Positions 1 to 64,000 of a stretch of 64,000 nt of DNA are shown here, piece by piece. The stretch is taken from IMG/VR virus record IMGVR_UViG_3300028805_000047. One strand, given 5' to 3'. Source of the stretch: a virus. Its lineage: Duplodnaviria; Heunggongvirae; Uroviricota; Caudoviricetes. A model generated the notes under the pieces. That model worked only from the letters and a program-made list of their open reading frames with translations, did not search any database and had not been told where the DNA came from. The stretch's first letter is position 1. Each line of letters begins with the position of its first letter. Both the position numbers and the translations under genes were made by a program.

Positions 1-1740
1 GTAAATCCGGGTGATACTACAGATACAAACTTGACAAAATTCTTGAACCTTAATTCAGTAAGTGTTCTCGCATCTTATACAGGTTCTTTGATTCCTAACT
101 TTATCAATAAATTAGGTGTTAATATCTGGATTCAAAAATTGATTAATGATGATACAAATTATACAGGTGTCATTTGTTATGAAAATACAGAATTGATAGA
201 AGATGTTAATGTTACTGAAGACGGTACTATAATTGAAAATATCGACTTGATTGGACATAATCTTGCTAAGTATGTTGACAATGAAGAAGAATCTGAACAA
301 ATGGATTCTTTCAGCTTCTTGTCATATGATGTTAATGGTTTGAATGAAAGTAAAATGTTCGAACCTATTGAGGCATTCAGCTTTAGCAATATTTCTTTGA
401 ATCCAAATGAAATTCTTGTTGATAAAGATACTGATGTAAAAGTTGGTGATTATTTTGTGTCAAAAGTTGGTAGTAAAGATGGTGTTAACAGATTGACGAG
501 AGTTTATTCAGTTAATATTATAACTGCTAATCCTGAACATGAAAGTTCTGAAGGCACAATATCATATAAGAAAATAATTTGTTATGATCAATTATTGATA
601 GCTGAAGATAAAGAAGAATCTTATAGTTGTATTTTGAAAGTTAAGACAATTGATGAATTATGTGACACATTACAATGGAAATGTTTGCATGGTTTCTCTT
701 TGAATGCTTCTCATATTCCAGGTAAGGGTATTGATGGTAATAAAAGCTTGAATGAACAACAGAATAATATCTTAGAAGTTCTTAGTCCAGATTCAACAAC
801 TACTAATTTGTACAAAGCTCTTACCGATAAGAATATTATTCAGTTCAGATATTTAGTTGATACATTTGGTAATGGTATTGAACCAGAATCAAAGAGCATA
901 TTTACTAAGATTTGTCAAAAAAGAATATCATTCGGTATTTTGAATGGTCCTTCTATTAAGGAATTCAAATCTATGAATTATCCAAATCCTGTATTCAGAA
1001 CAAGCAATGGCGCAATTTCATCTGAATATATCAGTAAGGGCGGTAATCCACAATTGGCTGCTAATTTCAGATATTCATTGCCTACTGAAGAACAAGGTGC
1101 AAGTTTTTCAGCATATTTTTATCCATATGTTACAATTATGGATAATGGTATAGAAAAAACAGTTCCACCTGCCGCTGCAGTATCTAACTTGTACTATGCT
1201 AAAGGTGATTTTCCATGGTATATTGTAGCAGGTGCAGATTTAGGTGTTCTTGGTGATGGCATAACTGGTACTGAATCAACTATTACGGAAGATAACAGAG
1301 ACTGGTTAGAACCATTCGGATTCAACAGTATTATTCATACTGACAAGTATAATGCAATGATTTACGGTAATGTTACTGCAAAACAAACTCCTAAATCATC
1401 ATTAAGCTCTTGCCATTGTACTGATACTTTAATTTATATCGTTTATACAATTGAAGGTATTTTACAGAGATATGTTTTCGGAACATATCATAACGATGAA
1501 AATACAAGAACTGAAATAAAAAGTCTTGTAGATGCGTTCCTTGAAAATGTTAAGAAAGCTGGAGGTATTTACGATTATAAAACTGTAATGAACAAATCAA
1601 ATAATACTGATGAGTTAATTGATGCGAATACTGGTGTAATTGATGTTGGTCTTGAATTGGTTAAAGGTCTTGAAAAGATTAACAATAGAGTGACAGTATA
1701 TCGTACAGGTGTAATTTCTTCTTTGTCATCTGGTGAATAA
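1..1740 (+). CDS. Large structural protein, 5'-truncated by the window edge; possibly the gp20-like portal by position upstream of the prohead protease/scaffold and capsid genes
   Basis: The track ORF starting at 31 (TTG) is open all the way to position 1 in the same frame. Its position upstream of the protease-scaffold and capsid genes resembles the T4 order 20-67-68-21-22-23. No diagnostic motif was recognised. Confidence 0.35.
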   Translation, partial: VNPGDTTDTNLTKFLNLNSVSVLASYTGSLIPNFINKLGVNIWIQKLINDDTNYTGVICYENTELIEDVNVTEDGTIIENIDLIGHNLAKYVDNEEESEQMDSFSFLSYDVNGLNESKMFEPIEAFSFSNISLNPNEILVDKDTDVKVGDYFVSKVGSKDGVNRLTRVYSVNIITANPEHESSEGTISYKKIICYDQLLIAEDKEESYSCILKVKTIDELCDTLQWKCLHGFSLNASHIPGKGIDGNKSLNEQQNNILEVLSPDSTTTNLYKALTDKNIIQFRYLVDTFGNGIEPESKSIFTKICQKRISFGILNGPSIKEFKSMNYPNPVFRTSNGAISSEYISKGGNPQLAANFRYSLPTEEQGASFSAYFYPYVTIMDNGIEKTVPPAAAVSNLYYAKGDFPWYIVAGADLGVLGDGITGTESTITEDNRDWLEPFGFNSIIHTDKYNAMIYGNVTAKQTPKSSLSSCHCTDTLIYIVYTIEGILQRYVFGTYHNDENTRTEIKSLVDAFLENVKKAGGIYDYKTVMNKSNNTDELIDANTGVIDVGLELVKGLEKINNRVTVYRTGVISSLSSGE

Positions 1741-2108
1741 TGCTTAGGGATTTTAACATATTACCTTCTAATTATGTCTCAACAGAGAGTAATCTGATTG
1801 AGGTAAATACAGAAATAGCTGAAGTTATACAACAGCTAAATATGTTATTCCTAACAGATAAAGAAGATGTTTTACTTCAAAGTGATTTTGGATGCAATTT
1901 AGAAAATTACCTCTTCAAGACTACGTTCTCTGAAGAGGTAATCTCTTCTGAAATCAAGAATGAAATAGATAAATATGTGTATTCAACTGAAAATGTAACA
2001 TATAAAGTAAATACCAAGTTTTTAACGTGGGAACATGATGTATGTATGCAAATTCAAATAGATATAAATAATAAAAATGAAAGTACGTCAATTACGTACT
2101 ATGCTTAA
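1740..2108 (+). CDS. Small hypothetical protein; by position could correspond to T4 gp67/gp68 prohead core proteins
   Basis: 122-aa ORF with an ATGA start/stop overlap with the upstream gene, sitting in the gp67/68 position of T4 synteny. No motif support. Confidence 0.3.
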   Translation: MLRDFNILPSNYVSTESNLIEVNTEIAEVIQQLNMLFLTDKEDVLLQSDFGCNLENYLFKTTFSEEVISSEIKNEIDKYVYSTENVTYKVNTKFLTWEHDVCMQIQIDINNKNESTSITYYA

Positions 2109-2119
2109 AATTATTTAAA

Positions 2120-3904
2120 ATGGAAAAAAGTAAGTATTTAGTTGAAAGTTTAAGCGAAAATGCTTGTAAGATAGATAAAAATCAAGATGTGATTTTTCTA
2201 GAAGGTGTTTTTACTAAGTTTGGTATAACGAATAAAAACAATCGTATCTATGATAGCAAAAACTTCATAGAAAAGATGAATAAGCTTCAACCAAAAATAG
2301 AATCAAAAGAATTACTTGGTGAGCTTGAACATCCTGATAATGTAAGATATGTATCTTATAAGAATGTTTCTCATATGGTTGAATCTTTGAAGTATGATGA
2401 AAAGACAGATACTGTTACAGGACGAATTCGTCTTTTGAATACACCAAGTGGACGTATAGCAAGAACACTTGTTGAAAATGGTGTTCCTTTACATATATCC
2501 TCAAGAGCTATTGGTTCTATGAAAGGTAATCATGTTATTGTTGAAGAGTTAATAACATATGACTTAGTTGCTGAACCTGGTTTTGAACAAGCAATTTTAC
2601 ATACTGTAAATGAGTCAAGAGATGATAATCCTAAATTGAAAAATGCTTTGCATTATATGACATCAAAACAAAAACCAGGTGTATTTTGTGAGTCATTAAG
2701 TAGTAAAAATACAAAAGTATATTCAGTAAATGAAAATGAAATTCCAGATAATAAAAATATAAATAAAGAAACTTCATACGATATGAATACTATAGAAATT
2801 ACAGCAAAAGCTAAAGCCTTGGATTTAGCTGATAAATTTGGTTGTCAAGCTGAATTAGTAGAGTATACTAATGATGATGAAACAATAGCAGTCATGAAAA
2901 TTTCATCAGATGATAAAGAAAAACTATCAGATTTTGTAAGATATTGTCTTGTTAATGACTGTGAAGGTGAACCTAAAGAAGAAACTGAGCTTTCCATTGA
3001 AGAAGAATCAAGATCAGTAGAATTGTTACGTAGACAAATTGACGATTATACTCGTTATTTGAAAAAGTATAATGAGGGTTTTGTTACTAAAGAACAAATG
3101 GAAGCTTACAGTAAAATGATTTCAGAAAATGCTGTGACTAAAGGTCAATTAGAGGCTTACAGCAAAATGATTTCAGAAAATGCCGTAACTAAAGATCAGT
3201 TGGATGCATACAGTAAAATGATTTCAGAAAATGCTGTGACTAAAGACCAACTCGATGCTTACAGCAAAATGATTTCAGAAAATGCAGTAACTAAAGACCA
3301 ACTCGATGCTTACAGCAAAATGATTTCAGAAAATACCGTGACTAAAGATCAGTTGGATGCTTACAGTAAAACAATCATTGAATCAATGAATAAACAAACT
3401 GAAGCTCTTGACAGAACTTGCGAAGTTTATGAAAGCAGAATAAAAGAATTGGAATCACAAGTTCGTTCAATTAACGAAGGTGTTTCCAAGACTGAAAAAG
3501 ATGCTGAAATGAAACAAATATTTGAAGCTATTCAAAATATTAAAAATGTTACTGAAACACAGCAACAAATTAATGAACAGCGTCAAATTGAAGAAACAGA
3601 AAATAACAAGATTAAATCTGAACAATATCTAGTTAACTTTATGCCTGACAGATATAAAGAATCTTGGGAAAAACTTTCAGATGAAAGAAAGAAAGAAATT
3701 CTTAAAGAAAGCAGATTATTCTTGATTAAAGATGTTGCTACTGCTGAAAGATTCTGGATGACTCGTGATTTTAGAGAAAAACCGATTGACACTAAAAAAT
3801 TCATTGAAGAATCTTTGAAGTCAAGCAACAAAAACATACGTACTGATGACGTTCAAGATAATATCAAGAACGAAATTATGAGACGTATGAAATACGGATT
3901 TTAA
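2120..3904 (+). CDS. Prohead protease (T4 gp21-like) fused to a scaffold-like coiled-coil domain carrying six 17-aa tandem repeats
   Basis: N-terminal ~200 aa carries 'IFLEGVF...NRIY...GELEHPD', with His71, His85 and Ser127-133 placed as in a herpesvirus/T4-type assemblin. The C-terminal part is charged coiled-coil containing YSKMISENAVTKDQLDA repeated 5-6 times; each repeat holds an I-x-E triplet, the T4 gp21 cleavage-site type. The gene sits directly upstream of the capsid gene. Confidence 0.55.
   Translation: MEKSKYLVESLSENACKIDKNQDVIFLEGVFTKFGITNKNNRIYDSKNFIEKMNKLQPKIESKELLGELEHPDNVRYVSYKNVSHMVESLKYDEKTDTVTGRIRLLNTPSGRIARTLVENGVPLHISSRAIGSMKGNHVIVEELITYDLVAEPGFEQAILHTVNESRDDNPKLKNALHYMTSKQKPGVFCESLSSKNTKVYSVNENEIPDNKNINKETSYDMNTIEITAKAKALDLADKFGCQAELVEYTNDDETIAVMKISSDDKEKLSDFVRYCLVNDCEGEPKEETELSIEEESRSVELLRRQIDDYTRYLKKYNEGFVTKEQMEAYSKMISENAVTKGQLEAYSKMISENAVTKDQLDAYSKMISENAVTKDQLDAYSKMISENAVTKDQLDAYSKMISENTVTKDQLDAYSKTIIESMNKQTEALDRTCEVYESRIKELESQVRSINEGVSKTEKDAEMKQIFEAIQNIKNVTETQQQINEQRQIEETENNKIKSEQYLVNFMPDRYKESWEKLSDERKKEILKESRLFLIKDVATAERFWMTRDFREKPIDTKKFIEESLKSSNKNIRTDDVQDNIKNEIMRRMKYGF
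3104..3380 (+). repeat. 51-nt tandem repeat (5 full copies plus a partial) inside the protease-scaffold gene
   Basis: Units 'gcttacagYaaaatgatttcagaaaatgcNgtRactaaagaYcaRYtNgaK' are directly visible with few synonymous differences. Confidence 0.9.
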
Positions 3905-3923
3905 TCAAAATTTAAAAAATATA

Positions 3924-3933
3924 AATAATATGT
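3924..3933 (+). promoter_or_regulatory. T4-type late promoter box TATAAATA upstream of the capsid gene
   Basis: 'aatataaataatat' lies about 70 nt upstream of the ATG at 4002. Confidence 0.45.
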
Positions 3934-4001
3934 ACATTATAGGAAAGAAAAGAACTTATAGTACAGAGTTAATATAAATATCAATTTTAAAATTTTTAAA
4001 A

Positions 4002-5681
4002 ATGGAAATAAATGACGTAAAAGCACTCCAAACATGGGGTAAACTTATTGAAGAATCTACAGGTATTAAAGATTCTCAGAAAGTTGCTTGGATGTCTAAG
4101 CTTTGTGCTATCCAAGACAACGAAGACAAAATTAGACCAGTATTAGAATCAGCATTCTGGGGTCCATCACTTAATCCTTCAATGACAATGCAAGGTGCAG
4201 GTGCAATTCAATTCCCAAGCGATGGTGATAATGGTTTCTCAGGTGTAAGAAATGGTTCTGCAGACGCAGTTGCTTCTTCTGTTGCGATTGCAATGCAAAC
4301 AGCTGCTCAAACAATCGCTCTTGACTTGTTAGCTGTAGTTCCTATTGCTGGTCCACAAGGACAATATCGTTTCTATGATACTGTTTATGAAGGCGGTCGT
4401 ATCAATGGTGACTTACGTACAGCTGACGGTACTCCAAAATTTACTAATGCAGTTGCTGACCCTCTATTGGTTGAAGCTACAGCAATTAGTGAAAATGGTA
4501 AAGCACTTTTGGAAGCAGTTGTTAATGAAACTTCTGAATCTGAAGTTGAAGGTAATGTAATTACAAGAGGTGACTTTAAATTGACTTTCATTGAACTTGG
4601 TTTTATTTCTGGTAAACCTATCTTCTTGGTAGAACGTACTGATGCTAAACCAGGTGAATTCAATGCACGTAGATTCAACGGTGCACCAACTTTGTATGAA
4701 ACATTCAAAGATGATTTGCAACTTGATCTAGTAAATACTAAAGAGAACCACATTACTGCATTCTCTGGTCGTGATTTCTACGAAAATTCAGTAACGAAAG
4801 AAACTGGTAAGAATCCTTACGATGGTAATTTCGGTATTGAACCATTCGAACGTGAAGAAGGTGAAGCAACTACAGTTAACTTCTTAGGTGCTAAACGTAC
4901 TTCAATGGACATCAAGGTAAAAACTTACCAAGTTGGTTTCTCTGCAACATGGGAACAAATCGAAGATGCTCAAGCTGATGGTCAAGATATTATAGCTCAA
5001 ATCGAAGCTGACGCTTTGAATGAACTTTCACAATCAGTTAACAAGTTGATTCTTTCTAAAATGTGGGAATTGGCTAAGAAACATACTGATATTCTTGAAG
5101 CTAAAGGTGAAGTACTTAACACTTACTTTATGTCAGCTAATGACACTGAAGTTCCTGAAGCTTATGCTGATTACAGCAAGGTAATTGTAGACAATGGTGG
5201 TGAAACTTCATTGACTCTTCAAGCTAGATTATTGAGAAAAATGCTTTATGCTGCTAATATAATTTCTCACGATTCTCGTTTGACTGGTGGTGAATTCTTC
5301 GCAATTGGTTCTACTCAATTCGTAACTGCTGTTCAATCAATCGCAGGTTTAGCTCAAGTGAACTTGCCTAACAATGTTCAATCAGTTGCTGATGCACCAA
5401 ATCCTATTGGTAAGGTAAGTAACATCATGGTTTATCAAGATCCTAACTTGCCAATCGATTACACTGGTGTAATTGTAGGTCGTAAAACTAAACCAAAAGA
5501 TCCAGGTTTGATTTTCTTACCATACATCATGGCTAAGAAAGTAACTACGACTGCAACTGCAACATTCGCTTATGCAGGTGCGATGAAATCACGTTTCGCA
5601 TTAGTTGCTGCAGGTCAACATCCTGAAATGCAATACTTGCGTTTCCACATCGCAGTAAGTGATTCAATCCAATTGATATAA
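4002..5681 (+). CDS. Major capsid protein, T4 gp23-like
   Basis: The N-terminus 'ALQTWGKLIEESTGIKDSQKVAWMSKLCAIQDNEDK' parallels T4 gp23 'LNKWKPLLEGEGLPEIANSKQAIIAKIFENQEKD'. Length 559 aa versus 521 in T4. It is followed by a strong terminator and sits downstream of the protease-scaffold gene. Confidence 0.75.
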   Translation: MEINDVKALQTWGKLIEESTGIKDSQKVAWMSKLCAIQDNEDKIRPVLESAFWGPSLNPSMTMQGAGAIQFPSDGDNGFSGVRNGSADAVASSVAIAMQTAAQTIALDLLAVVPIAGPQGQYRFYDTVYEGGRINGDLRTADGTPKFTNAVADPLLVEATAISENGKALLEAVVNETSESEVEGNVITRGDFKLTFIELGFISGKPIFLVERTDAKPGEFNARRFNGAPTLYETFKDDLQLDLVNTKENHITAFSGRDFYENSVTKETGKNPYDGNFGIEPFEREEGEATTVNFLGAKRTSMDIKVKTYQVGFSATWEQIEDAQADGQDIIAQIEADALNELSQSVNKLILSKMWELAKKHTDILEAKGEVLNTYFMSANDTEVPEAYADYSKVIVDNGGETSLTLQARLLRKMLYAANIISHDSRLTGGEFFAIGSTQFVTAVQSIAGLAQVNLPNNVQSVADAPNPIGKVSNIMVYQDPNLPIDYTGVIVGRKTKPKDPGLIFLPYIMAKKVTTTATATFAYAGAMKSRFALVAAGQHPEMQYLRFHIAVSDSIQLI

Positions 5682-5702
5682 TCAATTTGATTTGAGAATA
5701 CC

Positions 5703-5744
5703 GAAAGTCCTGAGTAGATAAGTCTATTCAGGACTTTCTTTTTT
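5703..5744 (+). terminator. Rho-independent terminator after the capsid gene
   Basis: Perfect 11-bp stem GAAAGTCCTGA/TCAGGACTTTC with a 14-nt loop and a TTTTTT run. Confidence 0.85.
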
Positions 5745-5762
5745 ATAAAATTTTTCAAATTT

Positions 5763-5791
5763 TTGATCCAACTTTCAAAAAGCTGTATTAT
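5763..5791 (+). promoter_or_regulatory. Sigma70-type promoter TTGATC-N17-TATTAT (copy 1 of a conserved family)
   Basis: -35 TTGATC, exact 17-nt spacer, -10 TATTAT, with an AT-rich upstream tract. The same ~58-nt element recurs at 20170, 30083, 53625 and (diverged) 61119. Confidence 0.6.
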
Positions 5792-5837
5792 ATTTACCTC
5801 ATCAAATTAAGGTTAACTATTAAAATTAAGAGGTATT

Positions 5838-6401
5838 ATGAGTACAACAGTAATATATTCAAATGCAGGAGATGTAGATACTTTGTTATTAAAGCTTATC
5901 TGGAAAGATATTAAAGATGTCAAGCTTATCGAGATTACTGAATTTTCAAAAGATTATGAAGATACAGTTGATAATGCTATACAATCTGAACAAGATACTA
6001 TCATATTTTGTGGACATGGTACCACAAATGGTTTACTATTTCCGGATTTCTATAAAAATGAATATATTTTACATGAAAATAATGTTGGACTTATTAAGGC
6101 AAGAAGAGTAATTTGTATGTGGTGCTATGCCTTAGACTTTTGTAAAAACAATAATATCCAAAATTGTTTTGCGACGTCTATGTTTATTTCTAATATTGAT
6201 GAAGCTATTGAAAATTGGATTTATGACGCTAAATCAAGTGAAATAAATGCAAGTACAGAAAACTTTTGTAAAGATCTTAATTACCTTATTAAAAATTGTG
6301 AGCTATCTGATTTTGCAAAATATATAAAAGACAGAATATACAAGAATAATAAAGTTGATACATTTAATAGAAGCAGTGTTGAAGTATTAAATGTTTTTTG
6401 A
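5838..6401 (+). CDS. Hypothetical protein (187 aa)
   Basis: Good Shine-Dalgarno 'aagaggt' 7 nt upstream, directly downstream of the conserved promoter. Confidence 0.6.
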   Translation: MSTTVIYSNAGDVDTLLLKLIWKDIKDVKLIEITEFSKDYEDTVDNAIQSEQDTIIFCGHGTTNGLLFPDFYKNEYILHENNVGLIKARRVICMWCYALDFCKNNNIQNCFATSMFISNIDEAIENWIYDAKSSEINASTENFCKDLNYLIKNCELSDFAKYIKDRIYKNNKVDTFNRSSVEVLNVF

Positions 6402-7085
6402 AATCATTTGATTTGCAATATCAGACATCATAGATTCTGTCAGTTTTGAATTCTTACCTTTCTTAGCAAGGACTGATATATAGTCTTTTAAGTCAAATGA
6501 GGCTTCAATAGTATTATCACCATATTTGGCTAATTCAAGAGACATTTGTGACAAACTTGCTTTTAATGATTCAATCTCAGCATTTAATGTGTCAATTGAG
6601 ACTTGTTGTTCATTGATTGTAGTCAGGTAGTCTGAATTAGCTTTTGTAAGTTCTTCATTTCTAGCTCTTAAATCATTTATATATTCTATTAAGTCTTGTG
6701 AAGGACTATCAACTGACTTAAATTTACCTGAAAATAATTCTGTTTCTACAGCAGAGGTTGTATTATCTACATATCTGCAAGTAATATGATATGATTCAGT
6801 ATTCATTTTCAGAATTTTCTTTGCATTTTCTGAACTAATAAAGAATACAACCTCGCCATTTGATTTATCATAATTAGAGACTTCAGTACATTCAGGTATC
6901 GCTATATCAGAAGTTTCGTCAATAAAGTGTAAGAATAATGTACCGACATTTGATACATTCAATAGCTTTTTATCTGAACTATGAAGTGTAAAAAATTTAT
7001 ATTGATCAAACATTGATAGTTTGATTGAATAAGAATCTCCATTATGTAAATCAGGATTTGACGGTTTATTTGCAATCGTTATCAT
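6387..7085 (-). CDS. Hypothetical protein with a C-terminal coiled coil (232 aa); third gene of the minus-strand operon
   Basis: Tightly packed behind 7087..8166 on the minus strand; heptad-rich C-terminus. Confidence 0.5.
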   Translation of the reverse strand: MITIANKPSNPDLHNGDSYSIKLSMFDQYKFFTLHSSDKKLLNVSNVGTLFLHFIDETSDIAIPECTEVSNYDKSNGEVVFFISSENAKKILKMNTESYHITCRYVDNTTSAVETELFSGKFKSVDSPSQDLIEYINDLRARNEELTKANSDYLTTINEQQVSIDTLNAEIESLKASLSQMSLELAKYGDNTIEASFDLKDYISVLAKKGKNSKLTESMMSDIANQMISKNI

Positions 7086-7086
7086 G

Positions 7087-8166
7087 TTATGCGATGTTTA
7101 TAGATTTACGTTTTGTAAATTCATCTTCAATACATCTCTCAAATCTATCTTTAAACTCGATATAAGACGCCATAAACTGATTATCTAAAATATCATCAGG
7201 TTTTAGCTTATAATAGTTCATGCACAAGTTTTTGATAATAAATTTAAGTATTTGTCTTATGTCATCATGTGATTTTAGAATATCGATAGTTTCTTTATTG
7301 TAAATTTTATCAATATCTATATCATATTCAGAAAAATCAAGTTTTTCCATGACGATAGACTTAGTATTATTATTTTGCTTATAGAATATATTGAATAATG
7401 TACATATTAAGCCTATCTTCATTTCATTAGGTGTGTTTATTGATTTTACAGATTTACATATTTCTTCTATATTTTGTTTTTTACAGAAAGAAATGAAATC
7501 TCTGAATACTAATCTGATTATTGTCGTATTAGCAGTAAAATCTTTTTTTGTTATATCAACTGATTCTTTTATAAGATTTATAACAATGTCTTCAGATGAT
7601 TTTATAATAAGTTTGTATGTAAGATTTTCATTAAAATCAACTTTAAGAATATCAGTAACAGCATATCTTTTGTCAACTATCTCAGAATCATATAAAACTT
7701 CTGTAAGCCTTTCAGACTGTTCAGGTGACAGCAGATTTGAATCAAATAAATTTTTACAGTGGTCAGTATTAAATATTTTTGACCAGAACACAAGACTTTC
7801 CTCGTCTTGCATAATTTCTTTATCAAGAATTATTTGCTTTAATGACAAACCGTTTTGGAATTTATCTGAACAAATGAATATAAATCTCCAGTAATCAGGA
7901 ACATCTTCATTTGAATAAAATCCTGTAAGATATTCTATTTGGTTCTTAAAAATAGAAGATGTTGTTTGTTCAATATATGTCAATTCAACAGGATTTTCTA
8001 TTGAAGATCCTGAATAAAATCTAATAGTGTCTTTAGTTTTTGAAAGTTGTAAAACAGGTTCAGTATAATTCTGTCTAAGAATTACTCTTGATGATTTTAT
8101 AATTTCATCAAATTTCTGCTTAGTGTACTTTTTTATTAAATCTTTAATCGTCATAGTTTTGAACAA
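7087..8166 (-). CDS. Hypothetical protein (359 aa); second gene of the minus-strand operon
   Basis: Overlaps the stop of the upstream ATP-grasp gene by 16 nt (translational coupling). Confidence 0.5.
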   Translation of the reverse strand: MFKTMTIKDLIKKYTKQKFDEIIKSSRVILRQNYTEPVLQLSKTKDTIRFYSGSSIENPVELTYIEQTTSSIFKNQIEYLTGFYSNEDVPDYWRFIFICSDKFQNGLSLKQIILDKEIMQDEESLVFWSKIFNTDHCKNLFDSNLLSPEQSERLTEVLYDSEIVDKRYAVTDILKVDFNENLTYKLIIKSSEDIVINLIKESVDITKKDFTANTTIIRLVFRDFISFCKKQNIEEICKSVKSINTPNEMKIGLICTLFNIFYKQNNNTKSIVMEKLDFSEYDIDIDKIYNKETIDILKSHDDIRQILKFIIKNLCMNYYKLKPDDILDNQFMASYIEFKDRFERCIEDEFTKRKSINIA

Positions 8167-10472
8167 AATTTTTTGAATTCTTCGTAATCAGCAAGATTTA
8201 TATTATTTATAGAATTAAATCCATGCGTATCTAATCTTGAACGGTTGCTTACCTCATTAGGTTTTACATATGTATTGAAACAATAATCAAGTATGTCATC
8301 ATTCAGTTCATATCCTAATTGAGTTTTAAGAAGATACAAGTAAACAATTACAAGGTCAAGCATTGATAAACCGCTTCTTGAATTTATTTCTATACAATAA
8401 ATTTTATTATCTGACGTTACAGCCAAATCTATTCCAATAAGTCCGTTCGCATTTGTTTTGTCAAAAATAGTATTAGCTATATCTTGAATTTTTTCAAGCA
8501 TATCTGAATCAAGCTGAACTAGTTCATATAAGAAATTCAGTCTGTCATCTTTTCCTTTTGTACGAATAGAATTTATTGGATGACGTCTATAACAAGAGAT
8601 AATTTGTTTATTGAAAACAAGTATTCTGTATTCTTCAACAATATCAATCAGTTTTTGATAGATATAATTATCCGGTTGATAGTCTTTCAGAATGTTTTTA
8701 TTTTTATCAATAAAAATACCTTGTGAAGAATGAGTACCTCTTATAGGCTTGCAGATTATATCTGAATCTGTATTTTCAATATCTTCTTTAGAAAGGTTTT
8801 TACAGATAAAATCACAATCTTTGAATGTATCATAGAACTTTGATTTGTCACTGCAGACCTTTAAGACATCAAAATTATTTTTAAGATTTTTTAATGATTG
8901 ATATTTGTTTTTGAAAAATTCAATTTCTGAATTATCAGTATTGATGTAATTCAAAGCAATCATATCATTAAGGTCTTTCTCGTCAGACTTTGCACGGATA
9001 TTAGGAAATTCATATAAGTCTGTTAAGGTATTACGTAATTTAATGTCTCGATGTCCCTTCGGCCAGTCAAGTCTTAAAAAACATATTTTCTTTTTCCAAT
9101 CTTCATTATTTTCATTTAGACGGAATAATTTTTCTCTGTCTGGTGAAACTAGAAAATCTAATTTATGAATCACGTCGGTGCCTATAAGGATTTTCTCACG
9201 GTCATCATTTTTTTCAGATTTATCAATATTTCTTATTGTGACATCAATATCTTTTAGTGTTTTACTTCCGACAGTCAAATCAAATTTTACTATAGGACGT
9301 TTATTCTTTTCGTCTGGTCTCAACTTTATTACGACATAGCCTTCAATTTTCTTTTTGAAGTGGTTGTCAAGTAAGTCAAATGATGCATATCCGTCAGAAA
9401 TTTCAAGATTGTCAACACAGATTGAACAAGTATTTCCTTCTTTACCTGTATCAAAACAACCTATCATTTTAACATTGTCAAGTTTTACATGTTCATTGAA
9501 TGAAACTATTTTTGATTCCTTAAACGTATATTTTACAGGATTAAAATACTTGCTTATAATTTTTACGATACGGTATATGACATTATGCTCACTTGGAGAA
9601 TATAGGGAATTGATTCCTTCAAGACCCGGTGAAGAATTAACTTCAATAACTCTGTCAATATCAGTTTTAGCATCGTGTAAGACATCGACACCGCACCAAC
9701 GACAGCCTGTTGCAATTGCAGCTTTTATAGCAACAAGTTTTTCAGATTCATTTGGAGTATATAGACTTATAGAACCTCCGACAGAATAGTTTGTTCTGAA
9801 ATCATCTTTAGCTGCAGTTCTTTTCATACAAGCTATAACACTGTAGTCATCAGTATTATTTGATAATTCTTTTGACGTACAGACAACGTGCATTCTGAGG
9901 TCATATGAAATGTCTATTTTATCCTGCAACAACAAAAAATCATATTCAGATAATTTATTTTGTGTGAATTTTAAAGCATCTATTTCATTGTAGAAACAAC
10001 ATACATCGTGACCTTTCGAACATTTGTCAGGTTTTATTACAACAGGATATGTTCTGTTATGTAGCAGCTTTATATAATTGTCAATAGTCAGTTTTTTAGT
10101 ATCTATTGTGCTTACTCCATATTCACATAATTTTTCATAAGTATCCCATTTTGATCTGCAGATATTTGATGAAGTCATTTTATTAAAAATAGGAATATTG
10201 TTAGTCTTTGCAAAATTCTGCAGTTTTACATATTGTTTTCTTATTTCTTGAGTACAGTTACTGTTTAATACCCATTTTCTAACAAGTATTACAGAATCTT
10301 CAGAAGTATATTCTTCGTTATTGACAGTGATTGATTTATCTTTAATATCAATTTTATCTTCAACAAGGTTAACTTTTATAAAATCAATATCAAAGTCTTC
10401 ACAGAATTTTTTAAATTGTTTAACAACGTCTTTTGAAGAATCAAGACATGATACAAAAAATAGTTTCATCAC
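8151..10472 (-). CDS. Tandem double ATP-grasp ligase (two RimK-like domains, 773 aa)
   Basis: First half has 'YPVVIKPDKCSKGHDVCCF' (phosphate-binding loop region) and 'GCRWCGVDVLHDAKTDIDRVIEVNSSPGLEGI'. Second half repeats the pattern with 'ICKPIRGTHSSQGIFI' and 'LIGIDLAVTSDNKIYCIEINSRSGLSML'. Confidence 0.65.
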   Translation of the reverse strand: MMKLFFVSCLDSSKDVVKQFKKFCEDFDIDFIKVNLVEDKIDIKDKSITVNNEEYTSEDSVILVRKWVLNSNCTQEIRKQYVKLQNFAKTNNIPIFNKMTSSNICRSKWDTYEKLCEYGVSTIDTKKLTIDNYIKLLHNRTYPVVIKPDKCSKGHDVCCFYNEIDALKFTQNKLSEYDFLLLQDKIDISYDLRMHVVCTSKELSNNTDDYSVIACMKRTAAKDDFRTNYSVGGSISLYTPNESEKLVAIKAAIATGCRWCGVDVLHDAKTDIDRVIEVNSSPGLEGINSLYSPSEHNVIYRIVKIISKYFNPVKYTFKESKIVSFNEHVKLDNVKMIGCFDTGKEGNTCSICVDNLEISDGYASFDLLDNHFKKKIEGYVVIKLRPDEKNKRPIVKFDLTVGSKTLKDIDVTIRNIDKSEKNDDREKILIGTDVIHKLDFLVSPDREKLFRLNENNEDWKKKICFLRLDWPKGHRDIKLRNTLTDLYEFPNIRAKSDEKDLNDMIALNYINTDNSEIEFFKNKYQSLKNLKNNFDVLKVCSDKSKFYDTFKDCDFICKNLSKEDIENTDSDIICKPIRGTHSSQGIFIDKNKNILKDYQPDNYIYQKLIDIVEEYRILVFNKQIISCYRRHPINSIRTKGKDDRLNFLYELVQLDSDMLEKIQDIANTIFDKTNANGLIGIDLAVTSDNKIYCIEINSRSGLSMLDLVIVYLYLLKTQLGYELNDDILDYCFNTYVKPNEVSNRSRLDTHGFNSINNINLADYEEFKKFCSKL

Positions 10473-10559
10473 TAAATATATTTAATCTAAATTATTTATA
10501 TTTAGTCAGTTATTTTAGTAGAAAGCAATTTTCATAAATATATTATAAAAATTAATGGT

Positions 10560-12269
10560 ATGCCAAGTTTTTACGAAGACAGTTTGAACGTTTCTCCAAT
10601 GAATGCATCGCCTAAGTCACTTAGTAATGCGATAAATTCAACGAAGGGACCAGCAGTAACAATAAACAGAATCAGTACTGACGAGAAAAATAAATTACAA
10701 CTATCTGAAGTTGAATTTAAAGATAAAAAAGTTCCTCTTCCTAAAAGTATTTTTAAGGATACTATAACTGTAAATTATAGGACTTTAAAATCTACTTATG
10801 CTGATTTGAAAGATGAAAGAGACAATGAATATAGTTTTACAGAATATTCTGATTATAAAACCTGTATGAAAGATGATGCTGAAGTTCAAGCATTTCTTAA
10901 AGATAGAGATAATCCGACTGTTGAAAATATTATGAAGTACTATAATGGCAGTACCAATGCTTTGAACGCTCATGGATTATGCAGATACAGATTACAGGAT
11001 TTTATATTTTGTAAAGATTATGGAGTAATACCTAATAACAGGCTTATAACATTACGCCGTTATACTATGCCGACATTTGATACAATGTTTGGTTTTGATA
11101 TGTCTCCAACTGATATGAATCTGATGAACAGGTTTGCTAAAAACCATAGTGCGTTATCCACAGCTTGTACATATATAAATGATGATAATAAAATATCAGA
11201 ACTTTTGAAAATGACATTTGGACAAGAATGGGAGCCTGTTCATTCAGAAGTTCAAACCCTTCAAGATCCAAGAGGTTCAATGGTTGATACATTTGATAAA
11301 TGGATAAAGAAGATTCCTGCTATTGGTAAAAGTATGAGTGATTCTACAGCCGATGTTATTGCGAAAGGTTTAACATCGACAGCAACAGGAATTTCTGCAT
11401 CAGAACTTACATTTAATGCAAAGAATAAACTTAAAGACGCCTTTTATCAAAATTATCCAGACGGTCTTTATAATGGCGTCAATCGTATTGAATCTGTAAT
11501 GCGAAGAAAACCTGGACTTAAATTCAGTCATGAAATAAAGCTTACGTTTAGATACAGTCTTAAAAGTTTACAGTATGTAAATCCTAAAATTGCATTTCTT
11601 GACTTAATGTCTAATTTTATGCTTTTAACTGGTAACTATGGTACTTTCTGGGGAGGTTCTATTCATTGGACAGGAAGTCCTGCAGCTCCGACATTTGGTG
11701 ATCCCGAGCTTTTAGTACAAGGAAAATATGGAGAATATGTCCATAGTGTATTTGACGATATATCTGCTTCTTTAAATAGGAAAAATGGAGGTGGAGCTGG
11801 AAAAAAGAGTTTTATGGAACTAGCAACTGAATTTATAAAGGGTTCAGCTGAAGCATTACTTGCTAATATATTAGGCGAAGGACAAAATACAGCAAATGCA
11901 CAAGTACCAAAAGCTTTATTAAAGTCAGATCCTGTTGGATTATGGCATCTTGTTATTGGAAATCCATTGAATCCAATAGCTGTTATTGGTAATTTATGTG
12001 TTTCAGATATTGAAATGTCATTTAATGATGTTTTAGGCCGTGATGACTTTCCGACTGAACTAACATTTGTTGTAACACTTCAACATGGTTTACCAAGAGA
12101 TATTGCTTCAGTGCAATCTATGTTCAATGCTGGACATGGTAGAATTTATGTACCTATTGAAACTAAACAAGGCAGGGGTATTTCAGGAACTGGTAAAGAT
12201 GATCAATTCCCAATGCTGAATGCCACAATAGAAGAAATTCAGGATTTCAAGAAGTTTTCAACGTCATGA
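10560..12269 (+). CDS. Hypothetical protein (569 aa), possibly virion-associated
   Basis: Long ORF with an ATAAATAT late-like box upstream; no recognisable motif. Confidence 0.5.
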   Translation: MPSFYEDSLNVSPMNASPKSLSNAINSTKGPAVTINRISTDEKNKLQLSEVEFKDKKVPLPKSIFKDTITVNYRTLKSTYADLKDERDNEYSFTEYSDYKTCMKDDAEVQAFLKDRDNPTVENIMKYYNGSTNALNAHGLCRYRLQDFIFCKDYGVIPNNRLITLRRYTMPTFDTMFGFDMSPTDMNLMNRFAKNHSALSTACTYINDDNKISELLKMTFGQEWEPVHSEVQTLQDPRGSMVDTFDKWIKKIPAIGKSMSDSTADVIAKGLTSTATGISASELTFNAKNKLKDAFYQNYPDGLYNGVNRIESVMRRKPGLKFSHEIKLTFRYSLKSLQYVNPKIAFLDLMSNFMLLTGNYGTFWGGSIHWTGSPAAPTFGDPELLVQGKYGEYVHSVFDDISASLNRKNGGGAGKKSFMELATEFIKGSAEALLANILGEGQNTANAQVPKALLKSDPVGLWHLVIGNPLNPIAVIGNLCVSDIEMSFNDVLGRDDFPTELTFVVTLQHGLPRDIASVQSMFNAGHGRIYVPIETKQGRGISGTGKDDQFPMLNATIEEIQDFKKFSTS

Positions 12270-12493
12270 TAAAATATATTACAAGGATTTGTCATTTTTT
12301 AAAAGCATTAAAAAATGAAATCAAATTTCGGACGCACAGTACTAAATCTATTGAGTACAAACATAGGTTAGGACATTGTATGGAATGCAAGTATATGGAA
12401 AGAGGCTTGTTTAAGAGATGTTCTGTATGTTCTTGTTTTATTAAATTAAAAACAAGATTTAAATCAGAGTCTTGCCCTCTATATATTTGGTAA
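12266..12493 (+). CDS. Small Cys-rich protein (75 aa), possible zinc binding
   Basis: 'CMECKYMERGLFKRCSVCSCF' cysteine cluster; ATGA overlap with the upstream stop. Confidence 0.4.
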   Translation: MIKYITRICHFLKALKNEIKFRTHSTKSIEYKHRLGHCMECKYMERGLFKRCSVCSCFIKLKTRFKSESCPLYIW

Positions 12494-12530
12494 ATGTTGT
12501 TTTTTAATTAAAATTAAAAATTTAAGAATA

Positions 12531-13748
12531 ATGGCAGAAAAAAAGATGGTTAGTTTAGATGATCTAAACAAATTTATGAATAAGTCTTCTAAATATGGAG
12601 GACTTGTCAGTGAAGGAGCAGTATCAGAGATAACTGATTATATTTCAACGGGTAATTATATGTTAAATGCCTGCTTGACAGGTTCTATTTTTAAGGGAAT
12701 TCCTAATAATAGAAGTACATGCCTCAGTGGTGTGTCTGGTGTTGGTAAAACATATCTTGCATTAAATATTTGTCGTGAGGCACAAAAGAAAGGATATTTT
12801 ATAATTTATTATGATTCTGAAAATGCCGTAGACAAGGAACAGTTTGAAAATTTTGGTGTTGATATACGTAAGGTAAGATATGAACCTGTTCAATCAATTC
12901 AAGAATTTCGTTCAAACCTTACTTCAACACTTGATTATCTTATAGAAGAAAAAGATAAAGGGTCTGATGTTCCTAAATTACTTATTATTCTTGATAGTGC
13001 CGGTAACTTGGCAACACAGAAAGAGATTGAAGATGCTAAAACAGGATCTGAAAAAGCTGACTTTTCCAAAGCAAAAATTATGAGGTCAGTATTCAGAATA
13101 GCATTGACAAAGCTCGGTATCTTAAATTCTACATTTGTATTTACAAACCATATCTATGAAGGTATGTCGATGTTTCCAACAACTATTCAATCAGGTGGTA
13201 AAGGTATTGTTTACGGAGCAAGTCTTATTCTTAATATGAATAAAGGCAAATTGAAAGAAGAAGGAAATAATCAAACAGGTGTAAGAGTTTATGCAGAACC
13301 ACAAAAGAACAGATTTTGCGTACCTACAAAAATTGAGTTCAATATATCATTTGTACGAGGTATGAATCCTTATATTGGTTTGGAAAATTATGTATCTTGG
13401 GAAAATTGTGGTATTGAAAGAGGTAAATTTATAACTCCAAAAGAGTTTGATAAATTACCTGAAAAAGATAAAGAGAAGTATGCTAAATATAAAGTCATTG
13501 ACAGTGAAGGAACTGAAAAATACTTTATACAAAGCGATACTGCAAGAAATATTTGTACTGATTCAGGTGAATCATATCCTGTCAAGGAATTATGGTCAGC
13601 AAAAGTATTTACAGAAGATCGTTTGAAAAGAATTGATGAAGTTATTGTAAAAGCATTATCGTATAATAAAAATTCTGATTCTGATTTAGATGATTTTGTT
13701 GGTGATGTTGATGATGTTGCCGAGGTTGATGAAGAACTTGAATATTAA
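12531..13748 (+). CDS. uvsX: UvsX-like RecA-family recombinase
   Basis: Walker A 'GVSGVGKTYLALNI'. Long collinear similarity to T4 UvsX ('ILDSAGNLATQKEIEDAK...KAKIMRSVFRIALTKL...FTNHIYE...NISFVRGMNPYIGL' against T4 'IDSLGNLASKKETEDAL...RAKTMKSLFRIVTPYF...INHTYE...DVKFDGGIDPYSGL') and an acidic C-terminus. Confidence 0.85.
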   Translation: MAEKKMVSLDDLNKFMNKSSKYGGLVSEGAVSEITDYISTGNYMLNACLTGSIFKGIPNNRSTCLSGVSGVGKTYLALNICREAQKKGYFIIYYDSENAVDKEQFENFGVDIRKVRYEPVQSIQEFRSNLTSTLDYLIEEKDKGSDVPKLLIILDSAGNLATQKEIEDAKTGSEKADFSKAKIMRSVFRIALTKLGILNSTFVFTNHIYEGMSMFPTTIQSGGKGIVYGASLILNMNKGKLKEEGNNQTGVRVYAEPQKNRFCVPTKIEFNISFVRGMNPYIGLENYVSWENCGIERGKFITPKEFDKLPEKDKEKYAKYKVIDSEGTEKYFIQSDTARNICTDSGESYPVKELWSAKVFTEDRLKRIDEVIVKALSYNKNSDSDLDDFVGDVDDVAEVDEELEY

Positions 13749-13756
13749 TATAAATT

Positions 13757-14194
13757 ATGACAAACGAAGAATTAAGTCAAAAGTTTAAGGACAGCATAGA
13801 TAATTGGACTAAGAAGATTAAAGATAACGTTATCGATAAGCTTAAGTCTGAAGATTTGTCTGTACTGAATAATGCCGAAGTTTATTATCTTTCATACCGT
13901 GAACAGATAATCACTGAAACATTCAATATCAGAAATGCTGTTTTTAAACTTAAAGTAAACAGAGACTTACAACAGGAGAAGCAAAACAAAAAACTTATGC
14001 TTTCTTCTGATGTAAGATTGTCTTCACAAGAAAAAAATCTCCAGTTAAATAATCTTATCAAAGAAGAAAATGAAAGAGTTTCATATTATGAAAATTACTT
14101 GATGTTCTTACAAGAAAGTGTAAAGACGCTTGATAATTTTGCATATGTTATAAAAAATAGATACGAAGCCTTAAAGTATAAAGCCGGTTTATGA
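13757..14194 (+). CDS. Possible UvsY-like recombination mediator (145 aa, coiled-coil)
   Basis: Size, location next to uvsX and weak C-terminal resemblance ('VIKNRYEALKYKAGL' against T4 UvsY 'AIKSRGFAIKHIQDMRAFEAGK'). Tentative. Confidence 0.3.
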   Translation: MTNEELSQKFKDSIDNWTKKIKDNVIDKLKSEDLSVLNNAEVYYLSYREQIITETFNIRNAVFKLKVNRDLQQEKQNKKLMLSSDVRLSSQEKNLQLNNLIKEENERVSYYENYLMFLQESVKTLDNFAYVIKNRYEALKYKAGL

Positions 14195-15201
14195 GAACTT
14201 GTATTGTTAATGAGTTATGTGATTACCAAGGTTATTATGAGAATTTTGGTAGAGTTGGGACTGAACCAATAGTACTTAGAGAACAACTTAAGATTGATGA
14301 TATTGTAGGACCTAAAAGAGGGTTTAATGATATTGATAGTTATAAATCGTATAACGAAGTAGATGTAAATGATTATGATAAAGTTTATGTCTATGGCAGT
14401 AATGATATTTACTACAATAATGAAATTGGTAAGACGAGATTTGATGCAAGGAAATTTTGGACAAAAGCAAAGAATGTTATTTTTCTGTCATTAAATAATT
14501 TGTATCTTCCAAAGAATTGGTTTGACAATATCAAAAGCCTAAAAGAATATATAACTGAAGAATTTGATTTTAATGAAATCAAACCGTCAGATTCAACCAA
14601 GTATACGCTTATAACTCCATTCGAGTTGTCAGATTATATAAAACAGCAATTAGGAATGGATGAATACCATAAAATAAATTTAGCTGAATCAGCAATATTA
14701 TATAGGAACAGAAGACTTGATTTATCATTCACTTCGTGTAAGTATGATTTATTTTATGACAGTAATTTTAATGAAGAAGATTTAAAATCCGTAAGAGGAT
14801 ATTTGGATTTTAGCAATAATAATCTTGTCGTTACAAGAAATACTGTGAATAAGTATATATACACATATACAAAGATAAAACAGGAACCAACAGAAAACAT
14901 GCAAAGGTATTTAGAAAGACTAAGTGTAAGTTTTGCGACAATTATATTTGACAATGAAGTAAACATACAGCTTAAAGAAATACCTACAAAACTATATGAA
15001 GCTGCTTCACAATTTTGTTATGTTTTTTATACTGAAAAACTTTCATACTTAAATGAAATATTCAATAATGATAATCATTTAGTTACAGGTCCTGAAGATT
15101 TAGTTTCAAAGCTTAATCATTTACAATCTCTAAAAACAAAACAATACCAAGATATTATATATAAGCAGTATAAAACATTGTCAGGACGTTGTTTATTATA
15201 A
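14191..15201 (+). CDS. Hypothetical protein (336 aa)
   Basis: ORF tiling with start/stop overlap. Confidence 0.5.
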   Translation: MRTCIVNELCDYQGYYENFGRVGTEPIVLREQLKIDDIVGPKRGFNDIDSYKSYNEVDVNDYDKVYVYGSNDIYYNNEIGKTRFDARKFWTKAKNVIFLSLNNLYLPKNWFDNIKSLKEYITEEFDFNEIKPSDSTKYTLITPFELSDYIKQQLGMDEYHKINLAESAILYRNRRLDLSFTSCKYDLFYDSNFNEEDLKSVRGYLDFSNNNLVVTRNTVNKYIYTYTKIKQEPTENMQRYLERLSVSFATIIFDNEVNIQLKEIPTKLYEAASQFCYVFYTEKLSYLNEIFNNDNHLVTGPEDLVSKLNHLQSLKTKQYQDIIYKQYKTLSGRCLL

Positions 15202-15216
15202 TAAATTTATTTTAGG

Positions 15217-15615
15217 ATGACACTTACAGAAATTATTAATACATATTTTAAAGGAAAGGGACTTGGCTTGTCAGATGCAGAAAAAGCTATGAGTTTTTCT
15301 ATAATGAGAAGATATTTGGCAGCTGATTATCCAGATATTGCAAATGAGATGAATTCATTTCATACACCTGCAGTTGCTGCATCTAATATCATTGCTATTT
15401 TATTACGTAAATATACAAAACCTCCAAAGTATGTAACATATAATTATAAGCCTGTAAATGATGAATATAAGTCAAATTTGATAGATATGTTTGAAGCAAA
15501 TTATAAAGATATTTTATTTTTGCAGCAAGTAAACAATACTAAATATAATGAACTTATTAAAAGTTTTCAAAAAGAGGATGTTAAAAATTTGAAAAAGAAT
15601 AAAAAATGGAAGTAA
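15217..15615 (+). CDS. Hypothetical protein (132 aa)
   Basis: ORF tiling. Confidence 0.45.
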   Translation: MTLTEIINTYFKGKGLGLSDAEKAMSFSIMRRYLAADYPDIANEMNSFHTPAVAASNIIAILLRKYTKPPKYVTYNYKPVNDEYKSNLIDMFEANYKDILFLQQVNNTKYNELIKSFQKEDVKNLKKNKKWK

Positions 15616-16955
15616 GAACAATAACATCTTTTCTAGAAAATGAAGTTAGGGAATATGCAAAGGATGTAATTGAAAATAGAGCAATTCCTTCTGTAATTGA
15701 CGGACTTAAACCGACTGCAAGAAAAGTTGTATATATTGCAAATAAAAAATGGAAAACATTATCTGAAAAACCGATGAAGGTATTTCAGTTAACTGGTGCG
15801 GTTGCAGAACAAGCATATTATCATCATGGTGATGCTTCGCTTAATTCAACTATTGTCAATATGGCTCAAAAGTTTAAGAATAATATGCCTTTACTTGAAG
15901 ATATTGGACAGTACGGAACATTACGTTCACCATATGCAGGAGCACCGAGATATATCTCGACGAGACTTTCGTCGAATTTCAGGTTAATTTATAAAGACTT
16001 TGATTTACTTGAAAATCAAGTTGATGAGGGTAATGTTATTGAACCAAAATATTTTTTACCAATTATTCCAGCCTGTATTGTAAACGGATCAAGCGGTATT
16101 GCCGTTGCATTTGCAATAAATGTTTTGAATAGAAATCCTTTTGATGTCATTGATGCATGCAAGGCCGTCATTACAGGTAAGAAGATAAATGAAAGTAACT
16201 TGAAGCCATATTACAGTGATTTCAGCGGCAGGATAGAACAGGATTTAGATAATAATCTTAAATGGCATTTCTTCGGAAAGTATGAAATCATAAAGGAAAA
16301 AACAGTACATATAACTGAACTACCCCCTAATATACAGTATGAAGCCTATGAAGCATATCTTAACACACTTATTGACAAGAAGATAATTGTTGATTATGAC
16401 GACAACTGTTCAAATAATATAGATTATACTGTTTATTTCAAGAAAGAAATTCTAAAAGATTATATAGCAAAGGGTAAGCTTGACAGTCTACTAAAAATGG
16501 AATCGACAGAAACAGAGAATTTTACATTTCTTGACGAAGAATCTAATATAAAACAATTTAATTCTGTAATAGATATTGTAAAGTATTTTGTTGATTTCAG
16601 ATTAGTTGTATATTCTAAAAGAAAAACCAAGCTTATTGCTGATAAGAAACATATAATTCAAATACTCAACAATAAAATTAGATTTATTGAAAATATTGAT
16701 AAGGATAATTCAATATTGCTTGATAAAAGAGAAAATGCGCTTATTGAATATTTGGAATCTAATAAGTTTGATAAAATAGACGAATCGTATTATTACTTGA
16801 CGTCTATGTCTATTTCTTCATTTACCCAAACTAATTTGAATAAATTGAAAAATCAACTTGTTGAAGAAGAAAATGAGTTGAAGGTAATTGAAGAGAAAAA
16901 TGAAAAGGAAATGTATTTAGAAGATTTGAAAGAACTTAAAAAATCTATAAAGTAA
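15606..16955 (+). CDS. Type II topoisomerase DNA-binding subunit (T4 gp52 / GyrA N-terminal-like)
   Basis: 'IPSVIDGLKPTARKVVYIA' matches the GyrA/ParC/gp52 'DGLKPVHRR' signature; 449 aa versus 442 in T4 gp52. Confidence 0.7.
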   Translation: MEVRTITSFLENEVREYAKDVIENRAIPSVIDGLKPTARKVVYIANKKWKTLSEKPMKVFQLTGAVAEQAYYHHGDASLNSTIVNMAQKFKNNMPLLEDIGQYGTLRSPYAGAPRYISTRLSSNFRLIYKDFDLLENQVDEGNVIEPKYFLPIIPACIVNGSSGIAVAFAINVLNRNPFDVIDACKAVITGKKINESNLKPYYSDFSGRIEQDLDNNLKWHFFGKYEIIKEKTVHITELPPNIQYEAYEAYLNTLIDKKIIVDYDDNCSNNIDYTVYFKKEILKDYIAKGKLDSLLKMESTETENFTFLDEESNIKQFNSVIDIVKYFVDFRLVVYSKRKTKLIADKKHIIQILNNKIRFIENIDKDNSILLDKRENALIEYLESNKFDKIDESYYYLTSMSISSFTQTNLNKLKNQLVEEENELKVIEEKNEKEMYLEDLKELKKSIK

Positions 16956-17773
16956 TGACAAATTATGATGAATGCATGATGGCTGAGTCAAAAATTGACT
17001 ATGGTATTAAATGGCTTAAAGATCAAGGAATTGATATTGAAAACCTTGATTTAAGCTTATTTCCTAATCGTGTCATACATTATAAGCTTTATGATAAATC
17101 TGAATACAAACCATATCTGAGTGACAAACTTAATGCAGGTGAAATGCTTGCAAAGCATAATCTTAGTGATATACAAATCCCGATAGTGTCGTCAGGACGG
17201 AGAATGCTTGAACTTTCAGACTTAAAGAATCTCGAAGAGGATTTATATATTATAAAATGTAACCATGCGTCAGGCTGGAACATATTTTTCAGGCCGAGCA
17301 TGTCAGATTCTGAATTAAAAAAGATAGTTGATAAAATAAATTTATATCTTATCTTAAATTTTGCATACATTTCAGGATATGAGTGGCAATATGAAAATAT
17401 TGAAAGAGGTTGGTTGATACAAAAGAGTTTAGGTGAACATCTTGTAGATTATCAATTTTTCTATGAGGATGAAAAATGTATGGCTGTTGATCTTCAAGTA
17501 AAATCTGATAAAAATCATGTATTGCATATCTTTTATGGCGGACCTGATGGAAACAGCCTTGATTATTTCATGGGTTCAATGCCGTTATATAAGACATTAC
17601 CTAAAAAGTTTTTAGAAGTTGTAAATAGAGCTAAAGTTTATGCAGATGAATTAGCTAAAAATATTAAATTTGCAAGAATTGATTTTTTATGTCCTAATTT
17701 TGATAAAATTTATTTTGAAGAATATACATTTTCACCTTATTCCGGAGTTTTAACATTTGAAAGTTATGTGTAG
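16955..17773 (+). CDS. ATP-grasp ligase, single domain (D-Ala-D-Ala-ligase/TupA-like pattern)
   Basis: 'LYIIKCNHASGWNIFF' and C-terminal 'ARIDFLCPNFDKIYFEEYTFSPYSG' resemble the ATP-grasp 'RVDFF..dg.iyl.EvNt.PG' block. Paralogous to the C-terminus of 50197..51594. Confidence 0.5.
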   Translation: MTNYDECMMAESKIDYGIKWLKDQGIDIENLDLSLFPNRVIHYKLYDKSEYKPYLSDKLNAGEMLAKHNLSDIQIPIVSSGRRMLELSDLKNLEEDLYIIKCNHASGWNIFFRPSMSDSELKKIVDKINLYLILNFAYISGYEWQYENIERGWLIQKSLGEHLVDYQFFYEDEKCMAVDLQVKSDKNHVLHIFYGGPDGNSLDYFMGSMPLYKTLPKKFLEVVNRAKVYADELAKNIKFARIDFLCPNFDKIYFEEYTFSPYSGVLTFESYV

Positions 17774-18389
17774 CAATATTAATGACATAGACATATTTGA
17801 CTATATTTCACATTCTGAATATGAGCAGTTTGTAGATGAGTGCATACAAAATAATTTGAATATAGAGGATGAATTGGACAAATTGAGAAAGAAAATTTAT
17901 GACTATTCAGAAATGAAGTCAAAGAAGTCTTCTGAGAAAACAAAAGAAGAGAAGATAAAAACATCGAGGACCACTAGCTTTCTTAAGAATACATCATTTA
18001 AAACAGTTGAAACAAAGGATATTAATATATCAGCATATATATCAAGAAACGTTGATTATGATTCTAATGAGCAGATTAAAAATTTTGACAGATATATAGA
18101 TGCATTGAAGAGGTCAAATACTTATGCAAGGTATGTAGAGGATAATAATGCCGTACTTACTTATGATAAGTTGTTTAATATAATGAATTACCTTATTGAA
18201 CAGAATCCTAAGAGGGATATTGTTGAGATACTTGCATTTCTTAATGATTTCTTTGATATTGACATTCAGTTATTTAAGAAAAATTATTTAACAAGTAAAA
18301 TTATAACGAAGATGAAAAATTATGCAAGAATGCATGGTATTCAAATTCGTGATGATGAAGATGAAGAAGAACAAAATGTACTTTTATGA
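17757..18389 (+). CDS. Hypothetical acidic protein (210 aa)
   Basis: ORF tiling. Confidence 0.45.
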   Translation: MKVMCSNINDIDIFDYISHSEYEQFVDECIQNNLNIEDELDKLRKKIYDYSEMKSKKSSEKTKEEKIKTSRTTSFLKNTSFKTVETKDINISAYISRNVDYDSNEQIKNFDRYIDALKRSNTYARYVEDNNAVLTYDKLFNIMNYLIEQNPKRDIVEILAFLNDFFDIDIQLFKKNYLTSKIITKMKNYARMHGIQIRDDEDEEEQNVLL

Positions 18390-19426
18390 ATAAGATTTGG
18401 ATTATAGGAGATACACATTTAGGATATAAGAACGATGACCAAAAATGTCTCGATTCGATGTTTACTTATTTAGAAAAAGTTATTGATAAGGTTACACAGG
18501 ACAAGTCTGATATATTTGTACATTTGGGTGATTTATATGACAGACGAACAACAATAGGCCTTGAAACTGTTGAAAGATCCATTAAGTTGTTTCAAAAACT
18601 TAAAGGAATGAGGACATATATTTTAGCAGGTAACCACGATACTAAAAATTGGGATAATCATGATATATCATCTTTATCTTTTATTCCATATATCAATAGT
18701 GATATTAAAATTATAAGAGATATAACAGAAATTGAAGAATTCGGTAAAAAACTTTTATTAATACCTTATTATCAGACAAGTACAGTATGTGAAAAATTGA
18801 AAGACTATAAGAGTAAAAATTATGATTATTGTTTTTCACATTTGGATTTTAACGGATTGAAACTTAATAAAGCAACCATTGCAAATACTGAACTTTCATC
18901 ATTTGATATTAATGCAAAATATATTTTTAACGGACATATACATCTGTCACAAGAAATTAATAATATCATAAATGTCGGATCCGCTTATGAACTTACATTG
19001 CATGATTTCGGAAATGACAAATTTATTTATTGTGTTGATACGAGTGATAACAGTATTAAAAAATATCGTAACAGATTTAGTCCAAGAATGATTAGAGTAA
19101 ATTATGAAGATATTCTTGAAGATGATAATATTTTTGAAACATTGAAAGGTAATAATGTCATTGTAGTAATTGATAGAAATAAGAACATACCAGAAGTACC
19201 TGAAATTATACAAAAAATTAAGAATACCGCATATTCAGTCACTTGGTCTATGGTAGAACGTGAACGGACTGATATAAGTAAAATACAACAGTCATCAGGA
19301 ACAACGTTTAATGAAAAACTTACAGGATATTCTAAAATGTTAAAAGATGATGAAATTTTTCCTGAAGACGATATTAATAATGTCGAGAAAGTAATTCTCG
19401 ACATATATTCAAACATTAAATCTTGA
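18386..19426 (+). CDS. Mre11/SbcD-type recombination nuclease (T4 gp47-like)
   Basis: Calcineurin-like phosphoesterase motifs 'IIGDTHLG', 'HLGDLYD', 'LAGNHD', 'NGHIHL'. N-terminus similar to T4 gp47 'MKILNLGDWHLG'. Confidence 0.7.
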   Translation: MNKIWIIGDTHLGYKNDDQKCLDSMFTYLEKVIDKVTQDKSDIFVHLGDLYDRRTTIGLETVERSIKLFQKLKGMRTYILAGNHDTKNWDNHDISSLSFIPYINSDIKIIRDITEIEEFGKKLLLIPYYQTSTVCEKLKDYKSKNYDYCFSHLDFNGLKLNKATIANTELSSFDINAKYIFNGHIHLSQEINNIINVGSAYELTLHDFGNDKFIYCVDTSDNSIKKYRNRFSPRMIRVNYEDILEDDNIFETLKGNNVIVVIDRNKNIPEVPEIIQKIKNTAYSVTWSMVERERTDISKIQQSSGTTFNEKLTGYSKMLKDDEIFPEDDINNVEKVILDIYSNIKS

Positions 19427-20099
19427 CATCATTATTCATGGAATTTGCAGTAATTGGTACGGCAGGCACACCTGTTGGACCTGTAGAAGCTGAATGTGTG
19501 TGACTATTAAAAATATTCATAAGCTCATTTGCAGAAATGAGTTTTTTAGAACCTTTATTAATAATTACATTTTTAGAATCAAGATTTATTTTCTTAGCCG
19601 AAAGGGTTATTTCGTTTTCATTGATTACAAGCTTTGAATTATTACAGATAAGTTCAATTTCTTCATTGTTGGTAAGCTTGATAATTTTAGTAGTATCACT
19701 TGAAGAAGATTCTATAACAAGTCCGTCTTCATCTGTGTAATAAAGTTTTAGAATATTTCCACTACGGAGCTTCTTATATAATAAGACATTCGCATCTACA
19801 TAATCTTTATTTTGTAATAAGTCAGTGATTACTGATTCGTCAGTATAAAGACAGCTTTTGTAAAAATAGTGGTACTCGTCTTGACGGTCAAGAATCATAA
19901 TAGTTCCGATTTTTGGAACCATAAAAGATGAAGAGTTTTGTTCTGCATATCTAAGGCACCAAGGCAGGTCATCATCAGGTATAATATAATTTCCACTTTT
20001 GTCTTTTGACATCTGCTTACTTAGAATACGGCATTTTATTCTACCTTTATATTCAGGGTCGATATTATCTACAACTTCACCTAATACTAACATAATCAA
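19416..20099 (-). CDS. Tail spike/baseplate hub protein with a gp5/VgrG-type OB-fold N-terminus and a C-terminal HxH tip (P2 gpV-like)
   Basis: 'GEVVDNIDPEYKGRIKCRI' and 'LPWCLRYAEQ...FMVPKIGTIMILD' match the gp5/VgrG N-terminal OB domain. C-terminal 'NSHTHSAS' resembles the metal-binding HxH apex of gpV-type spikes. A lone minus-strand gene. Confidence 0.45.
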   Translation of the reverse strand: MIMLVLGEVVDNIDPEYKGRIKCRILSKQMSKDKSGNYIIPDDDLPWCLRYAEQNSSSFMVPKIGTIMILDRQDEYHYFYKSCLYTDESVITDLLQNKDYVDANVLLYKKLRSGNILKLYYTDEDGLVIESSSSDTTKIIKLTNNEEIELICNNSKLVINENEITLSAKKINLDSKNVIINKGSKKLISANELMNIFNSHTHSASTGPTGVPAVPITANSMNNDVKI

Positions 20100-20169
20100 T
20101 GAGTTTATAGTTACATATTATTTATATTTTATATGAGCAATGAAAATTTTTTGAAAATTTTTCAAATTT

Positions 20170-20198
20170 TTGATCCAACTTATGAAAAGTTGTATTAT
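20170..20198 (+). promoter_or_regulatory. Sigma70-type promoter TTGATC-N17-TATTAT (copy 2)
   Basis: Same conserved element as at 5763. Confidence 0.6.
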
Positions 20199-20236
20199 AT
20201 TTACCTCAACAAATTATTATTAACAATTAAATTAAA

Positions 20237-20344
20237 ATGACGATGGGAAAACAAATTAAAACAGTAAAGCCAGTAAAGGAAACATTGGGTTGTCCAGAAG
20301 ATTTTCAAGGTTATCAAAGATTATTGAATGCCTTATTAAAGTAA
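20237..20344 (+). CDS. Small ORF (35 aa, MTMGKQIKTVKPVKETLGCPEDFQGYQRLLNALLK), not in the supplied track
   Basis: Starts about 38 nt after the -10 of the conserved promoter, the same spacing as the genes downstream of the other promoter copies. Confidence 0.35.
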   Translation: MTMGKQIKTVKPVKETLGCPEDFQGYQRLLNALLK

Positions 20345-20375
20345 GATTAAGTTTAACTATTAAAAATAATAATTT

Positions 20376-20948
20376 ATGTTACCGTCAACTTATTTACAAC
20401 GAGAAGTTTATCATTCAAAGAAGTTTTCAAATGATAAAGATGATTTAAGAAAGTATTATCCTTTATTAAGTAAGGAGGCTTTCAAGTTCTCAAAGAAATT
20501 TCCACTTATTCCATTCGACGATTTATTTGGATATGGATTATTTGGATTGGTAAAGGCACATCGCAAATTTCAGGGAGAAGAAAATGCACGTTTGCCATAT
20601 TATATGTTAATGATTGATGGTGAAATTCAACATGGCATTTTTTGTGTGGAAACACAGTTTGTACATCAGACAATAAACAAAATTAAAGATAGAGCAGCAA
20701 TTCAACCTGTCGGGATTTTGAATGCATCTCATTTTACAAATGAATCTGATGACAGAATGGTAACTGTTGAAAATATCTTAAATTCTGAAAACAATCTTTC
20801 TCCTATCGAGGACATTATAGTCCGTAAGGAGTTAAAGTTTACAAATATCAAAGCAATTGATATATGCGAACAATTTAAAATTAACAGAAAACAATACAAA
20901 GAAATTCTAGCATCGGCAATCGAGAAAATTAAATTATGTGTAATTTAA
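20376..20948 (+). CDS. Phage sigma factor (sigma70-family region 2 plus a region-4-like HTH); candidate late sigma in the T4 gene-55 position
   Basis: 'DLFGYGLFGLVKAHRKFQGEEN' resembles sigma70 region 2.2 ('GLIGLMKAVEKFD'). C-terminal 'KAIDICEQFKINRKQYKEILASAIEKIK' is HTH-like. 190 aa, located just after the gp47-like gene as gene 55 is in T4. Confidence 0.5.
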   Translation: MLPSTYLQREVYHSKKFSNDKDDLRKYYPLLSKEAFKFSKKFPLIPFDDLFGYGLFGLVKAHRKFQGEENARLPYYMLMIDGEIQHGIFCVETQFVHQTINKIKDRAAIQPVGILNASHFTNESDDRMVTVENILNSENNLSPIEDIIVRKELKFTNIKAIDICEQFKINRKQYKEILASAIEKIKLCVI

Positions 20949-20961
20949 AAAATTAAAGGTT

Positions 20962-21297
20962 ATGAAAACAAATAGAACAACATTAGAACAAAGCAAGCTG
21001 CTTCTTGATGCAGGATTACCTGAATATACTTCTGATATTAAAGAAGGAAAAGACATTTTTTGGAGTACAGAAAGATTGTTAAAATTGTTACCTGAGAAAA
21101 TTCATCCAAGTGAATACGATGATGACTATGAAGAACAAATTAAAATCAATATCTTTGGTGACAGTGTTAAAATCTGTTATACCAATGAATTTTATGGTAT
21201 TCCAAATTTTGAAAGTACTGATCATAATGGAGATATTTGTAAAGCTCTTGTAAATGTTATGTATAAACTTCTTAGAGCAAGATTGGTAATTTATTAA
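20962..21297 (+). CDS. Hypothetical protein (111 aa)
   Basis: ORF tiling; SD 'aaaggt'. Confidence 0.45.
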   Translation: MKTNRTTLEQSKLLLDAGLPEYTSDIKEGKDIFWSTERLLKLLPEKIHPSEYDDDYEEQIKINIFGDSVKICYTNEFYGIPNFESTDHNGDICKALVNVMYKLLRARLVIY

Positions 21298-21315
21298 AAT
21301 TAATAATTTTTAACT

Positions 21316-21858
21316 ATGGAAAATACGTTGTTCATATCAAATGTGAAAAAATTCATAGATAAGGAAATTAAGAAAGATACATATCTACATGACATACTTG
21401 GTGATATTCGTCTTGATGATTATGCAGTCATCGAATATACATTCAAGACAAGTCATAACGATAAACCTTACTGGCACAAAGGTGTTTATCAGCTAACTTG
21501 GAATTTGAGAGAAGGTCTGTATTTTTCTATAGTAGCATTGAAGTTAGAAGAACATCCTGAATATGGTATATCACAGTGGAGAATGAGGAGTAAAATCTCT
21601 ATAAGACATCTTGATATTTGGAGGGATGGAACAAGAAAGCTTGATACCCAAGAGTATGGGTCAACTGTCGTCAAATTGACAAAAGTTGATAAAGCAGAAG
21701 TATTTAATAATACTGATCTTGCTTATCCTTTTATTATTTCATCACTTGATAAAATTAAAAAGAACGGTAATGACGTATCTTCTACTTTATATCCTTATGA
21801 AAGTAATAAGGACTACGATTACGAAAAAACACACCAATTCATAAAATTATATTTGTGA
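21316..21858 (+). CDS. Hypothetical protein (180 aa)
   Basis: ORF tiling. Confidence 0.45.
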   Translation: MENTLFISNVKKFIDKEIKKDTYLHDILGDIRLDDYAVIEYTFKTSHNDKPYWHKGVYQLTWNLREGLYFSIVALKLEEHPEYGISQWRMRSKISIRHLDIWRDGTRKLDTQEYGSTVVKLTKVDKAEVFNNTDLAYPFIISSLDKIKKNGNDVSSTLYPYESNKDYDYEKTHQFIKLYL

Positions 21859-22169
21859 TTATAAAAGCGGATAAAATTAAAAAGCAGTTTATGGAAACAA
21901 TAGAAAAATATCTTGAAGAAAGCGGATTCAGATTTTATGACGATGAGGCATTTGACTATTATTACAAAGATTGTATTCTTTTCTATAAAGAAAGTGAAGA
22001 CAGTTGGGGAGCTCAAATAGAAAATGGCTGCGAACTTGTAGATGTCAGGGCAACTGCTATAAAGACAGTCGAATCAGCAAAAGCGGCGTTTGAAATGCTT
22101 AAAACAAAAGTTGATTGGAAGAAAATAGAAGCCTTGCAAGAATTCATTAAGAAACAAAACCAAAAATAA
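21855..22169 (+). CDS. Hypothetical protein (104 aa)
   Basis: ATGA overlap with the upstream gene. Confidence 0.45.
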   Translation: MIIKADKIKKQFMETIEKYLEESGFRFYDDEAFDYYYKDCILFYKESEDSWGAQIENGCELVDVRATAIKTVESAKAAFEMLKTKVDWKKIEALQEFIKKQNQK

Positions 22170-22177
22170 TTAGAATT

Positions 22178-22387
22178 ATGACAAAATTTTCTTTAATTCC
22201 AAAATTGTGCAAAGTCCTTGAGTTTAATTACTCAAGATATGCATATAATGGATATTGTGACAAACGAGTCTTACCAAGGAGAAGGTTACATATTGGAAAG
22301 TATTATGTTGCTGAACATTCAAAGACGAGAGGACTTAACAAAGGGGATAAGTTCATCATCAAAGAGAATGATGCAGAATATGAATAA
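22178..22387 (+). CDS. Hypothetical small protein (69 aa); the alternative frame 22218..22445 is equally possible
   Basis: Two overlapping small ORFs in different frames, neither with a clear RBS. Confidence 0.25.
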   Translation: MTKFSLIPKLCKVLEFNYSRYAYNGYCDKRVLPRRRLHIGKYYVAEHSKTRGLNKGDKFIIKENDAEYE

Positions 22388-22454
22388 AAATTCTGAAAAG
22401 CTTATAATGTCATTTACGTTATTAAAATGTAATAAGACCATATAGTTATGACAA

Positions 22455-23264
22455 ATGAAGAAATTCAAAAATAATTTTAAAATTTTTGAAATGAAAGTAG
22501 ATTTATTTCATGGTGATTGTATTGATATAATAAAAACTTTAATAAATGACAATATTAAAGTTGATGCTATTATTACAGATCCTCCATATGGTACTACAAA
22601 ATGTTCATGGGATTCTATTATTCCTTTAGAAACTTTATGGACACTTTTGAATCAAATTAGGAAAGATACAACACCAATATTATTGTTTGGACAAGAACCA
22701 TTTAGTTCCAAATTACGATTGTCAAATATATCAGAATACAGGTATGATATATATTGGGAGAAGGAACGAGCAACTAATATATTTCAAGTAAAGAAGAGAC
22801 CAGCAAAAGTTATTGAAAATGTATCAGTTTTTTACAAGAAACAACCTGTTTATAATCCTCAGATGACTATATATAATGGTAAAAGAAGATCAAACAAAAT
22901 AAAATATGGAAAATTAGGTGAACTTGTTGACTCAAATAATAAGAAACCATTTGAGTATAAAGACAATGGCTTACGCTATCCATTACAGGTTGTCAAGTTT
23001 GGTCGAGATATTTTGAAATCTAATTTACATCCAACTCAGAAGCCATTAGCTTTAATGGAATATTTAGTTAAGACATTTACAAATGAAGGAGATACTGTTC
23101 TTGATTTTACAATGGGTAGTGGAACAACAGGAGTTGCTTGTTTACATACAAATCGTTGTTTTATAGGAATAGAGAAAGATGAGAAATATTTCAATATTGC
23201 AAAAAGTAGAATAGAGAATGAACAGAAAGAAATAAAATTATTTAATTATGAAAACAAATTATGA
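22455..23264 (+). CDS. DNA methyltransferase, beta-class amino-MTase (DPPY motif IV before motif I); N6-adenine more likely than N4-cytosine
   Basis: 'AIITDPPYGTT' near the N-terminus and AdoMet motif 'LDFTMGSGTTGVAC' near the C-terminus. Confidence 0.75.
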   Translation: MKKFKNNFKIFEMKVDLFHGDCIDIIKTLINDNIKVDAIITDPPYGTTKCSWDSIIPLETLWTLLNQIRKDTTPILLFGQEPFSSKLRLSNISEYRYDIYWEKERATNIFQVKKRPAKVIENVSVFYKKQPVYNPQMTIYNGKRRSNKIKYGKLGELVDSNNKKPFEYKDNGLRYPLQVVKFGRDILKSNLHPTQKPLALMEYLVKTFTNEGDTVLDFTMGSGTTGVACLHTNRCFIGIEKDEKYFNIAKSRIENEQKEIKLFNYENKL

Positions 23265-23649
23265 TTTAGCAAAAGAAGAGATGCTCAAGCTGAGTGCAAA
23301 TGTAAATAAAAAATATACTATCTCTAAAATTGTATTTGATGAGATTGAAAAAAGAAATTTGCAAGAAAAAGCATATCAAGCATTTAAAACTTATTTACTA
23401 CACCTTGACAGATGTTGGTTTAGAGAATCGGCAGATGTAAGAAGCAACAATGAACACATACATCAGTTAAAAGAAGAATTACGAAACATTTTAGAGTCAA
23501 AAATAAATGAAAAAGACATTGAAACTTTGTTGCATTGTCTTAGTGATGGTATATTAAAAAATCTTGTCACAAAACAAATATTGGAAAATAAACACAGTCA
23601 ATATATCAGAACAGGTTTTATAAAATTTAGAAATACATTTACTAAATAA
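23248..23649 (+). CDS. Hypothetical protein (133 aa)
   Basis: Overlaps the end of the methyltransferase gene. Confidence 0.45.
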   Translation: MKTNYDLAKEEMLKLSANVNKKYTISKIVFDEIEKRNLQEKAYQAFKTYLLHLDRCWFRESADVRSNNEHIHQLKEELRNILESKINEKDIETLLHCLSDGILKNLVTKQILENKHSQYIRTGFIKFRNTFTK

Positions 23650-23656
23650 TTTTATT

Positions 23657-23983
23657 ATGAATACATTTTTATTGTGTTATATTGTCTTAGTAGCTATCAT
23701 AATTATCTTTACTTGTATTTATACCAATAAAATTTGGGAAAGAAGAGATAAGAGAATGAAGTTAATTGATGAAGCTTTATCTGTTATATGTACGGCTGAA
23801 AGTCAAGAAGATGTTTCAAAACTTTATCAGGTTCTTGATAAAATGGAAGAGTTAGCAAATTCGAAAGAAGATTTTGAAAATGCAAAAGTACAGCTGCTTG
23901 AATTTTTTGATAAAAGGCTTAAATATGTTGAAAGGAGCAGACAAAAACAATTATATTTTGACAATCTTATGAAAAGATATTAG
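23657..23983 (+). CDS. Small single-pass membrane protein with a coiled-coil tail (108 aa)
   Basis: N-terminal hydrophobic helix 'FLLCYIVLVAIIIIFTCIY', then a charged helical region. Confidence 0.45.
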   Translation: MNTFLLCYIVLVAIIIIFTCIYTNKIWERRDKRMKLIDEALSVICTAESQEDVSKLYQVLDKMEELANSKEDFENAKVQLLEFFDKRLKYVERSRQKQLYFDNLMKRY

Positions 23984-23987
23984 GATT

Positions 23988-25088
23988 ATGGAAAAGGATA
24001 CATTTGAAAAAATTAGAAAAGAAGGTCGTCTTCTTTATGAATATGTCAGGGGATCACAAGCACATGGTCTTGCTACCGAAACTTCCGATGTAGATACAGG
24101 AGGTGTTTATATTGCATCATTTAAAAAGTTTTGTGCTGGTGATGTAGAAGAAACTATTGCTGATGAGAAGAATGACAATAGCTGGTTTGAACTTGGAAAG
24201 TTTATGGAGCTTATTGCAAAGAGTAATCCCAATGCGCTTGAAGCTCTTTTTGTTCCTAATAAATGTGTACTTTATGAATCCCTTTTATTTAAAATAATAA
24301 AAGAAAGAAGATATGAATTTTTGTCAAAGGAGTGTTTGTCATCTTTTGGAGGATATGCAATTGCTCAAATTAAACGAGCAAGAGGACTTAATAAAATGAT
24401 ACATATGCCAAATGATATGGAGCGCAAGACTCCACTTGACTTCTGTTTTGTTCCAAAAGATCAAGGTTCTACTAAATTAGTAGACTGGCTTCGGAATGCA
24501 GGACTTGAACAAGATAAATGCGGACTTTCAAAACTACCTAATATGCCAGGAATGTATGGAGTATATTATGATGCAAGCGGTACATTCGGATATCATGGAA
24601 TTATTGGTGACAACAGTAATGAATTAAGGCTTTCATCTATTCCAAAAGGTGAACATCCAATGATTTTCATGTCATATAACGAAGCCGGGTATACAAAGCA
24701 TTGTATTGATTATCGTAATTGGAAGGAATGGAAAGAAAAAAGAAATCCTGTCAGATATGAATCGAACCTACATAAGAACTATGATGCGAAGAATATGTCT
24801 GAAGCTTTCCGTCTTGTTACAATGGCTATAGAGCTTGCAAAAACAGGTGTATTCAGATGTGACAGAAGAAATATTGACAGGGAAGAACTTCTTGCAATAA
24901 AACATCATAAGTATGAATATGATGAGATTATGAATATGCTTGAAGCAAAAGAAAAAGAATTGAAAGAAGCTACAGTGTCTTCAAAACTTCCTGAAATAAA
25001 CGATAAGGCATATATAGAAAAATTACTGTCTGACATTAGAGGTGATTTTTACATGAATTGGATGATGCAAAAGATGTTCCCGAAATAA
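23988..25088 (+). CDS. Pol-beta-superfamily nucleotidyltransferase (366 aa), function unknown
   Basis: 'VRGSQAHGLATETSDVDTGG' fits the GS-x(9-13)-DxD nucleotidyltransferase signature. Confidence 0.45.
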   Translation: MEKDTFEKIRKEGRLLYEYVRGSQAHGLATETSDVDTGGVYIASFKKFCAGDVEETIADEKNDNSWFELGKFMELIAKSNPNALEALFVPNKCVLYESLLFKIIKERRYEFLSKECLSSFGGYAIAQIKRARGLNKMIHMPNDMERKTPLDFCFVPKDQGSTKLVDWLRNAGLEQDKCGLSKLPNMPGMYGVYYDASGTFGYHGIIGDNSNELRLSSIPKGEHPMIFMSYNEAGYTKHCIDYRNWKEWKEKRNPVRYESNLHKNYDAKNMSEAFRLVTMAIELAKTGVFRCDRRNIDREELLAIKHHKYEYDEIMNMLEAKEKELKEATVSSKLPEINDKAYIEKLLSDIRGDFYMNWMMQKMFPK

Positions 25089-25121
25089 TGCAGCTATAAA
25101 TACTGTATAAATTTAAAGGTT

Positions 25122-25490
25122 ATGGAAAATTTACAAACATTTAAAGGTTTCATTAATGAAGCTTCATCAATGAATAATGAAAATAATATAGAATTTGAAA
25201 GAGAGTACTGCAGTAAGGATGAAAAATTCAGATATCAGTTACTAAGCCGTATGCAGAGCGATTGCGAATACGCCCTTGGTAATGGCAGAATATATGGAAA
25301 TCATTTCTGGGCTGGTAACGAAAAAGAACAAATTCGTGATATGATGTCATTATGGTTGTCACTTAATGATAAGCCTGAATGGTTGTCACTTGATCAAATA
25401 AATAATTATTCAAAAGAAATGACAGGAAAATCACTTACTGAACTTGGATATGATTTTGAGGGCTTGAAAAAAGAATATAATCAAGTTTAA
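25122..25490 (+). CDS. Small protein carrying the N-terminal CTS-like module (MENLQTFKGFINEASS)
   Basis: Shares the N-terminal module with the DUF285-repeat proteins; TATAAATA box at about 25091. Confidence 0.5.
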   Translation: MENLQTFKGFINEASSMNNENNIEFEREYCSKDEKFRYQLLSRMQSDCEYALGNGRIYGNHFWAGNEKEQIRDMMSLWLSLNDKPEWLSLDQINNYSKEMTGKSLTELGYDFEGLKKEYNQV

Positions 25491-25516
25491 AACAATTTTT
25501 ATCTAAAATACTTCAA

Positions 25517-25554
25517 AACAACCCTGTCAGAAACGTCAGGGTTGTTTTATTTTT
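25517..25554 (+). terminator. Rho-independent terminator (conserved hairpin AACAACCCTG...CAGGGTTGTT, copy 1)
   Basis: 10-bp stem, 10-nt loop, TTTTATTTTT tail. Confidence 0.85.
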
Positions 25555-25625
25555 AGGGATTAGCAACAATATTTCCATAAATGTTGTTTATTATATTTAC
25601 TTAATTAATATTAAAATTAACAGTT

Positions 25626-26417
25626 ATGGTTATTGACAATTTTGAAAAAATTAAACCTATTTTAAAATGGGACACAAAAGATGATTTCTATCATGTAATG
25701 ATAATGCAGCGTCCAAAGGAGACTGGTATTCAAAGAGTAGTCAAACAGTTCATCGTCAAGGAAGGTGATTTAGACAAACTTCATGATAGAATCATTGAGT
25801 ATTGTAAAACTTACAATGCACGTGCATATATCAATCCAAATCGAAAGAGTTTCAAGAATACGACATTGACGACTATACAAAATTTGACAACGTGTGTGAT
25901 TAAGGAAGACTATAGTGGCGTTCAAGACAAGTTCTTTTCAGCATGCGGACAAATTGGGTCTAACTACAAGAAAATTTTTGTCATAGACATTGATTGCAAG
26001 GATGAAGCACTTATTTCTGAAGTTCATGACTACGTAAATACCTTGATGCCAAATCCCGGAGAAGATAAAATCATTCTAAGGGTTGACACAAAGAATGGTG
26101 TTCATTTGTTGTCCAGTCCATTCAATCCTGATGAATTAAAAAACAAATACAATATCGATGTGCACAAGAATAACTTCACATTGCTATACTTTGAATATGA
26201 AGATTTGAACGAGTTTTTGAAAAATGGAAACAAGCTAGAATTGATAGGAATTATTCGTAAAAGATGTGAAAATGAATTTGGCCTTAAAGAAACTAAATCA
26301 TTGATTGATTATTACGAAGAATGCAATTTAGATTTAAACAATTTATTTAATAAGGCAGCTATAGAAACGGCTATTGATGAAATGTGGAAATATTTTGAAA
26401 GTAAAATAAGCAAATAG
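25626..26417 (+). CDS. Hypothetical protein (263 aa); weak hints of an archaeo-eukaryotic-primase-like core
   Basis: 'KIFVIDIDCKDE' (DxD-like) followed by 'NGVHLLSS' (sxH-like). Speculative. Confidence 0.4.
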   Translation: MVIDNFEKIKPILKWDTKDDFYHVMIMQRPKETGIQRVVKQFIVKEGDLDKLHDRIIEYCKTYNARAYINPNRKSFKNTTLTTIQNLTTCVIKEDYSGVQDKFFSACGQIGSNYKKIFVIDIDCKDEALISEVHDYVNTLMPNPGEDKIILRVDTKNGVHLLSSPFNPDELKNKYNIDVHKNNFTLLYFEYEDLNEFLKNGNKLELIGIIRKRCENEFGLKETKSLIDYYEECNLDLNNLFNKAAIETAIDEMWKYFESKISK

Positions 26418-26425
26418 TCAATATT

Positions 26426-26692
26426 ATGAAATTGAGAGATTTAAAGTATTTAATGTCTATTGTAGATAAAAGTATTGCTTCGTGTCGTAACAATATTTAT
26501 TGGTATGAACAGCAAGTAACATCAGCATCGAGAGATGAGTGTATTATTTTAAAAGACGGAAAGAAAAAACAAGAAGAAGAAATTCGTAAACTTAAACTTG
26601 TTCGTAAAGAAATAGATAGAGAAATATCACAAATAGCAATAAACGAAAAAATATTACAATTTAAAAAAAGACGAAAAAATGGTTGTAAATGA
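26426..26692 (+). CDS. Hypothetical charged protein (88 aa)
   Basis: ORF tiling. Confidence 0.4.
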   Translation: MKLRDLKYLMSIVDKSIASCRNNIYWYEQQVTSASRDECIILKDGKKKQEEEIRKLKLVRKEIDREISQIAINEKILQFKKRRKNGCK

Positions 26693-27956
26693 ATACTTTG
26701 ATATTCTAAATACTGTTAAACAAGCTATAAAGGGCAGCAGGTTTGAAGATAAGGTATATTCTGTCGGTGGATGTGAACGCGACAGGATATTAGGACGTCC
26801 TATTAAAGATATTGATTTTGCCGTAGAACTTCAAAATGGAGGTATAGACTTGGTGAAATTTTTATTTGAAAAAGATTACCTTGTCGGTGAACCTGTAATT
26901 TTTGAAAGATATGGAACTTGTAAGTTTTGTTTAAAAGATTTTCCTGAACATGATTTGGAGGCTGTTCAAACACGTAAGGAAAAATATACAGATTATAATT
27001 CAAGAAATCCTGAGACAGCTTTTGGAGAACTGAAGGATGATGCTATAAGGCGTGATCTTACAATAAACGCCATTTACAGAAATGTCTCGACTGATGAAAT
27101 TGTCGACATAACAGGAGGATTGGAAGATATTAAGAATAAGGTCATCAGAACTACATCGAATCCTGATTTTGTTTTTGATGATGATCCTTTACGGATATTA
27201 CGGGTTATCAGGTTTTCAACAGTACTTGGTTGGAAAATAAGTGATGATGTTTATGATTCCATAAAGAAGAATGCGGACAGATTGAGCATTATTTCACACG
27301 AAAGAATTATAGACGAGCTTGTAAAAATTCTGTCATCTGAAAATGCAAAATATGGATTTGAGCTTATTAACAGGACAAATTGCTTTTACAGGGTGTTCCA
27401 ATACATATATCCGGGTGTTGATTCAGAGAAAGAAAAATTGATTAAAAACTGTATAGAAGGTTCTGACTTGGTAAGTAATCTTGCAGCCGTATATGTCAAT
27501 ATATGCAGTTCAACCACTGCTAAAGAATGTATGAAGAACATGCATTTTGGAAATCATGTGATTTATGTAGTCGCAAGAATAATTGACAATGTTAATTATC
27601 TTATGGATTTGCCTGAAATATCTTGTGTTACGACAAGAAAAATGATGAGTAGGTTTGTAGACAAATATGACCAAATGCGGGCTGAACGTATAGCATTGAC
27701 AAAATTGCTTCATGAAGGCAATACTAAAATGTATAACAGAATATATAAGTATAGTCTGTCAAGTCATAAAGAGTTAAGGGATAAGACCTGGAATTATAAT
27801 AAGATACTGCCTGTAAATGGAGATGATATACGAAATACATTTAATGTAGAAGGCAGAAAAGTTGGGGAATATCTTAGAAAAGCTTCTGAACTTTATTATG
27901 AATTTCCAGATTCTGACAAAGACACATTATTGAATATGTTAAGTAAAAATGAATAA
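26679..27956 (+). CDS. tRNA nucleotidyltransferase (CCA-adding enzyme / poly(A) polymerase family, class II)
   Basis: Head-domain motifs 'VGGCERDRILGRPIKDIDFAV' (GG.vRD..LG..pkDiD) and 'RRDLTINAIY' (RRD.T.NA). Confidence 0.7.
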   Translation: MVVNEYFDILNTVKQAIKGSRFEDKVYSVGGCERDRILGRPIKDIDFAVELQNGGIDLVKFLFEKDYLVGEPVIFERYGTCKFCLKDFPEHDLEAVQTRKEKYTDYNSRNPETAFGELKDDAIRRDLTINAIYRNVSTDEIVDITGGLEDIKNKVIRTTSNPDFVFDDDPLRILRVIRFSTVLGWKISDDVYDSIKKNADRLSIISHERIIDELVKILSSENAKYGFELINRTNCFYRVFQYIYPGVDSEKEKLIKNCIEGSDLVSNLAAVYVNICSSTTAKECMKNMHFGNHVIYVVARIIDNVNYLMDLPEISCVTTRKMMSRFVDKYDQMRAERIALTKLLHEGNTKMYNRIYKYSLSSHKELRDKTWNYNKILPVNGDDIRNTFNVEGRKVGEYLRKASELYYEFPDSDKDTLLNMLSKNE

Positions 27957-27995
27957 TTATAAATATATCATAATAAAATAAACTTAAAAAAGATT

Positions 27996-28955
27996 ATGAA
28001 AAATTTACAGACTTTTAAGAGCTTCATCAATGAAGCTGCTTCAATAGAAAAAGGACCTGATGGAATGTATCATCCAAAAGATAGAGAGGGATTAGAAAGT
28101 ATTCTTAATCAGCTTATAAAAGAAAGAGGAAATGAGGGTGACTTCAATGATATTGATACGTCAGCAATTACTGATATGAATGGATTATTTTATCGTAATT
28201 GGGATTTTAATGGAAATATATCCAAATGGGATGTAAGCAATGTCACTAATATGCGTGGAATGTTTGAGTTTGCAACATCATTTAACCAACCTATTGGAAA
28301 TTGGAATGTTAGTAAAGTTACTGATATGAGTTCTATGTTTCAATGTGCCTATAATTTTAATCAAGATATATCCAGATGGAATGTAGGTAATGTTAAAAAT
28401 ATGGAAATGATGTTTACATGGACAACATCATTTAACCAACCTATTGGAAATTGGAATGTTAGTAAAGTTACTGATATGAGTCATATGTTTGAAAGAGCAG
28501 AATCATTTAATCAAGACATTTCAAAATGGAATACAGATAATATTACAAGTAAGGTGTATAGCATGTTTGAAAAATGTCCAATTAAGGATGAATATAAGTG
28601 CATATTTACAAAAATTAAAAATGAAATACCTGAAGATGATGACGATGATGAAGGTAGTATGAGTGATCAAGAACTTAAAGATTTATTTAGTAAGAAAGTA
28701 TATGGTGAAATGGAAGAGGATCCAGATCCAGTTGTTTTGAATGCAAAAACTGATGTATTTTGTGATGAGGGTGATATTGATTTTGATAAATGGATGGATA
28801 AACTAATTAGTACTGTTACGGACCGTTATGGAGATGATTTTACTGAAGAAGAGATGAAAAAAGCAGTTTATGCAGATAAAGAATTTTTAGACGATTTAAA
28901 AAGCGAGTATGAATCTTGTAAAGAAGCTTGTGAAGAAAATGATGAGGATTATTAA
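27996..28955 (+). CDS. CTS-module protein with DUF285/BspA-like ~26-residue repeats and an acidic C-terminus (319 aa)
   Basis: N-terminus 'MKNLQTFKSFINEAASIEKGPDGMYHPK...RGNEGDFNDIDTS', then repeats of the 'FNQPIGNWNVSKVTDMSxMF' type. TATAAATA box at about 27960. Confidence 0.6.
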   Translation: MKNLQTFKSFINEAASIEKGPDGMYHPKDREGLESILNQLIKERGNEGDFNDIDTSAITDMNGLFYRNWDFNGNISKWDVSNVTNMRGMFEFATSFNQPIGNWNVSKVTDMSSMFQCAYNFNQDISRWNVGNVKNMEMMFTWTTSFNQPIGNWNVSKVTDMSHMFERAESFNQDISKWNTDNITSKVYSMFEKCPIKDEYKCIFTKIKNEIPEDDDDDEGSMSDQELKDLFSKKVYGEMEEDPDPVVLNAKTDVFCDEGDIDFDKWMDKLISTVTDRYGDDFTEEEMKKAVYADKEFLDDLKSEYESCKEACEENDEDY

Positions 28956-28984
28956 AAATAATTCTTATCTAAAAATACTTCAAA

Positions 28985-29021
28985 AACAACCCTGTCAGAA
29001 ACGTCAGGGTTGTTTTATTTT
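28985..29021 (+). terminator. Rho-independent terminator (conserved hairpin, copy 2)
   Basis: AACAACCCTG/CAGGGTTGTT stem with a T-run. Confidence 0.85.
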
Positions 29022-29140
29022 AAAATAATTTGAAACGATATGTAAAAATATTGTTTATTATATTTACTTCAACAAATTAAATAACAGCATTAAACAAATA
29101 GTTATAAATATATTATAATATAAGTTAAACCTAAAAGATT

Positions 29141-29977
29141 ATGGAAAATTTAAAAACTTTCAAAAGTTTCATCAATGAAGCAGCTTCAATAGAAAAGAGT
29201 CAAGACGGAATGTATCATCCAAAAGATAAAGAGGAATTAGAAAGTATTCTCAATAAGCTTATAAAAGAAAGAGGTAATGAAGGTGACTTCAATGATATTG
29301 ATACATCAGCAGTTACTGATATGTCAGAGTTATTTTGGCATAAAACACTTTTTAATGGTGATATTTCTAAATGGAATACTAGTAATGTTACTAATATGGC
29401 TAATATGTTTGAGATGGCAAGATCTTTCAATCAACCTATTGGTAATTGGGACGTAAGCAGTGTTACAGACATGCATGAAATGTTTTTGCAAGCACAAAAA
29501 TTTAATCAAGACATTTCTAAATGGGATGTAAGTTTTGTAAGAAATATGGATGGTTTATTTTGTCTTGCAGAATCTTTCAATCAACCTATAGGTAATTGGA
29601 ACACAAGTAAAGTGACTAACATGGAAAGAATGTTTAATGGAGCAATTTCTTTTAATCAATCTATTGGAAATTGGAATACTAGTAATGTTACTAATATGGC
29701 TTCTATGTTTCATAATGCAAAAGCTTTTAACCAACCTATTGAAGGTTGGGATGTTAGCAATGTTACTAAAATGAATGATATGTTTTCAGGTACTGATTCT
29801 TTCAATCAAAACATATCTAAATGGGATACAAGTAAAGTTGTTAGTATGGTAGGTATGTTTTTGCGAGCAAAAGCTTTTAACCAAGATATCTCTAATTGGA
29901 ATGTAAAAGAAGTTAAAGATTCTGAAGATATATTTTATAATTGTCCAATCAAAGAAGAATTTAAGCCAAGATTTTAA
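29141..29977 (+). CDS. CTS-module protein with DUF285/BspA-like repeats (278 aa)
   Basis: 'MENLKTFKSFINEAASIEKSQDGMYHPK...' followed by about eight 'FNQ.I..W[DN][TV]S.V..M..MF' repeats. 'ttataaatatat' late box about 40 nt upstream. Confidence 0.6.
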   Translation: MENLKTFKSFINEAASIEKSQDGMYHPKDKEELESILNKLIKERGNEGDFNDIDTSAVTDMSELFWHKTLFNGDISKWNTSNVTNMANMFEMARSFNQPIGNWDVSSVTDMHEMFLQAQKFNQDISKWDVSFVRNMDGLFCLAESFNQPIGNWNTSKVTNMERMFNGAISFNQSIGNWNTSNVTNMASMFHNAKAFNQPIEGWDVSNVTKMNDMFSGTDSFNQNISKWDTSKVVSMVGMFLRAKAFNQDISNWNVKEVKDSEDIFYNCPIKEEFKPRF

Positions 29978-30016
29978 AGAGTAAAATTAAAAAAATTCTT
30001 ATCTAAAATACTTTGT

Positions 30017-30055
30017 AAAACAACCCTGACATTTCTGACAGGGTTGTTTTATTTT
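30017..30055 (+). terminator. Rho-independent terminator (conserved hairpin, copy 3)
   Basis: 12-bp stem AAAACAACCCTG/CAGGGTTGTTTT with a T-run. Confidence 0.85.
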
Positions 30056-30082
30056 AAAATAATTTAAAAATTTTTCAAATTT

Positions 30083-30111
30083 TTGATCCAACTTTCAAAA
30101 AGTCATATTAT
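30083..30111 (+). promoter_or_regulatory. Sigma70-type promoter TTGATC-N17-TATTAT (copy 3)
   Basis: Same conserved element. Confidence 0.6.
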
Positions 30112-30154
30112 ATTTACCTCATCAAATTAGTATTAACGATTAAAATTAAGGATT

Positions 30155-30442
30155 ATGACAGATATAACACAAGAGTCAGTCTTTAAAAAATTTATAAAAT
30201 TTTCTGACGAGTTTCCAAGAGAAAATGAAGAGATAGTATTCATTGAAAAGATGCACAGCAATTTGCATCTTACAATATGTGCATATTATGTTGAAAGATC
30301 AAAGAAAGATTTTGAAGAGTGCTACATATATTCAAACAATTACCAGAATACATTTTCTACAGACAAGACCGAATTAAGATTAGGTGATTTCTATTGGATG
30401 TATGCGAAAGACTTTAAGGAAAATTTAAGTAAAATGTTTTAA
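30155..30442 (+). CDS. Hypothetical protein (95 aa)
   Basis: SD 'aaggat'; downstream of the conserved promoter. Confidence 0.5.
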   Translation: MTDITQESVFKKFIKFSDEFPRENEEIVFIEKMHSNLHLTICAYYVERSKKDFEECYIYSNNYQNTFSTDKTELRLGDFYWMYAKDFKENLSKMF

Positions 30443-30452
30443 AATTAATTTT

Positions 30453-31094
30453 ATGAATAGTACGACAAGTAATACATGGTTTTCAGAAACGACAAATACA
30501 AGTGTTTTTGTAAAACAACCTATTGACTTAGGCATGGCTGATTCAGGTGATTTGTTTTATGACAAATCAGGATTTGAAATCAGGTTTATTGGATATGCCG
30601 GTGATTTCTACGGTCAAGACATTTATTATTGTGCCAAAATTACGCATAAATTGCCTAACAATATAGTGGACATTTACAAGTATTACAGAGATGGCGAGGT
30701 TGTGGAAGATACAGCGAATACTGACAGCATTTACTCAAAATCTGATACACAAGGTTATATTGGGACACAAAAAGAGTTGTGTACGATAGAATTTACTAAA
30801 ACTGAGCTTTCTACTGACAGCATACAGCTTACACAAGGTATTGACACATATACGGCATTTCGTCATATCAATCGTAAATGCTTTATAAAGTTCATTGACA
30901 ATTTAAGTTATCAAGACGCTCTTAAAGCATATCAGGCAATGCATGATAATGATAAGGCGAATAAAGAAAAATACACATTAAATGTCTTGACAAATTATTT
31001 TGATGACAATGACAAAAATTACAATTACGAATTAAGCGGATTTGAGTTGTCAGATTTGAGCAAAGTAAAATTTAATGTAGAAAAACTTTCTTAA
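30453..31094 (+). CDS. Hypothetical protein (213 aa)
   Basis: ORF tiling. Confidence 0.45.
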   Translation: MNSTTSNTWFSETTNTSVFVKQPIDLGMADSGDLFYDKSGFEIRFIGYAGDFYGQDIYYCAKITHKLPNNIVDIYKYYRDGEVVEDTANTDSIYSKSDTQGYIGTQKELCTIEFTKTELSTDSIQLTQGIDTYTAFRHINRKCFIKFIDNLSYQDALKAYQAMHDNDKANKEKYTLNVLTNYFDDNDKNYNYELSGFELSDLSKVKFNVEKLS

Positions 31095-31104
31095 ACTATA
31101 TACT

Positions 31105-31332
31105 ATGGAAAATTTTATCAAACTTCATACAGAAAACAATCAAGAAATATTGATAGATATTCTTGATTTTATAAATGTTGAGGAATTTAAATCCAATGAC
31201 TGTAATTCAATAGTTTATTATTCTGATAAAAAAGATGGTAGGTTTGAATATTTTCAGGAACTTGTGAAAGAAACAAAAGAAGAAGTCCTTATGAAATTAC
31301 AGAAAAGTACAAAGAACAATTTAAAGTTATGA
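31105..31332 (+). CDS. Hypothetical protein (75 aa)
   Basis: ORF tiling. Confidence 0.4.
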   Translation: MENFIKLHTENNQEILIDILDFINVEEFKSNDCNSIVYYSDKKDGRFEYFQELVKETKEEVLMKLQKSTKNNLKL

Positions 31333-31544
31333 CAAAAGAACAATTTGAAGAAAAGTACAAATTTGCACTTAGTATCGGATGCGAAACAGTATCAAGGGAA
31401 GAAGACGATATCAGGAGATATATTCAGAGATGGAACCTTGATGAAAAGAAAATTGAAGAAACATACAATAATTCAACATGGTCTGAACATACGACACTTG
31501 AAAGATGTTTGAGTTTCATCAAAAAGAAAAAAATTATTAAATAA
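31329..31544 (+). CDS. Hypothetical protein (71 aa)
   Basis: ATGA overlap. Confidence 0.4.
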   Translation: MTKEQFEEKYKFALSIGCETVSREEDDIRRYIQRWNLDEKKIEETYNNSTWSEHTTLERCLSFIKKKKIIK

Positions 31545-31610
31545 TTTTAAATTTCTGTAAAAACATTGTTTATTATATTTACTTAATTATTAATTTTAAA
31601 CTTAACAAAA

Positions 31611-32417
31611 ATGAAAAAATTATTAGTTTTAGCAGTACTTGCAGCAATGTTTGCAAGCTGTACAAGAGTGGATTCCGCTGAAGTCGGTATCAAATTCAAA
31701 AAATTCAGTTTGACTGAACAGGGTGAACTTATTGCGACTACCTGTACAGGTTGGACATGGTATAATCCATTTACAACAAGCGTCTACACTTATCCCATTT
31801 CAGTCCAACAAAAGGATTACGATTCTTTGAAAATTATGACAAAGGATGCAGCAATTTTCAGTATGGATCCATATTTGTCATATCGCCTTAATCGATCAAA
31901 GGCTATTGATGTATTTAAAACATATCGTAATGACTTAAAGACTATTGAAGAAGGTTATATAAAGACTTGTATTTATGACGCGTACCGTATTTGTGCCAAT
32001 AAGTATACATCTGATGAGTTAATGAGTAGCCGGGCTGTTTTTGAGAATGATGTCCGTATGATACTTGATTCGTCTCTTGCAAGTGAAGGCTTCGAGATAA
32101 AAGAATTTACATCTCAGATAGTACCTCCTCAGAGTTTGTCACAAATGATTAATGAAAAGAATGCTGCAGTACAAAGGGCGTTGAAGGCAGAGAACCAAGT
32201 TAAAGAAGCTGAAGCCAATGCCAAGATTGCGATTGCCAAGGCAAAAGGAAAAGCTGAGGCGTTGAAAATAGAGGCTGATGGTGAAGCATATTATAATAGA
32301 ACTGTAGCACAATCATTAAATTCATTGCTTGTACAACAATATGCATTAGAGAAGTGGGACGGAAAATTACCTGTTACAAATGCATCTAATTCTATACCGT
32401 TTCTGAACATAAAATAA
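31611..32417 (+). CDS. Lipoprotein with an SPFH/Band-7-like domain
   Basis: Signal peptide plus lipobox 'LAVLAAMFASC'. C-terminal 'ENQVKEAEANAKIAIAKAKGKAEALKIEADGEAYYNRTVAQSLN' is typical of the SPFH (HflK/C, flotillin) family. Confidence 0.5.
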   Translation: MKKLLVLAVLAAMFASCTRVDSAEVGIKFKKFSLTEQGELIATTCTGWTWYNPFTTSVYTYPISVQQKDYDSLKIMTKDAAIFSMDPYLSYRLNRSKAIDVFKTYRNDLKTIEEGYIKTCIYDAYRICANKYTSDELMSSRAVFENDVRMILDSSLASEGFEIKEFTSQIVPPQSLSQMINEKNAAVQRALKAENQVKEAEANAKIAIAKAKGKAEALKIEADGEAYYNRTVAQSLNSLLVQQYALEKWDGKLPVTNASNSIPFLNIK

Positions 32418-32459
32418 ATTTGTTGACATTTTTTATATTTTCTTATTTCTTATTTTGGT

Positions 32460-32492
32460 AATGCCCTGTCAGTTTTGATAGGGCATTATTTT
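32460..32492 (+). terminator. Rho-independent terminator
   Basis: AATGCCCTGTCA/TGATAGGGCATT stem (one G-U), GTTT loop, T-run. Confidence 0.8.
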
Positions 32493-32535
32493 ATAAATAA
32501 TAAATATATTGTTGAACGTTAAAATATTTTAAGTT

Positions 32536-33390
32536 ATGCCAATACGAAAAGTACACGGTGGATATAAATTCGGCAAGGTCGGAAAAGTATATCGAACAAA
32601 GAAAAAAGCTGAAAAGCAGATGAGAGCAATGTATGCAAATGGTCTTGCTGAAGAAACCAAGGATCTTCCAACATTTAAAAATTTTATTAATGAATCTGAA
32701 GATGTTTCAAAATCATTTGAAGAACTTAAATCAGGTGACAAGCTTTATAGATGTAAACTTTATTTTGATTCTAATCACAATAAAGATTTAGGTATTCCTG
32801 ATTCTATAAAAGTTTGGACAATGACTGTTAGTATGGTAGGCTATTTTAATAATGAATTTCAAATAAGTTATGCATATGACACAGACAACTTTAAAGAAGC
32901 AATTAAAATACAAGATGCCTATGAAAGCTGTGATATGGAAGATGATAGTTCATTTATTGCAACTAGCATTGATGCATTGGTAAAAGGTGTTTCAAAAGTA
33001 TTTGGCAATAAAGTTGGTTCTAAAGTCTTAGTCAGTGCTAAAGATTCAGATACCGGTAATTCTAACACATTTGCAAGTCTTTCAACTGGTGATAAGTTTT
33101 ATGTATGGAAAGCAAATGACAGAGAGTACATATATGAATATACTTTTCAAGACATTGAAAAGGACAGATATGATGAGGTTTCTATAGTAGGCATTAATAG
33201 TTTTACAGGTCATGAAACATTCCCTTTGTCACAAGAGGAATTTCATAAGTCAATAGTAAAGATTGACGCAAATGGTAAAGATGTTGATTTGGATAACTAC
33301 AAAATTAGTGATTTAAAAACATTGATTTGTGTCGATAAAAATGAAATCCTTGATATTCTCAGAGCTTCTGAAAGCGATATTGTAAAATAA
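32536..33390 (+). CDS. Protein with a conserved 47-aa basic N-terminal module followed by an internal CTS-like motif (284 aa); paralog of 52369..53127
   Basis: 'MPIRKVHGGYKFGKVGKVYRTKKKAEKQMRAMYANGLAEETKDLPTFKNFINESED' is nearly identical over the first ~50 aa to the ORF at 52369, and the upstream ~30 nt are identical as well. Confidence 0.55.
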   Translation: MPIRKVHGGYKFGKVGKVYRTKKKAEKQMRAMYANGLAEETKDLPTFKNFINESEDVSKSFEELKSGDKLYRCKLYFDSNHNKDLGIPDSIKVWTMTVSMVGYFNNEFQISYAYDTDNFKEAIKIQDAYESCDMEDDSSFIATSIDALVKGVSKVFGNKVGSKVLVSAKDSDTGNSNTFASLSTGDKFYVWKANDREYIYEYTFQDIEKDRYDEVSIVGINSFTGHETFPLSQEEFHKSIVKIDANGKDVDLDNYKISDLKTLICVDKNEILDILRASESDIVK

Positions 33391-33436
33391 CATAGTTATC
33401 AACGAAGTAAAATTATGATATAATGACAGCTCTTAA

Positions 33437-33622
33437 ATGTTTATAGATATTAAGCGTTTGGGAGCTGTCATTTATAAATTAGTTCACATGAGTTGCAACT
33501 GTTCTAAAATTAAGCTATCAAATGTAATTAGTACTATTAAGAAAGCTTGGAAAGAGTCATCTAATATACAAAAACCTGAAAAGCAAGAAGTTAAGGTTAT
33601 AAATAAAAGAAAAATAGAATAA
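33437..33622 (+). CDS. Hypothetical small protein (61 aa)
   Basis: ORF only. Confidence 0.3.
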   Translation: MFIDIKRLGAVIYKLVHMSCNCSKIKLSNVISTIKKAWKESSNIQKPEKQEVKVINKRKIE

Positions 33623-33912
33623 TGGATACAAGAAAGGTTTATGATACAAAGCTTTTAAAATATCGCGATTTCCAGCCTCTTAGAAATCAGCATAAATATG
33701 ATTTCACAAAAATAAAGAATTGCGGATATGATATTGATAAAGAAGGTATCTTAAAAAGATGTGTCAGTAAAGTGATGTATTCAGATTCGAAAATGTCAAT
33801 ATTTTTAAATTATATAGATAGAATGCTTGTACATTTTATAGACTGTATAAAATATATTCAGTTCTATAATAATTTTTCAATGAAGAATGATGACACTCAT
33901 ATAAATATATAA
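33622..33912 (+). CDS. Hypothetical protein (96 aa)
   Basis: ORF tiling. Confidence 0.4.
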   Translation: MDTRKVYDTKLLKYRDFQPLRNQHKYDFTKIKNCGYDIDKEGILKRCVSKVMYSDSKMSIFLNYIDRMLVHFIDCIKYIQFYNNFSMKNDDTHINI

Positions 33913-33924
33913 AAGTATATTAAA

Positions 33925-35334
33925 ATGAGACATTCTTTTTTCAAATTAACAAATTCAATATTACTTGAATACATACCATGGAGCGACATGGCTGATGAAA
34001 CTTTGTCTATAAAATATCCTGAGATTATAGGCAGACATCTTTCAATGAATAGGACATGCGTAGTAGAAGACTACAAATATTATAAAAGCAAGTATATCTT
34101 TATAGATGACTTTCAGACAGATTTTGAAAGTATGACTACAAATTGCAGTAAGTCAAATACTGTTTTCTCTATGGAGACAAATAAAGGCAGTTTTATAGAT
34201 GCCGGATTTGATAAAGAAGTTTGTTACCTCGATATAGACAGGGATTTTACGAATACAAGAAATATGAAATATTCGTCAAATGAAGTTATGAATTTTGATA
34301 CGATAATACTTCATTTTACGAGAAGCGGACTTGATTTGTCAGGATATAAGTCATATATATTTGAAATAAAGAATTATACGACACTTGAAGAGAATAATCT
34401 CGTTTTTGCTTCAGTTTTATTAAATGCTGACAGTAAGTATATATTGAATGCAAGGCCTGAATGCATAGACGGAAAACTATATGTTAAGAAAATGGTTTTC
34501 AGAATACCAAGTGTTTCATATTTGAATGATGCAGATACTTTAAAGAATTTTAGAGGTTTTCTAAAACCTAATGATTTAAATGGATCATACTGCAAGGCTT
34601 CTTTACTTGGTGTCAAGAATATTTCTGTACAAGGAGGCATATATAATGTTTATAATACTGAATTTATCAGTGCAGCAAATATAACTGAACTAAGGAATAG
34701 GGATATTGCTCTTGAACTTGGACATGCTCAGACAGGCGAATATTTTGTATTAAGATCAGTTGCAAATGATGGCAGTATAGAGATGAGTGATTATTTACGT
34801 TCTCAAAATGATTCATTTATAATGGATTATAAATTGACACTTACCGAATACTATGTTTCTGATTCTTCAATAGAAGTTCTTAGTAAAGTGACAGATTCTG
34901 TAGAATATGTTAAGTCATTTGATATAGCTGTCGATGACAATACATGTAATGAGGAGATATTTTACAGACCTACTCTGAAAATGAATAATGCATATTATTT
35001 TGTTCTTTCCTGCGAAATGACGCTTACATCTGTTTCAGACGGCAATTCATCTGTATTTAATGCAACTTATGAATACGGACGAGATAATGGAGAAAATGTA
35101 TCAATATATGGAAAGAATATCAGACCATATATAAACAAGTCATCTAATTTATTGTCTGTCAATGTATATAATAAACGTAAGAAAGATGATGAGATGATGC
35201 CTGTACTTCAAGTTAATTCAACAGCCTCATTGAATCAAAAAGCTACAACTGTTAATATTTCATCATTTATTGAAAGTACTGATATTTTGGTATCTGTATC
35301 AGATGTGACAACACAAGATATTACTATAGAATAA
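33925..35334 (+). CDS. Hypothetical late (virion/tail?) protein (469 aa)
   Basis: TATAAATA box at about 33905; first gene of a block of tail-fibre-like genes. Confidence 0.5.
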   Translation: MRHSFFKLTNSILLEYIPWSDMADETLSIKYPEIIGRHLSMNRTCVVEDYKYYKSKYIFIDDFQTDFESMTTNCSKSNTVFSMETNKGSFIDAGFDKEVCYLDIDRDFTNTRNMKYSSNEVMNFDTIILHFTRSGLDLSGYKSYIFEIKNYTTLEENNLVFASVLLNADSKYILNARPECIDGKLYVKKMVFRIPSVSYLNDADTLKNFRGFLKPNDLNGSYCKASLLGVKNISVQGGIYNVYNTEFISAANITELRNRDIALELGHAQTGEYFVLRSVANDGSIEMSDYLRSQNDSFIMDYKLTLTEYYVSDSSIEVLSKVTDSVEYVKSFDIAVDDNTCNEEIFYRPTLKMNNAYYFVLSCEMTLTSVSDGNSSVFNATYEYGRDNGENVSIYGKNIRPYINKSSNLLSVNVYNKRKKDDEMMPVLQVNSTASLNQKATTVNISSFIESTDILVSVSDVTTQDITIE

Positions 35335-35412
35335 TTTGTTTGTCTTCAAACTTTTATAAATATATAAATTCTAGACGTCTGCTCAGCAGGTCTAATAAAA
35401 TGAAGACGAACA

Positions 35413-36225
35413 ATGAACTTAAAAGACAATAAATATCAAAATCTTGATTTAACAGACTGTTTAAAAACTTTACGTAAAAAAGTTAATGAAAACTTTGAAA
35501 AGGTTAAAAATAATTTAGGCCTTTTAGATTCAGCTATTTGCAAAGTTTCAGACAATACATATATTGCGAAACTTATGAAGGCAATTCTTGATGTAAAGTC
35601 AGCAACTGTTAACGGAGAATTTTATGCAAAGTTTTCAGATAAGAATACAGACGGATTAAGACTTTCAAGTAAGGGTGTTCAAATTACATCTTATCATGAT
35701 ATTGCCAATATAGAATCTGAAAGAGGATTTATATATACAATATCTTCAGCAGCACAAAATGCTTATATTGATTTGACATCACCTGAATTATATAATGCAA
35801 TGCCTGATGATGAAGTAATTTGTATAAGAATAGACGACAATGCGTCAATATATGCTGAAATAAAAGTTAATCTGATAGGATTTAATTCTATCCGTTCAAT
35901 AAAGCTTACTCCAGATATTCCTTCAGTAACGCTTATGAAGGTTCATGATTCTTCAGCAGCAAGATTTGTAGTTTTGTCTTATGCAAATCTTCAGATGAAG
36001 GATGAATCTGAGCAGTCTTATGAAGAACTAGAACAGCGTATTATTAAACTAGAGGCTTCGATGGATATTGTAATTAATAATATTACAGACATAGAAACAG
36101 GCATTATGAATATTGAAAATAGTATTACAAATATTACTAATAATGTTAATGAATTAAGTAATAGGGTTCAAATGAATACGTCTGATATAGCACAGTTAAA
36201 ATCAATGGATTGGGAACAAGTATAA
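35413..36225 (+). CDS. Fibre-like protein with a C-terminal coiled coil (270 aa)
   Basis: 'LEASMDIVINNITDIETGIMNIENSITNITNNVNELSNRVQ' heptad repeats; TATAAATA box plus a hairpin upstream (35355..35400). Confidence 0.45.
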   Translation: MNLKDNKYQNLDLTDCLKTLRKKVNENFEKVKNNLGLLDSAICKVSDNTYIAKLMKAILDVKSATVNGEFYAKFSDKNTDGLRLSSKGVQITSYHDIANIESERGFIYTISSAAQNAYIDLTSPELYNAMPDDEVICIRIDDNASIYAEIKVNLIGFNSIRSIKLTPDIPSVTLMKVHDSSAARFVVLSYANLQMKDESEQSYEELEQRIIKLEASMDIVINNITDIETGIMNIENSITNITNNVNELSNRVQMNTSDIAQLKSMDWEQV

Positions 36226-36237
36226 AATATTTTAGTA

Positions 36238-36651
36238 ATGGAAGATTATATTAAAATAGAAGAAAATGACAATCTTGAGGAATCAAGAAAAAAGATTAAC
36301 AGAAATTTCAAAATTTTAAAGGATAATTTATCAGAAATTTCTGTAACAGCTCCTTATAATTATCATACAGCAGAGACAACTTTGTTGGAAAGTGGTAATT
36401 TTTACAATTTAGGAATTATACTTGCATTTCCTGATCTTGTGTCTACAAAATGTATAGATAGTCAGCCAATTAAACAAATTAAAGCATTTTTTAATTGTGA
36501 AGAAACTATTTCATTACCTACGGATACAATTAATTATGAGGATATTACGTGGTATGGTACTAATTTTGAAGTTTCTAATGATTCAATTAATGCAGGTACA
36601 TATACTGTAGAAATAATTGATAATAATGCATTTATAACAAAATTACTATAA
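36238..36651 (+). CDS. Hypothetical protein (137 aa)
   Basis: ORF tiling within the tail-fibre block. Confidence 0.45.
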   Translation: MEDYIKIEENDNLEESRKKINRNFKILKDNLSEISVTAPYNYHTAETTLLESGNFYNLGIILAFPDLVSTKCIDSQPIKQIKAFFNCEETISLPTDTINYEDITWYGTNFEVSNDSINAGTYTVEIIDNNAFITKLL

Positions 36652-36662
36652 TTGTTTTTATT

Positions 36663-39494
36663 ATGGCTTATCCTAATTTTTTATATAGTTCAAAACTTTA
36701 TTCAGAAGTGCCTGTACGCACAGGTGCTTTTTTAGTTGCATATTATAGTTCTTCAGATAAGGCTAATGATGTTAAGTCATTGTTTGTATGTCTCCCTGAT
36801 AGTAATTCATGGACATATTGTGGAAAGAATGACATTTATCAAGAGTTAGAAAATACATCTGTATCATTAGATTATTCCAATGCTGATTTAGGTGTCGCGA
36901 AATTTTATGACTGTATAAGTGATTTGACAAGTCTTACGGTTACAAACGCTGTTTTAGGTGAAGAACCACAAACAACGATGTTTATAAAATTTAAAGCAGG
37001 TGAAGGATTTCAACTCAATCTTGAAGGCTTTACGTATCTTGATGAAGAAGTCGGAACTATACCTGATTTAGCTGAAGGATATACGTATTTATTGACGATT
37101 AGAAATGGATTTGTAACAATTGATTCTTCTCTTAGACTTGATTTGACAAGTGCGACTAATGAAGATATTGACAATATTTTTGAAGAGCCAGAGACATCAG
37201 AAGATATAAAACTTTTAATTAATGTTTCAAATCTTCGTCATTTTTGGAATATAGTGAAAGAATCATCAAAGCAGTCTGACTGGAATCAAAATGAGGAGTC
37301 AGAAACTGGCTTCATTAAACATCGTACGCATTATGAATATAGTAAAAGTTTTTCATCTTCAGATTCTGATTATACAATTGTTTCAAAAAATGTGACAGAC
37401 TTTTATTATTTTGATTATATATTTAATAGCATATCAGAATTAGATAATAGAATTCTTAATATAACATATTATAATGGAAGTTATAATGTTAAAAGTAAGC
37501 TTATATACATTGAAAATGAAGCATCAGAATTTTCTGAAAGTTTCGGAGCGTATACTCTTGGATATAATATAGGTGAAGGATTTGCTGAAGTCGGTATATA
37601 CTTACCTAATCAAGCTATTATTGATGATACGACCTATGAAGCCGGACTTTATATAATTAAAGGCATTACAGGTGATGTAAATCCATATGTAACTGAATTT
37701 ACAATTTCAAAATGTATAGAAAAACTTGATAATAAATTTTTGAATATTGATGACAGATATTATCCGAATTCAGAAAATCCACAATCAGGCAAGGCAGTTG
37801 CTGAAGCAATCGGTAAAGTGACTGAATTGATTCCAAACGGTACATCATCATCAAACCAACTTGTAAATAATTCACGACTTAATGATGTAATAGATCAGAA
37901 TGCAAAAGATTATATTGCACCTGATTCATCTATGGTTGTACCATTTGAATATTGTACCTATGTCGGCGGAACTACCAATCTTGAAAATGGGCCTTGGTAT
38001 AAGGGAGGAATTGAGTGTGGAACAGGTCAGGATCCTGTCTATGTTGTTGAAGGAGACTATGCACTTGTAATGAAAGATGAAAGTGTCTGTTACTTTGAAG
38101 CATTCGGTTACAGGTACCAACGTCATAAAGATGGCGGACAAACTCCATTTGGATATGTTGTTTTACCTGATGTCCAGCATACAACAACAGAGATTGTACA
38201 AATAAGTGGAGGTGTTTATGATGGTGCACTTTATTTTGTAGATAATACACGTACATTTAATGCTGATAATGATTTATTGTTTATTGTAACAAATCTTAGT
38301 GTACTTACGGATTCAGTACACATGTTTTATGCAAGTCAGCCATCAGAAATAAGTGGAGATCCAATTACAAGATATGATTTGAGGTTTCCATCGACTCGTT
38401 ATAGATGTTCTATTGCACAGACAGCTACTAACAATCCTACATGGAGTTTTATGTATTTTGTAAATGATACACCTTTAACAGGTGAATATCTACAGGTATT
38501 AAATTCAAATATAACTGCTGAAAAAGTTGATAAACTTGACAGTATAGATATAAGTCATACAACAACAAGCGGACTTGAGAATTATACAACCGTAACTATT
38601 GTTGTTGGAAATAAGACGGAATCATTTAAAATATATAGTATAGACCAAAATTTTTCAAAATCTAATAGTAAAAATCCTGTATCAACAGCAGCTGTATATA
38701 ATGAACTTTCAAAAAGAGTAAATAAAACTGATTTTGAAAATGTAGTAAAAAATGTTGTACATATTAATAAAGAGACAGGTGATGCATATTTGATTGATGA
38801 TTCAAGCGATTTAAATTATGAAAAAGCTCACAGTATTTATAATGTTTATGCAACAATAAACTCTAACAATCTTGTACTTACACAAGATAATATAGATAAT
38901 AATACATATTTTTATATATTTGATGTTGATAATATTAATGGTAATTTATATCTATCTGTAAGGTCAGCGCAAAGACTTAGATTATGTCTTGTATCTGATA
39001 ATGCAGATGATACTGCTGAAAAAGTAAAAACAAGGATTGAAGGATATGGACATGGAACAGGTCAAAAATATACATATCATGGCACATGGGCAATAAATTT
39101 AGGTAATGATAAAACATATACTGACGATGAACCTTATGCAATTGATAATTCTGGAGCAAAGCATGCAAAAGTTTTAATAATATACGTTGGTAATAATGAC
39201 GTAACTCCTATTATAAGAGCCAGTACAGGTGCAAGAATTGATGCATTCTTATCTAGTGTTGATCCTGACAGTACTAATGCTGTCCAAAGTCAAGCAGTTG
39301 ACAAAGCATTAAAGAATATTATCATAGAAGGATATTATTATAACAATAAATTTTGGTCTGACTCCCAACATACTGAAGAAATTACAGGTGCATCTAATAA
39401 GTTGTATGTAGATATTTCAAGTAATACTATATATAAGTATGTAAATCAATCATTTACAAAAGCTACAGATTCTTTACAATGGGATAATTTCTAA
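36663..39494 (+). CDS. Large tail-fibre/baseplate structural protein (943 aa)
   Basis: Long Ser/Thr/Asn/Gly-rich ORF in the late block; no specific motif. Confidence 0.5.
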   Translation: MAYPNFLYSSKLYSEVPVRTGAFLVAYYSSSDKANDVKSLFVCLPDSNSWTYCGKNDIYQELENTSVSLDYSNADLGVAKFYDCISDLTSLTVTNAVLGEEPQTTMFIKFKAGEGFQLNLEGFTYLDEEVGTIPDLAEGYTYLLTIRNGFVTIDSSLRLDLTSATNEDIDNIFEEPETSEDIKLLINVSNLRHFWNIVKESSKQSDWNQNEESETGFIKHRTHYEYSKSFSSSDSDYTIVSKNVTDFYYFDYIFNSISELDNRILNITYYNGSYNVKSKLIYIENEASEFSESFGAYTLGYNIGEGFAEVGIYLPNQAIIDDTTYEAGLYIIKGITGDVNPYVTEFTISKCIEKLDNKFLNIDDRYYPNSENPQSGKAVAEAIGKVTELIPNGTSSSNQLVNNSRLNDVIDQNAKDYIAPDSSMVVPFEYCTYVGGTTNLENGPWYKGGIECGTGQDPVYVVEGDYALVMKDESVCYFEAFGYRYQRHKDGGQTPFGYVVLPDVQHTTTEIVQISGGVYDGALYFVDNTRTFNADNDLLFIVTNLSVLTDSVHMFYASQPSEISGDPITRYDLRFPSTRYRCSIAQTATNNPTWSFMYFVNDTPLTGEYLQVLNSNITAEKVDKLDSIDISHTTTSGLENYTTVTIVVGNKTESFKIYSIDQNFSKSNSKNPVSTAAVYNELSKRVNKTDFENVVKNVVHINKETGDAYLIDDSSDLNYEKAHSIYNVYATINSNNLVLTQDNIDNNTYFYIFDVDNINGNLYLSVRSAQRLRLCLVSDNADDTAEKVKTRIEGYGHGTGQKYTYHGTWAINLGNDKTYTDDEPYAIDNSGAKHAKVLIIYVGNNDVTPIIRASTGARIDAFLSSVDPDSTNAVQSQAVDKALKNIIIEGYYYNNKFWSDSQHTEEITGASNKLYVDISSNTIYKYVNQSFTKATDSLQWDNF

Positions 39495-39505
39495 TAGTAT
39501 ATGTT

Positions 39506-39796
39506 ATGGATATGTTATTATTTGAAGAATATAATTTGATAAATGAAACAAAGCAATTTGATAAACTTTATCAAAAAGTGTTCTATTCTATTAAAGATGT
39601 AAAAGACATTACACATAAAAAATCTGATAATAAAGATTCAGGAGTAAGATATGTCATTGTAAATAATACAAAATACAGGATTGAAAAGATAAAGTCTTTT
39701 GATAAAGTTGTTTTGGTTGTTTTAAAGGGTAGAGAGATTATAAAGGATGACAGTATTAAAGGAAGAGTATTTAAGGCTTATATAAGTCAAAAATAA
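39506..39796 (+). CDS. Hypothetical protein (96 aa)
   Basis: ORF tiling. Confidence 0.4.
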   Translation: MDMLLFEEYNLINETKQFDKLYQKVFYSIKDVKDITHKKSDNKDSGVRYVIVNNTKYRIEKIKSFDKVVLVVLKGREIIKDDSIKGRVFKAYISQK

Positions 39797-39866
39797 ATAT
39801 TAAAGTATTTACTCTAAAAATTTTAAAAATATAAATATTAAAGTATTTACCTTAAAAATTTAAAAA
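39794..39866 (+). repeat. About 36-bp tandem direct repeat (2 copies) containing a TATAAATA-like box, upstream of a tail-fibre gene
   Basis: 'ataaatattaaagtatttactctaaaaattttaaaaat' and 'ataaatattaaagtatttaccttaaaaatttaaaaat' are adjacent. Confidence 0.8.
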
Positions 39867-39867
39867 T

Positions 39868-40671
39868 ATGGCAAATTTTAAAATCGCGAGAGGTACGCAA
39901 AGTGCGTACATTGCAATTACAACAAAAGACCAGGATACTATTTATGTGTGTACAGATACCGGTAATATGTATCTTGGTTCAAAACCATTGTTTGAATCAA
40001 ATGCATTTATTGGTGCATCTGTAAATGGCAAAGTAATTACGTTTACAACGCATGGTGAAAATGGTACGACGTCTACGTCGACATTGACATTAACAGACCT
40101 TGCTACAACTGATGACGTACAAACTGCAATATCTACTGCGCTTGGTTCAGTGTATGTTTACAAAGGTTCATGCGCGTATTCGGAACTACCAACATCCGGT
40201 AACAAAAAGGGTGACACATGGAATGTAACAGATGAACATGGAGGTTATCCTGCTGGTACAAACTATGCATGGGATGGTGAAAAATGGGACCCACTTGGTG
40301 GTGATGTATCGAATTTCAAAACTAAACAATCAGCTGTAGCTGACCCGACAGCAAGTGGTAATGCAATAGCATTTATAGATTCTATTACGCAAAATGAAAA
40401 CGGCGTAATAACACCTACAAAGAAAACTATACCGAATGCATCAGGAAGTGCTGCTGGTCTTATGAGTTCTGCCCATTATACGAAACTTGAAGGCATAGCA
40501 CAAGGTGCACAAGTTAACGTTCTTGAAGGTGTACAAATAAACGGTACTAATTTGACTGTTACTGATAAAAAAGTAAACATCGTAACAAATACAGCATACG
40601 ATGCAAGTACTAATAAACTTGCAACTATGTCTGATGTAGCAGGTGCAACATTATCTTGGGGCAGTTTCTAA
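39868..40671 (+). CDS. Tail fibre protein with a HylP/Mtd-type N-terminal motif (267 aa)
   Basis: 'RGTQSAYIAITTKDQDTIYVCTDTGNMYLGSK' resembles the conserved N-terminus of phage fibre/hyaluronidase proteins ('GELGFETDTG...G'). Confidence 0.55.
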   Translation: MANFKIARGTQSAYIAITTKDQDTIYVCTDTGNMYLGSKPLFESNAFIGASVNGKVITFTTHGENGTTSTSTLTLTDLATTDDVQTAISTALGSVYVYKGSCAYSELPTSGNKKGDTWNVTDEHGGYPAGTNYAWDGEKWDPLGGDVSNFKTKQSAVADPTASGNAIAFIDSITQNENGVITPTKKTIPNASGSAAGLMSSAHYTKLEGIAQGAQVNVLEGVQINGTNLTVTDKKVNIVTNTAYDASTNKLATMSDVAGATLSWGSF

Positions 40672-40682
40672 ACAAATAATGT

Positions 40683-42863
40683 ATGAATGTTAAATGTCTA
40701 CGAGGCATAGAAGCCAACCTTCCTACATCAGGCATGATAGAGGAAGGTTGTCTTTACTTTTGTACTGATACTGGAAATATCTATTTCGGTATAAGTACTA
40801 CAGCATTAGTGTTATTAGCGAACAATTCGTTCTACGGAACATGTGGAACCGCTGCAGCAAATCAGGTTAAAGTAGTCTCCTTGCAAAATGCGACAGGATT
40901 TGCATTAAGAGTTGGTACAGTTATACGAGTTAGGTTCACAAATACTAATAGTTATAATGCGACATCGACAGCAACTGTACAATTAAATGTTAACAGCACA
41001 GGTGCAAAGAATATTGTTGGTGGTGCCTCTGCCGTTGCCACAGGTACAAATACAACTTACTTTGGCAGAGCTGGCTATGTGAACACGTATGTTTACAATG
41101 GCTCACAATGGGTATGGTGTGGTTCGTCAGCTGATAATAATAGTACATATACTCCACAATCATTAGGTTTTGGTTATGGAACTTGTTCAACCGCCGCCGC
41201 AACCGTCGCAAAGGTTGTAACCCTGAGTTCCTACAATCTTACAACAAATGGATTTGTTGCTGTCAAATTTACTAATGCTGTGCCAGCATCAGCGACAATG
41301 AACATAAATAGTAAGGGTGCAAAGGCAATCTACTATAAAGGTGCAGCAATTACAGCTAATATTATACAAGCAGGTGATATTGGCATATTTGTATACAATG
41401 GTTCCCAATATCATCTAATAACAACCGATAGGTTAGCGAAGAACGCCGTAACAGGTTTGTCAATAAGTGGCAAGACGATAACTGTTACAAAGGGCGATGG
41501 TACAACTTCTACTTTAACAACGCAAGATACAACATATACACCAGAATCTTTAGGTAATGGTTATGCAGTATGTAGTACAAGCAGTGGAACTGCTCTAACA
41601 GCGACTTTAACAAATTATATTTTAAAGAAAAATGGATTTGTTACAGTCTTGTTTAATTATGACGTTCCTGCTAATGCAACACTTAATATAAACGGACAAG
41701 GTGCATGCAGCATTATGTGCAGGAATCGTGGATATGGTAGTGTAATTGCAACAATATCTGATGGTTACATTCGTGCAGGTAGTTTTGCAACATTTGTTTG
41801 CTATGAAGTTGCACAAAATACATATTGCTACTTACTAACATCAGAAGCGAACTTCAATCTTGTCAATGCAGTTGGTTCAGGCTCATTACAAGGCAAAAAC
41901 AATCCATACGGTGCTACAAGTGCTACAGGTGCAAATTCACTTGTGATAGGTGAATATCTCGGAACAAGTACAGGAAATAATGTCTTAGTTGCAGCATCTA
42001 CCAGTAATAATATAGTAACAGGCAATCAGGGCGCTATTCTTGGGTCTAATGGCGGTGCAAGTGTGTCAGGAGATAATTCTGTAGTAATTGCAGGAAGAGG
42101 TTCTAATGATGCGGATAATTCAGCAATCATAGGTTCAACGAGTTGTTCTATTGCAGAAAAAGACTCTAACGGATATGATGTATCTCAATCTGTTGCACTC
42201 GGTGGTTTTAGTGGGACATTAAATGAATCACAGACAACAGCTGTACATAACTTAAAGAATACGTTTGGTGACAAATGGGACTCAAGTGGTATAACAACCA
42301 AAGAGGGTACTACAGTTAACAGCAGCATAAGAGCTGTAGGTGATATTGATACTCAATATACTAACGGACAGAGTACATGGAATTTCAAAACATTAAATGC
42401 AATTGCAAGCTTAGTAAATGGGTGGTTCATTGATTTGAATACAAAACTCTACGATTGGTTTGGCGGTGTTGACAGCAATGTTAAAAAAGTCTCAATAGTT
42501 AAAAAAATAAATACATCTGTTGCAGGAACAACAACTTTGTATACAATCCCAAATGGGTATGTAGCAGTTCCCTTGAAATCACGAGCCACAGGAAGATTGA
42601 CGATTGAATGTTCTTGTCCGCAATTAAACATAAATGCTTATGAACAAGTTGAATGTTCAATTATGTGGACAGATGAAGCTGGTGCGAAAAACACAACTCT
42701 TTCTTTAAGTATTGGCAAGAATGAGACAGCAAATGTTTCTACAGCAATTACGAATTTCGTAGGTGATACTGGAAATATTTCTTGTCAAATTACTACTGCT
42801 TCAACACATAGCGCTTTTATGTATGTATATTTTGATTTGTTGTTATTGCCAAAAAATAGTTAA
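40683..42863 (+). CDS. Tail fibre / receptor-binding protein with three internal ~100-aa repeats (726 aa)
   Basis: N-terminal 'EEGCLYFCTDTGNIYFG' is the same motif as the upstream gene. Three repeated units each start 'YGTC(G/S)TAAA..VKVV(S/T)L' and run to 'GAK.I...'. Confidence 0.55.
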   Translation: MNVKCLRGIEANLPTSGMIEEGCLYFCTDTGNIYFGISTTALVLLANNSFYGTCGTAAANQVKVVSLQNATGFALRVGTVIRVRFTNTNSYNATSTATVQLNVNSTGAKNIVGGASAVATGTNTTYFGRAGYVNTYVYNGSQWVWCGSSADNNSTYTPQSLGFGYGTCSTAAATVAKVVTLSSYNLTTNGFVAVKFTNAVPASATMNINSKGAKAIYYKGAAITANIIQAGDIGIFVYNGSQYHLITTDRLAKNAVTGLSISGKTITVTKGDGTTSTLTTQDTTYTPESLGNGYAVCSTSSGTALTATLTNYILKKNGFVTVLFNYDVPANATLNINGQGACSIMCRNRGYGSVIATISDGYIRAGSFATFVCYEVAQNTYCYLLTSEANFNLVNAVGSGSLQGKNNPYGATSATGANSLVIGEYLGTSTGNNVLVAASTSNNIVTGNQGAILGSNGGASVSGDNSVVIAGRGSNDADNSAIIGSTSCSIAEKDSNGYDVSQSVALGGFSGTLNESQTTAVHNLKNTFGDKWDSSGITTKEGTTVNSSIRAVGDIDTQYTNGQSTWNFKTLNAIASLVNGWFIDLNTKLYDWFGGVDSNVKKVSIVKKINTSVAGTTTLYTIPNGYVAVPLKSRATGRLTIECSCPQLNINAYEQVECSIMWTDEAGAKNTTLSLSIGKNETANVSTAITNFVGDTGNISCQITTASTHSAFMYVYFDLLLLPKNS

Positions 42864-43142
42864 TTCTTATATTTGTAAAAATAATGACGTCATTAGAAAT
42901 TAAATATAATGCGTACAATTTAACAACTACTATTACCTAAAAACTAATGATATTTAAAGATAATATATATCTTTGTAAAAGATATATAGTAAAATAATTT
43001 ATAATCTTTGTTATTTTTGTAAATAAATAATAATAGATATGCAAAATATTTAGATATATAATTAGACAAAACATAAACATATAGTAATGAAGTCGAATAA
43101 GGTTTTAGAAATTTTAAAGATTCATAGACAAACCCTTCATAG

Positions 43143-43565
43143 GTATCTACAAAGAAACAGCAAAAAGATTTAGAAAATCAAATAAATTTAATTAGTGAGT
43201 TTGCAAATAAAAATGGTTATAAAATATCGAAAATTTACAAAGACATTGCATCTGGCATTTCTTTTGACAGAAAAGAATTTAAAGAGATGTTAGATGAAAT
43301 AATTGCACATAAGATTAAATTAGTCATAATTAAAGATAAAGATAGATTGACAAGAGTTTCATTTGATTTATGGAAATCTTTATTCAAGCAATTTGATTGT
43401 GATTTAATAGTTGTCAATATTTATAATAATGGCGATTCTATCGAAAAAGAAATTTTTGAAGATATAATTTCAATGATTCATTGTTTTGCGATGAGAATGT
43501 ATTCATCAAGACGAAAGAAAAAATTGCAATTGACATCAGAAGATTTAAAAAACGAAATAGAGTAA
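43143..43565 (+). pseudogene. tnpA: tnpA remnant (IS607-type serine recombinase catalytic domain with N-terminal deletion and frameshift)
   Basis: 'KQQKDLENQINLISEFANKNGYKISKIYKDIASGISFDRKEF...KLVIIKDKDRLTRVSF...' matches the resolvase fold. The region that should carry the active-site Ser is absent and there is no start codon until 43287. Confidence 0.6.
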
Positions 43566-43568
43566 AAG

Positions 43569-44822
43569 ATGCAATATGTATATAGATTCATATTAAACAC
43601 AGATGTTTCTACTAAAGATACTTTAGTAGAGATGTGTTCTGTGTCAAAATGTCTATATAATCAAGCATTATATGAAATAAAGCAAACACTTAAAAAAGAA
43701 AACAAATTCTTATTTTATCAAGATTTAGAAAAAATAATGAAGACCAAAACTAATCTTGAAGGTAATATCAACTATCGTCTGCTAAAAGCCCAAGTATCAC
43801 AGCAGAATCTAAAAACACTTGATAAATCTATAAAGAGTTATTTAAATTCCCTTAAAGAATATAAAATACATCCTGAAAAATTCACTGGTAAACCTGAACT
43901 GCCAAATTGGAATAAAGGGAAGTATAGACAGCTTATTTTCACAAACCAGTCTGCTGTAATAAAAAATGGTAATATCTTTGTAAGTAAAACTATAAAATTT
44001 TCCATACCACAATACGACAGGTATAAAGATTTGATTTCAAATTTCAATCAAATAAGGATATTGCCAAAAAGAAGGGGAACGGCATTAGAATGCGAGATAG
44101 TCTATGAAATACCAGAAATGCATTTTGATTTAGACTATGAACGTTATGCATCAATAGATTTCGGTGTAGACAATTTAGTAACATTTGTCAACGATTATTC
44201 GAATCCGGTGATTTATTCAGGGAAACAAATTAAATCAATAAACCAATATTTTAATAAAAGACTTGCAAAGTTAAACAGTTCACTCAAGAAATGTCAAGAT
44301 ACATACACAAGTAAACAAAAAACAAATCTATATGAAAAGAGAGAAAGACGCATTAACGACATTTTCCATAAAGTAAGCAAACATATTGTAGATGAATTAG
44401 TAAAGCGTAATGTAGGAAATTTAGTTGTAGGTTATAATAGCGGATGGAAAGACTCCATCAACCTTGGAAACAAGAACAACCAGACTTTTGTTCAAATACC
44501 TTATGCAAAACTTGTTAAATATCTAAAATATAAATGCGAATCTTGCGGAATTTATTTTATAAAACATGAAGAAAGTTATACATCAAAATGTGACAGCATT
44601 GCATTAGAAAAGATTGGTAAACATGAAAAATATTCAGGGAAACGTATAAAACGAGGCCTTTTCCAATCAGCATCAAATAAGTTGATAAATGCTGACGTGA
44701 ATGGTGCAATGAACATCATGAGAAAAGTAGTTGATGATTCTTACGCAAGTATGATAATCAATAGTGGTAGGCTGTTCCTACCATTAAAGTTTAATAATCT
44801 TTACGATTTGAAAACTTTATAA
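43569..44822 (+). CDS. tnpB: TnpB-family protein (OrfB_IS605/Cas12-ancestor fold), likely nuclease-inactive
   Basis: RuvC-I 'SIDFGVDNL' and RuvC-III 'NADVNGAMNI' are present. The RuvC-II position reads 'NLVVGYNSGW' with no Glu, and the zinc finger keeps only 1 of 4 Cys ('YTSKCDSIA...GLFQSASNK'). Confidence 0.75.
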   Translation: MQYVYRFILNTDVSTKDTLVEMCSVSKCLYNQALYEIKQTLKKENKFLFYQDLEKIMKTKTNLEGNINYRLLKAQVSQQNLKTLDKSIKSYLNSLKEYKIHPEKFTGKPELPNWNKGKYRQLIFTNQSAVIKNGNIFVSKTIKFSIPQYDRYKDLISNFNQIRILPKRRGTALECEIVYEIPEMHFDLDYERYASIDFGVDNLVTFVNDYSNPVIYSGKQIKSINQYFNKRLAKLNSSLKKCQDTYTSKQKTNLYEKRERRINDIFHKVSKHIVDELVKRNVGNLVVGYNSGWKDSINLGNKNNQTFVQIPYAKLVKYLKYKCESCGIYFIKHEESYTSKCDSIALEKIGKHEKYSGKRIKRGLFQSASNKLINADVNGAMNIMRKVVDDSYASMIINSGRLFLPLKFNNLYDLKTL

Positions 44823-44940
44823 ACAAAATTTTATACTTTATTATAAAATTTATAAATTTTGGAACATGAAGACAACAGATAGTATTCAAGAGCGTAAGAA
44901 AGGCGGTTGGTGGAATTCAATACTTATCAAATAACATTCA

Positions 44941-44962
44941 CATATAAATAATATAAATAAAG
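44941..44962 (+). promoter_or_regulatory. Two T4-type late boxes (TATAAATA) upstream of the 1193-aa gene
   Basis: 'catataaataatataaataaag' immediately upstream of the ATG at 44972. Confidence 0.45.
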
Positions 44963-44971
44963 TTTATAAAA

Positions 44972-47900
44972 ATGGATGCATTATTATCTTTTAAAGATTT
45001 TTCTAAATCTGAACTATTAGAAAATCAATCTCAATACTATGATTCTCTTTTTAAAAAGATTAACATTTATACAAATAATGTCAGACTTGGTATAATTAAT
45101 GAAAATGCCAAATATATTGACAGAGATATTTATCTTATTGAAGAAGAGAAGCAAGTTGCTCATGATATTTTAATAATGCTCAAAGAGCAGTTGGTAAAAA
45201 CTGCTTATGAAAGATATGATATTGTTTTAGATGAAGGCTTGATTGACAGTACAAAGAATTTTGTCAATAAAGTAAAGAATAAAGCTCAAAATACCGTAAA
45301 TAACTTAAAAGATACAAAGTCCAAAATAACGACTGCATTCAATATGTTGCTTGAAGCCATTAAGAAAGGTTTTAAGACAATATCAGAATTATTAAAGTTT
45401 TTCAGAGAATGGCTGTTTGAAAAATTGAGCGATACGCTTAGTGACTCTATTGAAAAATTAGGCCTTATTGGTAAAGGTAAAAACGAATCTGAAAAAGAAA
45501 CAAATTCAATTTATAACGGTCCAATCAATGTAGGTACTGCAACCATTACTGAATCAAAAAATAAAGATGATGAAAAATCAGATAAAGAAGATCTTGCTAA
45601 TTCATTTAAGAAATATACTGAAAATATAAAGTCAGTAGAGATTGACAATAGTGAGCAAAGCAATGCTGACAATGGTTTGAAGAGAGAAGGTGAAAAAGAC
45701 TTTTTTGACGCCGTAGTCGCTGCTACAATGACCAAGGTTAAAGAAATTCCTGATGCTGACAAAGTTGAATTGAATGAAAGTGTATTTTCAGACCTTGTAA
45801 ATGGAATTAAGAATAATGACCTGTTTAGAAAATTTGCAAATAATGCATTTGTAAAGAAGATTCAAGGAAATAAAGTCGTTCGATTTTTGTCAATGATTTT
45901 AATTGGTATTGTTTCTTCAATAATTGTAACACAATGCTTGCCCGTTATTCTATCAGCTATCACACTGGCGCTTGGAGCAACAGCAGGCGGGACTTTGGTG
46001 ACATTGATTCCTATTGTATGTAGAATTATATGGTCATCAAGAGCAGTGCTTAAAGTATTTATTAACAGATATAAAGATTGGAAACATGTTAAAGAAACAG
46101 GTGAGGACAACAGCTTTATAACTGGTAAATTCTTACTTGACTTACTTGTTCAAATCGCCATACTTGCTGCAACAAATGTAATTCCGATGGGGACTATTTT
46201 AGGTAAGATTGGTGGATTTGTATCTAAAATACCATTTGTCGGCGATTTGGCAAAAACTGTCGGAACTGAAGTTGGATCATTTGTAGGTAAGTTTATCGGA
46301 GCAATCCAAGATTTACTATTAACTGCAACTGAAAAAACTTCAAGTGCCATTGTCGGACAGATTATACCTCAAGAGCAAGTACAAAAAATTGTTGCTGAGG
46401 CTTTCAGGAATTGCGGACTTGCAAACTGGTTTTCAAGTAAATTCAATTATGAATATACACATGAAGAAACTGTAACTCAAACAAAGAATTTGTCAAGTGA
46501 GGAACATGACGCAAAACAAAAGGAGATAGCTAAGAAAATGCGTGAAGATGCTTCAAATCCTGACCTTGATAAACAATTCCAAAAAGAATTCAGTAATTCA
46601 GGAACAAATGGGGCTCAGGCAAACTGTCCTACTGATGCCTTGACAGGTGATAATGAAAAATATGCAGATGTCGCGAAAAGTTTGAGAAATGAAATTGAAA
46701 AAGCTACAGGTGTAGACGGTATACATTTTATAGATAAGGACGGACTACCTGTCGTAGTTGACAATTCTGGAAATCCTATTACAGACAGAAGTATTCTTGA
46801 CAAAGTTCAGAATACTGTGTTGAACGGCAACGGTGGTCAAGGCTGGATTGGAAATGGAAAGGATCAGTTTCCAATAACTACAAGAAAAGCTGGAGGAGCG
46901 ATATTCAAAATTTGGGGTGGTGAAGCAAAAGAAACTATTTCTAAATTAGTTGCAGACACACTTGACGGAGATTTATTCCCTCTTGTATTTTCACCTTTCA
47001 AGAGATTCAAAGATAATGCGATATTGTTAAGCAAGTCAAATGCAAGTTACAGTAAAAAGTTCAGCGGTAATTTAGGTCGTGGAATGGTCGTTGAGATGAC
47101 ATTTAAAGAACTTAAAGAAAAAGCGACTAATACCAAATCGATTAGCGAACTTGAAACTTTATTTAAAAATTTGAAAAATAATGCCGAGACAAGGGTTGAA
47201 AGCGATAAAGAGGCATTTGAAAAAGTAGACAAGATAAATTATGATGACAACAAGCTTCTTGTAATGTATGCAAAAGTTGAAGATGAGAATGTACCTTTCT
47301 TTGCATTCTCATATGATGCAATGAAACTTATTGACTGCTATAAAATGCCTGAAGGAACATCTAAGACAAGTAAGGAACGTACGGAAGTTATGAATGTAGA
47401 AGGCTTGTTCTCCCATTTGAATATAGTTCCTGAAGAAAAACACGACACTGAAGTAAAGGATAAGATATTTGATATGCTTGCCTTATATCTTCAGAAGGCT
47501 GCAGTCACAATGACACGAAAATATTATTTGCCTATTGTCAAAGACGGTGAAAAATTCGTACCTGTCAAAGAAGCAGGTGATACTTCCACTCTTACTGAAT
47601 TATACGGTATGTCTCTTGACAGAATTTGTGAAATTTTGAACTCTAACAAGGAAACTGCCGACGGTGAATTTAGAAGTTTGACAAATACAATATTCTCAGG
47701 TATCAATAACGAAAATGATCCTACTATTGAGAAAGAGAAAACTTATGTAAAGGATAATATTATTCCAATGCTTTCAGAGGATACGTTCTTGTCAAAAATG
47801 ATTAAGGAAGATCCTAAATACCGTAGGTTGAAAAAATGGCTTTATGACGATGATGGTAATTTCAATAAAGATGTAATTGACAAAGATGTCGAAAGCAAGC

Positions 47901-48553
47901 TTTATAGAATAATGACATCTTATTCTGATGATACTACAAGAAGTTGGAAAGACTTATTTAAGAATCTTGATGACAAGAAAATCAAGTCATTAAATATAAA
48001 GGCATTGGATGAAAATATATGGAATAACAAAAGTAAGATTAAGAAAGGTGCAAAAGAACTTGAAAATAATAAAGAGATTGAAAAAGAGCCTGAACATAAA
48101 CTTAAAGAAATCAAATCTTCTGAAAAGCGTTCAACGACATTTATCAGTAATATGATAAAACGTTTTGATGTTGATGAAAAGAAATCTGACATACATAAGG
48201 CATTTGTAAAACAAGCTATGAAAGATTGTGAGTCCTTGTATAAGGATGGAAATCTTAATGAAGAGATTTTAAGAGACAAATATATTGCTGCAGCGCTTAC
48301 AAGAATATTCAATTCTAAAAAATATCGTACAGATGAAAATTTTGATGAAGTAGCTAAGAAGAGAATAAGTCGTGCTGTGAACCTGTCAAGTTTTAAAGAC
48401 GAAGGTGATAAGCTGAAAGAAAGTCTTTTCAATGCATATAAACTTATTAAAGATAAGAAAATATCAAATGAGTATAGAGGATTGAAAGAAGGCTTGTATG
48501 GCAATCTTATGACATTTAATGAATTTATTAATGAGTGCTGTTTTCCTTTCTGA
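44972..48553 (+). CDS. Large virion-associated protein (1193 aa) with hydrophobic transmembrane-like segments and long charged coiled-coil regions; possibly a tape-measure or ejection protein
   Basis: Late boxes upstream. Hydrophobic stretch 'FLSMILIGIVSSIIVTQCLPVILSAITLALGATAGGTLVTLIPIVC' and a glycine-zipper region. No enzymatic motif recognised. Confidence 0.5.
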   Translation: MDALLSFKDFSKSELLENQSQYYDSLFKKINIYTNNVRLGIINENAKYIDRDIYLIEEEKQVAHDILIMLKEQLVKTAYERYDIVLDEGLIDSTKNFVNKVKNKAQNTVNNLKDTKSKITTAFNMLLEAIKKGFKTISELLKFFREWLFEKLSDTLSDSIEKLGLIGKGKNESEKETNSIYNGPINVGTATITESKNKDDEKSDKEDLANSFKKYTENIKSVEIDNSEQSNADNGLKREGEKDFFDAVVAATMTKVKEIPDADKVELNESVFSDLVNGIKNNDLFRKFANNAFVKKIQGNKVVRFLSMILIGIVSSIIVTQCLPVILSAITLALGATAGGTLVTLIPIVCRIIWSSRAVLKVFINRYKDWKHVKETGEDNSFITGKFLLDLLVQIAILAATNVIPMGTILGKIGGFVSKIPFVGDLAKTVGTEVGSFVGKFIGAIQDLLLTATEKTSSAIVGQIIPQEQVQKIVAEAFRNCGLANWFSSKFNYEYTHEETVTQTKNLSSEEHDAKQKEIAKKMREDASNPDLDKQFQKEFSNSGTNGAQANCPTDALTGDNEKYADVAKSLRNEIEKATGVDGIHFIDKDGLPVVVDNSGNPITDRSILDKVQNTVLNGNGGQGWIGNGKDQFPITTRKAGGAIFKIWGGEAKETISKLVADTLDGDLFPLVFSPFKRFKDNAILLSKSNASYSKKFSGNLGRGMVVEMTFKELKEKATNTKSISELETLFKNLKNNAETRVESDKEAFEKVDKINYDDNKLLVMYAKVEDENVPFFAFSYDAMKLIDCYKMPEGTSKTSKERTEVMNVEGLFSHLNIVPEEKHDTEVKDKIFDMLALYLQKAAVTMTRKYYLPIVKDGEKFVPVKEAGDTSTLTELYGMSLDRICEILNSNKETADGEFRSLTNTIFSGINNENDPTIEKEKTYVKDNIIPMLSEDTFLSKMIKEDPKYRRLKKWLYDDDGNFNKDVIDKDVESKLYRIMTSYSDDTTRSWKDLFKNLDDKKIKSLNIKALDENIWNNKSKIKKGAKELENNKEIEKEPEHKLKEIKSSEKRSTTFISNMIKRFDVDEKKSDIHKAFVKQAMKDCESLYKDGNLNEEILRDKYIAAALTRIFNSKKYRTDENFDEVAKKRISRAVNLSSFKDEGDKLKESLFNAYKLIKDKKISNEYRGLKEGLYGNLMTFNEFINECCFPF

Positions 48554-48600
48554 TTTCACATAAATAAATTAAGTTTAATATTATTAATTAAATTCAGAAT

Positions 48601-49575
48601 ATGGTCTATAGAGCGAAAATTTCCATTAAGAAAAGTATATTTGAGAAAGAGATTAAACCGTTAAAAGTAAAGAATAACAGAGTTCAGAACACCAGAACTA
48701 TTCTTTTGACGAATAATATACCTCATCCTTATAAGTCTAAAATAGACACTAAGGCCGTTGAAATTAAAGTAAAACAGGAGAAACCTGTTCAAACTCCATT
48801 AAAGCTTAATACGAATAGTAGTCCTGTAAAAAATAACAAAGACTACAGTGTTAAAATAATTCCTTTAAAAGAGAAAGTCCTTGAACTTGAAAACAGACCT
48901 GAAGATATTATACAAGAAATAGAAAATATCTGTTATACAGTAATTAAAGGACCTTATGACACTTTAAAAGAGCCTACATTCAAATCTGAAGGTTGGAGGT
49001 ATATTTGTTTTACTGATCAAAATGTTGTAAGTGACGTATGGGAAATAAAACCAATTCCAGAAGAACTTTCAAAACTTGATGATATAAAACAACAGAGATG
49101 TTTGAAAACACAACCTCATAAATTTTTACCAGAGCATGAATGGTCAGTTTATGTTGATGCAAATATTACAGTTAAAGTTGGAATGTGGAAGCTCATAAAA
49201 GATATTTGTGAGTTTAAGGATTTTTCAGTCCCTACACATCCTTCAAATAATTGTATATATAACGAAAGAAAAGTATGTATGTCATTAAAAAAAGATAATG
49301 GTACTGAATCTGAAAAACAATTTAAGAAATATCAGAAAGAAGGAATGCCAGAACATAATGGATTAAATGAGACAAATCTTTTAGTTCGTAAAGATTGTAA
49401 TGATGTTAGAAAACTTGATGATTTATGGTGGAAAGAGATTAAAAACGGTTCACACAGGGATCAGTTGTCATTTAATTACTGTACTTGGAAACTTGACTAT
49501 AAAGTGAATAATCTGAATAAGGATATTGTTAGAAAATCTAAATATTTTTCAATTATACGTCATTTATCAAATTAA
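48601..49575 (+). CDS. Hypothetical protein (324 aa); a DxD-like 'SVYVDANI' raises the possibility of a nucleotide-sugar transferase
   Basis: ORF tiling; weak motif only. Confidence 0.4.
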   Translation: MVYRAKISIKKSIFEKEIKPLKVKNNRVQNTRTILLTNNIPHPYKSKIDTKAVEIKVKQEKPVQTPLKLNTNSSPVKNNKDYSVKIIPLKEKVLELENRPEDIIQEIENICYTVIKGPYDTLKEPTFKSEGWRYICFTDQNVVSDVWEIKPIPEELSKLDDIKQQRCLKTQPHKFLPEHEWSVYVDANITVKVGMWKLIKDICEFKDFSVPTHPSNNCIYNERKVCMSLKKDNGTESEKQFKKYQKEGMPEHNGLNETNLLVRKDCNDVRKLDDLWWKEIKNGSHRDQLSFNYCTWKLDYKVNNLNKDIVRKSKYFSIIRHLSN

Positions 49576-49583
49576 AATTAAAT

Positions 49584-50213
49584 ATGTATTGTATTTTAAG
49601 TATATTAGATACTGATAAAGGTAATAAAATAGCTGATGATATGATTATATGGCTAAGAAAATCATATAATATTATAACAGTTAAACATAATGGTCAGCGA
49701 TTTGAATATCCAGGTATAAAAGTAGCTATTGACAAGTCAATTGAATTAAATGAACCAGTATTATATTTACATACAAAGGGAGCATTTAATGATAGAATAA
49801 TAGAGGATAAAGAAGAATTTGTAACTAAACACAAATTGAATATATTACCAAATGAAATTACAGAAATAAATTTACCTAAATATACAAGATTTTTATGGCA
49901 GTATGAATTTGAAGATCCTAAAAAATATTTAATAGAATTATCTGATAAAGAACCTATGGTTGTATGTCCATATTCTGGATTGAATAAAATTACTTGGTTA
50001 AATGGATTTATAATGAATTCAAAAGCTGCTAAAGAATTATCTAAAACATTCAGAGAATCTTATAATAGATTTTATTATGAACAAATGTTTAAGAATACAA
50101 AAGTTATTGTTAAAGGTCTCAGAATAAATAATGTTATTCCTGATGGTATACAATCATCAGTTTGGAATGATATGATAAATTTATATAATCAATATTATGA
50201 TGCTAATAAGTAA
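49584..50213 (+). CDS. Hypothetical protein (209 aa)
   Basis: ORF tiling. Confidence 0.45.
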   Translation: MYCILSILDTDKGNKIADDMIIWLRKSYNIITVKHNGQRFEYPGIKVAIDKSIELNEPVLYLHTKGAFNDRIIEDKEEFVTKHKLNILPNEITEINLPKYTRFLWQYEFEDPKKYLIELSDKEPMVVCPYSGLNKITWLNGFIMNSKAAKELSKTFRESYNRFYYEQMFKNTKVIVKGLRINNVIPDGIQSSVWNDMINLYNQYYDANK

Positions 50214-51594
50214 TAGTTGTATTTCTAGTTGGATATTTACAAAGATATTTAATCAAGAGATTAATCATCCATTAGTATGGTGTACAATAGATCCTGAATC
50301 AATGTGTAATTTAATTGAAAATTTTTATGCAATTGATTTTTCAAAATATTGTCTTAGAAAATATACTGATAGTACATTCTCAATAGTTATTGATAACAAA
50401 GTAAGAGTAAATTATGTTCATTATAAAAAAGATATTAATGAAAATAATATTAAAGTTATAGAAACAAATGTCTTTTATAATAAGATTGAAGATTTTATTA
50501 TACAGAAGTATGAACAAAGATTAAAAAGATTTAATAAAAATGATAAACCTGTATTTATTTTAGGATTTCCAAGTGATATTAAGTCAGAAGCAAATTATAC
50601 TAAAGATGACGTCAAAAAGATAATAGAACATAATATTAATAAATTTAAAATAATTACATGTATCAATGATTGTAATTATGGAGATGAAGTAATAAAATTT
50701 CCTAAAAATAAATTTATAGATAATGGTCTAGATTTTAGTACTTATATATATAATAATTCTAATATCTTAAAGGATATGAATCAATATTTTGAAAAGAAAA
50801 ATGAATTTATAGAATGGTGTAAAGGAAGATATAACCTAGATAATCCTAAAACTATTCAAGATAAAATACAATGGTTAAAATTAAATGATTCAACTGATTT
50901 AAAAACATGTTGTGCTGACAAAATTTTATTACATGATTACTGTAAAGAAAAACTTGGTAAAGATATTTGTATACCAGTTATTAAAGTATTTAATGATTTT
51001 TGTATAAATTTAAATGAATTACCAAAGCAGTTTGTATTAAAATGCAATCATGGTAGCGGTATGAATATTATTGTAAAAGATAGTAGTTTATTAGATATAG
51101 TTGATACTAAAAATAAACTTGAAAAATGGTTAAATAAAGATTTTGCATTTCAAAATCATTTTGAATATCATTATCATAATATTAAAAGAAAAATTTATGC
51201 TGAAAAATTTATGATTGATGAAAAACAAAAATCATCATTATATGATTATAAATTTTGGTGTTTTAATGGTGTACCTAAATTTTTTACAATAAATGAAGGT
51301 CATGGACATGGACCACTTATACACTATAATCTAGATGGATCAAGGTCAAGTATAGAAAGATTAGATCATTCAGTTCCTATAGGATTAGATTATGATAAAC
51401 CTAAAAACTTTGATTTAATGGTTGAATATGCAAAAACTTTGTCAAAAGATTTTAAGCTTGTCAGAGTTGATTTCTATGAAATAAATAATGAAGTTTATTT
51501 AGGTGAATTGACATTTACACCTGGTTCTGGAACTTTTAGATATAAGAATAGAGAAGATGAAATAGCTGTTGGAAATATGTTGAAACTTAAATAG
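50197..51594 (+). CDS. Protein with a C-terminal ATP-grasp ligase domain (465 aa)
   Basis: 'FVLKCNHGSGMNIIVKD' and 'LVRVDFYEINNEVYLGELTFTPGSG' parallel the ORF at 16955 and the ATP-grasp C-terminal block. Confidence 0.5.
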   Translation: MMLISNSCISSWIFTKIFNQEINHPLVWCTIDPESMCNLIENFYAIDFSKYCLRKYTDSTFSIVIDNKVRVNYVHYKKDINENNIKVIETNVFYNKIEDFIIQKYEQRLKRFNKNDKPVFILGFPSDIKSEANYTKDDVKKIIEHNINKFKIITCINDCNYGDEVIKFPKNKFIDNGLDFSTYIYNNSNILKDMNQYFEKKNEFIEWCKGRYNLDNPKTIQDKIQWLKLNDSTDLKTCCADKILLHDYCKEKLGKDICIPVIKVFNDFCINLNELPKQFVLKCNHGSGMNIIVKDSSLLDIVDTKNKLEKWLNKDFAFQNHFEYHYHNIKRKIYAEKFMIDEKQKSSLYDYKFWCFNGVPKFFTINEGHGHGPLIHYNLDGSRSSIERLDHSVPIGLDYDKPKNFDLMVEYAKTLSKDFKLVRVDFYEINNEVYLGELTFTPGSGTFRYKNREDEIAVGNMLKLK

Positions 51595-51634
51595 CATCTT
51601 TTATTGTTTATTATTAAAAACAAATTTTAAGATT

Positions 51635-52321
51635 ATGAATCCAACAGAGTATTTTTATTTTGACATTGAGACGTCAGGAGCTTACAGGGATATTCATACA
51701 ATGTACACGAAAACTCCAGAAATGTATAAATTGTTTATTCATAAAATGGAGAGGATGAGAGAAAAAGATCCAGCTATGAAAGATTCAAATATAGTTCCAT
51801 TATATCCTATGAAAGCTCCATTGTTTCCAGAGTTTGGCAGGATTGTATGTTTTTCGTACGCATATTTTGACAATGACAATTTATATCTTGATTCTGTTCA
51901 AAACCCTGATGAGGAACAGCTAATACATGGAATACTCGATGTTATCAATACAATAGTGATTCCTAAAAATTTAAAGCTTTGTGGATATAATATCAAAGGA
52001 TTTGACATACCGTATCTTTTCAAAAAATTCCTACACTATAAAATGACACCGCCTGCCTGTGTGAATTTCTTTAATAAGAAACCATGGGAGGTTGAATGTC
52101 TTGACCTTATGGAATTATGGAAGAATAATTCAAACCAGCAAATCGCGACATTAGAGGAATTCGCATTTGCCCTTGGTATAGAGTCACCTAAAACCGAGCT
52201 TTCAGGAGACAAGGTTCATGAGACATATTATAAAGGCGAGCATGAACTGGTTAAGAAATATTGTCAGCAGGATGTTATGTGTTGTGTTAAATGCGTTTAC
52301 GAAATTCAAAATTTAGTTTAA
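51635..52321 (+). CDS. DEDDy-type 3'-5' exonuclease (DnaQ-like), standalone 228 aa
   Basis: Exo I 'YFDIETSG', Exo II 'CGYNIKGFDIPYLF', Exo III 'YCQQDV' (YxxxD). Confidence 0.6.
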   Translation: MNPTEYFYFDIETSGAYRDIHTMYTKTPEMYKLFIHKMERMREKDPAMKDSNIVPLYPMKAPLFPEFGRIVCFSYAYFDNDNLYLDSVQNPDEEQLIHGILDVINTIVIPKNLKLCGYNIKGFDIPYLFKKFLHYKMTPPACVNFFNKKPWEVECLDLMELWKNNSNQQIATLEEFAFALGIESPKTELSGDKVHETYYKGEHELVKKYCQQDVMCCVKCVYEIQNLV

Positions 52322-52368
52322 CATAAATATATCGTATAAATTGTTGAACATTTAAAATATTTTAAGTT

Positions 52369-53127
52369 ATGCCAATACGAAAAGTACATGGAGGATATAA
52401 ATTCGGCAAGGTCGGAAAAGTATATCGAACAAAGAAAAAAGCTGAAAAACAAATGCGAGCAATGTATGCACATGGATTAGCTGAAGAGACCAAGGACCTG
52501 CCGACATTCAGTGCCGTAATAAATGAAGAAATTAATCCGCAAGTAGTAAATCATTCTTGGCAAGTATCTGATTTTATGAGAGGTGCTGAGCAAATTGATA
52601 AAAGTTTAACCGATTTGGTTGATAGTTTCTTGAATAATTTTGTCAATAAAATTTTTACATATTACTCACAGCAGGCTGATTTAAATGACAGTGATAAAAT
52701 TATAACGCCAATTGTCATAAGCCTTAATTCAGTAAGTTCTAAAAAACAATCAAAACCATTTGAAATCGTCATCGATTCAAATTATGAAGAACCATTATTA
52801 AATGATGGAAAGTACGGCCTTAGTGAAAAAACACGGTTTGTAAAAATAGATCAAGAAGATGATTATAAAACACTAGTCGGTAATATAATCTATTCTGATA
52901 GTGCGACAATGGAAACACTTGGTAAATTTTACTTTAATAAATTTTCACTCGGCCAGTCTTTTGTAATATCTATTAGAAATGAAGAAGGTGAAGGAACTCA
53001 ATATGCAAAACAGGCATTTGATTCAGGATGTAATGCAAATAATGGCATTATAGAATTTACTTTGAACAATTATCCTGATTTTGCTGAACTTGCTAATAAG
53101 TTTATAAATTCATTGAATACGTTATAA
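52369..53127 (+). CDS. Paralog of 32536..33390: conserved basic 47-aa N-terminal module with a divergent C-terminus (252 aa)
   Basis: 'MPIRKVHGGYKFGKVGKVYRTKKKAEKQMRAMYAHGLAEETKDLPTF...'. About 170 nt including the upstream leader are ~90% identical to 32505..32680. Confidence 0.55.
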   Translation: MPIRKVHGGYKFGKVGKVYRTKKKAEKQMRAMYAHGLAEETKDLPTFSAVINEEINPQVVNHSWQVSDFMRGAEQIDKSLTDLVDSFLNNFVNKIFTYYSQQADLNDSDKIITPIVISLNSVSSKKQSKPFEIVIDSNYEEPLLNDGKYGLSEKTRFVKIDQEDDYKTLVGNIIYSDSATMETLGKFYFNKFSLGQSFVISIRNEEGEGTQYAKQAFDSGCNANNGIIEFTLNNYPDFAELANKFINSLNTL

Positions 53128-53131
53128 TACT

Positions 53132-53521
53132 ATGGAAAATTTAAAAACTTTCAACAGCTTCATCAATGAAGCAGCTTCACTCGAAAAGGGACCTGATGGA
53201 ATGTATCATCCTAAATACAAGTTTGAGCTTAAAGCTCTTATGGAACAGTTGATAAAGAAAAGAGGTAATAGAGGTGATTTCAATGATATTGATACATCAA
53301 CCATTACTGATATGAGTGAATTATTTAAGTATAATAAAGAATTTAATGGAGATATTTCTAAATGGAATACAAGCAATGTCAAAGTCATGAAAGATATGTT
53401 CTTTAAAGCAGAAAAGTTTAATAGAGACATATCTCAATGGGATACAAGTAAAGTCACTGACATGAGTAATATGTTTGATGATTGTCCAATAAAAGAGGAA
53501 TATAAACCAAAATTCAAATAA
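53132..53521 (+). CDS. Short CTS-module protein with two or three DUF285-like repeats (129 aa)
   Basis: 'MENLKTFNSFINEAASLEKGPDGMYHPK...GDFNDIDTS...NGDISKWNTSNVKVMKDMF'. Confidence 0.55.
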   Translation: MENLKTFNSFINEAASLEKGPDGMYHPKYKFELKALMEQLIKKRGNRGDFNDIDTSTITDMSELFKYNKEFNGDISKWNTSNVKVMKDMFFKAEKFNRDISQWDTSKVTDMSNMFDDCPIKEEYKPKFK

Positions 53522-53560
53522 TAAGTAGGATTAAAAAATTCTTATCTAAAATACTTCAAA

Positions 53561-53597
53561 AACAACCCTGTCAGAAATGTCAGGGTTATTTTATTTT
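53561..53597 (+). terminator. Rho-independent terminator (conserved hairpin, copy 4, one mismatch)
   Basis: AACAACCCTG...CAGGGTTATT stem with a T-run. Confidence 0.8.
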
Positions 53598-53624
53598 AAA
53601 ATAATTTGAAAATTTTTCAAAATT

Positions 53625-53653
53625 TTGATCCAACTTTCAAAAATCTGTATTAT
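53625..53653 (+). promoter_or_regulatory. Sigma70-type promoter TTGATC-N17-TATTAT (copy 4)
   Basis: Same conserved element. Confidence 0.6.
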
Positions 53654-53690
53654 ATTTACCTCAACAAATTAACATTAAAACAATGAGGAT

Positions 53691-54122
53691 ATGAATACAA
53701 TTTATGTAATGAAGGACAAAGAATATTCAAGAGAAGAAGTTCTTGAGTCTTGGAACAGGGTGATAGCAGCTGTTGACAAATACTACAGCAAGGCTAAGAA
53801 AGTCTGTAGCTGGGATAACAAGTACAGTTTCTTTCGAGAATTCATTTTTCCTAAGACAAAGCTCTGGACATTTGATATTCTTAACAAAGCTGTTTTTAAT
53901 AAATTAAGAAGTTATGACACTCCGTTTCTAAGGCTTTCAAATGGATACATGCTTGACGGATTCGGACGTAATGTAACATATTTCAAGTTGGGAGAAAACG
54001 GATCGTGTTATTTCGATGATTTGGAAGGTAATAAAAGATATGGTATCGAATGTACACGATTCCTAAACGGTAATACAAGAGTAAGAATTTTTATCAGTGA
54101 ACAATTAAATATTAACAATTAA
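53691..54122 (+). CDS. Hypothetical protein (143 aa)
   Basis: SD 'gagga'; downstream of the conserved promoter. Confidence 0.5.
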   Translation: MNTIYVMKDKEYSREEVLESWNRVIAAVDKYYSKAKKVCSWDNKYSFFREFIFPKTKLWTFDILNKAVFNKLRSYDTPFLRLSNGYMLDGFGRNVTYFKLGENGSCYFDDLEGNKRYGIECTRFLNGNTRVRIFISEQLNINN

Positions 54123-54133
54123 AATTAAGGATT

Positions 54134-54673
54134 ATGAGAGAGGAAATTACAGAAAAGCTTGTGATCGTAAAGACTCCTAAAAAGATCACAATGTATGTTG
54201 CTGAAGATGGTACAAAATTTCAGGACAAGCAAGACTGCATATGTTATGAATTAAAGCCAAAATGGAATAATTGGCTTGAAAAGTTCGATGTGAAGGAAAT
54301 TGAATCCGAAAATTCTTCAACAGATACAATTGCATTTATGTATCATAAGGAATATGACAGTGAAATCCGGGAGTTCCTAAAAGCATATTCAAAATATTAT
54401 AAGTATGCCAAGGATGGTAAAATTTACCCTCGGTATCTAGGTAATCTTACAATAAGTGTATTAGGACATGTCGAAAATGAGATTAATAAAAAGGAATTTA
54501 TCGATAAGGAAATATACAAGTTTAATGTATATTATGATGAAGGAGATATTGACTATGAATATGGTACCTATGAGGTGGAATTTTTAGGTTGGGAAGAGGA
54601 GTCCTCAAAACTTCATGAGAAAATACAAGAACTTGAAAAAATATTTGGAAAGAAATTTATTATTAACAATTAA
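54134..54673 (+). CDS. Hypothetical protein (179 aa)
   Basis: SD 'aaggat'. Confidence 0.5.
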   Translation: MREEITEKLVIVKTPKKITMYVAEDGTKFQDKQDCICYELKPKWNNWLEKFDVKEIESENSSTDTIAFMYHKEYDSEIREFLKAYSKYYKYAKDGKIYPRYLGNLTISVLGHVENEINKKEFIDKEIYKFNVYYDEGDIDYEYGTYEVEFLGWEEESSKLHEKIQELEKIFGKKFIINN

Positions 54674-54685
54674 AATTAAACAGTT

Positions 54686-54934
54686 ATGAGTCCAGTAGTT
54701 CCACATTCGACATATACTCATCATAGTCATCATCAAGACAATTATAAACAAGTTTCGTTCACCTGTGATTCTTGTCATTCAAAATGTTATGTAAGCATAA
54801 AAGATGGTGACAATATTCCAAATGTGTGCAATTATTGTCAGATGACAACCTGTGAAAAAGCTGTATATAGCGGATTTGGAATATTTGTTTTTATAATAAT
54901 CGGAATTCTGATTGTAAAATGGTGCAGAGCATAA
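54686..54934 (+). CDS. Cys/His-rich small protein with a C-terminal membrane anchor (82 aa)
   Basis: 'CDSCHSKC...CNYCQMTTCEK' followed by 'GFGIFVFIIIGILIV'. Confidence 0.45.
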   Translation: MSPVVPHSTYTHHSHHQDNYKQVSFTCDSCHSKCYVSIKDGDNIPNVCNYCQMTTCEKAVYSGFGIFVFIIIGILIVKWCRA

Positions 54935-54968
54935 GAAAATTTGTTGTTTATTATTAAAAATTAAAATT

Positions 54969-55526
54969 ATGGCTTGGAATACTTTTAATAAGCAGACTGC
55001 TGACAGTACTGCAAATACTGCAAAGCTTTTATCTATAATCGCAGAAAAAAGTAAACTTATAGATCTTTTGCTAGACTCAATTGACCATTCATATCTCCAA
55101 ACTGACGGAACATATGGAGATTTGTCAAAAGAGGTTTCTGACAAAGTAGAATACATTAAAAAGTTAAAATATAAGAATAAACTTGATGATTATAAAAACC
55201 AAGAATCTCAAGAATTTAATACTGAAGAAATTAAGAACCTTGATGGTACAATCGTAAATTTCATTCTTCCAAGACTAAAAGCATTTAGGGAATTACGAGC
55301 TTCAACTCCAATAGAATTCGAAGAAGATGATTCAAATATTAAGAAATCAAGATTTGCGATGGATTTTAATTCTAAAGAAGATTGGCTTGCCTCACTTAAT
55401 TATATGATTGATTATTTTGAGAAATATGAAAAATATAAGAATAGTAAAAGTGGTTCATGGAAAGCAATGACTAATACGACTTTCCAAACACTTGGAGAAT
55501 GTTTTTCAAGACTTAACATTAAATAA
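54969..55526 (+). CDS. Hypothetical protein (185 aa)
   Basis: ORF tiling. Confidence 0.45.
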   Translation: MAWNTFNKQTADSTANTAKLLSIIAEKSKLIDLLLDSIDHSYLQTDGTYGDLSKEVSDKVEYIKKLKYKNKLDDYKNQESQEFNTEEIKNLDGTIVNFILPRLKAFRELRASTPIEFEEDDSNIKKSRFAMDFNSKEDWLASLNYMIDYFEKYEKYKNSKSGSWKAMTNTTFQTLGECFSRLNIK

Positions 55527-55554
55527 ATATGTTTGACTTTAATTATTAAAAATT

Positions 55555-55857
55555 ATGAATTCACTAATTATTATCATTCCGGGAATTTTGAATTTCCTTT
55601 GTTGGTTTTTACATTTAAATGCGACGCATGCAATGTCATTTTTGAAATTTTTAATTATTGTACCAATTTCATTTTGTCCTGTCATAAATATTGCATGTCT
55701 TATAATATTTATTATTTTAAGGCTCATAAATATTACTAATGATTATGAGAAGCTTAGTACATGTTATGATGAGGATAATCTTCTAGGCATGTCAAAAGAA
55801 ATTGACACTGATACGATAAGTGGAAAAATAATTAAGTTTTTTACTAAAAACAGATAA
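55555..55857 (+). CDS. Small two-helix membrane protein, copy A of a tandem paralog pair (100 aa)
   Basis: 'IIIPGILNFLCWFLHLNATHAMSFLKF...CPVINIACLIIFIIL...SGKIIKFFTKNR'. Two hydrophobic helices with the same architecture as the next ORF. Confidence 0.5.
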   Translation: MNSLIIIIPGILNFLCWFLHLNATHAMSFLKFLIIVPISFCPVINIACLIIFIILRLINITNDYEKLSTCYDEDNLLGMSKEIDTDTISGKIIKFFTKNR

Positions 55858-55860
55858 GAT

Positions 55861-56157
55861 ATGGATATGATGATACTCATTCCAGCAATATTAAATTTTT
55901 TGTGTTGGACAATACATTTAAGCGCTACAAAACGTCTCAGCTTTATAAAGTTTATATTTTTTACAGCTTTGTCAATTTGCCCTGTTGTAAATATACTGTC
56001 TCTTTTTGCATTTGTACTTTGTGCTGTGCTAAGAGCGATATGTACTTCTGAATTTTTTGAAGGATCTGATTTAAACAGTCCTTTCGGATTCTCTGTTGAA
56101 TATGACGAAACAACATTAAGCGGTAAACTGATAAAATTACTTTCAAAAGACAGATAA
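55861..56157 (+). CDS. Small two-helix membrane protein, copy B of the tandem paralog pair (98 aa)
   Basis: 'ILIPAILNFLCWTIHLSATKRLSFIKF...CPVVNILSLFAFVLC...SGKLIKLLSKDR'. Confidence 0.5.
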   Translation: MDMMILIPAILNFLCWTIHLSATKRLSFIKFIFFTALSICPVVNILSLFAFVLCAVLRAICTSEFFEGSDLNSPFGFSVEYDETTLSGKLIKLLSKDR

Positions 56158-56158
56158 G

Positions 56159-56365
56159 ATGGAAAATCCTAATTTGACGTTCAAACAATTCATAACTAAT
56201 ATTTTTAAGAAACTTTCCTGTTGCCATAAGTGGGAATTGTTGACAAAAACAGAACATATTGACAAATATCATGTATCTTTACCAAACGAGAAACCGTTAG
56301 TGAAATCAACAACTTATGTGTTTACATGTAAGAAATGTGGCAAACTTCGTAAGTTTACCGTGTAA
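56159..56365 (+). CDS. Small zinc-ribbon-like protein (68 aa)
   Basis: 'CCHKWELL...CKKCGKLRKF'. Confidence 0.4.
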   Translation: MENPNLTFKQFITNIFKKLSCCHKWELLTKTEHIDKYHVSLPNEKPLVKSTTYVFTCKKCGKLRKFTV

Positions 56366-56424
56366 TTACAATTTCTCAAATCTTATAAATAATTAAGAAG
56401 GTAAAGATTTAAAATTTTTAAGCT

Positions 56425-57648
56425 ATGACAAAAATAAACTCAAAAATTATCCGTCTCGACGGCGAAATAGTCGAGTCAGCTGATGTTGTTGAAAATTTAA
56501 TAAATGCGTTTGAAGATTCTGACGCAATGTCTCAGGATATTGACGATTTACATTCAGAAGCAATTTTAACAATTCTGACACATATTAAATCATCTGATGT
56601 TGATGACAGCTATGATTTGGAATTTAGAGAATTGAAAATAACTGATATTGATTTTCCAAGCCTTAACTTGTTTTATGACAAAGCTGCATATGTTATATTA
56701 AAAACTGTAAAGACGGTATTTAAAGATGTCGTTACAATTCTTGATGCACAGCATGAGTTATTTTCACAGACATTCTATGTTCCTGAACAAATGTTTTTCA
56801 CGGCATTGAATACAAAAATGAATGTCGATATGGCATATGAACAAGATTCTGTATCTGAATCATTCTTGAATAAAGTTTATTTGACAGGTACGGAATTGAG
56901 ATACTGTGACGAGTTCGCTCTTGAATCGAAAGAAGACAGAGAAGTAATCCACAATGTAATGCACAAAAATGATGTTGCATTGTATAAGTCAAATAAAAAG
57001 GTATTTGAAGCACTTTCAAAAATGTTCAACGTTGTAAAAACAGAAAACAAGAACATCTTTAAGTTATACCATAAACCACAAGGTTCTTCTGAATATGAAA
57101 ACCTCGGTGTACGTGTACGTTGTTCAAACAGACTGCTTGCATCTGTTGACACTTTCAAAATGAAATCTGAAAGTTCTATTCTTGAACTTAACAGAGAATC
57201 AAATGAAAGCTTGAATAATTATTATAAGACTAAAATAAACCAATTGCTTAAAGAAGAGAAGAAAGCGACAATCAACATCCCTAAGAATTGTCAATCTTTG
57301 ATTCTTGAATTCCTTCCAGTTCTTTGCACGCCTGAAACTGTAAATCAATGCGAGTTGACAACAACAGGAGTTGATACGCCGAAAATGGAAATCAAGTGTA
57401 ATGAAGAATTGCCTCAGGAACTTCAAAATAAGGTAAAAGACGCTATTGACAAAGCAAAATCAATCTACAATTCAAATGAGAGTGCTAAGAAAATTGTTAC
57501 GATGTACTATCAGATTAAAGAACTTTTGAAAGGTCTTACAGAAGATCAAGTTCGTAAAATGTCTCCTTTTGAACAGGATGAGATGATTTGGAATCTTTTA
57601 GCTATTAAGAATTCAAGTCAAAATAATGAAGAAGGCATGGTAGGTTAA
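56425..57648 (+). CDS. Hypothetical protein (407 aa)
   Basis: ORF tiling; followed by a terminator. Confidence 0.5.
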   Translation: MTKINSKIIRLDGEIVESADVVENLINAFEDSDAMSQDIDDLHSEAILTILTHIKSSDVDDSYDLEFRELKITDIDFPSLNLFYDKAAYVILKTVKTVFKDVVTILDAQHELFSQTFYVPEQMFFTALNTKMNVDMAYEQDSVSESFLNKVYLTGTELRYCDEFALESKEDREVIHNVMHKNDVALYKSNKKVFEALSKMFNVVKTENKNIFKLYHKPQGSSEYENLGVRVRCSNRLLASVDTFKMKSESSILELNRESNESLNNYYKTKINQLLKEEKKATINIPKNCQSLILEFLPVLCTPETVNQCELTTTGVDTPKMEIKCNEELPQELQNKVKDAIDKAKSIYNSNESAKKIVTMYYQIKELLKGLTEDQVRKMSPFEQDEMIWNLLAIKNSSQNNEEGMVG

Positions 57649-57673
57649 TTTATAGCCTACCATTCTTTATTTT
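57637..57673 (+). terminator. Rho-independent terminator overlapping the stop codon
   Basis: ATGGTAGG/CCTACCAT 8-bp stem, 11-nt loop, TCTTTATTTT tail. Confidence 0.7.
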
Positions 57674-57762
57674 CAGCATTTCGTTGTTTCTTATATAAGG
57701 AGTTTATTTAAGCTCCTATAATTGAAATTACACACTATAAAATACTAAACGGAACTAATAGT

Positions 57763-58884
57763 ATGATAAGCATTGAAAACAATGATTGGAAAGTTTGTCT
57801 TACAGAAAGTTATGACGGCTATAATCAGATAAGTTTTGTAAATGGAGTAGAAACAACAGATGGAGGAACACATGTAGACTATGTAATAAATGAAATTATT
57901 AAAAAATATAAAGCCTTGTTTGATAAGAAGAACAAGTGCAATGTTCCCCGTTCGCTAATTATTCTTAATTTTTTCATATTCATCAGTGCGACTGTAAAGA
58001 ATCCAAAATTCAGCTCGCAGACAAAGACTAAATTGGTTTCATCTTCTTCAGACTTCTATAATCCTATTGAAATTACTGACAAGTTCATAAAGGAATTATA
58101 TAAGTCAGAGATAACAAACCTTTTACTTGACATGCTTGCAAAGAAGAACGAGGCTGATGAACGGACGTCGCTCAGAAAACTTAATTCACAGCTGAAACGG
58201 CTTTCAGTAAAGAAACTTGTCGACTGCTCTCTTGCTGGAAAGGACAATATCAATACAAGCCTTTCAATAACTGAAGGTGATTCTGCGTCTGCAGGTTTCA
58301 GGAAATTCAGATCTGCCAAGACACAAGCTTTATATCCTATAAGGGGTAAATTATTGAATGTCAGATGTGCGAATAATTCCAAAATATACGCATCTGAAGA
58401 ACTGAAAGGAATTATGTCAGCTATGGGGCTTAAAATAGGCGAAGATCCGTTTAAGGATGGAAAATGCTCGCTCAGGATTGGTGAAATTAGAATATACTCT
58501 GATGCTGATACAGATGGCTCGCATATTGCTGGACTTATTTTGAATTTCGTCGCAAAATACTGGCCGTCGATGATAAAGAACCACAGACTTGCAAGAGTCA
58601 ATACACCGATTATAAAAGCGACAAATACAAAAAACAAATCTGAACAATACAGGTTTTACTACTTAAATGAATATAAGGAATGGGAAAAGACACATCAGGC
58701 TTCAAAGTATGCGATAGAATACTACAAGGGCCTTGGTGCACTTGACGACAAAGAATATCAAGAAATCGTTCAGAATCCGAATATCTATTATTATGAGTTG
58801 GATGATGTATATGAGGAGGAATTGGATATTTGGTTTGGTGACGACGCGGATAAAAGAAAGGAAAAAATGTCAAAAACAATTTAA
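57763..58884 (+). CDS. Type II topoisomerase ATPase-subunit fragment: C-terminal transducer and TOPRIM domains only (GyrB / T4 gp39-gp60-like); the GHKL ATPase domain is not encoded here
   Basis: 'NPKFSSQTKTKLVSS' (E. coli GyrB 'DPKFSSQTKDKLVSS'), 'SITEGDSASAGFRKFRSAKTQALYPIRGKLLNV' (TOPRIM EGDSAGG...PL+GKILNV) and 'IYSDADTDGSHIAGL'. The ORF begins mid-transducer ('SFVNGVETTDGGTHV'). Confidence 0.8.
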   Translation: MISIENNDWKVCLTESYDGYNQISFVNGVETTDGGTHVDYVINEIIKKYKALFDKKNKCNVPRSLIILNFFIFISATVKNPKFSSQTKTKLVSSSSDFYNPIEITDKFIKELYKSEITNLLLDMLAKKNEADERTSLRKLNSQLKRLSVKKLVDCSLAGKDNINTSLSITEGDSASAGFRKFRSAKTQALYPIRGKLLNVRCANNSKIYASEELKGIMSAMGLKIGEDPFKDGKCSLRIGEIRIYSDADTDGSHIAGLILNFVAKYWPSMIKNHRLARVNTPIIKATNTKNKSEQYRFYYLNEYKEWEKTHQASKYAIEYYKGLGALDDKEYQEIVQNPNIYYYELDDVYEEELDIWFGDDADKRKEKMSKTI

Positions 58885-59050
58885 TTTTTGTGAGTATGTC
58901 AGAGACAGAAGCAATTACAAAACGCCAGAAAAAATTGTCTGATAATAAGGATTCTATGAAAGTAGTCGTAAAAGTCAGCAATATTTTTTCAGATATTAAG
59001 AACTCAAACCAAGAAAAATTAAAAGTAACTGTTTAAAATTATAATTACAA

Positions 59051-60355
59051 ATGGACAACACAGATTCACATACGGAAGTCGTAATACTTTCATATATTGT
59101 ACAGAATCCAAATTATTTGAAGTTCCTGACTAAGAATATGTTTAGTTTCGACCTTCTTAACACAATAGTTGAAGAAATCAAAACCTTCTACTATGAGTTT
59201 AAGGAAATGCCGACTGAGACACAGTTAAGGAACCAAATGACTTTAAAGAACGGAGATGATCTTGACTTTGATGTCACACAGGCAATATCTGAAATATACA
59301 ATCACGATTATATCGAGGATGAATGGTGTCAGAAAACTACACAAGGATTTATTCAGTCAGTGACATTGAAGAAGAATATGACAAAGGCTGCTGAATACCT
59401 TAGTTCTATTGATATTTCTTTAAGTAATGCGGATGAGGCAGTCAATAAGGCACTTGATATGATTGATGCTACAAGGCAGATAAATTTCGATACCAATTTA
59501 GGTTCGAATTTCTTTGATCCTGAATCACACAAGCCTAAAAAACTGCAAACTGTACCTTATACGTTTTCAAGTATTGACAGAGCTATCGGCGGAATAGAAG
59601 TCGGTACGCTTACGGTATATCTTGGTGTTACAAATGTTGGTAAATCTGTATTTTTGTGTAATGATGCAGCATTTTATGTAAAGCAAGGTAAGAATGTGTT
59701 ATACATAACTTGTGAAATGTCAGAACAAAGAATTGGAGCACGTATTGCAAGAAACTTACTGAATTTGACAGGAGAAGAGTATGAGGCGATTTGTGAATCC
59801 AAATCTGGCATAAAACGAGAAATGGACAAATTTAAAACCTCGATGCTTAATAGGACCGGTAATCTTTGGATAAAGCAATATCCGCAAGGTACCTGTACCA
59901 CAATCGATATTGATAATTATATCAAAACGATTGAAGATAAAGAAGGATTTAAGGTCCATGTGGTTCTTGTCGACTATATCGGGATTATGGCGAATTACAG
60001 GAGCATGAATTCTGATAATACTTATAACTCCTTGAAATACATATCACAAGACCTAAGAGCAGTTGCAGTGAAGCAACAAGTTTCAGTAATAACAGCCTGT
60101 CAGCTTAACAGAGGTGCTTATGATTCTATGAATGATGTGGAAATTAAGAATATTTCAGAATCAAAAGCAGTTGCCGACAACTCTGACACAATTCTTGGTA
60201 TTATTCAGAATGATGCAATGAGAGAGGATAATACATATAAGTTAAAACCTGTCAAAGTCCGTGATGGAAAACGAGGAGACATTTATTGTAAGATTGATGT
60301 CGACTATGACAAAATGCAACTGTCTGAAAGACTTTTTGATGATGACGAAGAGTAA
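59051..60355 (+). CDS. DnaB-family replicative helicase (T4 gp41-like)
   Basis: Walker A 'LGVTNVGKSVFLCN', H2 'VVLVDYIGIM', H3 'ITACQLNRGAY'. N-terminal helical domain. Confidence 0.75.
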   Translation: MDNTDSHTEVVILSYIVQNPNYLKFLTKNMFSFDLLNTIVEEIKTFYYEFKEMPTETQLRNQMTLKNGDDLDFDVTQAISEIYNHDYIEDEWCQKTTQGFIQSVTLKKNMTKAAEYLSSIDISLSNADEAVNKALDMIDATRQINFDTNLGSNFFDPESHKPKKLQTVPYTFSSIDRAIGGIEVGTLTVYLGVTNVGKSVFLCNDAAFYVKQGKNVLYITCEMSEQRIGARIARNLLNLTGEEYEAICESKSGIKREMDKFKTSMLNRTGNLWIKQYPQGTCTTIDIDNYIKTIEDKEGFKVHVVLVDYIGIMANYRSMNSDNTYNSLKYISQDLRAVAVKQQVSVITACQLNRGAYDSMNDVEIKNISESKAVADNSDTILGIIQNDAMREDNTYKLKPVKVRDGKRGDIYCKIDVDYDKMQLSERLFDDDEE

Positions 60356-60380
60356 GGTATTTTTATTAAAAATTTAAAAC

Positions 60381-61097
60381 ATGGATGTAATTTTACCTTT
60401 ACACAGTGACATTTCAAAAACTGCACTACAAGACAATCTTGAAGCAAAATTTTGCATATACGGACTTTTTAAGAATTTCAAAGACTTAAACAGGTTGTTT
60501 ATTGTTACAAACACTGAAGTAGAGATAGATTCTATCAATTCTGAGGGTATTATAGACAAATCAAGGATAATATATGTAAATAGGGGAGATGATTGCGCAC
60601 AGGCGAAAGATGCTGTAATTATTGATAAGATTGCAGCAGTCATTTCAGCATATCCTGATTTATCTGAAGATTTTTTATTTATTTCAGATGACCAGCTTTT
60701 CATAAAACCTACTTATGCTTATGAAATCGTACCTTTAATAAGGGAAGGTATTACAGGTTCTGGAATTTATAGGAGACGAGTACAAAACACGCTTAACAGG
60801 TTTGAGAATCCAAAACTTATGGAACCTCACCAGCCAAATATCTTTAATAAGACAATGTTCAAGAAAATGATAAGTGAAATTGACTATATTAAAGAATTTG
60901 AATCAGTTGTAATTTATACATTATATTTCAACTATGTGAAAGAAGATGTCTTTACGTCTTGTCCAATATATTATCATGTCGGTGTTGAGGATGATAAGAT
61001 AATTCCTGATAATTGTAAAATTCTTGCATTCTGGAATGGTGCATTCAAGGATACAAAGTATAGGAACTTAATTAAAGAAAAATTATTTTCAAAATAA
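60381..61097 (+). CDS. Hypothetical protein (238 aa)
   Basis: ORF tiling. Confidence 0.45.
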   Translation: MDVILPLHSDISKTALQDNLEAKFCIYGLFKNFKDLNRLFIVTNTEVEIDSINSEGIIDKSRIIYVNRGDDCAQAKDAVIIDKIAAVISAYPDLSEDFLFISDDQLFIKPTYAYEIVPLIREGITGSGIYRRRVQNTLNRFENPKLMEPHQPNIFNKTMFKKMISEIDYIKEFESVVIYTLYFNYVKEDVFTSCPIYYHVGVEDDKIIPDNCKILAFWNGAFKDTKYRNLIKEKLFSK

Positions 61098-61118
61098 TTT
61101 GAAAATTTTCTAATGATT

Positions 61119-61147
61119 TTAATTCAACTTTCAAAAACTTGTATTAT
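61119..61147 (+). promoter_or_regulatory. Diverged copy of the conserved promoter element (TTAATT-N17-TATTAT)
   Basis: Spacer and -10 are conserved, -35 is degenerate. Followed by a TATAAATA-like box ('ttataaatatatcat') at about 61185. Confidence 0.4.
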
Positions 61148-61229
61148 ATTTACCTTAACAAATTAAATAACAGAGTTAAACAAATAATTATAAATATATC
61201 ATAATATAAGTTAAGCCTTAAAAAAGATT

Positions 61230-62072
61230 ATGGAAAATTTAAAGACTTTTAGAAGTTTCATCAATGAAGCAGCTTCAATAGAAAAAGGTTCTGACGGAAT
61301 ATATCACCCTCAAAATAAAGAAGAATTAAAATCACTTATTAAACAGCTTATAGAAGAAAGAGGTTATGAAGGTGATTTTAATGATATAGATACATCTGCA
61401 TTGACTGATTTTAGAGGTGTGTTCTATGAAATGAAATCTTTTAATGGTGACATTTCCAAATGGAATGTTAGTAATGCTACAGATATGTATGGCATGTTTC
61501 AACGGGCAGAAAGTTTCAATAGAGATATATCTAAATGGAATGTGAGTAAAGTACGAGAGATGGGATGTATGTTCTGTGATGCCTATGCTTTCAATCAACC
61601 TATAGGTGGTTGGGATGTACATAATGTGTTCGATATGGCATATATGTTCTGTAATGCTAAAAATTTTAATCAAGACCTCAATTCATGGAATCTTGACAGT
61701 GCTGATATGGTTAACGGTATGTTTAAAGGAGCTACACATTTTAATCAAGACTTGAATAAATGGAATATGTCTAAAATACATTCTACACATGCTATGTTTG
61801 CCTATGCAGAAAACTTTAATGGTGATATATCTACATGGGATGTTCGTCGAGTTGAAGACATGCATGACATGTTTCTTCATGCAATAGAATTTAACGGAGC
61901 AATTGGAAATTGGAATGTGTCAAATGTAAAAACAATGGTTGGAATGTTTGCGTATGCGAAGTGCTTTAACCAAGACTTGAGAGACTGGAATATTGACAAT
62001 GTAAAATACTACAATTATATGTTTGAAGGTTGTTCTATTAAAGATGTGTACAAGCCTAAGTTCAAAAACTAA
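61230..62072 (+). CDS. CTS-module protein with DUF285/BspA-like repeats (280 aa)
   Basis: 'MENLKTFRSFINEAASIEKGSDGIYHPQ...GDFNDIDTS', then about eight 'FN.DIS.WNVS.V..M..MF' repeats. Confidence 0.6.
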   Translation: MENLKTFRSFINEAASIEKGSDGIYHPQNKEELKSLIKQLIEERGYEGDFNDIDTSALTDFRGVFYEMKSFNGDISKWNVSNATDMYGMFQRAESFNRDISKWNVSKVREMGCMFCDAYAFNQPIGGWDVHNVFDMAYMFCNAKNFNQDLNSWNLDSADMVNGMFKGATHFNQDLNKWNMSKIHSTHAMFAYAENFNGDISTWDVRRVEDMHDMFLHAIEFNGAIGNWNVSNVKTMVGMFAYAKCFNQDLRDWNIDNVKYYNYMFEGCSIKDVYKPKFKN

Positions 62073-62122
62073 ATTTCAATAAATTATATAACAACCAAAA
62101 TGATAAATTTTTGTAAAAACAC

Positions 62123-62151
62123 TTGACTTTTCTAAATACAATCTATATATT
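62123..62151 (+). promoter_or_regulatory. Near-consensus sigma70 promoter TTGACT-N17-TATATT in an otherwise non-coding 250-bp region
   Basis: Exact 17-nt spacer, followed by two stem-loops (62204..62220 and 62224..62258) and no ORF until 62323. Confidence 0.45.
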
Positions 62152-62157
62152 GCAAAT

Positions 62158-62262
62158 ATGAAAAGTAGTTGATGAGTCTTACATAGGTGAGATAGTCAAT
62201 AGAGGCTGGTTGTTCCAGCCGGTAAAGTTTAGAAATCTGTATCAAATTCCTAAACTTTATAA
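62158..62262 (+). ncRNA. Candidate small structured RNA (about 100 nt) downstream of the sigma70-like promoter
   Basis: Hairpins GGCTGG-ttgtt-CCAGCC and AAAGTTTAG-17 nt-CTAAACTTT. No coding potential. A 3' U-tract is not clean. Confidence 0.25.
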
Positions 62263-62322
62263 ATAAATTCGTATAATTGGTAATAATTTTAATAGGATTT
62301 AGAACATTTTAATATAAAAATT

Positions 62323-63282
62323 ATGGAAAATTTAAAAACTTTCAGAAATTTCATCAATGAAGCAGTTTCAATAGAAAAAGGTACTGATGGTATGTATCAT
62401 CCTAAAAGTAAAGATGAGCTTGAAGCACTTATAGAACAGTTGATAAGTGAAAGAGGTAATGAAGGTGATTTCAATGACATTGACACTTCTCTTGTCACAG
62501 ACATGAACTACTTGTTCTTTCAGAAGAATGACTTCAACGGTGACATAAGCAAGTGGGACACTAGCAATGTCACAGACATGAGTGCGATGTTCTGCCAATG
62601 TGACAAGTTCAACTGTGACATCTCTGGCTGGGACACTAGCAATGTCACGAACATGAACTCAATGTTCACTTGGTGCAAAGAGTTCAACCAAGACATCAGC
62701 AACTGGAACACAAGGAATGTGAAGAGCATCTCAAACATGTTCTTCAGAGCAGAGAAGTTCAATCAGCCAGTCGGAAAGTGGGACACGGGGAATGTCAAAG
62801 ACATGAGCCACACATTTGAGTATGCGCTATCTTTCAATCAAGACTTGAGCAAGTGGAGCACGAAGAAAGTGAAGACTATGGAGAAGATGTTCTATGAAGC
62901 GAAAGCGTTCAACAGCGATGTGACAACTTGGGACACTAAGAATGTGAAAGATTTCAACGGAATGTTCTGTGGAGCAAGCTCTTTCAATCAAGACATAAGT
63001 AAGTGGAACACAAGCAAAGCGATTGACATGTGTGGAATGTTCTGCAATGCAACTTCTTTCAACCAAGACATCTCTTGTTGGGACACGAGCAATGTAGAAG
63101 GCGTCTATGAGATGTTCTGGGGAGCAAAAAGCTTTGATCAAGACTTGAGCGGATGGAAGCTTGAGAAAGTCGATAGCTGGATTGACAAGATGTTTGACCA
63201 CGACTACAAGAACGGAATGCCACGCAAATATGTCGAGATGAGTGGAGCTTTCATGAACATGTTCAAAAATCTTCGAAGATAA
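62323..63282 (+). CDS. CTS-module protein with DUF285/BspA-like repeats (319 aa); chimeric, with an AT-rich native N-terminal module and a GC-richer repeat body
   Basis: 'MENLKTFRNFINEAVSIEKGTDGMYHPK...GDFNDIDTS', then repeats. From about 62480 codon usage switches to C/G-ending codons (AAC, AAG, TTC, GAC, ATC), unlike every other gene in the window. Confidence 0.6.
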   Translation: MENLKTFRNFINEAVSIEKGTDGMYHPKSKDELEALIEQLISERGNEGDFNDIDTSLVTDMNYLFFQKNDFNGDISKWDTSNVTDMSAMFCQCDKFNCDISGWDTSNVTNMNSMFTWCKEFNQDISNWNTRNVKSISNMFFRAEKFNQPVGKWDTGNVKDMSHTFEYALSFNQDLSKWSTKKVKTMEKMFYEAKAFNSDVTTWDTKNVKDFNGMFCGASSFNQDISKWNTSKAIDMCGMFCNATSFNQDISCWDTSNVEGVYEMFWGAKSFDQDLSGWKLEKVDSWIDKMFDHDYKNGMPRKYVEMSGAFMNMFKNLRR

Positions 63283-63318
63283 TTAAAGAAGAATATAAAC
63301 CTCATTTTAATTAAAATT

Positions 63319-63660
63319 ATGGAATTTAAGACATTCAATACATTTATAAACGAATCATCTAAACATATGAAAACTTTTGCAGAACTTAAAAGAGGTAATT
63401 ACATTTATTACTATTCAGGTAACTTAAAAGCAGCTAAGCAGCTTAGATTCAAAAAACTAGAAGGTAAAAATCTATTTTTTACTTTCGACGGTGAAGAGTT
63501 TTATTTTAGTATTAAAGATGTTGATACAGGAGTTTGTGCAAACCTTAACACAAGGACAATGATTAAACGACGTTATATCATTTGTACCGATAAAACTGAA
63601 TTCATTGAACGACTTAGTAAAATAGGTGTCAATATTACAGACAAAGACATTATAAAATAA
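63319..63660 (+). CDS. Small protein with a CTS-like N-terminus (MEFKTFNTFINESS) (113 aa)
   Basis: N-terminal motif similarity; followed by a bidirectional terminator. Confidence 0.45.
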   Translation: MEFKTFNTFINESSKHMKTFAELKRGNYIYYYSGNLKAAKQLRFKKLEGKNLFFTFDGEEFYFSIKDVDTGVCANLNTRTMIKRRYIICTDKTEFIERLSKIGVNITDKDIIK

Positions 63661-63682
63661 TCATTTTTATATAGTCAATTAC

Positions 63683-63720
63683 AAATGCCTCTTATTAGCT
63701 TTAATGAGAGGCATTTTTAT
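63683..63720. terminator. Bidirectional rho-independent terminator between convergent genes
   Basis: AAATGCCTCT/AGAGGCATTT 10-bp stem, flanked by A-run and T-run. Confidence 0.7.
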
Positions 63721-64000
63721 CTCGATATAGTAAAGTTAATTGCGAATGAGTATTTTGTCAAAGCTTCTTTATCAATAACAGTTTTCTTAATAAGTTGGTC
63801 GCTTGTGTCAGACAATGCATGTGATTCAAGAAGCTTATATCCTTGTTCTTCCTTTTCAGCATCAGTTACAGACATATCATAATCATTTACAATTTCAGAA
63901 GATGTATGTTCTTTTTTGATATACAGGTTTGCTGATTCTATATGATAGAAAGACAACAAGTTTTCTTTTATGTAATCTTTTGCAAAATCCAAATTAGACG
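63717..64000 (-). CDS. Hypothetical protein on the minus strand, probably truncated at the window edge
   Basis: A 91-aa-plus ORF ending at the bidirectional terminator; more plausible than the overlapping short plus-strand ORF. Confidence 0.35.
   Translation of the reverse strand, partial: SNLDFAKDYIKENLLSFYHIESANLYIKKEHTSSEIVNDYDMSVTDAEKEEQGYKLLESHALSDTSDQLIKKTVIDKEALTKYSFAINFTISR

What the first reader, a model, noticed from the sequence alone, without database searches (positions are those of the whole stretch)
27996..63282. DUF285/BspA-type ~26-residue surface-protein repeats recruited as putative capsid cargo
Five CTS-module proteins consist almost entirely of tandem 'FNQ.I..W[DN][VT]S.V.[DN]M..MF' units (3 to about 9 copies). 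This repeat is characteristic of Mycoplasma/Listeria-type surface proteins (DUF285, 'surface protein 26-residue repeat'). The paralogs differ in repeat number, and one (27996) adds a long acidic tail. A surface-adhesin repeat inside a phage head is unexpected; the function may be host-protein binding after injection.
Basis: partly seen in the sequence, partly recalled or inferred. Interest (0 to 1): 0.65.

Follow-up and report, generated by a model that had tools for sequence, protein, structure and literature searches.

The report
Phage-head-tagged DUF285 repeat proteins
An uncultured jumbo phage, distantly T4-like, carries five copies of a bacterial surface-protein repeat (DUF285/PARCEL) in which the secretion signal is replaced by a 13-residue tag closely resembling the one phage T4 uses to load proteins into its head, so they are probably packaged and injected with the DNA, though this is not proven.

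Summary
Five + strand paralogs (27996, 29141, 53132, 61230, 62323) are DUF285/PARCEL proteins (PF03382 E 3e-27 to 1e-95). They have 2-9 tandem units of exactly 25 residues, not 26, plus an N-terminal cap. One has a 128-aa tail with net charge -27.

The window is an uncultured jumbo phage with a T4-type head module: an S77 prohead protease fused to a scaffold, and a gp23-type capsid protein.

Only the first 13 residues, M(E/K)NL(K/Q)TFxxFINE|A, form the tag. They keep all four residues that mutagenesis showed to matter in T4's capsid targeting sequence MKTYQEFIAE.

- The same 9-residue motif recurs in the scaffold repeats and at the capsid protein's N-terminus, and almost nowhere else in the window.
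- The tag also heads four unrelated proteins in the window.
- It sits at ORF N-termini in at least 97 IMG/VR matches, on 42 unrelated cargos, but is essentially absent from cellular genomes.
- Most tagged genes follow a T4-late-like TATAAATA box.
- There is no Sec or lipoprotein signal, unlike their Bacteroidota homologs.
- A small DUF285 protein of a T4-like Campylobacter phage was found in virions by mass spectrometry.

Verdict: a new cargo family in a known system. Packaging is well supported but indirect, and the function is unknown.

The parts
27996..28955 (+). DUF285 paralog 1 (319 aa). Leader MKNLQTFKSFINE is codons 1-13 (27996-28034). It is followed by an N-cap, 5 units of 25 aa and a 128-aa acidic tail (net -27).
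29141..29977 (+). DUF285 paralog 2 (278 aa). Leader MENLKTFKSFINE (29141-29179), N-cap and 8 units. In the AF2 model residues 1-20 are low-confidence, with a free helix at 2-14; the rest is a solenoid with pLDDT above 95.
53132..53521 (+). DUF285 paralog 3 (129 aa). Leader MENLKTFNSFINE, N-cap and 2 units. It lies 5 nt downstream of the long-leader gene 52369-53127.
61230..62072 (+). DUF285 paralog 4 (280 aa). Leader MENLKTFRSFINE, N-cap and 8 units. About 100 nt upstream is nearly identical to the region upstream of 29141.
62323..63282 (+). DUF285 paralog 5 (319 aa). Leader MENLKTFRNFINE, N-cap and 9 units.
25122..25490 (+). Non-DUF285 gene with the same leader (MENLQTFKGFINE). Its cargo is an LPD11 domain, a domain of the 'polyvalent proteins' proposed to be delivered with invading DNA.
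   Evidence: PF18824, E 7.9e-25; PMC5512222
63319..63660 (+). Non-DUF285 gene with the same leader (MEFKTFNTFINE|S). Its cargo is basic (pI 9.6) and related to the C-terminal part of 32536-33390.
32536..33390 (+). Gene with a long, two-part leader: the basic segment MPIRKVHGGYKFGKVGKVYRTKKKAEKQMRAMYA, then GLAEE (an L-x-E site), then PTFKNFINE|S at residues 46-53.
52369..53127 (+). Second gene with the long two-part leader (…PTFSAVINE|E) and a different cargo.
2120..3904 (+). T4 gp21-type (Peptidase_S77) prohead protease fused to a scaffold-like C-terminal half. That half holds 13 I-x-E sites, including five tandem 17-aa repeats (AYSKMISEN…) that resemble the leader.
4002..5681 (+). gp23-type major capsid protein. 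Its N-terminal residues 11-19, TWGKLIEE|S, carry the same motif as the leader.
27958..27965 (+). TATAAATA box 38 nt upstream of 27996. Equivalent boxes start at 29103, 61189, 62258, 25095 and 32492 (before the other tagged genes) and at 2063, 3920 and 3973 (before the protease and capsid genes).

Best explanation
The five DUF285/PARCEL proteins are internal head proteins of a distantly T4-like jumbo phage.

Proposed sequence of events:
1. Each protein is made late in infection as a precursor. Its first 13 residues, M-(E/K)-N-L-(K/Q)-T-F-x-x-F-I-N-E, form an amphipathic helix equivalent to T4's capsid targeting sequence (CTS).
2. The helix resembles one unit of the phage's own scaffold repeat (AYSKMISE|N) and the end of the capsid protein's propeptide (TWGKLIEE|S). 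It therefore co-assembles with the scaffolding core before the shell closes.
3. The S77 (gp21-type) prohead protease cuts after the I-N-E glutamate, the L/I-x-E rule. This releases the tag and leaves a 13-35 kDa LRR-like solenoid free inside the head.
4. The solenoid is ejected with the DNA. In the host it most likely acts as a protein-binding module, for example a counter-defence or take-over factor. Repeat number and surface residues would diversify among paralogs.

Shown here: family membership, the leader and its distribution, the head-module context, the shared motif and promoter box, and the absence of secretion signals.

Inferred, not shown: targeting, cleavage, retention in the head, ejection and the target.
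For: 1. Match to the T4 CTS. The T4 CTS is MKTYQEFIAE. Any protein fused to it is packaged, and it is cut once (PMC8442874). Mutagenesis puts targeting at residues 4 and 7 and processing at residues 8 and 10 (PMC9026906). The window leader aligns as KTF-xx-FI-x-E, so all four positions are kept (Y to F, F, I, E).

2. Cleavage rule. gp21 cuts after L/I-X-E, and gp22 is cut at a Glu-Ala bond (PMC9026906). The leaders end in I-N-E followed by A or S.

3. Head module. The phage encodes a Peptidase_S77 prohead protease and a gp23-type capsid protein.

4. Motif concentration. The motif [FWY]xx[FLMIV][IL]xE[ASGN] occurs 16 times in the 72 window proteins (20,019 aa): five in the scaffold repeats, one at capsid residues 12-20, eight in leader proteins and only two elsewhere. 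The scaffold half has 13 I-x-E against 3.07 +/- 1.55 in shuffles, 0 of 5000, although five of these sites come from tandem repeat copies and are not independent. A relative with 78% capsid identity keeps the motif in its capsid protein and in four tandem leader genes.

5. Modularity. The leader heads unrelated cargos in the window: LPD11, two other families, and a long-leader variant.

6. Distribution. In IMG/VR the DNA pattern for KTFxxFINE[AS] gave at least 118 loci. 97 of 119 matches lie within 6 residues of an ORF's start Met, and 90 such ORFs of 60 aa or more fall into 42 unrelated cargo clusters. In 596 Gb of cellular genomes the pattern gave 58 matches, of which 4 are N-terminal and about 2 look genuine. 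The two largest cargo clusters map to T4-like cyanomyoviruses.

7. Other lineages. Leader plus DUF285 recurs in a 136-kb IMG/VR contig with 8 tandem leader genes, 5 of them DUF285, and in the 78% relative.

8. Promoter box. TATAAATA lies 15-90 nt upstream of a same-strand start at 19 of 23 sites, against 17.8% for other 8-mers of the same composition. It precedes the protease, the capsid gene, a baseplate gene and 6 of the 9 leader genes. It precedes none of the recognisable recombination and replication genes at 12531-19426 or the helicase at 59051.

9. No secretion signals. There is no signal peptide, lipobox or TM segment. Among the 120 best cellular homologs, 55 have signal- or lipobox-type N-termini, many carry T9SS tails, and none has the leader.

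10. Structure. AF2 (pLDDT 95.4) leaves residues 1-20 as a low-confidence free helix and folds the rest as one solenoid. Foldseek finds only LRR proteins, weakly.

11. Precedent. Gene 1-30 of T4-like Campylobacter phage vB_CcoM-IBB_35 is a 180-aa DUF285 protein (E 7.7e-33) starting MNFYNLIYE. It was detected in purified virions by MS/MS (PMC3322345, Table S2).
Against: - No direct evidence of packaging, cleavage or ejection exists for this phage.
- The mature proteins are mostly acidic (pI 4.3-5.3; 27996 has net charge -34). T4's IPs, by contrast, are described as highly basic (PMC8442874), and acidic proteins sit less comfortably next to packed DNA.
- The IBB_35 precedent shows virion association, not head location. 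That gene lies near baseplate, Vgr and PAAR genes.
- In other phages (Synechococcus ACG-2014f, Citrobacter Tr1) DUF285 domains sit next to tail genes, behind other N-terminal domains and without the leader. The fold is therefore also used in other, probably external, contexts.
- The leader has three extra N-terminal residues compared with T4.
- Three leader genes (52369, 53132, 63319) have only one-mismatch versions of the promoter box.
- The cleavage specificity of this protease is inferred from family membership and motif enrichment, not measured.
- An internal L-I-K-E site in the cap helix would also fit the cleavage rule.
Confidence: 0.65

Rival explanations
1. They are external virion proteins, such as tail, baseplate or head-surface adhesins. 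The shared N-terminus would be a docking peptide that plugs interchangeable receptor-binding solenoids into one site on the particle.
For: - DUF285/BspA-type LRR proteins are annotated as surface proteins in bacteria.
- In Synechococcus phage ACG-2014f and Citrobacter phage Tr1, DUF285 genes sit beside tail-collar and tail-assembly genes.
- The virion-detected IBB_35 protein is encoded near Vgr and PAAR genes.
- Genes 27996 and 29141 lie about 4 kb upstream of a block of large late-promoter genes of unknown function (33.6-48.5 kb) that could be fibres.
Against: - The shared unique part is only 13 residues and is predicted as a free, low-confidence helix.
- The same leader heads unrelated small proteins, including an LPD11 domain and very basic proteins, and 42 unrelated cargo families elsewhere.
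- The leader matches the T4 CTS at all four functional residues, ends in a protease site, and mirrors the scaffold repeat and the capsid propeptide.
- The tail-adjacent DUF285 proteins of other phages lack the leader and have other N-terminal domains instead.
Confidence: 0.12
2. They are non-virion late cytoplasmic proteins. The conserved N-terminus would then reflect recent duplication or a favoured translation-initiation region, not a targeting signal.
For: - The five genes are clear paralogs, 52-66% identical.
- Two of them also share about 100 nt of upstream DNA, so some N-terminal identity is expected from duplication alone.
Against: - The leader is shared with non-homologous proteins in the window and is conserved at the protein level in distant phages, with varied codons and varied x positions.
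- It is nearly absent from the N-termini of cellular proteins.
- In the long-leader genes it occurs internally, at residues 46-53, so it is not an initiation-region feature.
Confidence: 0.1
3. They are prohead-core accessory proteins. They would be targeted to the scaffold core by the leader, but then degraded or expelled during maturation, or retained as inert filler, so that they have no role in the next host cell.
For: - In T4 the scaffold and core proteins gp22, gp67 and gp68 carry the same cleavage motif and are cut into fragments during maturation (PMC9026906).
- The acidic character of the solenoids differs from that of DNA-binding IPs.
- Each solenoid contains a few further L/I-x-E sites.
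Against: - Folded 13-35 kDa domains with very few accessible sites are more like T4 IPs and Alt, which are cut once and retained.
- Paralog expansion with hypervariable surface positions, together with a co-tagged LPD11 domain, points to host-directed functions.
Confidence: 0.1
4. They are secreted or lipid-anchored surface proteins, as in Mycoplasma, Listeria and Bacteroidota, expressed by the phage to alter the host cell surface.
For: The family names (DUF285, 'PARCEL repeat-containing surface protein', BspA) and the closest homologs are surface proteins with lipoboxes or T9SS tails.
Against: - There is no hydrophobic N-terminus, lipobox or TM segment.
- Pfam reports only DUF285, with no T9SS C-terminal domain.
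Confidence: 0.02

Closest known systems
[quoted passage not shown]
   Same: - A short N-terminal tag with the same key residues (K-T-aromatic-x-x-F-I-x-E), ending in an L/I-x-E site followed by Ala or Ser.
- An S77-family protease and a gp23-type capsid protein in the same genome.
- The tag is the only part conserved across otherwise unrelated, paralog-rich, non-essential-looking genes that are partly clustered in tandem.
- A late-type TATAAATA box upstream.
   Different: - The phage is a distant, uncultured jumbo lineage: its capsid protein is 25-33% identical to those of a 462-kb metagenomic phage, Tenacibaculum PTm1, Sphingomonas PAU and the Lak phages. It is not a T-even.
- The tag has three extra N-terminal residues.
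- A two-part, 53-residue version of the tag also exists.
- The cargo is an acidic LRR-like repeat solenoid, not a small basic protein.
- The protease is fused to the scaffold.
- Packaging and injection are untested.
DUF285 / PARCEL / BspA-type repeat proteins of Mollicutes, Listeria and Bacteroidota (PF03382, TIGR02167; PMC2996958)
   Same: - Canonical 25-residue tandem units with the same conserved hydrophobic and aromatic positions.
- Variable unit number among paralogs.
- The usual N-terminal cap (…EL..LI…G…DIDTS.ITDM..LF).
- 40-60% identity to Flavobacteriaceae proteins.
   Different: - No signal peptide, lipobox, TM segment or T9SS tail; a phage head-targeting leader is present instead.
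- Small single-domain proteins of 129-319 aa.
- The DNA dyad symmetry described for PARCELs was not detected with a crude 7-mer test.
Gene 1-30 of Campylobacter phage vB_CcoM-IBB_35 (orthologs in CPt10 and CP21)
   Same: - A small (180 aa) stand-alone DUF285 protein in a T4-like myovirus, with a similar cap (KPKTKADLKELINDL…DIDTSDITDF).
- Its N-terminus, MNFYNLIYE, fits aromatic-x-x-L-I-x-E.
- It was found in purified virions by MS/MS (PMC3322345).
   Different: - Different phage lineage and host.
- Its leader is not the KTFxxFINE type.
- Its location in the virion is unknown, and the gene neighbours baseplate genes.
Ejection proteins with long propeptides in phiKZ, SPN3US and 201phi2-1-type giant phages
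   Same: - Head-internal proteins are targeted by N-terminal propeptides and cut after Glu by a gp21-related protease.
- Paralogs share conserved N-termini (PMC5694885).
   Different: - Those propeptides are often longer than 100 residues.
- Their cleavage motif is A/S/G-x-E.
- Here the tag is T4-like in both length and sequence.

Membership tests
DUF285 / PARCEL repeat (PF03382, TIGR02167) | Score above the curated HMM cut-offs | tested here: met
   PF03382 scores 95-316 bits against a cut-off of 25. TIGR02167 scores 46-148 bits against a cut-off of 30. This holds for all five proteins.
DUF285 / PARCEL repeat (PF03382, TIGR02167) | Tandem array of canonical 25-residue units, with periodic conserved hydrophobic residues and variable residues between them (PMC2996958) | tested here: met
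   There are 32 units in exact 25-residue register. Phe5 and Trp12 are invariant. Asn6, Ile9, Val17, Met20, Met23 and Phe24 are strongly conserved. Positions 1, 3, 21, 22 and 25 have entropy above 3 bits.
DUF285 / PARCEL repeat (PF03382, TIGR02167) | Dyad symmetry of the coding DNA (the 'palindromic' part of PARCEL) | tested here: inconclusive
   The share of 7-mers whose reverse complement also occurs in the same repeat region is 0.05-0.12. That is no higher than in codon-shuffled versions or control genes. The test is crude and is not the method of the original paper.
BspA-type / PARCEL surface (lipo)protein | Export signal: Sec or lipoprotein signal peptide, TM anchor or T9SS C-terminal domain | tested here: not met
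   The maximum hydrophobicity of a 12-residue window in the first 40 aa is 0.42 or less. The maximum 19-residue window anywhere is 1.02 or less. Pfam finds only DUF285. By contrast, 55 of the 120 best cellular homologs have signal- or lipobox-type N-termini, and many carry PF18962.
BspA-type / PARCEL surface (lipo)protein | LRR-like solenoid fold | tested here: met
   The AF2 model has pLDDT 95.4 and pTM 0.89. All Foldseek PDB matches are LRR proteins (TLR13, Nogo receptor, F. prausnitzii 4gt6, TpLRR), but they are weak: E 3e-3 or worse and TM 0.36 or less. No solved homolog is found by sequence.
T4-type CTS-targeted internal head proteins | An N-terminal propeptide of 10-19 residues with the targeting residues (T4 positions 4 and 7) and the processing residues (positions 8 and 10) | tested here: met
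   The leader M(E/K)NL(K/Q)-T-F-x-x-F-I-N-E aligns to M-K-T-Y-Q-E-F-I-A-E, with F, F, I and E at the four positions (PMC8442874, PMC9026906).
T4-type CTS-targeted internal head proteins | The genome encodes a gp21-family prohead protease, a scaffold core with L/I-x-E sites and a gp23-type shell | tested here: met
   Peptidase_S77 at 50.4 bits (cut-off 27) and phrog_207; Gp23 PF07068 at 55.8 bits (cut-off 24.4). The scaffold half holds 13 I-x-E sites against 3.07 expected.
T4-type CTS-targeted internal head proteins | The tag is the only conserved element among otherwise unrelated cargo genes | tested here: met
   There are four non-DUF285 leader genes in the window, 42 unrelated cargo clusters in IMG/VR and tandem leader-gene clusters in two other phage lineages.
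T4-type CTS-targeted internal head proteins | Physical presence in the head, single cleavage after the tag, and ejection into the host | not testable with these tools
   This needs virion proteomics or biochemistry. The only precedent is a related small DUF285 protein detected in IBB_35 virions (PMC3322345).
T4-type CTS-targeted internal head proteins | Small, basic, DNA-associated mature protein (as for T4's IPs) | tested here: not met
   The mature DUF285 proteins have pI 4.3-5.3, apart from one at 8.0. Basic character does not define CTS cargo in general, because GFP, nucleases and other proteins are packaged when tagged (PMC3012670).

The most novel reading that the evidence does not exclude
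A T4-type capsid targeting sequence (KTFxxFINE|A/S and close variants) may be a conserved, virus-specific 'address label' across a very wide span of T4-superfamily phages, from cyanomyoviruses to jumbo phages of Bacteroidota. If so, the injected proteome of uncultured phages could be read directly from sequence. Within that proteome, DUF285/PARCEL solenoids would be a recurrent, rapidly diversifying class of injected host-protein binders. They would have been captured from the host's own surface-protein repertoire by swapping the secretion signal for the head tag. Their rod-like shape, with a cross-section independent of repeat number, might let them pass through the tail folded.
Probability: 0.3. 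Interest if true: 0.75.

Novelty: new member of a known kind. Interest (0 to 1): 0.55.

Why it matters
If the tag works as it does in T4, three things follow.

1. A 13-residue sequence rule predicts which proteins uncultured T4-superfamily phages carry in their heads and deliver into cells. These first-minute effectors include counter-defence factors and are otherwise very hard to identify.
2. DUF285/PARCEL, a widespread repeat family with no known function, gains a concrete and testable role as injected LRR-like binders. It also gives a clear example of a host surface-protein module being re-addressed by a change of signal.
3. The resemblance between the tag, the scaffold repeat and the capsid propeptide suggests how a CTS recognises the prohead core.

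The T4 CTS is already used to load foreign proteins into capsids, so natural variants of the tag and of its cargo are also of practical interest.

Tried and rejected
- Megablast of 27-47 kb against 50,697 phage records found nothing. tblastn of the 66-aa leader plus cap and of the long MPIRK… leader also found nothing, so no cultured close relative is available.
- The look-up of encoding contigs for the 29141 protein returned nothing on record.
- tblastn hits that seemed to cover the N-terminus in Aeromonas phage D3 and Vibrio phage C-ZP2022 turned out to be internal repeats of giant DUF285 proteins, not leader matches.
- A homology search with the whole 29141 protein was swamped by about 8000 cellular DUF285 proteins. 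It was useful only for showing that they carry export signals and not the leader.
- A sequence search of the PDB found nothing, and Foldseek gave only weak LRR matches.
- PHROGs gave no functional annotation for the large late-promoter genes at 33.6-48.5 kb (two weak matches, both to families of unknown function), so they cannot be called tail fibres.
- PADLOC gave no hits for the leader proteins.
- The test for PARCEL DNA dyad symmetry was negative or inconclusive.
- The secreted-lipoprotein reading was rejected on hydrophobicity.
- An exact TATAAATA is absent upstream of 52369, 53132 and 63319; only one-mismatch versions are present.
- Literature searches found no paper linking DUF285 to a CTS or to a phage head.

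Full report
**1. The observation**

All five pass the curated thresholds of Pfam DUF285 (PF03382; E 3.2e-27 to 9.5e-96) and of TIGR02167, the 'PARCEL repeat' model (E 4e-12 to 3e-44).

The unit is exactly 25 residues long. This is the canonical PARCEL length (PMC2996958), not 26. In register there are 5, 8, 2, 8 and 9 Trp-containing units, each array preceded by a Trp-less capping unit.

Phe5 and Trp12 are invariant across the 32 units. Asn6, Ile9, Val17, Met20, Met23 and Phe24 are strongly conserved. Positions 1, 3, 21, 22 and 25 are highly variable.

The protein at 27996 ends in a 128-residue tail with 44 acidic and 17 basic residues.

**2. What the window is**

The window has about 30% G+C and is almost entirely transcribed on the + strand. 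It encodes:
- a tail sheath, a gp25-like protein and a baseplate protein;
- a Peptidase_S77 (T4 gp21-type) prohead protease fused to a scaffold-like C-terminal half;
- a gp23-type major capsid protein;
- a RecA/UvsX-like protein, topoisomerase II subunits, an Mre11-like nuclease, a DnaB-like helicase, a DNA methylase and a CCA-adding-type enzyme.

The capsid protein is only 25-33% identical to those of a 462-kb metagenomic phage, Tenacibaculum phages PTm1 and pT24, Sphingomonas phage PAU and the Lak phages. Nothing matches at the DNA level. The window therefore comes from an uncultured jumbo phage with a T4-type head-assembly module.

Two IMG/VR contigs carry a capsid protein that is 78% identical.

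The closest homologs of the repeats are BspA-type proteins of Bacteroidota, mostly Flavobacteriaceae. This suggests the host group and the likely source of the repeat.

**3. The leader**

All five proteins begin M-(E/K)-N-L-(K/Q)-T-F-x-x-F-I-N-E-A. Only these roughly 13 residues are separable from the domain.
- The segment that follows (…Y-H-P-K-x-K-x-E-L…L-I…G…D-I-D-T-S-x-x-T-D-M) is the usual DUF285 N-terminal cap. The Mbov_0838 PARCEL lipoprotein model aligns from residues 25-27 in two paralogs.
- The cap also appears in leaderless cellular and phage homologs.
- In an AlphaFold2 model (mean pLDDT 95.4, pTM 0.89), residues 1-20 are low-confidence with a free helix at 2-14. Residues from about 21 to 278 form one confident solenoid.
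- The Foldseek matches are all leucine-rich-repeat proteins, but weak. There is no solved homolog by sequence.

**4. Comparison with the T4 capsid targeting sequence**

The T4 CTS is MKTYQEFIAE. It is cut off once by gp21, and any protein fused to it is packaged (PMC8442874; PMC3012670). Amber-suppression mutagenesis placed targeting at residues 4 and 7 and processing at residues 8 and 10 (review PMC9026906). gp21 cuts after L/I-X-E, and in gp22 at a Glu-Ala bond.

Aligned on K-T, the window leader has Phe, Phe, Ile and Glu at those four positions. The next residue is Ala or Ser.

**5. Evidence inside the window that this motif belongs to head assembly**

The pattern [FWY]xx[FLMIV][IL]xE[ASGN] occurs 16 times in the 72 predicted proteins (20,019 residues):
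- five times in tandem 17-residue repeats (AYSKMISEN…) of the scaffold-like half of the protease gene;
- once at residues 12-20 of the capsid protein (within TWGKLIEES);
- eight times in leader proteins;
- twice elsewhere.

The scaffold half holds 13 I-x-E sites, against 3.07 +/- 1.55 in shuffles (0 of 5000). It has the highest density of such sites in the window, although five of the sites come from tandem repeat copies and are not independent. The 78% relative keeps DWGKVIEES in its capsid protein.

The leader thus looks like one unit of the scaffold repeat and like the end of the capsid propeptide. This fits co-assembly with the core and removal by the same protease. That step is inferred, not shown.

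**6. Modularity**

The same leader heads unrelated proteins in the window:
- 25122-25490, whose cargo is an LPD11 domain (PF18824, E 7.9e-25). This domain was described in 'polyvalent proteins' proposed to be delivered with invading DNA, with solo forms found next to phage structural genes (PMC5512222).
- 63319-63660, a basic protein.
- 32536-33390 and 52369-53127, where the motif sits at residues 46-53, behind a basic segment and an L-A-E site.

In the 78% relative, four leader genes lie in tandem about 10 kb from the capsid gene. One is a 282-aa DUF285 protein. Another begins MEKLKSYKQLIAE|S, which is even closer to T4.

A 136-kb IMG/VR contig has eight tandem leader genes, five of them DUF285 proteins of 182-279 aa.

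**7. Distribution**

In 97 of 119 matches the motif lies within six residues of an ORF's start Met. The 90 such ORFs of 60 aa or more fall into 42 unrelated cargo clusters.

These cargos include very basic proteins, a glucosaminidase, a DPBB lytic transglycosylase, an ATP-grasp enzyme and a cytidylyltransferase-like protein.

The two largest clusters map to T4-like cyanomyoviruses.

The same pattern in 596 Gb of bacterial and archaeal genomes gave 58 matches. Only four were N-terminal, and one of those is evidently a mis-binned cyanophage fragment. The leader is therefore a virus-specific N-terminal feature.

**8. Expression**

TATAAATA is, to my knowledge, the T4 late-promoter consensus. PMC2988020 describes an 8-bp TATA box and similar consensuses in T4 relatives, but the text I could read does not spell out the sequence.

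The box occurs 23 times in the window, and 19 of these lie 15-90 nt upstream of a same-strand start codon. For the 55 other 8-mers of the same composition the pooled figure is 17.8%.

The box precedes the protease, the capsid gene (twice), a baseplate gene and six of the nine leader genes, including four of the five DUF285 genes. It precedes none of the recognisable recombination and replication genes at 12531-19426 or the helicase gene at 59051. The other three leader genes have one-mismatch versions.

**9. Export signals**

None of the leader proteins has a hydrophobic N-terminus or a transmembrane segment. Among the 120 best cellular homologs, 55 have signal- or lipobox-type N-termini, many carry T9SS tails, and none has the leader. 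The phage copies have in effect exchanged an export signal for the head tag.

**10. Precedents**

Gene 1-30 of the T4-like Campylobacter phage vB_CcoM-IBB_35 lies at HM246720.1 24670-25212. It encodes a 180-aa DUF285 protein (E 7.7e-33) that starts MNFYNLIYE. It is listed among the 38 virion proteins identified by ESI-MS/MS (PMC3322345, Table S2).

Two DUF285 proteins are also packaged in particles of the giant virus AaV (PMC7507832).

These precedents show virion association of the fold. They do not show head location: the IBB_35 gene lies near Vgr and PAAR genes.

In Synechococcus phage ACG-2014f and Citrobacter phage Tr1, DUF285 domains follow other N-terminal domains and sit beside tail genes. 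Phages therefore also use the fold in other contexts.

**11. Weak points**

- Packaging, cleavage and ejection are all inferred.
- The mature solenoids are acidic (pI 4.3-5.3; 27996 has net charge -34), unlike T4's highly basic IPs (PMC8442874).
- The specificity of this protease has not been measured.
- The function is unknown. A protein-binding, host-directed role is suggested only by the LRR-like fold, the hypervariable surface positions, the paralog expansion and the company of an LPD11 domain.

**12. Verdict**

The mechanism, CTS-tagged internal head proteins processed by a gp21-type protease, is a known kind.

What is new is the cargo family, the distant jumbo-phage lineage, and the demonstration that a near-T4 tag is widespread and virus-specific. 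I found no paper that links DUF285 to a CTS or to a phage head.

Noticed in passing
window 32536-33390 and 52369-53127: Two proteins share a 53-residue two-part leader. It runs from a very basic segment (MPIRKVHGGYKFGKVGKVYRTKKKAEKQMRAMYA; weak match to phrog_31267), through G-L-A-E-E (an L-x-E site), to PTFxx(F/V)INE. The cargos differ. The C-terminal part of 32536 resembles the protein at 63319, which has only the short leader. tblastn found no match for the long leader in the phage collection.
   Followed up: partly
window 2120-3904 (residues about 325-415 of the protein): The prohead protease is fused to a scaffold-like half that contains five tandem 17-residue repeats (AYSKMISENAVTKDQLD), each ending in an I-x-E site. 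The 78% relative instead has a separate 307-aa protein with KYTxYLSEHL repeats (L122, ORF starting at 8960).
   Followed up: partly
window 43287-43565 and 43569-44822: A TnpB-type gene (OrfB_IS605 plus the Cas12f1-like TNB domain, E 3e-21) sits inside the phage genome. By eye, the short ORF before it looks like a fragment of a serine recombinase, which would suggest an IS607/IS605-family insertion.
   Followed up: partly
window 48509-48553: The 1193-aa ORF 44972-48553 ends with …NLMTFNEFINECCFPF*. This is a leader-like motif followed almost at once by a stop codon. It may be the remnant of a decayed leader gene, or chance.
   Followed up: no
window 29020-29140 and 61110-61229: About 100 nt upstream of 29141 and of 61230 are nearly identical, including the TATAAATA box. 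The promoter and leader were therefore duplicated together as one cassette, while the repeat regions diverged.
   Followed up: partly
IMG/VR loci L003-L120: The MKTFxxFINE[AS] leader heads many unrelated proteins in environmental phages. These include peptidoglycan hydrolases (glucosaminidase, DPBB), a RimK-like ATP-grasp enzyme, a cytidylyltransferase-like protein and several extremely basic proteins. Separately, about ten matches fall in a conserved internal motif, G(Y/F)KTFxPFINE(S/A)YD, of a family of proteins several hundred residues long; these are not leaders.
   Followed up: partly
window 57763-58884: The GyrB-like topoisomerase subunit starts at profile position 35 of the DNA_gyraseB domain and lacks the N-terminal ATPase domain. 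The gene may therefore be split. The upstream ORF 56425-57648 has no family match and is preceded by a TATAAATA box.
   Followed up: no
window 61332-61673, 62520-62762 and 62827-63201 (- strand): Long antisense open frames of 80-124 codons overlap two of the DUF285 genes. Similar antisense frames appear over the DUF285 genes of L054. They are probably a by-product of the codon composition of the repeat rather than genes. A crude test found no excess reverse-complement symmetry.
   Followed up: partly
L128 (Synechococcus phage Syn9 gp114, DQ149023.2 102876-104207): As annotated, Syn9 gp114 starts 16 codons upstream of an internal Met followed by PPTYNEIFNE|N. This segment aligns with the MKTFxxFINE leader of its IMG/VR homologs, so the true start may be that internal Met. 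The gene lies in the structural module, two genes after the small terminase subunit.
   Followed up: no

What the first reader, a model, noticed from the sequence alone, without database searches (positions are those of the whole stretch)
62323..63282. Chimeric gene: native AT-rich CTS module fused to a GC-rich, differently codon-biased repeat body
The first ~160 nt of this gene match the AT-rich N-terminal module of its paralogs. From about 62480 onward synonymous positions switch to C/G-ending codons (AAC, AAG, TTC, GAC, ATC, AGC), raising local GC to roughly 45% against about 30% elsewhere. This is also why several long minus-strand ORFs appear here in the track. It looks like recent capture of a foreign DUF285 cassette by recombination at the conserved module.
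Basis: seen in the sequence. Interest (0 to 1): 0.6.

Follow-up and report, generated by a model that had tools for sequence, protein, structure and literature searches.

The report
Phage gene with a swapped-in foreign body
One copy of a repeated phage gene family kept its own start and a scrap of its own end, but its middle was recently replaced by the matching part of a gene from a related, more GC-rich phage: a clean but ordinary example of how phages trade gene parts.

Summary
Gene 62323..63282 (DUF285, 319 aa) has GC3 0.16 in codons 1-49 and 0.62 in codons 50-319. The other 68 genes of the window average 0.229 (maximum 0.348), so z = 7.2.

- Window 62449..63284 is 97.7% identical in DNA to a DUF285 gene on a 40.6% GC metagenome contig (L003). 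That contig has different flanks and its own N-terminus.
- An 88.9-kb viral contig of 39.9% GC (L002) carries a full-length ortholog at 80% nt identity.
- The first about 126 nt resemble the window's own paralogs instead (79-84% nt identity).
- Just past the stop codon, out of frame, lies IKEEYKPHFN*, the C-terminal tail typical of the native paralogs.

So the repeat body of a resident paralog was replaced. The left crossover lies in a conserved stretch (62449..62481). The right join shares only 3 nt of microhomology.

An independent assembly is identical across both junctions, and no cellular genome holds a close relative. The phage is T4-like and encodes a UvsX-like recombinase. The shared N-terminal tag resembles the T4 capsid targeting sequence, but packaging is untested.

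This is a new member of a known kind, of moderate interest.

The parts
62258..62265 (+). TATAAATA motif (T4 late-promoter consensus) 57 nt upstream of the start codon, in native AT-rich sequence
   Evidence: 19 of the 23 TATAAATA in the window lie within 80 nt upstream of a same-strand ORF start. These include the prohead protease gene, the major capsid gene and tagged genes F, C, D, A and B. The 55 same-composition permutations give a mean of 21% and a maximum of 57%.
62323..63282 (+). Chimeric DUF285 gene B (319 aa), with about nine 25-residue repeats
   Evidence: ORF. Pfam PF03382 E 1.7e-95. 25-residue periodicity of FN and W. AlphaFold2 model with pLDDT 91.4: helix 2-14, helix 30-44, solenoid about 47-285.
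62323..62448 (+). Native part: the tag MENLKTFRNFINE|A plus the N-terminal cap. AT-rich codons.
   Evidence: GC3 0.16 over codons 1-49. 79-84% nt identity to paralogs A, C, D and E against 71% to L003. Alignments.
62449..62481 (+). Left crossover zone, encoding ERGNEGDFNDI. This stretch is conserved in the native paralogs and in the donor lineage.
   Evidence: The blastn matches to L003 and to L002 both begin at 62449. 6 of the 19 differences from L003 fall in 62457..62481, where B carries paralog-type bases. The first donor-type bases are at 62478 and 62482.
62482..63284 (+). Foreign block: the repeat body, the donor-type C-terminus, the stop codon and 2 nt beyond
   Evidence: 13 differences in 803 nt from L003 2789..3591 (98.4%), 8 synonymous and 5 not. 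GC3 0.62. 80.4% nt identity to the L002 ortholog. Only 37-43% aa identity to native paralogs.
63282..63314 (+). Out-of-frame remnant of the resident gene's own 3' end: ATTAAAGAAGAATATAAACCTCATTTTAATTAA = IKEEYKPHFN*
   Evidence: it matches the C-terminal tails of E (CPIKEEYKPKFK*), D (CPIKEEFKPRF*) and A (CSIKDVYKPKFKN*); the pattern occurs only 4 times in all six frames of the window, namely the three native C-termini and this site. 19-21 of 27 nt are identical to the native tails.
61230..62072 (+). Native paralog A (DUF285, 280 aa, GC3 0.27), directly upstream
27996..28955 (+). Native paralog C (DUF285, 319 aa, GC3 0.20)
29141..29977 (+). Native paralog D (DUF285, 278 aa, GC3 0.20)
53132..53521 (+). 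Native short paralog E (DUF285, 129 aa). Its module is the closest to that of B.
25122..25490 (+). Gene F: the same 14-residue tag on an unrelated cargo (LPD11 domain)
   Evidence: (PF18824, E 7.9e-25)
63319..63660 (+). Gene G: a diverged tag (MEFKTFNTFINES) on another cargo. Native composition (GC3 0.21).
12531..13748 (+). UvsX-like recombinase, the phage's own homologous-recombination enzyme (context)
   Evidence: phrog_97, E 2.7e-55; RecA, E 1.7e-17
2120..3904 (+). gp21-type prohead protease (Peptidase_S77) with a repeat-rich C-terminal part (context for the CTS reading)
   Evidence: phrog_207, E 1.1e-36; PF03420, E 2.6e-13, above the cut-off
4002..5681 (+). gp23-type major capsid protein (context)
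   Evidence: PF07068, E 6.8e-15

Best explanation
Gene B is a recombinant. A resident member of this T4-like phage's own DUF285 family carried the N-terminal tag and cap, about nine 25-residue repeats, and the tail ...CPIKEEYKP.F*. Its repeat body was replaced by the corresponding part of a homologous gene from a related phage lineage of about 40% GC. L003 and L002 represent that lineage.

Shown:
- The left exchange happened inside a ~30-nt stretch (62449..62481, encoding ERGNEGDFNDI) that both lineages conserve.
- The right end was joined with only the trinucleotide ATT shared, just after the donor's stop codon. This left the resident gene's own tail as a non-coding, out-of-frame remnant.
- The event is recent: 98.4% identity to L003 inside the block and no visible drift of the foreign codons towards AT.
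- The chimera is intact and sits downstream of the resident gene's late-promoter-like TATAAATA motif.

Inferred:
- The exchange took place during co-infection of one host and used the phage's own UvsX-type recombination system, which in T4 needs only short patches of homology.

Inferred more weakly:
- The shared tag MENLKTF..FINE|A acts like the T4 capsid targeting sequence. On that reading the family is a set of late-expressed, capsid-packaged and injected LRR-like proteins whose cargo part is exchangeable.
For: Compositional break at codon ~50: GC3 0.16 versus 0.62, z = 7.2 against 68 genes.

Segment-wise incongruence:
- Module: 79-84% nt identity to native paralogs, 71% to L003.
- Body: 97% aa and 98% nt identity to L003, 79% aa to L002, 37-43% aa to native paralogs.

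Donor context:
- The match to L003 covers exactly 62449..63284 and nothing else nearby.
- L003 is 40.6% GC and its other genes have GC3 0.38-0.56. L002 is 39.9% GC, with GC3 0.44 for the ortholog and 0.45 for its neighbours.
- L003 also encodes a 65% aa homolog of window gene 5838..6401. L002 shares a UvsX homolog at 68.6% nt identity. The donors are therefore related phages.
- No cellular genome representative exceeds 41% identity. No protein cluster listed exceeded 56%.

Junctions:
- Native-tail remnant IKEEYKPHFN* at 63282..63314.
- Crossover zone in alignment A4; right junction in A5.

Not an assembly artefact: L001, from a separate Logan assembly, is 100% identical over 2748 nt spanning both junctions. 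The protein is on 3 contigs.

Recombination machinery: UvsX-like recombinase. T4-type recombination needs less than 50 bp of homology (PMC2839356).

Tag reading:
- T4 CTS is MKTYQEFIAE (PMC8442874); the tag here has K-T-F-x-x-F-I-x-E.
- S77 protease and gp23-type capsid protein are present.
- The tag sits on unrelated cargos in this clade only.
- TATAAATA lies upstream of head genes and tagged genes.
- DUF285 proteins were found in purified virions of a giant virus (PMC7507832).
Against: - The immediate donor is not in hand. L003 is a 4.3-kb fragment, and its own copy has a higher GC3 (0.63) than its neighbours (0.47 pooled). L003 may itself be a recipient from a third, GC-richer source.
- No close relative of the window phage was found that still carries the unreplaced gene, so the 'before' state is inferred from the remnant alone.
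- Co-infection and a shared host are not shown.
- For the tag: mature B would be acidic (pI 4.9), unlike the highly basic T4 internal proteins. No cleavage or packaging data exist.
Confidence: 0.88

Rival explanations
1. Both the window phage and the L003 phage received the body from an unseen third source that is richer in GC3 (another phage of the clade, or a cellular genome). L003 would then be a fellow recipient, not the donor lineage.
For: The L003 copy has GC3 0.63, against 0.47 pooled (0.38-0.56) for its neighbours. The L002 ortholog, at GC3 0.44, fits its genome better but is only 80% identical.
Against: In L003 the gene is colinear with the L002 ortholog over its whole length, including the lineage-specific N-terminus (..SMQPKDN.ELK.LMEQLIEERGNEG) and C-terminus. 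This fits vertical presence in that clade. Cellular genomes gave at most 41% identity. GC3 0.63 is not far above L003's highest neighbour (0.56).
Confidence: 0.2
2. Metagenome assembly chimera: reads of a 30% GC phage and a 40% GC phage were joined at the shared module.
For: The window comes from uncultured material, and the left junction lies in a sequence repeated in several paralogs and shared between lineages.
Against: The block is flanked by native sequence on both sides. The right junction shares only 3 nt, which no overlap or k-mer assembler would bridge. The junction zone 62457..62481 differs from L003 at 6 sites. An independently assembled Logan contig (L001) is 100% identical over 2748 nt spanning both junctions, and the exact protein is on 3 contigs.
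Confidence: 0.03
3. No transfer took place: the C/G-ending codons reflect translational selection or a codon bias intrinsic to DUF285 repeats.
For: The highly expressed capsid gene prefers TTC (0.85) and somewhat TAC and CAC.
Against: The capsid gene keeps GAG at 0.03, AAG at 0.25 and overall GC3 at 0.22, whereas the body of B has GAG 0.78 and AAG 0.60. The four native DUF285 paralogs have GC3 0.23. This rival also cannot explain 98% DNA identity to L003 confined to the body.
Confidence: 0.01
4. Opposite direction: the body originated in the window phage and moved into the L003/L002 lineage.
For: Sequence identity alone carries no direction.
Against: The body's codon usage is alien to the window (z = 7.2) and close to that of the 40% GC contigs. 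L002 and L003 carry full-length colinear orthologs that diverged from each other by 20%, so the gene is old in that lineage. In the window the block is bracketed by native module and native tail remnants.
Confidence: 0.03

Closest known systems
[quoted passage not shown]
   Same: T-even IPs are a diverse set of cargo proteins that share only a conserved N-terminal tag (PMC3012670). The tag is MKTYQEFIAE and is cleaved off by the prohead protease (PMC8442874). Here 6-7 genes share MENLKTF..FINE|A (K-T-F/Y-x-x-F-I-x-E) on DUF285, LPD11 and unknown cargos. The phage encodes an S77 protease and a gp23-type capsid protein. One cargo has been exchanged between phages.
   Different: The cargo is a ~35-kDa acidic LRR-like repeat protein (pI 4.9) rather than a small basic protein. 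The DUF285 members share a further ~35-residue cap beyond the tag, and the crossover is at the end of that cap, not in the tag. Packaging and cleavage are untested.
PeSL-mediated modular shuffling in T4-type phages (promoter plus stem-loop cassettes; PMC2839356, PMC4122927)
   Same: In both cases non-essential genes are exchanged between related T4-like phages by recombination at short conserved sequences. Tagged genes C, D, E and F here are flanked by a conserved terminator hairpin and a promoter-bearing element.
   Different: At gene B neither junction lies in an intergenic cassette. The left one is inside the coding module and the right one is illegitimate. No terminator-like hairpin occurs in 61000..63800. 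The promoter motif here is the late type (TATAAATA), not the early sigma-70 type.
PARCEL / DUF285 / BspA-like repeat genes as horizontally mobile repeat cassettes (PMC2996958)
   Same: Same Pfam family and 25-residue tandem repeat. That paper infers HGT and intragenomic shuffling, and reports dyad symmetry of the coding DNA that favours antisense open frames.
   Different: Here both junctions are mapped and a donor-lineage copy is 98% identical. The context is a T4-like phage family with a shared N-terminal tag instead of membrane-targeting signals.
Classical phage mosaicism (modular evolution by recombination between co-infecting phages)
   Same: A segment of foreign ancestry with sharp boundaries, one at a conserved sequence and one illegitimate, and a functional in-frame product.
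   Different: Nothing essential. This case is distinguished only by the large GC3 contrast, which makes the segment visible without any comparison.

Membership tests
DUF285 / BspA-like 25-26-residue repeat proteins (PF03382; PARCEL) | Match to the Pfam DUF285 model above the gathering score | tested here: met
   315.4 bits against a cut-off of 25, E 1.7e-95, three stretches
DUF285 / BspA-like 25-26-residue repeat proteins (PF03382; PARCEL) | Tandem ~25-residue amphipathic repeats forming a solenoid | tested here: met
   FN at residues 71, 96, 121, 146, 171, 196, 221 and 246, and W at 78, 103..., 278. AlphaFold2 model with pLDDT 91.4 and one short strand per 25 residues. Only weak LRR matches in the PDB (best E 1e-3, TM 0.33).
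Horizontally acquired or recombinant gene segment | Compositional discontinuity relative to the host genome | tested here: met
   GC3 0.62 against 0.229 +/- 0.054 (z = 7.2). The module has 0.16.
Horizontally acquired or recombinant gene segment | Different nearest relatives for adjacent segments | tested here: met
   The module is nearest to native paralogs (79-84% nt). The body is nearest to L003 (98% nt) and L002 (80% nt).
Horizontally acquired or recombinant gene segment | Donor-type sequence present in a different genomic context | tested here: met
   The flanks of L003 (radical SAM gene and others) and of L002 are unrelated to window 61000..64000.
Horizontally acquired or recombinant gene segment | Reproducible in independent assemblies (not an artefact) | tested here: met
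   L001 is 100% identical over 2748 nt across both junctions. The protein is on 3 contigs. Read-level support could not be checked.
T4-type CTS-tagged internal (capsid-packaged) proteins | N-terminal ~10-residue tag resembling MKTYQEFIAE and ending in (I/L)-x-E | tested here: met
   MENLKTFRNFINE|A compared with MKTYQEFIAE: K-T-F/Y-x-x-F-I-x-E. The tag is conserved on 6-7 genes with different cargos.
T4-type CTS-tagged internal (capsid-packaged) proteins | Phage encodes a gp21-family prohead protease and a gp23-type capsid protein | tested here: met
   PF03420 E 2.6e-13 and PF07068 E 6.8e-15, both above their cut-offs; phrog_207
T4-type CTS-tagged internal (capsid-packaged) proteins | Tag is cleaved off and the protein is present inside mature heads and injected | not testable with these tools
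   Needs virion mass spectrometry. The only indirect support is the late-promoter-like motif shared with head genes.
T4-type CTS-tagged internal (capsid-packaged) proteins | Small, highly basic protein | tested here: not met
   Mature B is 35.6 kDa with pI 4.86. A, C, D and F are also acidic. T4 internal proteins are described as highly basic.
PeSL-type cassette shuffling | Exchange points lie in conserved intergenic promoter plus stem-loop elements flanking the gene | tested here: not met
   The left junction is in coding sequence and the right junction has 3 nt of microhomology. No terminator-like hairpins in 61000..63800. Such elements do flank C, D, E and F.

The most novel reading that the evidence does not exclude
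In this clade of T4-like phages, DUF285/BspA-like LRR proteins and other cargos such as LPD11 domains are capsid-targeted, protease-processed, injected proteins. On this reading they are an 'internal protein' arsenal whose tag is recognisably related to the T4 CTS. The conserved tag-plus-cap coding sequence would also serve as a recombination handle, letting cargo bodies move between phages of very different base composition. That would assign a first role to the DUF285 families that are expanded in many large phages and giant viruses.
Probability: 0.3. Interest if true: 0.6.

Novelty: new member of a known kind. Interest (0 to 1): 0.4.

Why it matters
The case documents a single, recent exchange between phages. 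Both junctions are mapped, a donor-lineage copy is 98% identical, and a scar of the replaced gene survives. It shows that phages of one clade with 30% and 40% GC still exchange parts of genes, and that one homologous crossover plus one illegitimate join is enough.

It also points to a testable idea. The multi-copy DUF285 genes of large phages may be late-expressed, capsid-delivered proteins carrying a T4-like targeting tag. The mechanism of mosaicism itself is textbook knowledge, so the value lies in the example and the lead, not in a new principle.

Tried and rejected
- Annotated phage records (INPHARED): no DNA match for 61100..63700 in 'distant' mode or for 40000..64000 in 'near' mode. By tblastn all hits were below 60% identity (39-45% among the listed records), mostly in jumbo phages.
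- Large protein search with B: no cluster above 56% identity among the 120 listed. The exact sequences of B and of the L003 and L002 proteins are not in the cluster table.
- Relatives that might lack the copy: flanking genes 60381..61097 and G gave no relatives in IMG/VR. Exact-protein look-ups for B and G returned the same three contigs, and A is not on record.
- Cellular donor: the genome-contig scan gave at most 41% identity.
- Translational selection: rejected on codon patterns.
- Amelioration signal: among the synonymous differences from L003, 4 have AT in B and 3 have GC in B, so the count is uninformative.
- PeSL-type junctions: rejected for B.
- Sample origin: a literature search for the run and sample identifiers found nothing.
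- Fold search against the PDB: only weak generic LRR matches.
- Late sigma factor: only a weak hit, 20376..20948 to phrog_351 at E 2.5e-4.

Full report
**1.

The ORF 62323..63282 (+, 319 aa) is intact and is a strong DUF285 protein (PF03382, E 1.7e-95).
- In 30-codon windows GC3 is 0.17 for the first ~150 nt. It climbs between 62440 and 62500 and stays at 0.47-0.77 to the stop.
- Codons 1-49 have GC3 0.16 and codons 50-319 have 0.62.
- The other 68 genes of the window average 0.229 (sd 0.054, maximum 0.348), giving z = 7.2.
- No 100-codon window in any other gene exceeds 0.43, while the body gives 0.56-0.70.
- Local GC is 0.39-0.455 against 0.303 for the window.

The minus-strand ORFs are real and follow from the codon switch. 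The longest antisense open run is 150 codons. The same protein recoded with native codons gives 68 +/- 16, and 0 of 500 recodings reach 150.

**2. The family**

Six genes start with MENLKTF.SFINEA or a near variant:
- F at 25122, with an LPD11 cargo.
- C at 27996, D at 29141, E at 53132, A at 61230 and B at 62323, all DUF285.

G at 63319 has a diverged version of the tag. The DUF285 members share a longer module of about 50 residues. At the DNA level B is 79-84% identical to its paralogs over that module.

**3. The donor lineage**

- *L002.* A scan of IMG/VR found one close relative, L002 (an 88.9-kb viral contig, 39.9% GC). It has a full-length ortholog at 77% aa identity overall. Identity is 80-90% over residues 37-300 but only 57-60% over the first 36 residues.
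- *L003.* The metagenome scan found L003 (4314 bp, 40.6% GC). Its DUF285 gene is 97.7% identical in DNA to window 62449..63284 (836 nt). Nothing else in L003 matches the neighbourhood of B. L003's own N-terminus differs (…LKSYNEFINESAAISMQPKDNKELKTLMEQLIEERGNEGNFNDVDTS). Its neighbours are a radical-SAM gene, a DUF6717 gene and others, with GC3 0.38-0.56.
- *Both are phages related to the window phage.* L003 encodes a 65% aa homolog of window gene 5838..6401. L002 carries a family-B DNA polymerase, an LPD11 protein, tagged genes and a UvsX homolog at 68.6% nt identity to the window's.
- *No cellular source.* Cellular genome representatives gave at most 41% identity. The 5.8-billion-cluster protein search listed nothing above 56%.

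**4. The junctions**

*Left.* The L003 and L002 matches both start at 62449.
- Upstream of that point B follows the native paralogs, for example ...CAGTTGATAAGT like E, against CAGCTCATTGAA in L003.
- Within 62457..62481 B carries paralog-type bases at six positions that differ from L003.
- From 62482 on it is donor-type.
- The crossover therefore lies in 62449..62481. This stretch encodes ERGNEGDFNDI, which both lineages conserve.

*Right.* Identity to L003 runs through the stop codon to 63284 and then ends abruptly. Immediately there, out of frame, the window reads ATTAAAGAAGAATATAAACCTCATTTTAATTAA, which translates to IKEEYKPHFN*.
- This is the C-terminal tail of the native paralogs: E has CPIKEEYKPKFK*, D has CPIKEEFKPRF* and A has CSIKDVYKPKFKN*.
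- The pattern occurs only four times in all six frames of the 64-kb window: the three native C-termini and this site.
- Donor and resident sequences share only ATT at the join.

The resident gene thus kept its 5' module and a scrap of its 3' end, and its repeat body was replaced.

Inside the block there are 13 differences from L003 in 803 nt (98.4% identity), 8 synonymous and 5 not. There is no clear drift toward AT. The event is recent relative to the divergence of the two phages.

**5. Rivals**

- *Misassembly.* The right junction has no shared k-mer. An independent Logan assembly (L001) is 100% identical over 2748 nt across both junctions, and the protein is on three contigs.
- *Translational selection.* The capsid gene favours TTC but has GAG 0.03 and AAG 0.25, whereas the body of B has GAG 0.78 and AAG 0.60. 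The native DUF285 paralogs have GC3 0.23.
- *Reverse transfer.* This does not fit the codon usage, the old colinear orthologs in L002 and L003, or the native remnants that bracket the block.
- *A third, unseen source for both B and L003.* This remains possible, because the L003 copy (GC3 0.63) lies above its neighbours (0.47 pooled). It changes the name of the donor, not the nature of the event.

**6. How it most likely works**

The window phage is T4-like. It has a tail sheath, a gp25-like wedge protein, a Peptidase_S77 (gp21-type) prohead protease, a gp23-type capsid protein and a UvsX-like recombinase. It also has DnaB-type helicase and type II topoisomerase pieces.

T4-type recombination needs only short homology (PMC2839356). 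A ~30-nt conserved stretch at the end of the module is therefore a sufficient left crossover site during co-infection. The right end was closed illegitimately.

The AlphaFold2 model (pLDDT 91.4) places the junction at the boundary between an N-terminal helical cap (helices 2-14 and 30-44) and the first repeat of the solenoid. This explains why the chimera can fold.

**7. The tag**

Evidence for a targeting role:
- The T4 CTS is MKTYQEFIAE, and it is cleaved off after packaging (PMC8442874).
- T-even internal proteins are diverse apart from this tag (PMC3012670).
- The tag here, MENLKTFRNFINE|A, shares K-T-F/Y-x-x-F-I-x-E and ends in the I-x-E motif.
- Among 100 fetched loci the tag occurs only in this phage clade, and on unrelated cargos.
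- TATAAATA, the T4 late-promoter consensus (my own knowledge of T4 biology), occurs 23 times in the window. Nineteen lie within 80 nt upstream of a same-strand ORF. These include the protease gene, the capsid gene and tagged genes F, C, D, A and B. Same-composition controls average 21%.
- DUF285 proteins have been detected in virions of a giant virus (PMC7507832).

Evidence against:
- The mature proteins are acidic and about 30-35 kDa, unlike T4 internal proteins.
- Nothing here tests cleavage or packaging.

I treat the capsid-targeting role as a reasonable inference (about 0.3-0.4), not as a finding.

**8. Comparison and verdict**

The gene is a member of DUF285/PARCEL. The event is an instance of phage mosaicism. 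It works most like cargo exchange at T-even internal-protein loci and like PeSL-type modular shuffling. It is not PeSL-mediated, because neither junction lies in an intergenic cassette. Conserved terminator and promoter elements do flank the other tagged genes.

Novelty: a new member of a known kind. Interest is moderate. This is a very clean example and a useful lead on DUF285 function, but not a surprise to a phage geneticist.

Noticed in passing
window, 23 sites (e.g. 2063, 3973, 25095, 27958, 29103, 39830, 44952, 61189, 62258; minus strand 8204, 10493, 20119): TATAAATA, the T4 late-promoter consensus, is strongly positioned. 19 of 23 copies lie 12-74 nt upstream of a same-strand ORF start, including head, baseplate and tail-fibre-like genes and the tagged genes. 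This suggests a gp55-type late transcription system.
   Followed up: partly
window 25493..25600, 28958..29070, 29985..30100, 53530..53640: A conserved ~70-110-nt element follows tagged genes F, C, D and E. It has a motif AAATTCTTATCTAAAATACTT, then a G+C-rich hairpin (AACAACCCTG...CAGGGTTGTT) with a T-run (terminator-like), then TATTATATTTAC. This resembles T4-type promoter/terminator cassettes that flank mobile genes. A and B lack it.
   Followed up: partly
window 3082..3371 (inside prohead protease gene 2120..3904): 5.7 tandem copies of a 51-nt unit encode KDQLDAYSKMISENAVT. Each copy carries an I-S-E motif of the kind cut by gp21-type proteases, so this may be a self-cleaving scaffold-like extension of the protease.
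   Followed up: no
window 43287..44822: An IS607/IS605-type insertion: a truncated serine-resolvase fragment (92 aa) followed by an OrfB/TnpB-like gene with a Cas12f-like TNB domain (417 aa), inside a phage genome.
   Followed up: no
window 32536..33390 and 52369..53127: Two genes share a nearly identical N-terminus (MPIRKVHGGYKFGKVGKVYRTKKKAEKQMRAMYA.GLAEE) but have no Pfam match. This is a second family with a shared N-terminal module. The second copy sits directly upstream of tagged gene E.
   Followed up: no
window 49584..51594: Two adjacent genes form the opposite compositional extreme, with GC 0.22-0.23 and GC3 0.10-0.11. One is a TupA-like ATP-grasp enzyme. Related phages L029 and L031 have a homolog at 68% nt identity.
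   Followed up: no
window 25122..25490; L002 7688..9283: The same N-terminal tag sits on an LPD11 domain ('large polyvalent protein-associated domain 11') in the window. In L002 an LPD11 domain lies in a 531-aa protein next to the DUF285 ortholog. This suggests a common 'delivered protein' gene neighbourhood.
   Followed up: no
window 20376..20948: A 190-aa protein gives a weak hit to a phage RNA polymerase sigma factor family (phrog_351, E 2.5e-4). It is the size of T4 gp55 and is a candidate late sigma factor.
   Followed up: no
L003 2630..2670: The annotated start of the L003 gene (MKNKKIKDMLKSYNEFINES) probably lies 8 codons too far upstream. From the second Met it reads MLKSYNEFINE|S, so the donor-lineage gene carries the tag too. 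A terminator-like hairpin (GCTTCT...AGAAGC followed by T6) lies just upstream.
   Followed up: no
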